The notes under the pieces are model-generated. The model saw nothing but the letters and a program-made list of their open reading frames with translations. It had not been told where the DNA came from and did no database searches. The position numbers and the translations under genes are program-made. A stretch of DNA of 29,409 nucleotides from a virus (lineage: Duplodnaviria > Caudoviricetes), in the IMG/VR virus record IMGVR_UViG_3300025635_000123, positions 1 through 29,409 of that record. One strand, written 5' to 3'. Positions 1 through 29,409 of this stretch are shown piece by piece. Numbering within the stretch: the first letter of the stretch is position 1; every line of letters begins with the position of its first letter.

Positions 1-60
1 TTTTGTGGTAAATCGCTTGGAGCGATGATCGTGTTTCCAAGGTTGCTGTCTGAATTTCAT
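1..60 (-). CDS. 5' end of a gene running off the window (MKFRQQPWKHDHRSKRFTTK...), possibly lysis-related
   Basis: ATG at 60-58 overlaps the TGA of the 115-aa ORF (ATGA coupling); frame open to the window edge. Confidence 0.5.
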   Translation of the reverse strand, partial: MKFRQQPWKHDHRSKRFTTK

Positions 61-404
61 AGACCGCGTGTTGCGAGTGTTGTCATAAGTGTTACAAACA
101 TCCCACCTATGCCGAACATTATAGCAATCATCAGCTTCATTAACCATGATTGATTGGTTCGCAAAACTTGTTGCTCGTTGTCCATCCGCGTTAGGATTTC
201 AAATCTAGCTTGATTCAGTTTAGCTTGCTCATTCATATATTCCTCCAGTTTTCCCGTTAATCGGTCTATCTTACCGTTTACATATATTGGGATAGAAACC
301 TGCACGGCAGTCGGGACTGCCTTACTTACTGCTTCATCGACGGCTTTTCTCACCGCGTCTGACATCTGGTCGATGGTGCAATTTGCGTTCGACTTTCCGT
401 TCAT
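57..404 (-). CDS. Coiled-coil protein with C-terminal transmembrane helix; putative holin/XhlA-like
   Basis: Heptad-like middle region, hydrophobic WLMKLMIAIMFGIGGMFVTLMTTLA, position after tail genes. Confidence 0.5.
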   Translation of the reverse strand: MNGKSNANCTIDQMSDAVRKAVDEAVSKAVPTAVQVSIPIYVNGKIDRLTGKLEEYMNEQAKLNQARFEILTRMDNEQQVLRTNQSWLMKLMIAIMFGIGGMFVTLMTTLATRGL

Positions 405-428
405 AGAACAATAAAGAGCACATCAATA

Positions 429-668
429 TCAGGTAAGCGAAAGGTCACTGATAGCAGTGTTTTGACGCTCTTTATTTTTGACAAAGTTCATAACGTACTT
501 AATCAGTCTTTGTTTAGCGAAGAGTAGTTTGCCTGTAGGGTCTGGTATTGGGTTGCCATCCACATCGAGTGTGCCAATAAATTCGTCGCCAAATGCGTTC
601 ACGAGCCTATCGAGCGTCGCTTGGTCTGGTATTGTGATTTTTAAGTCGTACGGGAATGTTAATGCCAT
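429..668 (-). CDS. Hypothetical protein (79 aa), possible fibre-associated protein or chaperone
   Basis: Co-oriented ORF with AT-rich leader, downstream of fibre genes. Confidence 0.6.
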   Translation of the reverse strand: MALTFPYDLKITIPDQATLDRLVNAFGDEFIGTLDVDGNPIPDPTGKLLFAKQRLIKYVMNFVKNKERQNTAISDLSLT

Positions 669-700
669 ATTGTTATATTCTTAATAATAAGTTAATAAAA

Positions 701-1465
701 TCACCACATAAATGCCCTCCAAAAGATAGGGAGAGGTGCAGGGGCAGCAGGCGGGGTATAGGCAGTTCCAGTTATCGTGAACTGAATGTCGTCTTGTCCG
801 CAGCTTGGGCCGCCACTCCATGCGCCATCAACTGATGATTGCGATGAACAGCTAAACGCCGCAGGCCAATGACCCCATACACGGTAATAATTTCCACTAG
901 AGTTATCGACAGATACGTTGAGCGCGAGCCAGTACGATGTTCCACTAATTAAGTTAATCGTATCGCAAGAGCCTTGGGTGTATTCCTGCTTTGTCGCCGA
1001 TGGAGTCGGAGATGGTGCACCGCCACATGTTCCGATAAGAGTTCCAGGGTTGTTGCCGCCGTCAGTGAATATCTGTATCCGCACATTGCTCGGTGAACCG
1101 GCAGCGACATAATAGGTAGCTCCCATACTCGTCACTGTGCAGGAGTTGGTAGCGGTGAATTTAGTCGCCCATCCAATTTGTGAGACAGCGGATGCTCCGA
1201 AAGCTGGGTTGTCACCAGTCCCATTCGCATTTGATGCACAGGTGAGGGCAAACGCCGGCGTAGGGTTGATAACAACCGCACAACTTACCGTAATGCTAAG
1301 AATGAGAGCTATCGTGGATAGACTCCCTTTCTTAAACAGTGTGTACGCGGCCATCCGCATAGGTCGCATTGACCTCCACGCATGGTGAAAGTCCGCGTGT
1401 CGCAGTGAGGACACTTTGGCATAAGCCTGTTTAATAAGTTTTTTAACATGTGTTGATCGTAGCAT
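701..1465 (-). CDS. Exported beta-rich protein with signal peptide (true start may be a downstream Met)
   Basis: KKG followed by hydrophobic SLSTIALILSITVSCAVV and AFA|LT signal peptidase I site; 6 Cys in the mature part; ATKFT...VRIQIFTDGGNNPGT recalls extracellular beta-sandwich domains; Pro-rich linker and hydrophobic C-terminal tail. Confidence 0.7.
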   Translation of the reverse strand: MLRSTHVKKLIKQAYAKVSSLRHADFHHAWRSMRPMRMAAYTLFKKGSLSTIALILSITVSCAVVINPTPAFALTCASNANGTGDNPAFGASAVSQIGWATKFTATNSCTVTSMGATYYVAAGSPSNVRIQIFTDGGNNPGTLIGTCGGAPSPTPSATKQEYTQGSCDTINLISGTSYWLALNVSVDNSSGNYYRVWGHWPAAFSCSSQSSVDGAWSGGPSCGQDDIQFTITGTAYTPPAAPAPLPIFWRAFMW

Positions 1466-1476
1466 ACGAATAGCTA

Positions 1477-4400
1477 TTACAAACCTGTAGACTGCTGGAT
1501 TGTGGAAAACGTACAGGACACAGATGTCGGAGAAGAGGCGGGAGTCCCGTACTTCACATAGAAGGTGGCACCAGCAGATGGCGTGTTATTCGAGGAGAAC
1601 GTTGTGGTGGCAGGGGTAGACGAGATACTAATGGTTGCAAGGTGTGTCGAGCCGTAGTACGGGTCGGCTTTTATGGTGCCTGCATCGGTGGAACATACCG
1701 CTTGCGTGATTTTCACCGCGAATGGAAGCGTTATGTAATTGACGTTCTGAACCGTAGGGCTTGAAGTGCCAGTCCATGTCGTTGTAGCGTACGGCATGAA
1801 TATAGGACGTTCAGGCGTAATAAACGAAGTAACTGTTGATGTGCCGAACACATTGGTGCCATTCACTGATAGGTTTGTGCTCGACGCACTTATAAGTGTA
1901 AACAAACCTGCGTTATTGAGTTTGGCGAGTACCGTATCCGCAGAATCAGACACTACGAACGAGAGTGTCGACGCGCTGGTGTCACTACCTTTGACTGAGA
2001 GCATACCCCACGGAGTCGTTGTGCTTATGCCTAATTTGCCTCCGCCGGTGAAGTAGCTATTGCTTGCGCTTGTTATTTTAAGCGTGCCAACTGATGTGAT
2101 GTTCCCAGATGAATCGACTTGGAATAAGTCACCACTACCGACAGTAAGGAGAGACGCGGGTGATGCGTCACCAATCCCAAGGTTTCCTGCTCCCGTAAGT
2201 CGCATATTTTCATTTAGCACCAGACCACTCGTTGTTCTGAATACGAGGTCAGTCCCGCGTTGAGAAGCGTTGTGCGTCTGATTAGCGATAGCTCCAATAT
2301 CTGCAACATTAACTCCCGGCGCGGTGTAGTTGGTATCGTTAGACCAAAATTGCAAATTGCCTATCGAAGAGTTGGTTACAATGGCTGCGCGGGAACTCCC
2401 AATTACGAGTGGCGCAGTGGTCGTCGCAGTTGTGGATGCTTGGAATAAGTTAGGGTAATCCGTCATTGACAAGATGCCGAAGTTACCCGATTGAAGATTT
2501 GAGTTACCAAGTAGGATACTCGTATTGTTTGTAGCACCGGTAAGTGCTTCGACAACCAGGCCGACTTGATTTGTTACGGTGCCAGTACCGCCATTGTTCG
2601 GGTTAGCATACCGATACCCTACAAGATTAGTGAGAGTTCCTGAGTGCCCAGCACTCATAACTAACGAGCCAGTATTCAATCGCACTGTAGTGATAGTGTC
2701 GGAACCACTCGCGATTGTCGTGTTGTTATTTATATTGGTGAATGTAGTAATCGGTGAACTGAGCGCAATAGACGGGTTCGCTCGTATATTTTGCAGAGTT
2801 CCTGATATATTCGCATTTATAGTAGGTGAGAAGTCTATCAGGTTGTTGGCATACGATGATATGCCGGTATAAGTTCCCGTTACTTCCAGAAGACCGCCAC
2901 CATCACTGTTAGCTCCTCCAATCTCCAACAACGACGTTGGCACGTTTGTTCCTATTCCTATTTCTCCATTTGCTTCAATCTGCAAAGCTGCTACGGAAGA
3001 ATCGACGAGACTATCGGAGGTTGTACCGATAGTAAACTCTCCACTGTCCGATATCATAAACCAGTGTTTTTGATCTGTAGAAGCGTTCGCGTCGGTAAGT
3101 GTTACTTTGCCACCGGAATTACTCGCAATTTGCAGAAGCGAGCTTGGCGACGTTGTTCCTATGCCGACATTGCCAGTCGATGTTATCCTCATTCGCTCGT
3201 TGCTCGCTGAATTTCCACCGGTTAGGAAGTTGATATAACTTTTTGTCGCGCTTGTCGTCGAAGTCTCAAGGGTGAGTGCTCCGTTTGAATTTTGTAGGAA
3301 AAGTAGGTTGGCTACGTTTGTCCCCGTCCCGAAGGTTGTATCGTTATAGCCAGACGAGTTATATCCGAGGAACCCGTAATTTGTCACAGTGTTATCAGCC
3401 GCCTGGTCATTGTTCAGAAAAAGTCCTGTATATGCGTTTGCGCCGTTGCTCGCGTTACCTATACCTTGCGAGACACCATAGGCAGTATTGTCGTTGCCCC
3501 ATGTTTCGATACAAACGGCGGAAGCTGATAGTGAACTGATACCAGAACACTGTGTATTATTAGGGCTTGAAGCCCCGAAGTGCATGTAATTGCTATAGAA
3601 TGTTGATGTACCAACGACAGAGAGAGCGTATTGCGGACTTGTCGTCGCGATTCCTACCGAACCGCTAGAGTTCCAAACACCACTTGGGAAATATGCGTTG
3701 CCAGACACGGTGATTGCTGTTGAGGACGCATATGTTGCGTACCAGTTTGTTGACCACCCCGTTGTTATTGTTCCTAGTGTTGACGTTGAATTTGCAAAAT
3801 TATTCCTTCCTGTCCATGTGTTATTGTCAGCAAGAAGTGTAGTAGACGCACTTCCGAACGTGTTTTGTGTTTTCCAATAATCAGCACTGGTCGTGCTGAA
3901 AAAGTATCCCTTATCTATTAGGGCTAGTGAGGTAGTCGATATTTTACCATTAAACGTATTCCAGTCAGTTGAGCTTATGTAGCCATCTTGGCTTGCGGTG
4001 CCTTGTTGTATGCCGAGTGAGCCGGTACTGCCAATTTGCACAAAGCTTCCTGTAAGTGGGGAAGTAGCGGATAGAGTCGAAGTAGCAATGCCGTATACTC
4101 CCGCCGCACCGTTAGATACCAAAAGATTGCTCGATGATGGTTGTGTTGTCGTAGAAAGACCTGTCCATACTATAGTGCTATTTGAACCTCCGACGAGAGC
4201 ACCAAGAGTTGAAAGACCGCTAAACGGGCCTGTAAAAGTCAAAGTGGTCGTAGATACAGCACCAAGTTTTTCAGGTGTTTGCCCAGAGGTGGTCCAGTAG
4301 GCGAGCTGGCCGATAGTCGGTGTTGTGGAAGTTGAGACATTGCCTGTGCCTCCGGAACCACCTGTGGGCCACGTTGTCCGACATGTATCACCATTAAGGC

Positions 4401-4767
4401 ATAGTGTGGTCGCGCTTACCGCAGTCGTACTGGCATTAACTAGTTGCGATGTCGAGGAAGCAAAAATACCATTTTGCATCCATAGTGGTGTAGATGTTGC
4501 CTGGACTGGTACGCCGTAGTTTGTAAGACCTGTTGTAAACGGCCAAACACCTGAGCCGCTAGACGGCCATACAGTTCTGCAATCGCCTGATATACAAACG
4601 GTTTTAGCGTACACTCCGTTCCATTCCAATGTCGTAGTTCCCAAATCATACCTATCAGTTGTTTCTGGCAGAGTATTACGGAGAAGTGTTGAAACCGGCG
4701 CAGCGTATACCATTGTGGCGAACAACGTGATCAATATTGCGAGTCCTGCAATTGTAAGTTTATTCAT
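1477..4767 (-). CDS. Large Ser/Thr/Gly-rich tail fibre or adhesin with Sec signal peptide
   Basis: Likely start MNKLTIAGLAILITLFATMVYA|AP at 4767; five GxxGI[GAS]xxxP fibre repeats; two C-x-x-GD(T)CRTxWP motifs; 8 Cys. Confidence 0.75.
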   Translation of the reverse strand: MNKLTIAGLAILITLFATMVYAAPVSTLLRNTLPETTDRYDLGTTTLEWNGVYAKTVCISGDCRTVWPSSGSGVWPFTTGLTNYGVPVQATSTPLWMQNGIFASSTSQLVNASTTAVSATTLCLNGDTCRTTWPTGGSGGTGNVSTSTTPTIGQLAYWTTSGQTPEKLGAVSTTTLTFTGPFSGLSTLGALVGGSNSTIVWTGLSTTTQPSSSNLLVSNGAAGVYGIATSTLSATSPLTGSFVQIGSTGSLGIQQGTASQDGYISSTDWNTFNGKISTTSLALIDKGYFFSTTSADYWKTQNTFGSASTTLLADNNTWTGRNNFANSTSTLGTITTGWSTNWYATYASSTAITVSGNAYFPSGVWNSSGSVGIATTSPQYALSVVGTSTFYSNYMHFGASSPNNTQCSGISSLSASAVCIETWGNDNTAYGVSQGIGNASNGANAYTGLFLNNDQAADNTVTNYGFLGYNSSGYNDTTFGTGTNVANLLFLQNSNGALTLETSTTSATKSYINFLTGGNSASNERMRITSTGNVGIGTTSPSSLLQIASNSGGKVTLTDANASTDQKHWFMISDSGEFTIGTTSDSLVDSSVAALQIEANGEIGIGTNVPTSLLEIGGANSDGGGLLEVTGTYTGISSYANNLIDFSPTINANISGTLQNIRANPSIALSSPITTFTNINNNTTIASGSDTITTVRLNTGSLVMSAGHSGTLTNLVGYRYANPNNGGTGTVTNQVGLVVEALTGATNNTSILLGNSNLQSGNFGILSMTDYPNLFQASTTATTTAPLVIGSSRAAIVTNSSIGNLQFWSNDTNYTAPGVNVADIGAIANQTHNASQRGTDLVFRTTSGLVLNENMRLTGAGNLGIGDASPASLLTVGSGDLFQVDSSGNITSVGTLKITSASNSYFTGGGKLGISTTTPWGMLSVKGSDTSASTLSFVVSDSADTVLAKLNNAGLFTLISASSTNLSVNGTNVFGTSTVTSFITPERPIFMPYATTTWTGTSSPTVQNVNYITLPFAVKITQAVCSTDAGTIKADPYYGSTHLATISISSTPATTTFSSNNTPSAGATFYVKYGTPASSPTSVSCTFSTIQQSTGL

Positions 4768-4768
4768 G

Positions 4769-5665
4769 TTAGTAAAATAATACCTCAACTAAAGCCATCA
4801 ATGTCTGACCAGAAGCGGGGGTAGTTATCCCGGCAGCTAAAGACAGTTGATTTCCTGATAATGTCCAATCCGCTGTATCGAAAGTAATAGGAAAGCTCGT
4901 ACCCCACAGCCCCAGCACATCCACTGTGTCTTTTGGTAAAACGAAATCACGTGTTACGCCGTCTACTTGGTCAGTAAGACGTATGCGCTTCACGACTTGT
5001 GTTTTTCTGATTATTGGTCGCGGAATAGCATCAATATTCGCTTTCAGCCGTTTCTCCATTTCTGACAATCCTTTAATTGCGTCACTACTCAACCGCTCGT
5101 CCCCCTGTAGAAGCTCTAAGCTGTTTCTAATTTCTTCAGGGGACAAATCCTTGATATTTCCAGGTTCTCCAGGTTCCCCTTTTTCTGGTGGCGGTATGAG
5201 CGGCTTAATAAGCGAAGTGAGTCTCTCGTCTGAAACTTCTCGTGGTAACACCTCTCTAATCAAACCGAGTAATCGCTGATCGGAAGGCATAGCACCTTCT
5301 ACCGATTTCTTTACTTCGGGTCGGATAAGACTCAGTAGCTCGTCATCGGTAGGAGTATGTCCATCTGTGACAAAAGGAATGAGAGGTTCAATCAATGCCG
5401 TTAATTCTTCATCGGTAGGAGTATGACCAGGGTCTCCTCTATCGCCCTTCTCGATTGTCTTTAATTTGCTGGCAAATTCCGCTGCCACTGTACTCATGTT
5501 GTCTGAGGATACTTTACCAGTCTTAAGCGACTCAATCTCCTCCGCTTGTTCGTCGAGTTTATCCTCCAGCTCGTGAATGAGGTCTAAGAGAAGCAGGGTA
5601 GCGTCATTTCCACCCCTTTCAGCCAAGGTAATTAGTCTTTGGTCTTGTGGGGTTAGGTTGGGCAT
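4769..5665 (-). CDS. Virion structural protein with short collagen-like triplets and helical repeats
   Basis: KGDRGDPG and KGEPGEPG; repeats GHTPTDEELTALIEPLIP / GHTPTDDELLSLIRP / SDQRLLGLI / SDERLTSLIKPLIP; C-terminal DGVTRDFVLP beta domain. Confidence 0.65.
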   Translation of the reverse strand: MPNLTPQDQRLITLAERGGNDATLLLLDLIHELEDKLDEQAEEIESLKTGKVSSDNMSTVAAEFASKLKTIEKGDRGDPGHTPTDEELTALIEPLIPFVTDGHTPTDDELLSLIRPEVKKSVEGAMPSDQRLLGLIREVLPREVSDERLTSLIKPLIPPPEKGEPGEPGNIKDLSPEEIRNSLELLQGDERLSSDAIKGLSEMEKRLKANIDAIPRPIIRKTQVVKRIRLTDQVDGVTRDFVLPKDTVDVLGLWGTSFPITFDTADWTLSGNQLSLAAGITTPASGQTLMALVEVLFY

Positions 5666-5734
5666 AACTTTATTGCTTTTTCGCGCAATTATGGCAGTGT
5701 GTTGGTATGAGTATAATTGTTTTCATAAGTATTT

Positions 5735-7474
5735 TTATTCTTGCTGAAGCTGTTGCTCACTATTTCCTAGCTGACTAGCCAATTTTGGGAAGGCTCTATA
5801 TAAAACTTGGCGTATACCAGGATTTTGTTGCATTACTTTTGTTATTGCTGAGGGAGTCTCGCTGCCCAACCACGCGGCGATATGCGTCTTCGCAGTAGTG
5901 CTTTGTAATGCTTTATCGAGTACTCCTGCGCTTATACTTGCCAGTATGACCGGTATTGCTGCTCCCCCTGTAGCTAGAGCTGTCAAAGCACCTGTAACTG
6001 TTCCGACTTTAACAGGCATTGAGATCAGGTCAGAGCGGCGCAGAATCTGGTCACGATGAAGCGTGGCAAGCTCTGCGGATGTTAAATCAGCATACTGTTG
6101 ATTTAATCTTGTTATTTCAGGTGAATTTGCACTAACTGCAGTATTTATTTTTTCTTTTATACCACCATATACTCTTTTTAGAACAGCGTTTACAGTTTTA
6201 TCATCAGATGGATTGCCGGTAAACTTCGTTTGACCAGAAACTAACTGTTTCAAATCAAATGCTTCTTGAGGTGATAGAGTACTCAGATTACGTGGTGTTG
6301 ACCCTATTTTTTCGATAACCCCTTCCGTGTTTACTTGGTGCTCAAACAAAATAGCGTCTTTCGCATTTTGCAGAGCAGTCACGACTGACTGGTTGCCCTT
6401 ACCTCCTTTTGCTGCTTCTGCTATTGCATCATCAATCTTTGCAATCTCCGCAGAAACATCAATCCTTGCGGCAGCATTTTCAGGAGAAGCCATTATATTA
6501 CCTATCTTTTGTCCTATGTCTTGTTTTGCGGCAGTAATGTTTTTTTGGAAATCAGGTAAAGAATTGCCTGTGATACCTAATTCAGACACCGTTCTACCAG
6601 GGTCTTTACCATAAGAGAAGTCAGCTTGTCTTGGTTTAATTAAGCTGTTTATAAAGCGTGGTGCTGAATCCTTTGTAATCGCAATACCAGCACGCACCCC
6701 ACCTATCGCAACCGGCACACTTGCTCCTAGTAATGTCCCTAATCCAGGTTTGAAAGCATCAAATCCTGTTTCTCCTTGTTGGAGATTACCAGCGACGTCA
6801 TATCCGTAACCAGTCGCTCCACCCACTAATGAACGACCTGCTGTTTCTTTACCTATCGTCTTCAAAGTTTGAGATAATGCTTGTTTCGTTGGTTGGGCAG
6901 CAACTTCTGCGCTTTTCGCTAGCAAACTACCTGTCTTTGCACCTTTTGCCGCAGCCCCATAACTACCAAATGACGCGATATCAAGAGCTGTGCCCGCAAC
7001 ATTGCCTAAAACCTCGCCAGTCGTATCATTCAAATTTGGATACAATTCAGCCGCTGACATTCCTTTCATACCACTACTGATCAAATCAGCAATCATTGCA
7101 TCTGCTTTAGTTGTATCAATACCCTGTTCCTTAAGCCTATTTCGAGCTGCAACTGCCGTCTGAAGATTTGCTGAAAGTTGCTCTGATTGTTTTGAATAAG
7201 CAGATGTAGCTGCTGGCGCGCCAAGAGCAGCACCGATTTCTTTTCCAAGATTTATTTCCGGTGATAATAAGCTCCCAACTAACCCTCCAACCAACGGCTT
7301 GCCGCCAATCTTCGGCATTTCATTAACTTGTTTATTTCCAATTCCTGACCACACAGTGTCAGCAAGTGAGGATGATTGTTGCAATCCCGCAAGTGGCAAC
7401 TGGTTTCCGACAGGTTTTAAAGTACTGAAATCGGGTTGATTTTGTACTGGCCTTAATGTCTTGAAATCTGGCAT
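5735..7474 (-). CDS. Putative internal virion / DNA ejection protein
   Basis: Gly/Ala-rich hydrophobic stretches, no Cys, N-terminal PDFxTLxPV duplication, position after nozzle as in podovirus ejectosome genes. Confidence 0.6.
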   Translation of the reverse strand: MPDFKTLRPVQNQPDFSTLKPVGNQLPLAGLQQSSSLADTVWSGIGNKQVNEMPKIGGKPLVGGLVGSLLSPEINLGKEIGAALGAPAATSAYSKQSEQLSANLQTAVAARNRLKEQGIDTTKADAMIADLISSGMKGMSAAELYPNLNDTTGEVLGNVAGTALDIASFGSYGAAAKGAKTGSLLAKSAEVAAQPTKQALSQTLKTIGKETAGRSLVGGATGYGYDVAGNLQQGETGFDAFKPGLGTLLGASVPVAIGGVRAGIAITKDSAPRFINSLIKPRQADFSYGKDPGRTVSELGITGNSLPDFQKNITAAKQDIGQKIGNIMASPENAAARIDVSAEIAKIDDAIAEAAKGGKGNQSVVTALQNAKDAILFEHQVNTEGVIEKIGSTPRNLSTLSPQEAFDLKQLVSGQTKFTGNPSDDKTVNAVLKRVYGGIKEKINTAVSANSPEITRLNQQYADLTSAELATLHRDQILRRSDLISMPVKVGTVTGALTALATGGAAIPVILASISAGVLDKALQSTTAKTHIAAWLGSETPSAITKVMQQNPGIRQVLYRAFPKLASQLGNSEQQLQQE

Positions 7475-7475
7475 A

Positions 7476-9338
7476 TTATTGTTTTATCCAATTTCCATTA
7501 GCGTCAAAAGTCCCTCTGTTTCCTTTTGCATCTTCATATATTTGTCCTACAGTGAATTCTTGACCTTGAACAGTCACTTTTGTTCCTGGTTGAGAAGAAG
7601 ATGCTGTCTTCAACTTATTATATGCGGAACCAAGTACTGCCTCATAAGGCCCATCAATAGCGTCATCAAATGCCTTTATTCTTCCTTTCATGATCGCAGT
7701 GTTAAGCCCCTGTGTTTTATTTATGCCTGGGAATATTGAAGCGATATCTTTTCCTTCTTGTTCTGAATAAGCAGTACCAGATACAGCATTACGGTATATT
7801 TGTAGTGAAGATTGTATCTGAGTCGCAAGTTCTACAAGTCGAGGATCTTTAACCGCGCCAAGATTGTTAAACACCTTTTCATAATTCCCTGAAAAAATGT
7901 TCGTCTTACCACCCGCATCGTAAAAAGCTTGTAGTTCTGACTGTAAATTCAACATAGCTATTTTAGCCGCCTCAAATTTTGTTACAGAGGTAGCTTCAGT
8001 TTGTCCCATTATTTTCTTCGCGTTATTTTTTATTACAGTAACTGGGTCTTCTCCATTATTTATAGCATTTCTAATGGTTGCTGCTTGTTGTTTTGTAAAA
8101 GAACCAGAACCAAGAATAGTGCCAATTATACTCGAATACTGCCCTCCTAAATAACCTTCATCAATTAACGCCAATGTTTCAGCTTTTAACTTTGCTGTGC
8201 TCGCATAACTGGCAGCAATCTGTGCTTTCCTCGCTTCTTGTTCAAGGCTGAACGAAAGTGGGGCTTGTCTCAATTCCTCTTGTTTCAGTTTGAGATTTGT
8301 TATAGCAAGCTGTGTAGCGTTAGGGTCTGTCTGATACTGACCCACAAGATTAAACACCTGCTGCAGATAGTCTGGTGAAAAAGTATCGAGCTGCAGAGCA
8401 CGTTGTGCAGCTTGTTGCGCTGCCTGATTTCCAGGGTTATTCGATACTGCTGCGTTCACAAGAGCGAGTCCGGCCGTTTTGTCATCCTTAGCAGCGTTCA
8501 ATAGTCTCGTTCGTTCAGTTATGTAAGCAGATAGCTCGGCCTCTTTCTTTTTATCTTGTCGGCCGAGATTATCTTTATTCATGTTATACGCCATCTGCAA
8601 TTGATTGAGTTGTATTTGGTAGGGGAGAAACTCCTGTTCAACAGCGTTCTTAGCGATATCCTCTGCTCGCGCAATATTCCCCTGCAGGGTAGCCCCAAGA
8701 GAAGCAAGCCCAAGAGCTTTGATAGTGTTTTGCCGTATCGCTTCTGAATTATTAGCCTGATACGAAGCTGCACCACCGATGGTTATACCTCTTCCTGCAA
8801 GCGCAGGGTCTTTTGTGGCATCATACGTCTGAAGTCCTGTAATCGTGTTTTTAATACCAGTTATTTGGCTAGATAGGTCTTGCGACTGATTCAGTAAGTC
8901 AGCATAGTTTTTATATCCTAACTGAGAAGCAGCAATATCCTTTGCCTTAGTAGAAGCTCCAGTTGTATCTATGAGTCCATTCGAGCCAACAACACCTCCC
9001 ATCGATCCGATTCTTTTTTGCAATTCTGAAAGTTGAGTCTGATTATTATTATAAGCAGTGTCTGAGGTAGTGTCACCGTATACTTTATTGAAAACATCAC
9101 TAATTGAACCAAGAGAAGACAGCGCACTAGGAACAGTACTAGGTGGTGAAGGTGGTGGTTGATACGTCGCACCCGTTTGCAAATTACTCGAAGTCACTGC
9201 TGCAGGGGGAGTGTAGGCGGGAATGGTTGGAGTGTAACCAATCCCTGCTTGAACTCCGATTGATTGTACTGGTGTTAGTCCAGCATCTTGGAGTGAAGCA
9301 ATTTTCTGTTGTTCGGTTTGCTGTGGCATATTAGACAA
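7476..9338 (-). CDS. Putative internal virion / DNA ejection protein
   Basis: Q/A/S/T-rich helical protein, no Cys, podovirus-like gene order. Confidence 0.6.
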   Translation of the reverse strand: MSNMPQQTEQQKIASLQDAGLTPVQSIGVQAGIGYTPTIPAYTPPAAVTSSNLQTGATYQPPPSPPSTVPSALSSLGSISDVFNKVYGDTTSDTAYNNNQTQLSELQKRIGSMGGVVGSNGLIDTTGASTKAKDIAASQLGYKNYADLLNQSQDLSSQITGIKNTITGLQTYDATKDPALAGRGITIGGAASYQANNSEAIRQNTIKALGLASLGATLQGNIARAEDIAKNAVEQEFLPYQIQLNQLQMAYNMNKDNLGRQDKKKEAELSAYITERTRLLNAAKDDKTAGLALVNAAVSNNPGNQAAQQAAQRALQLDTFSPDYLQQVFNLVGQYQTDPNATQLAITNLKLKQEELRQAPLSFSLEQEARKAQIAASYASTAKLKAETLALIDEGYLGGQYSSIIGTILGSGSFTKQQAATIRNAINNGEDPVTVIKNNAKKIMGQTEATSVTKFEAAKIAMLNLQSELQAFYDAGGKTNIFSGNYEKVFNNLGAVKDPRLVELATQIQSSLQIYRNAVSGTAYSEQEGKDIASIFPGINKTQGLNTAIMKGRIKAFDDAIDGPYEAVLGSAYNKLKTASSSQPGTKVTVQGQEFTVGQIYEDAKGNRGTFDANGNWIKQ

Positions 9339-9729
9339 GCATTAAAATAAAGTAAAAGTTTGAGTCAGCTAACACACCGAGAGCTAGTGTTGATACCTCA
9401 AAATAGTTAGCGTTAATAGCAGAAAATATATCCGCTGTGTCTGCTGCAGTTCCTCCTATAGCAACAACAGTATATTGAGTAGTATTCAGATTGTGCGTTA
9501 CCTTGTATTTACCTGTCGCAGTCTTTGTTGATGTCCATCCAGTTGGGAGTGTTACTGAGCTTCCAGTTGATGACACTTGTCCACCATAAATCCCGCCAAT
9601 AATTCTGTGGTTATCATAAAGCTGTATATTTTTCCAAAAAGAGTATCGATCCGGCCTTTCAAAATTCATTTTCCATCGCTCTAGTACTTCAAGTCTTTGC
9701 ATAATCAATTGTGCATCTTCAGGACTCAT
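9331..9729 (-). CDS. Small tail protein (needle- or tip-like)
   Basis: N-terminal short coiled coil; C-terminal LPTGWT...TGKYKVTHNL beta domain typical of fibre tips; coupled to the nozzle gene. Confidence 0.55.
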   Translation of the reverse strand: MSPEDAQLIMQRLEVLERWKMNFERPDRYSFWKNIQLYDNHRIIGGIYGGQVSSTGSSVTLPTGWTSTKTATGKYKVTHNLNTTQYTVVAIGGTAADTADIFSAINANYFEVSTLALGVLADSNFYFILMLV

Positions 9730-11228
9730 ATTTTAAGTATATCGTATTCGTAGGCATAACCGACAATTCTCGCTCCTTTCGTACTTTCAATTCTGAACTC
9801 TATATTTGTTCCACTTACAAAACGATCACCACTTGCTGTTACCGCTTTATAATGGGTTAACCTTGTATCTGGTGATGTTGCTGTTTTAGTCATAATAGTT
9901 GTCGAAAAAGCAGAAGTGGAATCTACACGATACTTCACAACGACCTGCGCCGCAGAATAGAGAGGTTCGGTAAAAATTTCAAAGGAAAGTAATTGCTTTT
10001 TTTGCATCCAATCACCGTCTGGCATCTCAGGATTAACAAGTGTTTCGTAAATACAAGTCTGCGCGAAAAGTGAATCTAAAACGGAACTATTTATCGTTCT
10101 TGTTATTGTTCCCACACTCGTATGAACAAAATAGGTATACCCAGCAATTCTTGCTGCTGCTAATACACTCGTTTCCGAATTATCATTTGTTGCTCCCTGT
10201 TCAACAGTGTATACCCAAAGACCATTGTTTTTATTTCTCGATAATGACGACAAACCATGTATAGTTTTATTACCGGTCAAATCAAACGAAAAGAAAAACT
10301 TGCCAGCATCAACGAAATTAACCTTCGGATTAATCGTGACAGCGGCCGATGAATCCGCTACGTTATAGCTTGTGATTTGTTTAATAATTTGCGGCTTACC
10401 CCCTCCATAAGCATGGAAAATTACCGATTTAGACACCTCAGACGATGATGTATTCGCAGGATAATCACTGACTATAATCAAATATCCATCAATTGAATTC
10501 ATTACTCTTGCCCGACATGCTCCTAGTGGTTCGCTCGCAGTTATAGTTACCCTGGTTTCATCGCAATCCCAGAGATACAAGAACGATTCATTTGCAACAT
10601 ATCCTACAATTGCAAGCATCGTATCGTATTCCCATAACGCCGTTGGCGTAAAATTCGTAGGCAAAGATGATAGCGCTGTATCTGCCCATGACGAACCATC
10701 ATAACTAGCTATAAAAGCACCACTGGACGTAGTATATGCAAAATAAATCTTGTCATTCTTAGAATGTCGGTGAGCAGCGAGGAACGTTGCACTAGCAATA
10801 GTTCGCGCTGTTGCTGCAGATGCGCCTGTACCGTCAAGATTTACACTATAAATAACTCCAGCAGCAGAACGAGCAAAATACCATTTGCTCCGATGCTCAA
10901 CAAGAAAGGTCGAACTTGCAGCTGCTGGCGCAGTCAACCCTGCAGTAGAAGACGCCCAATTGCTAGCGGCATCTGCTTTGCTATACATTTTTCCATTTCC
11001 GCTTCCATCCTCACCAAGTCCCCACATTTGATTATCAGAACCAGGTTTGATTATTGCTATGTTCGTTTGACCTGTTGAATCTGTCGCCACACCAGGTAGA
11101 GGGAACAGAACATTACGCATCATCGTCAAATCAAAATTCTTAGAAAACGAACATTGACCTACTGTGCGACTGTATTTATTGTCAGCTATTCCATTTCCGA
11201 AATCTGTCACCGTGATGCGTTTAGACAT
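9726..11228 (-). CDS. Putative tail nozzle / stabilisation protein (P22 gp10 or T7 gp12 analogue, beta-propeller)
   Basis: 500 aa beta-rich; N-terminal ITVTDFGNGI motif; position after the adaptor. Confidence 0.6.
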   Translation of the reverse strand: MSKRITVTDFGNGIADNKYSRTVGQCSFSKNFDLTMMRNVLFPLPGVATDSTGQTNIAIIKPGSDNQMWGLGEDGSGNGKMYSKADAASNWASSTAGLTAPAAASSTFLVEHRSKWYFARSAAGVIYSVNLDGTGASAATARTIASATFLAAHRHSKNDKIYFAYTTSSGAFIASYDGSSWADTALSSLPTNFTPTALWEYDTMLAIVGYVANESFLYLWDCDETRVTITASEPLGACRARVMNSIDGYLIIVSDYPANTSSSEVSKSVIFHAYGGGKPQIIKQITSYNVADSSAAVTINPKVNFVDAGKFFFSFDLTGNKTIHGLSSLSRNKNNGLWVYTVEQGATNDNSETSVLAAARIAGYTYFVHTSVGTITRTINSSVLDSLFAQTCIYETLVNPEMPDGDWMQKKQLLSFEIFTEPLYSAAQVVVKYRVDSTSAFSTTIMTKTATSPDTRLTHYKAVTASGDRFVSGTNIEFRIESTKGARIVGYAYEYDILKI

Positions 11229-11229
11229 A

Positions 11230-12312
11230 TCAGTATTTTATAAGATCAACTTCGTAGCTCTGTAGAGTACATGAAACTGTACCCGCTGTACTACGACCTC
11301 TGAAATCTATATATGTCGTTGCAGCAGTGTTCGCAGCGATCCTAAAATTATTTATAAACATGTCATTCGTCGAAACAGTTGCAGGAGTTGTCGGCCCCTG
11401 TTGTGCGTTGCCCCAACCAAAGACAGCCGCCGTACTTGTCGAGAATATGTCGGATTTGATGAGTACCAGGGAATATGGCGCGCCAGCCACCTGATACACC
11501 ACTGTCGAAGTTGCGGTTCCATTACCGAAATCCATTTGCGGATAGCAAAGTCCACTACTTCCTATGACTTCGTATGTAGCCGTAACCTGTAAACGGGTTG
11601 TAGAAGTGAGTGTATTAGCAGATATAGCAACAGTCTTAACAGTTGTGGTTGATGTGTTCGAGGTCGAAAGAGCAAGGTTCCCACCCGATGACAACACCGT
11701 GAAAACAGGCGTCCCCCATGTGAGACTTCCACTACCATTTTCCATTAGGACAGTTGAACTCGCACCTCGGACAGATGGGAATTTATATGCTAGTCCATTG
11801 AGAACGAGAGCGTTTGCCGTTGTGCTCGATGCTGCAATCGTGGTGGTTGCATTGTGCGTCCAGGATCCAGTAAGGGCATATGTGGCGGTTGTATCAAATG
11901 AAATCGACTGCCACGATGGGGCTGTAGCTGCTCCGTTTGAAGCGAGCACCTGACCAACGTTACCGAAACCGCTCACTGTTTTCACGATGTCAGTCCCATT
12001 CCCAAGGAGCACCTGGTTTGAGGACAGAGTGGTGGAACCCGTACCGCCATAAGGGACGGTGACGGCTGTTCCATTCCAAGTGCCAGAAGTGATAGTTCCC
12101 ACGACAGCGAGATTCGGTTTAGATGTAGTCGCATAGAAGGTCGATATCTCAAGTTTGTCGGTATTTAGATTCGAAAAATTAGTATTTATCGTCGTTCGAG
12201 AGTTTGAAAGAGTGTCAGAACCATTTATCGTTGTTACGGTTGAACCGTAATTAGGAAAAAAGAAACTTGCTATTGCCATAAAAATCCCTGTAATAGCTCC
12301 AATGATACTCAT
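11230..12312 (-). CDS. Fibre-like protein with hydrophobic N-terminal leader
   Basis: MSIIGAITGIFMAIASFFF leader, then DTLSNSRTTINTNFSNLN attachment-type helix, VPYGGTG and GQVLASNG...PSWQ fibre motifs; 2 Cys. Confidence 0.7.
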   Translation of the reverse strand: MSIIGAITGIFMAIASFFFPNYGSTVTTINGSDTLSNSRTTINTNFSNLNTDKLEISTFYATTSKPNLAVVGTITSGTWNGTAVTVPYGGTGSTTLSSNQVLLGNGTDIVKTVSGFGNVGQVLASNGAATAPSWQSISFDTTATYALTGSWTHNATTTIAASSTTANALVLNGLAYKFPSVRGASSTVLMENGSGSLTWGTPVFTVLSSGGNLALSTSNTSTTTVKTVAISANTLTSTTRLQVTATYEVIGSSGLCYPQMDFGNGTATSTVVYQVAGAPYSLVLIKSDIFSTSTAAVFGWGNAQQGPTTPATVSTNDMFINNFRIAANTAATTYIDFRGRSTAGTVSCTLQSYEVDLIKY

Positions 12313-12485
12313 AGTGGTCTATTCGTCATGCTTCCAGTATGACCGGACTTATTATTGATTGTGTACGGATTATCCCACGTCCCTTGTGCTGAATCCCAAG
12401 TAAAAGTTGCTTCATCCCACGTCAATGACTGGCTACCGTTTTCCTTATTTGTCATCGTTGCTGTATTCAATGGTCTGTTTGTCAT
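12309..12485 (-). CDS. 58-aa protein with three TWD repeats (not in the ORF track)
   Basis: MTNRPLNTATMTNKENGSQSLTWDEATFTWDSAQGTWDNPYTINNKSGHTGSMTNRPL; ATGA overlaps at both ends and fills the gap exactly. Confidence 0.8.
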   Translation of the reverse strand: MTNRPLNTATMTNKENGSQSLTWDEATFTWDSAQGTWDNPYTINNKSGHTGSMTNRPL

Positions 12486-13231
12486 ATGTAGGAAATTGGC
12501 GCAGGTGTCATACGTGCTTTCGTGGGATGGCGTAAATCGATGAACTCTTTGAGGTCTTTCTCAATTTTCATAATTCTCTGTTGCAAGAGAGATATGAGGT
12601 TTCCATCATCAGTCCTATTGATGATGTTCCAATCGAGAGCAGGGTAAAGCCCTAAAAGCTCATGAAAAGGAAGCGGAATACCAGGCTCTTTCGTAGTATC
12701 AGTGTAAACAAAATAACTTTGTTGTCTTCCAAAAAAAATCTCAATACCATTCGTTGCTGAGTAACTAGGTAATGTATCGAGATACAAAACGTTACCCAAT
12801 TCTAGAAATCGCGATGGGGTTCCAGTCGCACCACTGTCGGGGGAAATAATATCTGCTACCTCGTCACTATCCGCAGTGACTCTCTCTAATTCTACATAGT
12901 TAGTCGCATTAGATGATTGGAGAACTCTAACATGAGTAATATTGAGTATATCTAAAGAGTTAGCATCTGTAGTTATTTTGTAATCATTTTGACTTGCAAC
13001 GAGATTCACATATCCCACAGGTTGGTCGGAATGGTTCAAATCATCCCAGCGAATTTGATCGTTGTAAGCCAACAAAAGAGGCATTATACGAGCGAAAGCA
13101 CTGCTATTCACCGAAGCAGTAAACTCTTTTAGTAGGTTTGTGTCGCCACTAACTGTCGCACGCGGCTGCCTAGTCCAACGCTCATATAGTTGCACTAACC
13201 CGTCGTATGTTGATGTGTCGTTAAATTGCAT
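12482..13231 (-). CDS. Putative head-tail adaptor (P22 gp4 / tail tubular A analogue)
   Basis: Directly after the capsid gene; NLVASQNDY and EPGIPLPFHELL motifs typical of adaptors; start MQFND preferred because the upstream ATG lies inside a hairpin. Confidence 0.65.
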   Translation of the reverse strand: MQFNDTSTYDGLVQLYERWTRQPRATVSGDTNLLKEFTASVNSSAFARIMPLLLAYNDQIRWDDLNHSDQPVGYVNLVASQNDYKITTDANSLDILNITHVRVLQSSNATNYVELERVTADSDEVADIISPDSGATGTPSRFLELGNVLYLDTLPSYSATNGIEIFFGRQQSYFVYTDTTKEPGIPLPFHELLGLYPALDWNIINRTDDGNLISLLQQRIMKIEKDLKEFIDLRHPTKARMTPAPISYI

Positions 13232-13246
13232 GTTGTGAGGGGTTTC

Positions 13247-13290
13247 TTTCCCCATCCCTGCCCCGTGGAAGAAGGGGCAGAGTGGAGAAA
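13247..13290 (-). terminator. Long hairpin after the capsid gene (attenuator or mRNA processing/stability element)
   Basis: mRNA UUUCUCCA-CUCUGCCCC(9-nt loop)GGGGCAGGG-A-UGGGGAAA, 17 bp with 2 G-U pairs and one bulged A; no U-tract. Confidence 0.6.
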
Positions 13291-13296
13291 CAGACG

Positions 13297-14169
13297 TTAC
13301 GCAACGTTCACGTCATAGACCAACGGCTTGAAGGTCGTTGGAACGAGGTGACCGATGTCAACACGGCTGTAGAAAAGCGTACCCGAAAGGATGCCTCCCG
13401 ATGAGCCAGCAGGGAAATCCTGTGTCATCATCTTTCCGTAAAGGGATCGGAGAATACCTATTCGGTGAGTTTTCTTGACTCCGGCCATGAGGTGGTTCGC
13501 TGTAAGGTCGTTTGACCAGTAGTGGTCAACTCCCATGTAGCGGAAACCTTCCACAGTGCCGTCACCAAGAGCTTTGTCAGCTAGGTTGAAACCGTTTGCT
13601 TGCACGAAGGCTTCGAGAAGCTCGAAGTCAGCAGGTCGCCATACGATGTATGCGCCATACGTTCGCATACGGGTATTCCCGTTTGCTACTCGAATAATGC
13701 GCTTGATTCCTCGGATAATGTCGTCAATGTTTGAAGCTGAGACAGTTACCTGAGTCGTTACACCGGAAGCAACACCACCCGCTCCGTCAGAGCCTACGTC
13801 AGTCCAGGAGGCGTGTTGTGCGAGCGTATTTGTCTCAATGAACTCATTGAGCAAATCAGCCTGCACTTCTGCAATTTCCATTTGAGTGTTGTAACCAGTC
13901 TGAGCCATGTCAGCAAAGTCAACGAAGATAGGCATATCCCTACCAGTTGAGATTGTGAGAGTTTCAGCGGTAAACGCCACATCTTGTGGGTTAAATACAG
14001 TTCCACGAGTTACTGTCTGAGCCGATGGAACGGTAGACATGTAACCTGAGTTGATCGTACGGGTATCTGTTGGAGTCACCTGACATACGTCCTTCCAGTT
14101 TTGGGGGTGAGCAAGTCGGTGCTGCAGCGTTGTCTCGTAGTCTTGTGTGTAAATTATAGTATTAGCCAT
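13297..14169 (-). CDS. Major capsid protein (HK97-fold expected, P22 coat-like)
   Basis: 290 aa directly after the scaffold; ETLTIS, DDIIRGIKRII, YIVWRP and GFRYMGVDHYWSN match the layout of coat proteins. Confidence 0.82.
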   Translation of the reverse strand: MANTIIYTQDYETTLQHRLAHPQNWKDVCQVTPTDTRTINSGYMSTVPSAQTVTRGTVFNPQDVAFTAETLTISTGRDMPIFVDFADMAQTGYNTQMEIAEVQADLLNEFIETNTLAQHASWTDVGSDGAGGVASGVTTQVTVSASNIDDIIRGIKRIIRVANGNTRMRTYGAYIVWRPADFELLEAFVQANGFNLADKALGDGTVEGFRYMGVDHYWSNDLTANHLMAGVKKTHRIGILRSLYGKMMTQDFPAGSSGGILSGTLFYSRVDIGHLVPTTFKPLVYDVNVA

Positions 14170-14175
14170 AATTTT

Positions 14176-14202
14176 GATTCGCTAAACTTATTAAAGCGAA
14201 TC
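14176..14202 (-). promoter_or_regulatory. Hairpin in the capsid gene leader
   Basis: GATTCGCT-N11-AGCGAATC perfect 8-bp stem ending 6 nt before the capsid ATG. Confidence 0.5.
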
Positions 14203-14224
14203 CCAGACACTTGATTTTCGACTC

Positions 14225-14785
14225 CTAGTCGTTATAAAACATTTTATTGTTCTGGCTACTTGCGCGCCTAGCGGCTACATATTCAGCGGCTAACTTTCTT
14301 CCAAGTTCAGCCGGTGGGTGTTCACCTTTGGCTAGCCAGTACTCAACGGAAGTGCGGCCTCCACTACTCCCTTGTCCACCTCCGCGAGCAGCGTCAGCTG
14401 CGGCTTCATTAGACTTGTTCGTACGGAGTTTTTCAAGGCGAGCTTGGAATATATCGTCACTTTCCAGTGCATCAATATCCATTCCTGTTCGCTTCATAAA
14501 ATCCTTTGCAAGTTGGATTTCATCCGCGCCCTTGATCCCCATTGACCGTAATAATGCCTTTTGACCATAATCGAGGTCTGAAGATTCTTTTTGTTCTTTC
14601 GAAGAACTAACCGATTCATGCTCCGGCTCAGACTTCTTCGCATTGCGTTCAGCTATTCGCTTCCACTTTGCGGCTTCTGCCTTTGCCTTCTTGGCATCGG
14701 ATTCCCAATCAACTTTAGTTTCCTGAGAGTCCTGCGAACCGTCGTTGTTTACAAGGTCAACGTCCTGGTTGTCAATTTGATCCAT
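14225..14785 (-). CDS. Capsid scaffolding protein
   Basis: Acidic low-complexity N-terminus, charged helices, Gly-rich linker, immediately upstream of the capsid gene. Confidence 0.72.
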   Translation of the reverse strand: MDQIDNQDVDLVNNDGSQDSQETKVDWESDAKKAKAEAAKWKRIAERNAKKSEPEHESVSSSKEQKESSDLDYGQKALLRSMGIKGADEIQLAKDFMKRTGMDIDALESDDIFQARLEKLRTNKSNEAAADAARGGGQGSSGGRTSVEYWLAKGEHPPAELGRKLAAEYVAARRASSQNNKMFYND

Positions 14786-14861
14786 ATATTGAGAAAATGT
14801 TAGTCACTTTACGGTGAGTGAGAACGAAATCAATTTTAAACGGATCGAGAACCGTTTTCTT

Positions 14862-15440
14862 TTAATCGTTGTAAACAGTGACTTGTGCAACACAGTCAGT
14901 TGAAGGCAACCTCATTATCAAGAGTGCTGCCATCGAGTTACCGTCTGTATCACCGTAGATAGTTGAACCAGTTGATGTAGCTGCTTTCTTGATAGCAAAT
15001 CCAGTACCTCCTGCAATGGTTAGGTTGCTTGCAGCAGTCGTTGAGGCATGTCGAATAAACACCTCTCGGCGTTCATACGTTGAAAGCGTGCTACAAAGCG
15101 GAGTTGTTGAGGCTGGCAATGTAAGCGTCTTGTTTGCCACGTTTACCGTGTAATCAAGATATGAAGCATTTGTGAACTCATTACCTGCCAAAGTAACGTT
15201 AGCACTCGTTGAGGACGAAACACGGCCACCACCAATCGTCATTCCCCCCAGAAACTGCTCGCTATTGGAGTGAACTGCGCCAGCGGCACCGTAATCAGGT
15301 GTTTGAGATGTTTGAGTCTCAACAACACGAGTCTCAACAACACGAGTCTCAACAACTTTTCCACTATTTGTCACGGCAAACACCGCAAACCCTAGAGCAA
15401 GAGTCGAAAACACTACACTAATCAAACCTTTTGTATTCAT
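14862..15440 (-). CDS. Exported or membrane-anchored protein, possible capsid decoration protein
   Basis: MNTKGLISVVFSTLALGFAVFAV leader; VVETR repeats; TLTLPA...IAGGTG beta motifs; 2 Cys. Confidence 0.65.
   Translation of the reverse strand: MNTKGLISVVFSTLALGFAVFAVTNSGKVVETRVVETRVVETQTSQTPDYGAAGAVHSNSEQFLGGMTIGGGRVSSSTSANVTLAGNEFTNASYLDYTVNVANKTLTLPASTTPLCSTLSTYERREVFIRHASTTAASNLTIAGGTGFAIKKAATSTGSTIYGDTDGNSMAALLIMRLPSTDCVAQVTVYND
15314..15356. repeat. In-frame 15-bp tandem repeat (GAGTCTCAACAACAC, ~2.9 copies)
   Basis: Read directly; encodes VVETR-VVETR-VVETQ. Confidence 0.95.
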
Positions 15441-15442
15441 GG

Positions 15443-15568
15443 TTATTTCTTTTTACTTTTAATTCCTCGACCTTTCTCTTCCAAAACTTCATCAACCTGG
15501 ACTGTTTCCTCCTGGTTAAAGAGTTTGTCTTTGAGAGAAGCCATCCTAATCCCCTTGTATTTTTCCAT
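15443..15568 (-). CDS. 41-aa charged protein (not in the ORF track)
   Basis: MEKYKGIRMASLKDKLFNQEETVQVDEVLEEKGRGIKSKKK fills the gap in the operon. Confidence 0.6.
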   Translation of the reverse strand: MEKYKGIRMASLKDKLFNQEETVQVDEVLEEKGRGIKSKKK

Positions 15569-15585
15569 TGTACTTTACTTAACTA

Positions 15586-15981
15586 TTAACGTGTTTCCGT
15601 TGCCTCAATCGTGCTATTCCCGAAAGAATAGACTTTGACTGCCCCACAGCCGAACTGACCGCCGTCATAGACGACAGTAGTTGACGCAGCTTGTGAGTAT
15701 CCTTTAGTCCCGCTCGGTGTATCACCAGTTAATTCCGTAAACGTTAACCTAATCTCAGCCCCAGTCGTTGAAATGATGCGAGCAGCACAATTCGTTGAAG
15801 TTGCGATAGCCACAAATGGGGTGGCCGAGACAGCCAACTTTGAACTTGTTGCAATGGTCGTAGAAAGCCCCGATGGAGCTGACGCGAACGTAAACTTAAG
15901 ATTCATGATAACTGCAAAAATAAGTGCCGTAAAAATTACGAAGGCGATTACTATTTCACTTCTGTTAATTCCTTTGTTCAT
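15586..15981 (-). CDS. Exported beta-rich protein, possible decoration or spike protein
   Basis: Hydrophobic IVIAFVIFTALIFAVIM, TFA|SA cleavage-like site, 2 Cys. Confidence 0.65.
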   Translation of the reverse strand: MNKGINRSEIVIAFVIFTALIFAVIMNLKFTFASAPSGLSTTIATSSKLAVSATPFVAIATSTNCAARIISTTGAEIRLTFTELTGDTPSGTKGYSQAASTTVVYDGGQFGCGAVKVYSFGNSTIEATETR

Positions 15982-16064
15982 GTTTATTTTTTGTTTTTCT
16001 AAAAGCCGACCTTTAGTATCTCATACGCAGCATGTTATCGTCGTATCGTCAATAAGTGGATAAC

Positions 16065-16316
16065 TCATACAGCAGGGTTTGTTAGCGTTTCAGTACCTTT
16101 TGCCATTCGCTTGAAAGTCTCTAACTTGCGGAATCCATCTTGTAGTCTTTTTCTACCCTCCAAACAGCCTCTCACAATCTCTCGCTGCTGTTCATTTGGA
16201 AGCGAAACATCATATTGAACATTAAGGTCAAAGCGATCCATAAGAACGTTCTTAACCGCATTAAACATCACTTGGTCTTCAGCAAACTGTGCTAGTTTTT
16301 CATCAAAAGGGGTCAT
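16065..16316 (-). CDS. Hypothetical protein downstream of the portal
   Basis: ATGA-coupled to the portal; small helical protein; ends NPAV. Confidence 0.7.
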   Translation of the reverse strand: MTPFDEKLAQFAEDQVMFNAVKNVLMDRFDLNVQYDVSLPNEQQREIVRGCLEGRKRLQDGFRKLETFKRMAKGTETLTNPAV

Positions 16317-18136
16317 GCAAGTGCGTTAGCTGATTGGGCGAGATTCAATTGAGGGATTTGCGGCTGTCCTTGTTGCGGCGCGACCTGTGGGACCTCTGAT
16401 TTTGTTTGTGTCGCATAGCCAAAATCAATAGGGTTTAAGCCACTATATTCGACTAGCTTATTAAAGATTTTAGCTGCTGCTGGATTTTGTAATATCTGCG
16501 GATTTGCTAACACTTGTGTGAAGATGTTTGTCATCTTATCGACAATTCCAAGTAAATCTTTTTGCTTGCCAGCAACATTCACCTTAACGGAAAGGGGTGC
16601 ATCCTTCATATCATTCTTAAGAATCTCAAGGAAACGCTGGTTTCCACCTTTAGAGAACTCGTCCTTAATCTTTTGTTTGTAGGCCTCAAACTCAGGTTCG
16701 AGAACAACTCTACCCTTAAACAACTCATCAAACGCCCATTTGTTTGCTTCAGAGCGAGCAAGACAATCAGCCACATACTCCATCTCATCTTGGGAAAGAG
16801 TAGCAAGAAAGCGAACTCCATCTGTTATCTCTCTTGAAATGTCAGCTAAGATGCCGTTTTCATCGGTGTATAGCTGTTCAATAAACGAAGCGAACTTACC
16901 CATGCGATACTTGTGTAGTTCTTGACCTTGCTGCACCACAAGCGCTTGAAGTCTGAAAGGAGAGCCAGAAGAAGGAGTGTTACCCATGAGAGCGTCAGTA
17001 GCCCCTGCAGTTTGCTGTGCATGAATTTCCCATTCTCTAAGACTTTCATTGAAAAGACCGATATTAGGGGAAGCGTTAGGGATTTGATCGATTCTTGTGT
17101 TGGGAGCAGTGACCGTCACTTCAAGACTTTCCATGTCTTTAATCTGATTACGATTTGCGTACCCTTCATCTGTTGTTTGGAAAGCTATAAACGAAGCAGC
17201 TTTCAAAAGGTTTTTCTTACAGATTTCTGCGAAGTTAGTCCAAATTTGCTGATCAAAGAGTTCTTCAACCCCACCAAACACAAGAGCGCGGTTAGGTATT
17301 TTTCTACCAGGAAGATGAACCTTGAAAGGATTGTAGTTTTCTTTTTTCTTGTAAAGCGTAACTCCTTTCTTCTGACCTTTAACGTCTTCATAGAAAGCAA
17401 CAATCTGAAGTTGTCTGGTAAAGCGTTCTTTATCAGTATTTTTATCAGTGAGCCATGCGGTGGGCATAGTTCCATGCACCCTATAAATCTCAATCTGTTT
17501 TCCTGGAGTCTTTATTTTAATTTGAGTGTCAGAATCAACTTGCCTTGCTTCATCAGCAAGTGTAACAAGCTCATCAAGCGTAATGTCAGCTCCATTTTTC
17601 TTCTCACCCCAACCTGCTGAAGCCTGTTCAAGCAACTTGTCAGGAGAAAAGAATATCTTAAACGCTATCGGCCCAGCCATAATGTCGGTCTGATCGCAGA
17701 ACGCAATCGTATCGAGTGGCTCTTGTACCCAACCTTTCGCGCCTTTTCTCACTAGACAACCCCCATAGTCGATTTTCTCCTCCTTCAATTCATCAAAAAG
17801 GGTATCAAGATCATGTTCACGCACATACACCTCGTCGTGATATTTCTTGATCAAAAATGATTTGTGGTTCTGTTCCGGCGCGTTAACGTAAATAGTTACT
17901 TCCTTAAGGTCAATATCCTCAGCTCGATAGCGTAGGTTTAAGAGAGGATAAATAATGTTCTTATTTGGTTGTTTCTTCTCTAGTTCGTTTGTGCCAATGA
18001 TAAATTTACCATGCTTGAACAAGAGAGAACGCTTAATATGCTCCTTCATGTTCCACGGCCAATTCTCCATGACCTCGTATGTCTGACCGTACTGTGCCTC
18101 TTGCTCTTTTATCCAGGTAAAAATATCAGATTTCAT
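16313..18136 (-). CDS. Portal protein
   Basis: 607 aa between terminase and scaffold; Q/P-rich C-terminal tail; TAGATDALMG motif as in P22-like portals. Confidence 0.8.
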   Translation of the reverse strand: MKSDIFTWIKEQEAQYGQTYEVMENWPWNMKEHIKRSLLFKHGKFIIGTNELEKKQPNKNIIYPLLNLRYRAEDIDLKEVTIYVNAPEQNHKSFLIKKYHDEVYVREHDLDTLFDELKEEKIDYGGCLVRKGAKGWVQEPLDTIAFCDQTDIMAGPIAFKIFFSPDKLLEQASAGWGEKKNGADITLDELVTLADEARQVDSDTQIKIKTPGKQIEIYRVHGTMPTAWLTDKNTDKERFTRQLQIVAFYEDVKGQKKGVTLYKKKENYNPFKVHLPGRKIPNRALVFGGVEELFDQQIWTNFAEICKKNLLKAASFIAFQTTDEGYANRNQIKDMESLEVTVTAPNTRIDQIPNASPNIGLFNESLREWEIHAQQTAGATDALMGNTPSSGSPFRLQALVVQQGQELHKYRMGKFASFIEQLYTDENGILADISREITDGVRFLATLSQDEMEYVADCLARSEANKWAFDELFKGRVVLEPEFEAYKQKIKDEFSKGGNQRFLEILKNDMKDAPLSVKVNVAGKQKDLLGIVDKMTNIFTQVLANPQILQNPAAAKIFNKLVEYSGLNPIDFGYATQTKSEVPQVAPQQGQPQIPQLNLAQSANALA

Positions 18137-18417
18137 GCAAGTGTTTTGTACATTTTATGAAAATATGAACGTTGTATTTTACCCGTTGTCCCTTGAGAAA
18201 AGAGCTTCCTTAAACTAGGGATAGACAAGGCAAAAGACTTTGTTCGCTTTCCATCATGCTCAATAATAAAAACTCCCTTTGTGTAAAATTTCTGATTCTC
18301 TATCTGTTCAAGCGCCGCATCTAACGTTTCCCCGTAAAGAACGTTATCACTGTAATTCACATTGAAATGAATCTTATATTGTCCGGTTTCATCCACTTTA
18401 GCTCGTTTTCTAGCCAT
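18133..18417 (-). CDS. Hypothetical basic protein
   Basis: Coupled to the portal start. Confidence 0.65.
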   Translation of the reverse strand: MARKRAKVDETGQYKIHFNVNYSDNVLYGETLDAALEQIENQKFYTKGVFIIEHDGKRTKSFALSIPSLRKLFSQGTTGKIQRSYFHKMYKTLA

Positions 18418-18420
18418 ATT

Positions 18421-18675
18421 TTAACCACGTGGAGTTATACCGAGTTCACGAATATTGATGCGTCCCCCTTTGTTTAACAAATCTTTAAGAATCGCATTTC
18501 TCTCATTTCCCTTACCGAGACCTGCGGAGCGTCTTTTTGCCATCTCAATATCAACCTTAAACGCAGCTCTTTTAGCTACTTCGGTGCAAGTTGGACAACG
18601 GCCATCACCGGCCATATCATCCTCATTCTTGCCTGGGTATTCTTTTGAACATTGAAAGCAAACGGCTGTTTTCAT
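18421..18675 (-). CDS. Small zinc-binding protein
   Basis: CFQC...CPTC. Confidence 0.65.
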   Translation of the reverse strand: MKTAVCFQCSKEYPGKNEDDMAGDGRCPTCTEVAKRAAFKVDIEMAKRRSAGLGKGNERNAILKDLLNKGGRINIRELGITPRG

Positions 18676-18809
18676 ATAGCTGGGTTAATTTCTTTTCTCT
18701 CCTCTTTTTTATGCTGGGGAAGATACACCGAGGCTGAGCAACATTCAGATAAAAAAGCTGCAATAATGTTGCAATATCGACTACATTTCGTACAAACAAA
18801 AATCTTCAC
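18672..18809 (-). CDS. 45-aa Cys-rich protein (not in the ORF track)
   Basis: GTG start, (M)KIFVCTKCSRYCNIIAAFLSECCSASVYLPQHKKEERKEINPAI; ATGA overlap with the next gene. Confidence 0.6.
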   Translation of the reverse strand: MKIFVCTKCSRYCNIIAAFLSECCSASVYLPQHKKEERKEINPAI

Positions 18810-18816
18810 CCTTGTC

Positions 18817-18861
18817 ACTATATCATAGTCACGCTTCTGTCAATTGCTGTTTTGTGGATAA
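18817..18861 (-). promoter_or_regulatory. Candidate promoter with upstream DnaA box
   Basis: TTATCCACA (18861-18853), TTGACA (18843-18838), TGn-TATAGT (18822-18817); spacer only 15 nt. Confidence 0.45.
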
Positions 18862-19017
18862 CTTTCGACATTTCTTATGGGAAGCAAGACGCTCAGTACT
18901 GACCACTTCACCAGTAACAGCATTTTTTGCGGTCTTAACTAACCACTTCACCGCCTGGCCAGGAGCAGCCCACACTGCTTCTCCGCATATGTGACAATTT
19001 CCAATAATTTCGTTCAT
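18829..19017 (-). CDS. Small zinc-finger-like protein
   Basis: CHIC...HKKC; ATGA-coupled to TerL. Confidence 0.6.
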   Translation of the reverse strand: MNEIIGNCHICGEAVWAAPGQAVKWLVKTAKNAVTGEVVSTERLASHKKCRKLSTKQQLTEA

Positions 19018-20261
19018 ACAGCAGGATTTATTCTTTGCTTGTTTTTATGATATGCCATTCCCATAGATGCAAGCCGTTCTTTTCTCTGGATAACAGGGAC
19101 GATTGTTGTCATCGCGTATCTACCGGCGGAGATAGCATGATTCTTACATTTTGGGTCTTCAATATTTAATACCCTCCCCTCCCTATCAGTAGCCCACACA
19201 AGATTACGATACTCCTTGATGAGGTTTACTGAACGTTTTGTCATGGTTATTTTCTCACTCTGTAAGACACCAAAGCTCCACTTAACGAACGTATCGGTAT
19301 TAGTCTCTCCTTTCGTTTTAGAGACTCCCATAATATTGATCCCATAGCTTCGTATTTCATCAATTGATTTCGGCTCTGCCGAGTCAGCGATCGTTAAAAC
19401 TTTTGGTTGATTTATGAGAACATCTGCGATTTGTTTGTTTTGCATCCCCTTCTGGTAAAGAACCTCATCCCAAATATAACCACCGTTGTAGTAGTAAATA
19501 TCAACTATCGCCGTTTCATCGTTTGTATAGCCCAAATCTAGGCCTCTACGCTCCAATCTAGCCTCATGTGGTATCTCATCAATCATCGCCCAATCTTTAA
19601 GAACTTTGAGTTCAGATGAGTTTGGTTCGCCGAGCCACTTATGTTTGAAAAGCGCAGGCCTTCGTTCCCTATCATCCTCCATTTCCAATCTCAACACTTC
19701 CGGCATCCAGCCGTATTTGAGCGCCACGTCATAATTCACATTGATGACGAGCGTGTTCGGTCTACCTTCAATAACTAAACGCTGGTGTACCGGATCGTCC
19801 TCAAATAAACGATTATAGGTATAAATTAACTTAGAACCAGGTTTTCTCACGGTAGGAGTTAACACTTCAATACTGTTTGCTGAAACAGTTTGCGCTTCTT
19901 CAACCCACGCGATGTCGATCCCCTCAATAGACTTAATACTTTGTTCGTTATGCCAAAGTCCTTTGAAAATAAAATCAGAACCGTTTAGTTTATTAATTAT
20001 TGCGTTATTTGTTACTTCAAAATCATTGAGATGATATTTCTCAATTAAATCTTTTAACAACTGATGAGAACTTTCCGCTATTGAGTTTTGAAACTCGCGA
20101 AAACAGCCGACCCTGGTCTTCCTCTGCCTTGCCCGTATAAGCAAAAATCTGGCCACTGTATGGCTTTTAAGACTGTTTCTGCCTCCGTAGATAGCAGCCT
20201 CACGCCAATCGTCGTCAAATAGGCGCTTATATTCAACTGGTATGTCCATCAGACTTTGCAT
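19014..20261 (-). CDS. terL: Terminase large subunit, PBSX family
   Basis: Walker A YGGRNSLKS, REFQNSIAES, IKSIEG, Walker B AWVEEA, nuclease GLDLGYTND, ADSAEPKSI; start taken at MQSL (ORF extends to 20294). Confidence 0.95.
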   Translation of the reverse strand: MQSLMDIPVEYKRLFDDDWREAAIYGGRNSLKSHTVARFLLIRARQRKTRVGCFREFQNSIAESSHQLLKDLIEKYHLNDFEVTNNAIINKLNGSDFIFKGLWHNEQSIKSIEGIDIAWVEEAQTVSANSIEVLTPTVRKPGSKLIYTYNRLFEDDPVHQRLVIEGRPNTLVINVNYDVALKYGWMPEVLRLEMEDDRERRPALFKHKWLGEPNSSELKVLKDWAMIDEIPHEARLERRGLDLGYTNDETAIVDIYYYNGGYIWDEVLYQKGMQNKQIADVLINQPKVLTIADSAEPKSIDEIRSYGINIMGVSKTKGETNTDTFVKWSFGVLQSEKITMTKRSVNLIKEYRNLVWATDREGRVLNIEDPKCKNHAISAGRYAMTTIVPVIQRKERLASMGMAYHKNKQRINPAV

Positions 20262-20607
20262 CAATGAAACGAACAAGTAGCTCTGTTGCGACATTTTCCG
20301 TTGATTTTCCGGTAAGCAACTGATGATTTTTTGTTATCTTATCAAGTCCATCGATCAAATCCCTATATTTTGCTTTATCTCTCGTTAGCTTAAGTCTTTC
20401 TATGATCGCATCTCGTTCCTCCTCAAGTCGTTGGACTAAAGGCGCGACTACAGCTTGAAAACTCTTTGTTTTTTGTATTTTCCCAGAGTGAGCAGTTCTT
20501 GGCGAATACCCCTTTGTTGGAGCTATTTTAGTAATTTCGGGGTTACCACCCATATCAACCTGTTTCAAAACCTCTCTAGCAACTTCTCTTGCAGCTATAC
20601 TTCCCAT
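20233..20607 (-). CDS. terS: Terminase small subunit
   Basis: KGYSPRTA HTH-like motif, QLLTGKSTEN C-terminal motif, overlaps the terL start. Confidence 0.75.
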   Translation of the reverse strand: MGSIAAREVAREVLKQVDMGGNPEITKIAPTKGYSPRTAHSGKIQKTKSFQAVVAPLVQRLEEERDAIIERLKLTRDKAKYRDLIDGLDKITKNHQLLTGKSTENVATELLVRFIDAKSDGHTS

Positions 20608-20614
20608 AGATAAA

Positions 20615-20743
20615 TTACTTTTTCTTGTTTATCTTTGCCATTCTCAATGCAATTGCAATTGCTTGCTTCCTTGGTTTCCCAGCAGAAATTTCTATCTGAA
20701 TATTTTTTCCTATATTTTTCTTTCCCTTAAGAAGCGGTGCCAT
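20615..20743 (-). CDS. 42-aa basic protein, DUF6496-like (not in the ORF track)
   Basis: MAPLLKGKKNIGKNIQIEISAGKPRKQAIAIALRMAKINKKK; the KQAIAIAL motif is typical of this small terminase-adjacent family. Confidence 0.75.
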   Translation of the reverse strand: MAPLLKGKKNIGKNIQIEISAGKPRKQAIAIALRMAKINKKK

Positions 20744-20752
20744 ATGTTTTTA

Positions 20753-20941
20753 TTATACCCTACTTTTTAGCTCGTCGATAAAGATAATTGGGATACCTCC
20801 AACTTTCTTTTCACAAGAGCCACGTAACGTTGTAAACCAAGCATATTGAGAATCCGTCATTTCGATTTGAGTTGGTCTTGTTTCCTCTATCCAAAATCCT
20901 AGACCTGCCATTGAAAACGGTGGCTTATAAGGAAAGTTCAT
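20753..20941 (-). CDS. Hypothetical protein
   Basis: ATGA-coupled ORF. Confidence 0.55.
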   Translation of the reverse strand: MNFPYKPPFSMAGLGFWIEETRPTQIEMTDSQYAWFTTLRGSCEKKVGGIPIIFIDELKSRV

Positions 20942-21117
20942 ATCTCAGAATCAATATTTTGAACAACATCGTTACACTTAATCTTTTTACAAGGAATTCC
21001 ATAATGACAATGCCTTCGCTTTTTCTTCTCAGGAATCATACTTGCCAATTTAGCCACGAAGGTAGCGTCGACGCCTTGTATCCAAAACCTCTCTCGCTCT
21101 GTGTACTCTGAACTCAT
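20938..21117 (-). CDS. Hypothetical protein, likely leaderless
   Basis: TATACT (21130-21125) lies 7 nt before ATG 21117; CHYGIPC...C motif. Confidence 0.45.
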   Translation of the reverse strand: MSSEYTERERFWIQGVDATFVAKLASMIPEKKKRRHCHYGIPCKKIKCNDVVQNIDSEI

Positions 21118-21199
21118 ACCTGTAAGTATACACATAGGAGTACCTCGATCGTGTTTTTTTCAAAAAGTTGGGGAAAACCCACATCGATGGCGCCGCCCT

Positions 21200-21390
21200 G
21201 ATTAGCACACTCATCACACCTAACACACTGTTTCCTTAGAGTATATATAAATATTATTTATACATTGAAGTACTAATAGGAAAAAGGTATGGTATGCTAG
21301 CTTAAGTATGCTAAAAACAGCGATTTTAGCCCGTTTTAGCGGTTTATCCACAGCAAATAGTATGCTAAACGCCAAAAAGTATGCTAATTT
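21200..21390. other. Putative replication origin
   Basis: Four GTATGCTA repeats (21292, 21306, 21360, 21379), inverted TAGCACAC-like copies near 21203-21228, AT-rich core 21241-21280, perfect DnaA box 21344-21352; strand switch next to the primase-helicase gene. Confidence 0.7.
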
Positions 21391-21396
21391 CATTTT

Positions 21397-23508
21397 ATGT
21401 TAAAAACGCAAAAACGTGAGTGGGTGAACTGGAAATTGGAGCCAGTTAGGGGTGTTTTAACCAAAGTTCCGTATCAACCGAACGGAAATAAGGCCGCCAG
21501 TAACCGCGAAAGCACCTGGTCGACGTACGCCGAAGTTAAGGAAAAGGAGCATCTTTTTAATGGTATCGGCATAGTCTTTAATGGGACAAAAGTCGGGATC
21601 GATCTCGATCATGTGATTGAAAACGGCGCCCTAGTCGATAAAGCTTCACGTGACTTGGTGGACGCTTCAAACACGTATACTGAGATATCTCCGTCGGGAA
21701 CCGGACTACATGTTATCTTCAATTTGTCTGAACCTTTTTCTCCTATCTCCAAATCATATAAACCAAACGCGAAATATAAATACGAGTGCTACACCGAAAA
21801 GCGTTTCTTCACCGTAACGGAAAATATCTTTGAAGGTCGTGACACGGTACGCACGGTTGATGCTGTCACTATAGTAGAGATACTTTCAATTATCGGATAC
21901 CCCTGGAAAAAGGAAGTGAAACAAACACCGACGACCCTCGAAGTTGTGGGTCTCCAAGAAGACAAAATACTCGATACGATGTTTCGAGCATCAAACGGAA
22001 TAAATGCGAAGAAACTTTGGGAGGGAGATTCTAGTTTGTACAACAACGATGAATCTGCCGCTGATATGGCCTTCTGTAACCTACTCGCCTTCTATTCAGG
22101 AAAGCGGGCAGACGTAATCGAACGTCTATGGCTCGCGTCACCACGGGGGAATCGTGAAAAAACACGGACACGGAAAGATTATCGTGACCGTACTATAGCC
22201 GCAGCAATTGCTTATACTGAAAATGTTTTTACTGCTGATCGATCTCACGACGATGCGGTCGAGTACATAACGAAAAAGACAAAGAACGGGAACCAAATAC
22301 TACTCTGCACTGAAAATATACAGACATTTCTAAACTCGTCACCTCAATTCGCAGGACGATTCCGTTTTGATCTCTTTAAGCAGAAAATTGAGTTTAAGAA
22401 GCTCGATGTGTGGCAAGACCTGCAGGACGCCGATATTCTTTACGTGCAAAGCATTGTTTCTAGGGTGCATCCGGCCTTCGGCATGGTGTCGCGCACAATG
22501 GTTGAAGATGCTGTCTATTCGAACGCATACTCTCACTCGTTTGATTCTGTTGAGGAATATATAAGCGCTCTTGTGTGGGACGGTGTGCCGCGCCTTGATT
22601 CATGGCTCTCTAAGGCGTATGCGGTTCCCGATGACGCCTACCATCGCGCCGTAGGCTCAAATTGGCTCAAGGGCATGGTACACCGCGCTATGGTGCCTGG
22701 ATGTAAGTTTGACTACGTTCTTGTGCTTGAGGGGCCGCAGGGCTCTAAAAAGAGCATGTCCTTAAGCGCTCTCGCCTCACCCTGGCACGTTGAGACAACG
22801 CAGACCCCGGACAATAAAGACTTCTTCATGCTGTTTCTAGGCCACCTTGTGGTGGAGTTCGCAGAAGGCGAGACCATCTCACGGGCTGAGACGAAGAAAC
22901 TGAAAGCCATCATCACCATGCAGGAGGACGTGCTACGGCTCCCGTATGCCCATACCATATCTACAATCAAACGTCGCTGCGTATTTGCAATGACGACTAA
23001 CGAGGAACACTACCTTAAGGACGATACAGGGAACCGCCGGTGGCTCCCTGTGACCGTAGGGCCAAAGATTGATATTGAATGGATAAAGCAAAACCGCGAG
23101 CAGCTCTTTGCCGAGGCACACTACCGAGTCTCTGTTCTCAAAGAGACAACTTGGGAGTTCCCCAAAGAGGAAACGGAAGCGGCGCAAGCAGAACGTAGGC
23201 TCGTCGACCCACGAGCTGAGGAGATCGAGGATTGGTACATATCTCTATCTGAGGAACAGCGAAACATGGGCATAACGACGAAAATGGCGTTTGACGCAAT
23301 ATCTAACAAGAACACTACCGTTATTCTTCGCGAGCAAAAGATGAATCGGCTTGATGAGATGCAGATAGCGTCGATCCTTAAGACGACGCTACACCTTAAG
23401 AAAAAGCGTGTAATGATAAATGGAATCAATAAGAACCGTTACTTCCCTTCCGAAAAGACTCCGGCGGCGGTATCGCTTGAGCAACAGTTTGAGAACGCCT
23501 TTTTCTAA
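21397..23508 (+). CDS. Primase-polymerase (AEP, NrS-1-like) fused to a VirE/VapE-type helicase ATPase
   Basis: GIDLDH, EISPSGTGLH, helical bundle DESAADMAFCNLLAF, Walker A LEGPQGSKKS, LKDDTGNRRWLP. Confidence 0.9.
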   Translation: MLKTQKREWVNWKLEPVRGVLTKVPYQPNGNKAASNRESTWSTYAEVKEKEHLFNGIGIVFNGTKVGIDLDHVIENGALVDKASRDLVDASNTYTEISPSGTGLHVIFNLSEPFSPISKSYKPNAKYKYECYTEKRFFTVTENIFEGRDTVRTVDAVTIVEILSIIGYPWKKEVKQTPTTLEVVGLQEDKILDTMFRASNGINAKKLWEGDSSLYNNDESAADMAFCNLLAFYSGKRADVIERLWLASPRGNREKTRTRKDYRDRTIAAAIAYTENVFTADRSHDDAVEYITKKTKNGNQILLCTENIQTFLNSSPQFAGRFRFDLFKQKIEFKKLDVWQDLQDADILYVQSIVSRVHPAFGMVSRTMVEDAVYSNAYSHSFDSVEEYISALVWDGVPRLDSWLSKAYAVPDDAYHRAVGSNWLKGMVHRAMVPGCKFDYVLVLEGPQGSKKSMSLSALASPWHVETTQTPDNKDFFMLFLGHLVVEFAEGETISRAETKKLKAIITMQEDVLRLPYAHTISTIKRRCVFAMTTNEEHYLKDDTGNRRWLPVTVGPKIDIEWIKQNREQLFAEAHYRVSVLKETTWEFPKEETEAAQAERRLVDPRAEEIEDWYISLSEEQRNMGITTKMAFDAISNKNTTVILREQKMNRLDEMQIASILKTTLHLKKKRVMINGINKNRYFPSEKTPAAVSLEQQFENAFF

Positions 23509-23510
23509 CC

Positions 23511-23553
23511 TGTGGATAACTCTATATACATCTTTACGGCTAGGCGGTAATAT
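23511..23553 (+). promoter_or_regulatory. Candidate sigma70 promoter with DnaA box
   Basis: TGTGGATAA 23511-19; TATACA-17-TAATAT; TTTACGGC in the spacer. Confidence 0.5.
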
Positions 23554-23580
23554 ATAGGTATTAACCTTAATAGAAATTAT

Positions 23581-23724
23581 ATGTCACACGTACTTGATTT
23601 AAGAGGTAAAAAAATAGAGCGTACAAAAGTCTCATTAGTATTTGATGTAGTAACACAGTTTGCGCTTCTTATTGTAGGGGCAACGATGTTGTTTTACGTG
23701 TTCCCAATAGTATTAGGGTACTAA
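23581..23724 (+). CDS. 47-aa single-pass membrane protein (not in the ORF track)
   Basis: MSHVLDLRGKKIERTKVSLVFDVVTQFALLIVGATMLFYVFPIVLGY. Confidence 0.6.
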   Translation: MSHVLDLRGKKIERTKVSLVFDVVTQFALLIVGATMLFYVFPIVLGY

Positions 23725-23727
23725 TGT

Positions 23728-23847
23728 ATGCGTAAGCCTAACTGGAAAATAATCAATGCGGTAAAGCGAGAGAAGAAAGCCAAGGCCGAGGCCGATCAAT
23801 ATGTTCAAGTTGAGCCAGGTGTATACTTGAGGAGATCGGGAAAGTAA
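23728..23847 (+). CDS. 39-aa basic protein (not in the ORF track)
   Basis: MRKPNWKIINAVKREKKAKAEADQYVQVEPGVYLRRSGK; tight packing with neighbours. Confidence 0.55.
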   Translation: MRKPNWKIINAVKREKKAKAEADQYVQVEPGVYLRRSGK

Positions 23848-23850
23848 CAT

Positions 23851-24030
23851 ATGTCTCCGGCTGACTTTAAAGACATACCTTGCGCGCTCTGCAGAGGTTC
23901 ATACGAAGAAGGTATGGACGTGGGCGCACGCATGGTAGCGGGCAAATTAAAGTGGTGGCATGTACAAAACTGTTGGAAAGAGCCAAAGCCAAGATACATA
24001 AAAAAAGCGTGGTACCATAAGCGGAAATGA
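23851..24030 (+). CDS. 59-aa zinc-finger-like protein (not in the ORF track)
   Basis: CALC...HVQNC; ATGA overlap with the resolvase gene. Confidence 0.6.
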   Translation: MSPADFKDIPCALCRGSYEEGMDVGARMVAGKLKWWHVQNCWKEPKPRYIKKAWYHKRK

Positions 24031-24410
24031 ACGAACGTGCTGTTTATCGCTTCCTACCACCCTTAGAGAACAGTGCCGTTTGGGAGTTAAAGTTCTCAAA
24101 GACAGACTCAATACCTTTTGCTGCGTTAAAAGAACACCAGGTGGCAGGTCTTTTACAGAGCAAAAGGCTGGAGGGCGTTATGTTTAAGTTCCCCGATGTG
24201 GGTATAAATCAACCTCCTTTTGATGGATTTTGGATACGAGGTGCCGAGTTCGCATGGGTCATTGTCCTTTATTATGTTCCACGCAAGCCAAAAGTCTTTT
24301 ACTATATTGATATTGATGACTGGCTTTGCGAGAAAGAGCAATCAAAGCGCAAATCACTAACGAGACAGCGTGCAAGTGAGATCTGTAGATACGAGAAAAC
24401 CGCCCCGTAA
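24027..24410 (+). CDS. RecU-like Holliday junction resolvase (PD-(D/E)xK fold)
   Basis: WELK...IPFAALKEHQVAGL, KFPD...PFDG, FYYIDIDDW, RKSL. Confidence 0.7.
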   Translation: MNERAVYRFLPPLENSAVWELKFSKTDSIPFAALKEHQVAGLLQSKRLEGVMFKFPDVGINQPPFDGFWIRGAEFAWVIVLYYVPRKPKVFYYIDIDDWLCEKEQSKRKSLTRQRASEICRYEKTAP

Positions 24411-24423
24411 GAGGCGGTTTATT
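24396..24423. terminator. Intrinsic terminator between convergent genes, probably bidirectional
   Basis: AAACCGCC-N8-GGCGGTTT with T runs on both strands. Confidence 0.75.
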
Positions 24424-24443
24424 CTCGACCTTATACACTTCGA

Positions 24444-25112
24444 TTAAAAGTTTTCGTTCATTTTTTTAATCAATGCGTCTGCCTCCGCAGCATCGTAACC
24501 AATGCGCCCTAAATTCTCATAGAGAGCATCTGCCTCACTTTTTGGAGCCTCGATCAGATGGTTTTTAGTAATGTAGTCCACGAGGAATAGACGCGCCGTC
24601 ATGAAGTACATTTTCCACTGATCCTTGCTGTACGTGGCTGTATCCCCAGCAGGAGAAGGGTAGCCGTTGACATTCTTCTTTGTTGCAGCGTCGTAGAAGT
24701 AATTGGTAATCTTTTTGCCCTCCTGCGTGACCGTGATACCTTTCTTGGTCTTGCCTGTATCAGTCTCAAAGGCGAATGGTTGCAAGGTGACTGGTTTCTC
24801 GAAGTCTATATTCGGGATTTTTTTCATCATATCCTCTGCATAGCTTGACGATACTCCCATGCATACCACCACATCGTCTATACCGAGGTAGAGTTGGTTG
24901 CCATATTCACCTTCTCGAAAGGTAAGACTGGTAATCATTCCGCTAAGGGTGTCGAATAAATACTCCCACTTACTTCCCACTTTCTTATCTGAAGTCTCAT
25001 ACTCACGCAGCACAGCGCCTTCCGCGCCCTGCTCCGCTTCGAGGTGAAACTTACCATCCGCTAGTATTGTGACGAACTTTACGTTGTCGTTTTTTGTATT
25101 GCTGAGTGCCAT
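24444..25112 (-). CDS. Hypothetical protein, possibly ssDNA-binding or recombination protein
   Basis: 222-aa beta-rich ORF with acidic/aromatic tail, divergent from the exonuclease; function is inference. Confidence 0.5.
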   Translation of the reverse strand: MALSNTKNDNVKFVTILADGKFHLEAEQGAEGAVLREYETSDKKVGSKWEYLFDTLSGMITSLTFREGEYGNQLYLGIDDVVVCMGVSSSYAEDMMKKIPNIDFEKPVTLQPFAFETDTGKTKKGITVTQEGKKITNYFYDAATKKNVNGYPSPAGDTATYSKDQWKMYFMTARLFLVDYITKNHLIEAPKSEADALYENLGRIGYDAAEADALIKKMNENF

Positions 25113-25158
25113 ATAGTTTTATGTTTTGTTAACCTTCATTTGTAATGCACATATCGAC

Positions 25159-25214
25159 CTATCCACAGGATACAGCTTTACAGCCAAGACGCAAGACAGT
25201 ATACTTGTGGACAA
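25159..25214 (+). promoter_or_regulatory. Sigma70 promoter bracketed by two DnaA-like boxes in opposite orientation
   Basis: CTATCCACA 25159-67; TTTACA-17-TATACT (25177-25205); TGTGGACAA 25206-14. Confidence 0.65.
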
Positions 25215-25215
25215 G

Positions 25216-25884
25216 ATGAGTACTGAGGTTGCGTCCTTTTACACACCAAAAAAATGGAAACCGACGTGCATCAGCTATTCATTCGCTCGCTTCTGGTACG
25301 ACAATAAAAAGGCGTTCCGATCTCGGTACTACTATGGGGAAAAACCACCAAGCAATCCTGCATACATATTCGGGAGTGCAATTTCAGACATGATAAAAAA
25401 CGAACCAGACCATCCACTTCTAAAGAATCTGCCACGATATTCAATGGTGGACGAGGAATATACCGTCATGCTCGGCGATGTTCGGTTTGTGTTTCACCCG
25501 GATATGTTTGAGCCTTTTACGTTCTCATTTCGAGAAATAAAAACAGGGATGCAAATATCAGGAGGTGTACCATCTTGGACGCAAGAAAAGGTTAACAACC
25601 ATATGCAGCTTGATTGCTACTCGCTTGGGATCGAGTCTCTCTTTGGACAAGTGAACGAACTATGCCACCTCGACTGGCTCGTGAAAGTTAGGCGCGATTC
25701 TTCGGTACTCCCATCAAAAACGAAGGCCGCGCTTGGAGTTGAGGGAGAGATTGCATTTGAAGGTGAAGTGATTACATTTGAGCGCGTTATCTCATCAGCG
25801 GAACGATACCGCGCGAAAGAATGGTTACTGCAAGCATTTTATGAGATTTTAGCGGATTTTAATAACGAAAAGAAAAATCTATGA
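25216..25884 (+). CDS. PD-(D/E)xK exonuclease (RecB/Cas4-like)
   Basis: ISYS, FGSAI, HPDMF, REIKTG, QLDCY; ATG 25216 preferred because the TTG extension overlaps the promoter. Confidence 0.8.
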   Translation: MSTEVASFYTPKKWKPTCISYSFARFWYDNKKAFRSRYYYGEKPPSNPAYIFGSAISDMIKNEPDHPLLKNLPRYSMVDEEYTVMLGDVRFVFHPDMFEPFTFSFREIKTGMQISGGVPSWTQEKVNNHMQLDCYSLGIESLFGQVNELCHLDWLVKVRRDSSVLPSKTKAALGVEGEIAFEGEVITFERVISSAERYRAKEWLLQAFYEILADFNNEKKNL

Positions 25885-26039
25885 ATCACGAAGATGTCAT
25901 CAAGGAACACTACAAAAAAATCGCTTCTCTCGGCGGCAAGAAGATCGCGGAACGCGGGCCAGACTATATGCGTGAACTTCAGAAGAAAGGAGTAGAAGCG
26001 AGAAAGCGCAGAAAGGCCGCAAAAGTTATCCCCAACTAG
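25881..26039 (+). CDS. 52-aa KGG-motif (YciG/GsiB-like) basic protein (not in the ORF track)
   Basis: YKKIASLGGKK...GPDYMRELQKKG; ATGA coupling. Confidence 0.7.
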   Translation: MNHEDVIKEHYKKIASLGGKKIAERGPDYMRELQKKGVEARKRRKAAKVIPN

Positions 26040-26071
26040 CTATTGCTCATTTACGGCATAGCTGATATATT
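26026..26071 (+). promoter_or_regulatory. Early sigma70 promoter
   Basis: TTATCCCCA 26026-34; TTGCTC-17-TATATT with extended TG; TTTACGGC in the spacer. Confidence 0.65.
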
Positions 26072-26088
26072 TTATTGAGAGATGAACA

Positions 26089-26287
26089 AGGGCGGGGTAG
26101 TCCGCGATGGATACAATAAACACCAAGATGTACATAGGTGTCACGTATCTATCGCAGACTCCCCCTACCCTCAGCAAAATCTCGAATCGTTCCTTGCGCT
26201 CTCTCATTCCTCATCCATTCTTTCGATACCGGTGCGCCGGTCGGCTACTCGCAAGGAAGCCCCAGTGGATGAGGAGTGACAGAGATT
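26089..26287 (+). ncRNA. Structured leader RNA or ncRNA of unknown family
   Basis: Long hairpin 26089-26171; 16-bp stem 26204-19/26264-79 enclosing two hairpins; G-U pairs form only on the + strand. Confidence 0.6.
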
Positions 26288-26310
26288 ATTAGAAATAACT
26301 GAGAAAGGTT

Positions 26311-26463
26311 ATGAGTTCACCAAATGTATTAGAAAGTGAAGATGTAATGTGCGAGTGCGGAGACTATCGAAGCGAGCATGTAGACGGCAATGAGCAATGC
26401 GTTATTAGCGGATGCGGTTGCAAAGAATATTTTGAACGCTTCCGAGAAGAAGAAATGCTATGA
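26311..26463 (+). CDS. 50-aa Cys/His metal-binding protein (not in the ORF track)
   Basis: CECG...H...C...CGC; GAAAGG upstream. Confidence 0.7.
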   Translation: MSSPNVLESEDVMCECGDYRSEHVDGNEQCVISGCGCKEYFERFREEEML

Positions 26464-26594
26464 AACCTGACATTGCAGACGACATCGAGAAGATGGTTGA
26501 TCACGTTAGGAATCACCATGGTTCCGAAACAGACCAACTATTCCAAGCAGCGCAGCGCATCGAAGCATGGTTAGCAACGTATAAAGGAAAGTAA
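26460..26594 (+). CDS. 44-aa hypothetical protein (not in the ORF track)
   Basis: MKPDIADDIEKMVDHVRNHHGSETDQLFQAAQRIEAWLATYKGK; coupled on both sides. Confidence 0.65.
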   Translation: MKPDIADDIEKMVDHVRNHHGSETDQLFQAAQRIEAWLATYKGK

Positions 26595-26595
26595 T

Positions 26596-27243
26596 ATGGA
26601 ACAAGTAATTACATTCGACCCAACTGTGGAACAACTCCAAACAATCGTCGCTTCGACAAAGGAGCTTACCGCAGGAGATCTCCCGAAAGTACACGAGGCG
26701 CGCATGTTTCTCCGAGACTCACGAGTCAAAATAGAAAAGAAAGGAAAGGAGTATCGTGCGGAAGCACTTGCCTATCAGAAAGCTGTCATCGCTCGTGAGA
26801 AAGAGCTGATCGCTATTATTGAGCCGGAGGAGGTGCGTTTGAAGGGGATAGAGGACGCCGCCGAAGCCGCAAGAGAACGTGCTGCACGAGCCCCACTCCT
26901 GCCGATGCGCCGCGAGCATCTAGCAAAGTTTGAGCACGTTTTGAGTGATGACGCTATCCTCGACATGGATAACAACGCCTTCTTTATGCTCCTCACTGAA
27001 TTGCAGGCAAAAAAGAATGAGGCTGACCGACTTGCTATTGAAGCGGAAAAAGCACGCCTCGCTCGTGAGGCTGATCATATTGATAGAGAGGATCAGGAAC
27101 GTAAGACGATTGAAAGTGAAAAACGTTACTATAATTGGCTTGCAAAAATTGGATACTCTAATAAATATGCAAACTTATGGTACTTCTCTAAAGAGGGTGG
27201 AACTATAAAAGCATACAAATACATTAGCACTTTCCAAAAATAA
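26596..27243 (+). CDS. Coiled-coil protein (possibly DUF1351-like)
   Basis: E/K/R/A-rich heptads; RVKIEK...K pattern. Confidence 0.65.
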   Translation: MEQVITFDPTVEQLQTIVASTKELTAGDLPKVHEARMFLRDSRVKIEKKGKEYRAEALAYQKAVIAREKELIAIIEPEEVRLKGIEDAAEAARERAARAPLLPMRREHLAKFEHVLSDDAILDMDNNAFFMLLTELQAKKNEADRLAIEAEKARLAREADHIDREDQERKTIESEKRYYNWLAKIGYSNKYANLWYFSKEGGTIKAYKYISTFQK

Positions 27244-27244
27244 C

Positions 27245-27439
27245 ATGGCAAGAACACTAGAAGAAGTAATCAAAGAGTATAGGGACGCCTTAGAAGTGAA
27301 CCTAGAACTCGCAAAGCAAGAAGCGATAATAAAACATCAACGAGAGGCAGCCAGAAAACGCCTCAACCTTGCGAAAGATGAATTACGAGCAATGGAATTA
27401 GAAATCTTAGAATCACAAAACTATGAAAACAATAATTGA
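27245..27439 (+). CDS. Small coiled-coil protein
   Basis: Tightly packed ORF with heptad pattern. Confidence 0.65.
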   Translation: MARTLEEVIKEYRDALEVNLELAKQEAIIKHQREAARKRLNLAKDELRAMELEILESQNYENNN

Positions 27440-27623
27440 GGAGCCGTTCGGACTTTACACCTTAAAGATGGCGAAAGCCGACAGTGACAGGGCATTAAAA
27501 CCCCACCGAGAGCACACCAAACGAGTGCAGCGATGGCAGGAATACGGTATGACCATCGTCACGGTAGGCTTTGCCTTTATGGGAGTATCAGCGTTCGCAT
27601 TAGCAGGAGTAACTAGCGTATGA
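27423..27623 (+). CDS. Small protein with C-terminal TM helix
   Basis: YGMTIVTVGFAFMGVSAFALAG. Confidence 0.65.
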   Translation: MKTIIEEPFGLYTLKMAKADSDRALKPHREHTKRVQRWQEYGMTIVTVGFAFMGVSAFALAGVTSV

Positions 27624-27835
27624 AAATAGCGGTATCCATTGTTATTGCAATTGTGCTGAGTAACCTCGTTACCTCGATGAATGGCGCAGGAATTATCTTG
27701 TTTTCTAAAGGGAATTGGTTCTTCGGGTTACTTTTACAGTTTCCGAACTACCTATGCGTGGTGTACGCCATTGTGAGGGTAATAGACTGGCTTACTGCTG
27801 CTCCCACTAGCAACACAGTGATAAAAGAAAATTAA
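27620..27835 (+). CDS. Small membrane protein (two hydrophobic segments)
   Basis: Hydrophobic 71-aa ORF. Confidence 0.65.
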   Translation: MKIAVSIVIAIVLSNLVTSMNGAGIILFSKGNWFFGLLLQFPNYLCVVYAIVRVIDWLTAAPTSNTVIKEN

Positions 27836-27842
27836 CTAGCGT

Positions 27843-28100
27843 ATGAAAAAGATATGGACAACAAGAGATGGTAAAGAAATACCGTACAAAAACATCGAAA
27901 ACGACCACCTCTTGAACATCATCAAGTTTGTTAAACGAAGGGCTAAAGAAATGGACGGAGAAGTAATTGACGGCGGCGGATGTTGCTGGGATACAGACGA
28001 CATATGGTACGTCATTGGCAGCGAACAGGATTGGCTCGATAAATACGATTACAAAGGATTGCTTGCTGAAACACGGAGAAGAAAATTAACTAGCGTATGA
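27843..28100 (+). CDS. Phage hypothetical protein
   Basis: WTTRDG...DHLLNII motif recurrent in small phage proteins. Confidence 0.7.
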   Translation: MKKIWTTRDGKEIPYKNIENDHLLNIIKFVKRRAKEMDGEVIDGGGCCWDTDDIWYVIGSEQDWLDKYDYKGLLAETRRRKLTSV

Positions 28101-28435
28101 ACCAAACGAGCTTGATTGACGACATGATGGACATAGCAAAGCGAGTTGACCGACTAGAACGGATGTATCAAATCGACGCCGATAAGAAGCCAGTGATTGA
28201 GTTCTGCTTTGATGAAATTTCTGACGTAGCAAGAATCGAGGCACTAATACTCTCATCAATCATGAGAATAAATGGTGACTATGAGCGAATACCGGGCAAT
28301 AGCGAGTTTAGTAATTGCCGTGATCACAACATCGGCCCAGTGATTTTCCGTCTTCGGTGCGATAAATTGACAGAAAACAAGCGCGGCGAAAAATTAGGCG
28401 TCGGTGACATGCTTTTTACCCATAGAATCTACTAG
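28097..28435 (+). CDS. Hypothetical protein
   Basis: Coupled ORF between two junction repeats. Confidence 0.6.
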   Translation: MNQTSLIDDMMDIAKRVDRLERMYQIDADKKPVIEFCFDEISDVARIEALILSSIMRINGDYERIPGNSEFSNCRDHNIGPVIFRLRCDKLTENKRGEKLGVGDMLFTHRIY

Positions 28436-28438
28436 CGT

Positions 28439-28684
28439 ATGAACCAAACAGAAAAGAAAGATGATTGGAGGGAGGTTCTGATGCAAGCGATGGGAGTTAC
28501 CACCACCGACCATGTTGTCAAGGGACACCCAACAGGAATCATAAATACCGTGGAAGAACTCCTACAAGCAACAAGAAAAGCTACGTTGGAGGAGGTAATC
28601 ACTAAAAGTTACGGCATACAAACCGCAACAGACGCCGATGAGTTTCGTAAAGAGTTACAAGAGCTTAAAGAAAAGAATGTATGA
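28439..28684 (+). CDS. Hypothetical protein
   Basis: Helical ORF starting in a junction repeat. Confidence 0.65.
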   Translation: MNQTEKKDDWREVLMQAMGVTTTDHVVKGHPTGIINTVEELLQATRKATLEEVITKSYGIQTATDADEFRKELQELKEKNV

Positions 28685-29004
28685 ACTACAAACTTGCAAA
28701 GCAACTGAAGGATGCTGGGTTTCCGTATTCAAAAAAAACGCAAGTCGGTTATTTTCAGAATGGTGAACGCGTACCAAATTACTACGCAGCGCAATCAGAA
28801 GGCGTCCCTCTACCCACTCTCTCAGAACTTATAGAGGCGTGTGGACACGGTTTTTCTTGTCTTCGCCACTTAGAATCTTTCCTCACCGGGGAGAATAAAT
28901 GGATAGCACAAAGCAATGAAGCAAAGAGCCGTTCATTCACTGGCTCAACCCCAGAAGAAGCAGTAACAAAGCTCTGGTTAGCACTCAAAGAAAAGAATGA
29001 CTGA
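28681..29004 (+). CDS. Phage hypothetical protein (ABA-sandwich-like)
   Basis: LAKQLKDAGFP, PTLSELIEAC, TPEEAVTKLWLAL. Confidence 0.7.
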   Translation: MNYKLAKQLKDAGFPYSKKTQVGYFQNGERVPNYYAAQSEGVPLPTLSELIEACGHGFSCLRHLESFLTGENKWIAQSNEAKSRSFTGSTPEEAVTKLWLALKEKND

Positions 29005-29251
29005 TATGAAAAACTCACAGCCTAAACGAGCCAAGTTGATCAGTGACGGCGGCCTTTACCGCTACCTACCTATCAAAGAGGTTGTTCCTACCATACACAT
29101 ACCCGTGATGAGGAGAATCAAGCTACGAACTCCTGAAATAGACCACGACGAAACATGGAAATTCGAGTTAGTTTATTCCTTAGAAAGAGTAACAAATGCT
29201 TTCGCAGAATATCGTCAAATTGATGCTATTAAAGTTATCAATAAACAATGA
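28997..29251 (+). CDS. Hypothetical protein
   Basis: Overlapping start, flanked by AATGACTGATATGA repeats. Confidence 0.6.
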   Translation: MTDMKNSQPKRAKLISDGGLYRYLPIKEVVPTIHIPVMRRIKLRTPEIDHDETWKFELVYSLERVTNAFAEYRQIDAIKVINKQ

Positions 29252-29409
29252 CTGATATGAGTTGTTTTTGGAGACACAAATGGGGAAAGTGGGCGGAAGA
29301 AAGTCGTATACCAATACAACAACTAATTGATGATGGAACGTCCGCTGGTCGATGGGTTCAAGCTGATACTATGATTGTCCAAAAGCGAATATGCGCTGAG
29401 TGTGGGTTG
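29248..29409 (+). CDS. Zinc-ribbon-like protein, truncated by the window edge
   Basis: MTDMSCFWRHKWGKW...RICAECGL. Confidence 0.65.
   Translation, partial: MTDMSCFWRHKWGKWAEESRIPIQQLIDDGTSAGRWVQADTMIVQKRICAECGL

What the first reader, a model, noticed from the sequence alone, without database searches (positions are those of the whole stretch)
701..15981. Five appendage-type proteins in the virion operon carry export signals and paired cysteines
Seen: ORFs 701-1465, 1477-4767, 11230-12312, 14862-15440 and 15586-15981 all begin with a hydrophobic leader (three with AFA|, VYA| or TFA| cleavage-like sites). Their mature parts contain 6, 8, 2, 2 and 2 Cys, always an even number. Scaffold, adaptor, both ejection proteins and the collagen-like protein have no Cys and no leader. 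Established: tailed-phage virion proteins normally fold and assemble in the cytoplasm without signal peptides. Inference: these fibre or decoration proteins are Sec-exported and disulfide-bonded. They may be added to particles at the membrane or after release, or displayed on the host cell surface (for a CPR host this could alter attachment to its own host). Their interleaving with portal, scaffold, adaptor and nozzle genes favours a role in the virion.
Basis: partly seen in the sequence, partly recalled or inferred. Interest (0 to 1): 0.88.

Follow-up and report, generated by a model that had tools for sequence, protein, structure and literature searches.

The report
Phage exports motif-tagged outer virion parts
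An uncultured short-tailed phage, likely of ultra-small Patescibacteria, and dozens of relatives give their likely capsid decorations and tail fibres a hydrophobic leader, paired cysteines and a repeated Ala-Ser/Thr-Ser/Thr-Thr motif that leaderless counterparts mostly lack, so these parts are likely exported, disulfide-bonded and possibly sugar-coated outside the cytoplasm and would join the particle only at release, although tailed phages are thought to build all their parts inside.

Summary
Observation confirmed, with a flawed control: nozzle and portal also have even Cys counts. The family-level test holds. Across related phages, 155 leader-bearing late proteins have 105 even and 2 odd Cys counts; 71 leaderless Ser/Thr-rich ones have 20 even and 19 odd. 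New here: leader-bearing proteins carry A-[ST]-[ST]-T at 11 times chance (leaderless 1.1). The motif is also enriched in exported proteins of several Patescibacteria genomes. Six leaderless homologues of the 360-aa fibre start exactly where the leader ends, after a conserved [LFVY]-Gly. The 131-aa protein is predicted to be a jelly-roll like small leaderless phage proteins. Best reading: export, disulfide bonding, likely O-glycosylation at a new motif, cleavage, docking at lysis. Export is well supported; virion docking, glycosylation and host are inferred, and the one integrated relative sits in an alphaproteobacterial contig. This scan has noted exported phage fibres many times on other DNA (331 notes); my look-ups found no note or paper with this motif or host. 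Ten paper searches showed no description of the route.

The parts
15586..15981 (-). 131-aa exported jelly-roll protein between portal and scaffold, likely capsid decoration or vertex protein. Leader 1-33 (15883-15981) ending TFA|S; Cys65 and Cys112; motifs at 60 and 99
14862..15440 (-). 192-aa exported protein, likely second head decoration. Hydrophobic segment 5-23, pro-region to Tyr-Gly51 (predicted cut near 15288); Cys116 and Cys183; motifs at 110, 132, 154
11230..12312 (-). 360-aa exported fibre between adaptor and nozzle, likely the tail-docking fibre. Hydrophobic segment 1-19, predicted cut after Gly23 (near 12244), then an N-terminal module shared with leaderless homologues; Cys256 and Cys348; 4 motifs
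1477..4767 (-). 1096-aa exported long fibre. 22-aa signal peptide ending VYA|A (4702-4767); 8 Cys, six of them in three close pairs; 11 motifs; weak PHROG tail-fibre hit; 11 of 62 homologues carry the PF13884 S74 chaperone
701..1354 (-). 217-aa exported protein (ORF open to 1465), likely a lectin-like adhesin (weak DUF4082 hits in relatives) with a Pro-rich, aromatic C-terminal tail. Leader 36 aa ending AFA|L (1247-1354); 6 mature Cys; no A-[ST]-[ST]-T motif
16313..18136 (-). likely portal, 607 aa, leaderless, 4 Cys
   Evidence: gene order and size; family of 78; no library hit
14225..14785 (-). likely scaffold, leaderless
   Evidence: gene order
13297..14169 (-). major capsid protein, leaderless
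   Evidence: weak PHROG 422 and 267 hits; 1728 homologues
12482..13255 (-). likely head-tail adaptor, leaderless
   Evidence: gene order; weak structural or tail PHROG hits in a few of 67 members
12309..12485 (-). 58-aa leaderless Ser/Thr/Trp-rich ORF just upstream of the 360-aa fibre (family of 23); role unknown, possible cytoplasm-made fibre anchor
9726..11228 (-). likely nozzle or tail hub, leaderless, 4 Cys, 2 motifs
   Evidence: gene order and size
5735..9338 (-). two likely ejection proteins (7476-9338 and 5735-7474), leaderless, no Cys
4769..5665 (-). collagen-like leaderless protein directly upstream of the long fibre
19014..20294 (-). terminase large subunit
   Evidence: PF04466, E 1.7e-32
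57..404 (-). 115-aa protein with one C-terminal hydrophobic helix, holin-like by position and shape
   Evidence: no informative library hit

Best explanation
This short-tailed phage encodes its head and tail core without leaders and five outer proteins with hydrophobic leaders and paired cysteines, four of them also rich in an A-[ST]-[ST]-T motif; the five are likely exported across the membrane of a likely Patescibacteria host, likely disulfide-bonded there, possibly O-glycosylated at the motif, likely cut free at an Ala-x-Ala or [LFVY]-Gly site, and would dock on the finished particles when the cell lyses. Step by step. Shown in sequence: leaders, Cys parity, motif enrichment, and leaderless homologues that begin at the cut site. 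Inferred, about 0.93: Sec export and DsbA/DsbB oxidation. Inferred, about 0.8: cleavage, most simply by host signal peptidase I, with a second host protease possible for the long pro-regions. Inferred, about 0.75: docking on virions at lysis. Inferred, about 0.55: the motif is a host O-glycosylation signal. Inferred, about 0.7: Patescibacteria host.
For: (1) Leaders are fixed in the slot families and nearly absent from the core. Of 62 homologues of the long fibre, 56 pass the rule, 5 more show a leader by eye and 1 starts mid-protein. (2) Mature Cys: leader-bearing late proteins (n=155) 48 zero, 105 even, 2 odd; leaderless Ser/Thr-rich (n=71) 32, 20, 19; core (n=428) 172, 93, 163. Within the adaptor-nozzle slot alone: 22 with leader 5 zero, 16 even, 1 odd; 26 without 7, 10, 9. 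Long-fibre homologues: even in 60 of 62. Cys65 and Cys112 invariant in 36 of 36. (3) Motif: 379 observed against 33.7 in within-protein shuffles, in 137 of 155 proteins; leaderless 16 against 14.2; core 26 against 21.7. Same slot: 64 against 8.9 with leader, 10 against 7.0 without. Separate set of 62 fibre homologues: 732 against 90. All 20 instances in the window's leader-bearing genes have different DNA spellings. N-x-S/T (1.02) and D-S/T-x (0.74) are not enriched. (4) Host side: motif in predicted exported proteins of G002 27 against 8.0, 20 family-mates 16 against 2.5, G003 6 against 0.9, G004 4 against 0.7; cytoplasmic proteins near chance. Signal peptidase I in 41 of 41 genomes of that class, DsbB in 18 of 21 of the family. 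Shine-Dalgarno motifs are rare in the window (1 of 17), related phages (44 of 761) and G002 (10 of 365). (5) Cut site: six leaderless homologues of the 360-aa fibre start M-[STA]-x-I at the column after the Gly found in 15 of 18 leader-bearing rows. Gly or Ala at -1 in 33 of 36 of the 131-aa family; Gly in 33 of 38 of the 192-aa family. (6) One 192-aa homologue has PF01471 (peptidoglycan binding, E 3e-11) between signal peptide and Leu-Gly site. (7) Virion type: the 131-aa model (pLDDT 90) is a single jelly-roll matching 30 viral proteins at E<=0.001, many of them 85-110 aa, and PM2 spike P1 at Z 10.3. A leaderless family in the same slot matches a leader-bearing one (HHalign 86%, E 5e-6). Leader state changes at least 5 times (head slot) and at least 4 times (fibre slot) on a 64-row portal tree.
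Against: No particle, proteome, cleavage product or glycan was observed. The motif was chosen after seeing the data; only searches test it afresh, and homologues are not independent counts. The 217-aa protein has no motif; the leaderless nozzle has 2 (0.25 expected, p 0.024); 11 short leaderless relatives of the 217-aa protein show 4 against 0.9. Host enrichment is patchy: G141 1 against 2.1 although its binned phage has leaders, G079 4 against 2.2, five other class-mates 4 against 1.7. No transferase common to the family was found (PMT in 5 of 21). Host calls rest on metagenome bins: 7 of 11 genome-collection hits lie in non-Patescibacteria bins, and the only integrated relative, which has leaders and motifs, lies in a Dongia contig whose own exported proteins show 0 motifs against 1.1. 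Many relatives of the 217-aa domain end in a transmembrane-like anchor with a basic tail, as surface proteins do. Cut sites lie 6 to 78 residues after the hydrophobic segment, often too far for classical signal peptidase I (recalled rule). The Cys-Cys distance could not be measured in the model.
Confidence: 0.62

Rival explanations
1. Export, disulfides and docking hold, but A-[ST]-[ST]-T is a structural turn or surface motif of oxidised beta-rich appendages, not a modification signal.
For: In the 131-aa model the two motifs lie at strand-to-strand loops and at conserved positions. Host enrichment is patchy. No common transferase was found. The Dongia-integrated relative keeps the motifs in a genome without them.
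Against: The motif recurs in unrelated folds (jelly-roll, second decoration family, fibres) and in unrelated host exported proteins, and drops to chance in equally Ser/Thr-rich leaderless proteins of the same slots. Ala at position 1 and Thr at 4 dominate while positions 2 and 3 swap freely.
Confidence: 0.3
2. The proteins are exported but stay on the infected cell as adhesins or shields (changing attachment to the host's own host, or blocking superinfection) and never join the virion.
For: Relatives of the 217-aa domain have C-terminal membrane anchors. One pro-region binds peptidoglycan. The top PDB fold hits include Ena spore-appendage subunits, which polymerise outside the cell.
Against: Leaderless homologues, which cannot reach the surface, fill the same slots and begin at the cut site. 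56 of 64 phages keep such genes between portal and adaptor. In 18 of 38 scored phages the fibre of the adaptor-nozzle slot has a leader, and in 20 the slot holds leaderless proteins.
Confidence: 0.15
3. The hydrophobic segments are uncleaved anchors and the particle leaves wrapped in host membrane studded with these proteins.
For: Long, variable linkers and non-canonical -3 residues before the Gly site.
Against: Canonical Ala-x-Ala sites interchange with the Gly site at the same register. Leaderless homologues exist. A holin-like gene follows the fibres, and one complete relative encodes an M23 peptidase with a peptidoglycan-binding domain.
Confidence: 0.06
4. The segments are not export signals but cytoplasmic hydrophobic helices used in assembly; Cys parity is incidental.
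For: Leaders were called by a home-made rule that misfires on 7 of 53 terminases.
Against: 105 even against 2 odd Cys counts; textbook basic-hydrophobic-AxA leaders in the long-fibre family; peptidoglycan-binding pro-domain; leader sequences are not conserved while mature domains are.
Confidence: 0.03

Closest known systems
Short-tailed phage virion modules of the P22, T7 and Pa223 type (bioRxiv 10.1101/2025.06.11.659172; passages read)
   Same: Gene set and order: terminase, portal, scaffold, capsid, adaptor, hub, ejection proteins, fibres; capsid spike and fibres attach through their N-termini.
   Different: Pa223 spike and fibre are modelled from residue 1 or 2, and the words 'signal' and 'disulfide' do not occur in that text. 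Here the appendages carry leaders. No cultured relative of the capsid protein among 50,697 phage records.
General O-glycosylation of Bacteroidota, motif D-(S/T)-hydrophobic (PMC12871550; passages read)
   Same: A short Ser/Thr motif enriched only in non-cytoplasmic proteins.
   Different: The motif here is A-[ST]-[ST]-T; D-S/T-x is not enriched (0.74). The review calls the Bacteroidota motif the only known motif-driven bacterial O-glycosylation and does not mention phages or Patescibacteria.
Sec-exported phage endolysins with signal peptide or SAR domain, fOg44 Lys44, P1 Lyz, R21 (PMC6116005; passages read)
   Same: A tailed phage uses host Sec to park a late protein outside the cytoplasm until lysis.
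   Different: Those are lysis enzymes, not particle parts.
Glycosylated mycobacteriophage virions (Freeman et al. 2023; seen only as a cited title and one sentence in PMC12582341)
   Same: Sugar-coated tailed-phage particles exist.
   Different: From recall, those use phage-encoded glycosyltransferases on leaderless capsid and tail proteins; here host extracytoplasmic modification of exported parts is inferred.
Single jelly-roll vertex, spike and turret domains: PM2 P1 (2vve), STIV A223 (6bo3), PR772 chain 6q5u_O; Bacillus Ena pili (7a02)
   Same: Fold of the 131-aa mature domain, Z 10.3, 8.4, 7.2 and 9.5.
   Different: 10-14% identity, common fold, no Foldseek PDB hit at E<=0.001; function not transferable.
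Signal-peptide-bearing coat and spike proteins of filamentous phages and archaeal pleolipoviruses (recalled, no call)
   Same: Virion proteins pass through host export; archaeal spikes are host-glycosylated.
   Different: Those particles assemble at or bud from the membrane; this is a terminase-portal-capsid phage with a cytoplasmic core.

Membership tests
Short-tailed Caudoviricetes | Terminase large subunit | tested here: met
   PF04466 E 1.7e-32
Short-tailed Caudoviricetes | HK97-type major capsid protein | tested here: inconclusive
   weak PHROG major-head hits, E 2.6e-5 and 9.8e-5; no PDB sequence hit; not folded
Short-tailed Caudoviricetes | Portal, adaptor, hub and ejection genes, no tape measure | tested here: inconclusive
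   order and sizes fit in dozens of loci; sequence hits weak or absent
Sec signal-peptidase-I substrates | Basic n-region and hydrophobic h-region | tested here: met
   four of five by sequence and home-made rule; 11230-12312 has no basic n-region; no trained predictor run
Sec signal-peptidase-I substrates | Small residues at -3 and -1 close to the h-region | tested here: inconclusive
   met for 701-1354, 1477-4767, 15586-15981; the 192-aa and 360-aa families have Gly at -1 but variable -3 and sites 7-78 residues away
Sec signal-peptidase-I substrates | Export and cleavage in vivo | not testable with these tools
   needs fusions or proteomics
Dsb-oxidised proteins | Even, conserved Cys in the exported part; host Dsb system | tested here: met
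   DsbB in 18 of 21 candidate host genomes
Dsb-oxidised proteins | Cys pair in bonding distance | not testable with these tools
   model coordinates not returned; both Cys precede strands at the same end of the jelly-roll by topology (my reading)
Bacteroidota O-glycosylation substrates | Enriched D-(S/T)-(A/I/L/V/M/T) | tested here: not met
   111 observed against 149.7
N-glycosylation substrates | Enriched N-x-S/T | tested here: not met
   476 against 466.2
Jelly-roll capsid cements (Pam1, BPP-1, epsilon15 type; names recalled or from earlier notes) | Jelly-roll fold matching a solved cement | tested here: inconclusive
   jelly-roll met; no solved tailed-phage cement among the 50 rows shown
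Jelly-roll capsid cements (Pam1, BPP-1, epsilon15 type; names recalled or from earlier notes) | Bound to the capsid surface | not testable with these tools
   needs virions
Tail fibres | Fibre-type sequence, N-terminal docking module, S74 chaperone in relatives | tested here: inconclusive
   PHROG tail-fibre hit E 3.6e-9 for the long fibre; tail-fibre or tail PHROGs in some of 24 members of the 360-aa family; PF13884 in 11 of 62; no solved-structure hit
Phages of Patescibacteria | Prophage or CRISPR link to a Patescibacteria chromosome | tested here: inconclusive
   the two phage contigs read in full are stand-alone, phage-sized contigs in bins; the others are short fragments; one integrated relative is in Dongia; spacers not searched
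Phages of Patescibacteria | Host-like translation signals and export motif | tested here: met
   Shine-Dalgarno-poor like G002; shared motif; Bacteroidota are also Shine-Dalgarno-poor (recalled)

The most novel reading that the evidence does not exclude
Patescibacteria have a second motif-driven bacterial protein O-glycosylation system (A-[ST]-[ST]-T). A large family of their short-tailed phages routes capsid decorations and fibres through export, oxidation and this sugar-coating, tethers them in the envelope by pro-regions cut at [LFVY]-Gly, and arms its particles only at lysis; lineages switch repeatedly between this route and ordinary leaderless parts, and some carry a relaxase-integrase module that puts them into the chromosome of a proteobacterium, possibly the epibiont's own host.
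Probability: 0.3. Interest if true: 0.93.

Novelty: categorically new. Interest (0 to 1): 0.82.

Why it matters
It would break the rule that tailed phages make every particle part in the cytoplasm, and this family offers a built-in test: exported and leaderless versions of the same part in the same gene slot, with the same mature N-terminus. It also points to an unrecognised modification motif on exported proteins of Patescibacteria, a major uncultured group; the 2025 review read here names only one motif-driven O-glycosylation system in bacteria. The motif gives glycoproteomics a precise target and may help assign hosts to uncultured phages. The class 'categorically new' refers to the inferred assembly route and motif; the parts themselves (jelly-rolls, fibres, Sec leaders) are of known kinds.

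Tried and rejected
Complex prediction of two adaptors with three copies of fibre residues 25-140: no answer, score 0.00; in Pa223 the fibre docks on the hub, so the partner may have been wrong. Single-sequence fold of the mature 131-aa protein failed (pLDDT 46). Solved-structure sequence searches for fibre, capsid, adaptor and nozzle alignments gave nothing useful. Known tailed-phage cements did not appear among the fold hits shown; this does not exclude them. Idea that a phage papain-like peptidase cuts the [LFVY]-Gly site: a 4-row profile found it in 8 of 38 records (6 of 14 near-complete virus records), including a leaderless phage, and not in several complete leader-bearing ones; only 1 of the 4 seed proteins had a Pfam C1 hit. 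Not supported. [LFVY]-G-[AST] after host h-regions is only mildly enriched (35 against 19 of 216 Patescibacteria-type proteins; 4 against 11 of 35 in Dongia). PMT-type transferase as the enzyme: 5 of 21 genomes. Bin-level link between phage leaders and host motif use: not consistent (G141). Search for a prophage with Patescibacteria flanks: 3 of 401 class genomes and 1 of 21 family genomes matched, and none showed chromosomal flanks. The Dongia junction could not be bridged by public contigs. No tRNA in the window. Paper searches gave no description of exported tailed-phage virion parts or of this motif; apart from five papers read as passages I saw listings only, no supplements, and the library lacks most subscription papers.


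Full report
What the window is. A 29.4-kb fragment of a tailed-phage genome; the same proteins occur on a 35,242-base contig. A minus-strand late operon runs terminase (PF04466), likely portal, an 83-aa ORF, two leader-bearing ORFs, scaffold, capsid (weak PHROG hits), adaptor, a 58-aa ORF, a leader-bearing 360-aa fibre, nozzle, two ejection proteins, a collagen-like protein, a leader-bearing 1096-aa fibre, a leader-bearing 217-aa protein and a holin-like ORF. Most labels rest on order and size. The capsid protein has 1728 homologues and no match among 50,697 GenBank phages. I fetched 92 related loci, called 1738 ORFs on the capsid strand and clustered them.

The observation. The five leaders and Cys counts are as stated. 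The families do. With a home-made rule (uncharged 12-mer, hydropathy at least 2.0, in the first 60 residues; cut-off chosen), leaders occur in 45 of 45, 17 of 17, 37 of 37, 24 of 26 and 15 of 15 members of the five slot families, against 0 to 1 in each core family of 17 to 90 members, with 7 false calls in 53 terminases. Among dereplicated late proteins of at least 85 aa downstream of the portal, leader-bearing ones (155) have 48 zero, 105 even and 2 odd mature Cys counts; leaderless Ser/Thr-rich ones (71) 32, 20 and 19; core proteins (428) 172, 93 and 163. Homologues are not independent, but the pattern holds in separate families and in 62 database homologues of the long fibre (even in 60). 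It is weaker in short relatives of the 217-aa protein: 29 even, 7 odd, 4 zero of 40 with leader; 2, 7 and 2 of 11 without.

The four most enriched 4-mers in leader-bearing proteins are ATST, ASST, ATTT and ASTT. A-[ST]-[ST]-T occurs 379 times against 33.7 in shuffles, in 137 of 155 proteins; in leaderless Ser/Thr-rich proteins of nearly equal composition (24% against 26%) 16 against 14.2; in the core 26 against 21.7. The motif was defined on these data. Fresh tests: the adaptor-nozzle slot, 64 against 8.9 in 22 leader-bearing and 10 against 7.0 in 26 leaderless proteins (an overlapping subset); 62 long-fibre homologues, 732 against 90; 40 short leader-bearing relatives of the 217-aa protein, 26 against 4.4, though 11 leaderless ones gave 4 against 0.9. 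In the window four of the five proteins carry 2, 3, 4 and 11 copies (p at most 0.004 each), the 217-aa protein none, and the leaderless nozzle 2 (p 0.024). Known sequons are not enriched. In sampled bacterial DNA the motif is enriched in predicted exported proteins of Patescibacteria bin G002 (27 against 8.0 in 87 proteins), its 20 family-mates (16 against 2.5 in 62), G003 (6 against 0.9 in 16) and G004 (4 against 0.7 in 9), weakly or not in G079, G141 and five other class-mates, and absent in Dongia (0 against 1.1 in 40); cytoplasmic proteins stay near chance. These are partial samples of 0.09 to 0.5 Mb per set. A Ser/Thr motif confined to exported proteins is how the Bacteroidota O-glycosylation motif behaves (PMC12871550, passages), so I infer a modification signal, most likely for O-glycosylation. 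No glycan or enzyme was identified.

The cut site and the natural experiment. Six leaderless homologues of the 360-aa fibre begin M-[STA]-x-I exactly at the column after a Gly present in 15 of 18 leader-bearing rows, preceded by Leu, Phe, Val or Tyr. The 131-aa family has Gly (21) or Ala (12) at that place in 36 rows, and the 192-aa family Gly in 33 of 38. In the long-fibre family Ala-x-Ala and Leu/Phe/Val-Gly ends precede the same mature start (by eye). The site lies 6 to 78 residues after the hydrophobic segment; pro-regions include a collagen-like stretch and, in L034, a peptidoglycan-binding domain, which places them outside the membrane. Leaderless 87-92-aa proteins in the portal-scaffold slot are remote homologues of the leader-bearing 144-aa family. 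Of 64 distinct phages, 56 have a leader-bearing gene between portal and adaptor and 8 do not, two of these having no gene there. On a quick portal tree the head state changes 5 times and the fibre state 7 times (at least 4 forced by strong branches). The simplest reading is that cleavage regenerates the N-terminus that a cytoplasm-made part would have, and that both versions do the same job on the particle.

Folds. With 36 sequences the 131-aa protein folds confidently (pLDDT 90): one helix at 7-26, then an eight-stranded sandwich with both motifs in loops. It matches 30 viral proteins at E<=0.001, mostly uncharacterised small Caudovirales proteins, and by VIA-align the PM2 spike (Z 10.3), Ena pili (9.5) and the STIV turret (8.4); Foldseek on PDB gave nothing at E<=0.001. 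The Atlas links both head-slot proteins to viral clusters of 102 and 140 aa, the sizes of their mature domains. The 217-aa protein has weak DUF4082 and lectin-like neighbours, and many relatives end in a membrane anchor while the window's ends in a short aromatic tail.

Host. For Patescibacteria: one capsid homologue named from such a bin; 3 of 11 genome-collection hits in named Patescibacteria bins and 2 more among 400 class-mates; the shared motif; scarce Shine-Dalgarno sites (window 1 of 17, relatives 44 of 761, G002 10 of 365, Dongia 63 of 262); signal peptidase and DsbB present. Against: these are stand-alone contigs or fragments in bins, 7 of 11 lie in other bins, and the one integrated relative is in a Dongia contig, between 52-base repeats of a tRNA-Arg end, with an integrase beside the right repeat. 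In the likely source run the 40.6-kb element is one contig at the depth of the flanks, but no contig bridges the junction. Its phage genes have no Shine-Dalgarno sites (0 of 19) while its integration module has 3 of 9, which fits a phage adapted to another host.

Mechanism. Core parts assemble and package DNA in the cytoplasm (established for the class, recalled). The five outer proteins go through Sec, are oxidised by Dsb, four are possibly glycosylated, and they are cut free or held by pro-regions in the envelope. At lysis they meet the particles and dock through their new N-termini, or for the 217-aa protein perhaps its aromatic C-terminal tail (speculative). Parking a late protein outside until lysis has precedent in Sec-exported endolysins (PMC6116005, passages), and late N-terminal docking in the Pa223 spike and fibre. 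Overall confidence 0.62; surface display 0.15, envelope 0.06, no export 0.03; and 0.3 that all holds but the motif is structural.

Novelty. Ten paper searches showed no description of exported tailed-phage particle parts or of this motif; five papers were read as passages only (PMC13059738, and those cited above), no supplements. This scan has found the export theme before on other DNA: 331 notes in at least 312 genomes held those words, some with cements or the Bacteroidota motif. These are unchecked notes and not support. No note contained ATST, and look-ups for Parcubacteria decorations or the integrated relative returned nothing. What this window adds is the new motif with its host counterpart, the register match with leaderless homologues, and the tethering pro-regions.

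Noticed in passing
G001:C7 118552-159229 (L113, L114, L158, L115; L086): A 40.6-kb relative (GC about 0.55 against 0.66) lies between 52-base tRNA-Arg(ACG) repeats in a Dongia contig, with integrase, Replic_Relax, TraG/VirD4-like, CHC2 and two methylase genes. Its phage genes lack Shine-Dalgarno sites and keep leaders and motifs. Possibly a phage of an epibiont lodged in a proteobacterial chromosome, or an assembly join.
   Followed up: partly
G008 (L131 14700-18472, L132 3739-4821) and G009 (L135 9056-13812): Two more relatives, one a complete record with terminal repeats, carry plasmid-like modules: ArdC, CHC2, Replic_Relax and an Arm-binding integrase in G008; ParB and a coupling-protein-like ATPase in G009.
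   Followed up: partly
after the capsid gene in L019, L057, L058, L061, L064, L066, L067, L090, L091; L136 15086-16303: A 190-aa family (15 members) that looks like a family-2 glycosyltransferase by eye, not scanned, sits in the virion operon, up to three copies per phage; a GT2-methyltransferase fusion in G009 was confirmed by Pfam. Some relatives may also glycosylate in the cytoplasm.
   Followed up: no
L133 4099-4542 and family of 44; L133 3146-3676: A SET-domain-like gene (weak Pfam hit) is common between terminase and portal; a sulfotransferase-like gene (by eye, no Pfam hit) occurs in five loci.
   Followed up: no
L134 4011-5545, L132 12616-13431, L136 5990-7072, L202 3290-4249: Lysis regions of relatives hold papain-like peptidases (one weak Pfam C1 hit) with a Val-Gly near their N-termini, and in G010 an M23 peptidase with a peptidoglycan-binding domain.
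   Followed up: partly
window 12309-12485, minus strand: Unlisted 58-aa leaderless ORF (family of 23), mostly found just upstream of the fibre in the adaptor-nozzle slot; candidate cytoplasm-made anchor.
   Followed up: no
window 15288-15370: The pro-region of the 192-aa protein holds a short tandem repeat (VVETR twice, then VVETQ), visible as a 15-base repeat.
   Followed up: no
window 21397-23508, plus strand; 24027-24410: Primase-helicase with NrS-1-like and VapE domains, and a Holliday-junction resolvase-like gene.
   Followed up: no
L079, L083 and G005: G005, labelled Peribacteria, shows TGA codons inside its signal peptidase match, so it may use a reassigned code; its motif counts under table 11 were not used.
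   Followed up: no

Follow-up and report, generated by a model that had tools for sequence, protein, structure and literature searches.

The window analysed here is a linear stretch of 29,409 bases, the whole metagenomic record of an uncultured phage, with an estimated completeness of 84% and about 6 kb of the genome beyond its ends. All five sequencing runs containing the record are freshwater metagenomes; no RNA run is listed among those that contain the element described below, and the DNA contigs spanning it show no variants. The minus strand of the window carries the head and tail genes and the terminase, and the plus strand carries a primase-helicase, a resolvase and a PD-(D/E)XK-like nuclease, together with a series of small genes. 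This small-gene array (26311-29409, plus strand), read from its open reading frames and mostly encoding unknown products, begins with a gene at 26311-26463, one of two array genes that have weak PHROG matches; its place next to the primase, resolvase and nuclease module suggests that it is expressed early. Upstream of the element (25216-26039, plus strand) lie the nuclease gene, recognized by its fold and by feature neighbours in PF12705, and a gene for a 52-aa product. A promoter-like site at 25177-25205 precedes the nuclease gene, the transcript of which may read through into the element.

A sigma-70-type promoter is predicted between the two gene groups at 26043-26071 (plus strand), with a -35 of TTGCTC, a 17-nt spacer and an extended -10 of TG-n-TATATT. 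The early promoter of the preliminary description is a consensus reading and is not listed by a consensus scan, its -35 matching the consensus at just 3/6 positions. It would place the start of transcription near 26078, which is where the fold begins, 233 nt before the first gene, so that the element would be a leader, 233 nt long, to the early small-gene array. Ahead of the promoter lies a 9-nt box, TTATCCCCA (26026-26034, plus strand), which we take to be DnaA-box-like; a similar box occurs at 25159, and each stands 8-9 nt before a -35. Across 426 kb (the window and its relatives), a -10-like hexamer lies 26-40 nt 3' of 21 of 88 such boxes, a count made without a shuffle control, and the best two folders among these 21 leaders are that of the element's promoter and one in a relative, G005. 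DnaA-box-like 9-mers just 5' of promoter-like sites recur in the window at 18853, 21344, 23511, 25159, 25206 and 26026 and are found in relatives too, which suggests a promoter element or regulator site shared across the phage group. TATGCT-type words are repeated around the box at 21290-21400, between the divergent primase and late genes and near the turn in GC skew, making this region a candidate origin or operator.

SD-like motifs precede only 3 of the 44 genes of the phage, and a relative of its 215-aa early protein is named from a Candidatus Pacebacteria bin. As the anti-SD is described as frequently lost in Parcubacteria (PMC9297842), these observations hint at a host among the Patescibacteria, a reasonable guess rather than a result. 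At 27612, 27835, 28089 and 28431 in the window, ACTAGCGT lies immediately 5' of the ATG of an early gene, possibly a signal for non-SD initiation or for coupling.

Fold of the element

Folding of 26078-26300 yielded -88 kcal/mol against a shuffle mean of -58 (z -6.81), a value equalled by none of 200 shuffles, and the 200-nt tile from 26001, over the first half of the element, ranked first among the 293 tiles of the window (8 shuffles each). The second-best tile (18801-19000; z -6.2, 8 shuffles) overlaps a small ORF just past the terminase and the minus-strand box at 18853. The minus strand of the element folds about equally (z -5.91), and both strands fold as single-stranded DNA (z -4.77 and -5.57). 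The element, about 210 nt in all and single-copy, comprises two domains of 88 nt and 86 nt that are 27 nt apart, and a weak 5' closing stem (pair probability 0.34) begins at the predicted +1. When the fold and its pair probabilities were computed, every stem named in the preliminary description lay where it had been placed.

Domain 1 (26084-26171, plus strand) is an interrupted rod of 28 pairs (z -6.7 on the plus strand, -7.5 on the minus) flanked by GAACAAGGG (26084-26092) and CUACCCU (26165-26171). Its 11-bp stem, 26104-26114 with 26145-26155, contains one G-U (26109-26150) and forms with pair probabilities of 0.99-1.0. The extensions AGUC/GACU (0.96-1.0), AGGG/CCCU (0.91-0.99) and ACACC/GGUGU (0.93-1.0) are nearly as firm, and GGGG/CCCC, the register of which slips, reaches only 0.57. 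A C-A mismatch lies at 26103/26156, and the apical loop has 12 nt. Prefix folding predicts that a 5-bp hairpin (26092-26105, plus strand) is the first to form and is then displaced as the rod zips, a second two-state feature that was absent from the preliminary description. The apical loop contains a self-complementary 8-mer (26128-26135, plus strand; self-duplex -9.2 kcal/mol), and a kissing dimer is possible on this model. An 8-nt palindrome arose in 478 of 20,000 loop shuffles, and the one seen here is absent from the related rod described in the next section.

Domain 2 (26199-26284, plus strand) is built on a 16-bp stem (26204-26219 with 26264-26279) that encloses hairpins at 26228-26241 and 26243-26261; the fold of 26184-26286 has a z of -3.5 on the plus strand and -2.6 on the minus. 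Most pairs of the 16-bp stem, which includes two G-U, have probabilities of 0.95-1.0 (0.65 for the innermost), and an outer CUCU/AGAG extends it by four pairs (0.90-0.94). The ACCGG hairpin reaches 0.67-0.83 and the GGCU/AGCC hairpin 0.75-0.80, and the GCAA tetraloop previously assigned to the latter gives way to a 5-nt loop in the minimum-energy fold.

The proposed alternative pairing within this region does exist: 26190-26198 is a perfect 9-bp complement of 26250-26258 (both plus strand), and its 3' strand overlaps the GGCU/AGCC hairpin. Because an off-structure perfect helix of at least 9 bp arose in 21 of 400 architecture-preserving shuffles, the pairing is only marginally above chance. 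In prefix folding the 9-bp helix dominates in prefixes with 3' ends at 26258-26270; from 26274 on, the nested model no longer contains it, the closing 16-bp stem having taken its place. A rough penalty model puts the pseudoknot state at about -39.2 kcal/mol against -41.8 for the nested one, and, once the outer 4 bp open, linkers of 5 nt on either side appear long enough by geometric estimate. Energy and folding order thus make a pseudoknot or switch plausible, and the helix could be either a folding intermediate or part of a pseudoknot. The start codon of the first gene has an accessibility of 0.50 with or without the element, and neither state alters it.

G-U pairs bear on which strand would act. 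Domain 2 contains three on the plus strand and none on the minus, and the related rod five and one, whereas domain 1 contains one on the plus strand and four on the minus. The plus strand is the more likely one for the element, and folding alone does not fix it. With this fold, its lack of conserved ORFs (below) and its place behind a promoter-like site, the locus agrees with the strongly structured non-coding element of the preliminary description; the structured element is real and uncatalogued, and it is very likely an RNA, in the predicted early transcript of the phage.

Known families and a related rod in another phage

No Rfam 15 family matched the window at its gathering score, and the five matches at E <= 10 were all far below gathering, in agreement with the expectation that the element belongs to no known family. 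Nor is it a tRNA or a terminator, as had been judged by eye: ARAGORN found no tRNA or tmRNA genes, and neither domain is followed by a plus-strand U-tail. SRP, RNase P, 6S and the HDV ribozyme were rejected on the absence of their characteristic motifs and of any Rfam match. The overlapping ORFs of 61-65 aa, the conservation of which would have spoken for a protein, have no credible homologues and were not called as genes. The 65-aa ORF has one match among 1.84 billion representatives, a tandem-repeat artefact, and the homologue search gave no match for the 61-aa ORF. Their codon scores (0.01 and -0.12, respectively) compare with 0.09-0.34 in 13 of 14 neighbouring genes, the exception being the first gene downstream of the element, for which there is a weak PHROG match. 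A motif search of three of the six supplements of a catalogue of viral candidate RNAs (PMC10690425) gave no match; its alignment files could list the RNA.

Pattern and model searches gave no close copy of the element. The 9-bp pair pattern occurs in 36 viral stretches, none of them similar to the element; an exact 19-mer search gave no match, and INPHARED and PLSDB gave chance matches only. A degenerate domain 2 pattern occurs in 59 stretches, including the record that holds the related rod (L062). The other inspected stretches with full stems (L071, L119, L112, L089 and L083, together with L106 and L080) were rejected as giant palindromes, repeats, coding sequence or intergenic stems of no relation to the element. 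For the nuclease, 14 relatives were found at 55-71% identity, several of them on contigs of 36-41 kb. A metagenome scan yielded only L058, a longer copy of the same virus that is identical across the RNA, and a terminase scan of genomes yielded none. A model built from a single sequence, R1, matched none of 14 further stretches, produced one non-self match in 23 loci and, at record level, matched none of 24 related records, missing L062. The flank pattern occurs in one of 55 records, that of L062.

L062 comes from a phage with a primase 44% identical over its full length and a similar replication module. It contains a rod of 103 nt (L062:17074-17176; z -5.1) in a 138-nt gap between genes of a small-gene array, about 750 nt downstream of a promoter bearing the same variant of the box. 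The rod ends as domain 1 does, with the first 9 nt and last 7 nt identical; the two have in common the position of the C-A mismatch and the CACC/GGUG tip, and their 5' ends are identical at 15/20 positions. L062 is the sole locus in 857 kb with at least 14/20 plus at least 6/7 matches, by motif criteria picked after the match was seen. Ten of 14 position-matched pairs differ on both sides in L062 and none is broken, and the flanks are kept around this divergent paired interior; as any two aligned rods give double changes, this is not covariation. The early hairpin of L062 is in register with that of the window and differs from it in two pairs, each changed on both sides, weak evidence alone (null 0.195). 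The interior stem of the L062 rod resembles the domain 2 stem of the window, and the loop of the rod is perfectly complementary over 9 nt to part of the 3' flank; this one likely homologue has no domain 2 built like that of the window. The model E-value of L062, from a search of five hand-picked loci chosen after the candidates were seen, is 0.064, and an unrelated-looking stem in L049 scores slightly better (0.037). The segment score for L062 shows no excess, being reached in 92 of 300 shuffles. Homology of domain 1 with the L062 rod is likely, not proven, on these sequence resemblances. Directly after the rod, L062:17213-17566 (plus strand) encodes a 117-aa protein with tandem 5-residue W-x-x-G repeats.

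The leader in G005 (L124:13485-13803) folds strongly (z -5.2) and has three short strings in common with the window RNA (4 of 300 shuffles). It was rejected as a homologue, since at least 15 of 2,492 arbitrary tiles beat its string score and R1 does not match it; it is possibly an analogue only. In this complete 37-kb terminase relative, L124:13438-13803 (plus strand) consists of the box and a -10 hexamer followed by about 300 folded nt, heads a small-gene array with tRNAs and has no Rfam match, which makes it a candidate for a separate ncRNA; a second folded gap surrounds a tRNA at about 14095-14563 of L124. Three further structures came to light in these searches. At L060:9053-9200 (plus strand), a long hairpin and then a U-tract lie between a box promoter and the start of the primase, a possible attenuator. 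A multi-copy inverted repeat with arms of about 17 nt and variable spacers, unrelated to the element, occurs in L003, L005, L009, L014, L017, L018, L022, L026-L028 and L033-L036, several of these records being about 150 kb. A near-perfect palindrome of more than 300 nt lies at L071:1700-2300, in a 174-kb virus record.

Possible roles in the early transcript

RNase III stems have places in the early RNAs of phages, for example in the lambda N leader. The element resembles the stems of T7, T3 and lambda, the RNAs of which are named as RNase III targets in PMC5371410, in its long interrupted helices, in its position in an early transcript, in the leader or between genes, and in a duplex of at least 22 nt, the minimum given there for a target. 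The 28 interrupted pairs of domain 1 exceed this length of about 22 nt, and domain 2, with 16+4, is borderline. The reference list of the same source includes a paper on 5' stem-loops that stabilize mRNA (PMC5371410). The element differs from such stems in its two domains, predicted pseudoknot, conserved stem-base sequence and probably non-SD host, and its cleavage is only proposed.

We tentatively favour, as the best of the explanations considered, a processing and stabilizing signal that acts in cis. On this reading one rod or both would be cleaved by a host nuclease specific for double strands, likely RNase III, and what stays folded, perhaps as a pseudoknot, would protect the message downstream against 5' decay; after cleavage within domain 1, domain 2 would stand guard at the 5' end of the message. 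Such a signal fits best with sites at the head of an array and, given homology with L062, between genes, with long rods and with the lack of a terminator after the element or downstream. The L062 rod, a likely homologue, stands between genes about 750 nt inside its array, more in keeping with a processing site than with an element tied strictly to a promoter. On the plus strand, terminator-like sites are absent from the window at 26300-29409 (3.1 kb) and from L062 past 17200 in a scan to which the Rho-dependent type is invisible, and this weakens the need for antitermination. Counting against this reading, the minus strand gives domain 1 the better fold. RNase III is largely tolerant of sequence differences, so that the conserved flanks suggest another binding partner.

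Other known RNAs resemble parts of the element. Like HK022 putL and putR, it is a structured RNA after an early promoter (predicted here) and before early genes, at the promoter or away from it (PMC9378689). The put RNAs are of about 70 nt, with two adjacent stem-loops, and bind the beta-prime zinc-binding domain (PMC9378689), whereas the element has about 210 nt, far longer stems and no sequence similarity to them, and a downstream terminator was not found. The UG27 reverse transcriptase ncRNA units are phage hairpins of about 135-167 nt in which short conserved motifs accompany a divergent interior and a pseudoknot; they are described as standing in arrays beside the reverse transcriptase and two accessory genes (10.64898/2026.09.22.753630), whereas the element has one copy and no reverse transcriptase was found in three records. 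With the flavivirus xrRNA, the pseudoknot model shares a 5' strand paired inside a later-closing loop that could ring the 5' end; xrRNAs are compact three-way junctions with conserved nucleotides, from eukaryotic RNA viruses, and block bacterial RNase J1 in vitro (PMC5760640), whereas the knot of the element is predicted and its helices are longer. It is a long shot that a threaded pseudoknot armours the early message as a bacterial counterpart of the xrRNA, the 9-bp helix forming first and the 16-bp stem then ringing it; domain 1 would be a module common to related phages, a rod whose protein-binding frame is conserved and whose interior can be exchanged, and the host would be ultra-small bacteria.

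Antitermination of the put or nut kind, in which the RNA, while being made, would bind the RNA polymerase of the host or bring in factors so that terminators in the early array are read through, seems unlikely to us. It would suit an element that begins about 7 nt past the predicted start site, flanks conserved in a way that suggests a protein partner, and the predicted ordered refolding path. A string at 26197 matches what we take to be the boxA consensus, but it is buried in the domain 2 stem, and no boxB-like hairpin was noticed. The places of the put elements, beside a promoter for putL and about 270 nt downstream for putR (PMC9378689), fit the window and L062 alike; against this stand the roughly threefold greater length of the element (about 210 nt against about 70 nt), the lack of a sequence match and the absence of plus-strand terminator-like sites downstream. 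The put-like antiterminator of the preliminary description is not shown, put being two adjacent stem-loops in about 70 nt (PMC9378689) and the 3.1 kb downstream having no terminator-like site. Also doubtful is an ncRNA, free-standing or released, that would act in trans (a decoy for proteins, an anti-defence RNA or a multimer) and in which the frame is conserved and the interior varies. Its own promoter-like site, the weak 5' closing stem (0.34) at the predicted +1 and the palindromic apical loop agree with such an RNA, as do conserved flanks around a divergent interior, a build like that of the UG27 hairpin units (10.64898/2026.09.22.753630). However, no terminator follows the element, so that release would require processing; it is single-copy, and a reverse transcriptase (PF00078) was found in none of the three records G000, G024 and G005 (two incomplete, G000 at 84%). 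Moreover, the window holds no complement of at least 12 nt elsewhere, and pairing to gene starts is not above shuffles: in a comparison for antisense action of the c4-type or anti-leader kind, none of six loops or arms exceeded shuffled controls against 44 start regions.

The U-rich reading of the conserved 5' flank and a terminator-like call in L062 led us to consider domain 1 on the minus strand, as an antisense RNA 3' end or an attenuator in which a small hairpin with a U-rich tail terminates transcription unless the rod forms; we regard this as improbable. The conserved flank becomes a U-rich tail on the minus strand at both loci, the scan calls a minus-strand terminator at the same place in L062, and the conserved C-A mismatch becomes a G-U pair in a domain 1 that is more stable on that strand. 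Yet the minus-strand promoter candidates (26335 and 26390) are weak and have no box, the small hairpin of the window has just 4 pairs there, and the G-U pairs of domain 2 (3 against 0) and of L062 (5 against 1) favour the plus strand. Multi-branch folds that contain G-U pairs are typical of RNA. The fold here is of that kind, and it lies exactly between the predicted start site and the first gene, both of which argue against a DNA-level hairpin serving the phage primase-helicase or nuclease as a replication origin, priming or recombination signal. That both strands fold as DNA (z -4.8 and -5.6), that the wobble bias is mixed and that the replication module is nearby would suit such a hairpin, but the turn in GC skew is near 21-22 kb, at short repeats ahead of the primase, and we hold it to be very improbable. 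Slighter still is the chance of a translational switch or riboswitch for the gene at 26311, or of a coding region for a peptide of 61-65 aa. Domain 2 does have two near-equal states, and open frames exist; against a translation switch stand the rarity of SD motifs in the phage (3 of 44 genes) and a start-codon accessibility of 0.50 either way, and against a peptide stand ORFs that were not called as genes, have low codon scores and find no match apart from the repeat artefact of the 65-aa frame.

As read here, with a processing and stabilizing signal as the tentatively preferred role, the element would work like known phage early-transcript elements and belongs to no family tested. No description of this RNA came up in a literature search, nor any paper on how RNA controls phages with non-SD hosts (probably Patescibacteria) or on the RNase III or J content of Patescibacteria. 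As a plain RNase III stem, it would carry a textbook device of phages into a new lineage; as a nuclease-blocking knot or a new polymerase-binding RNA, it would offer a portable part and a new mechanism. Its short conserved frame can be searched for and is thereby a handle on the processing, protection or elongation of early RNA in such phages.
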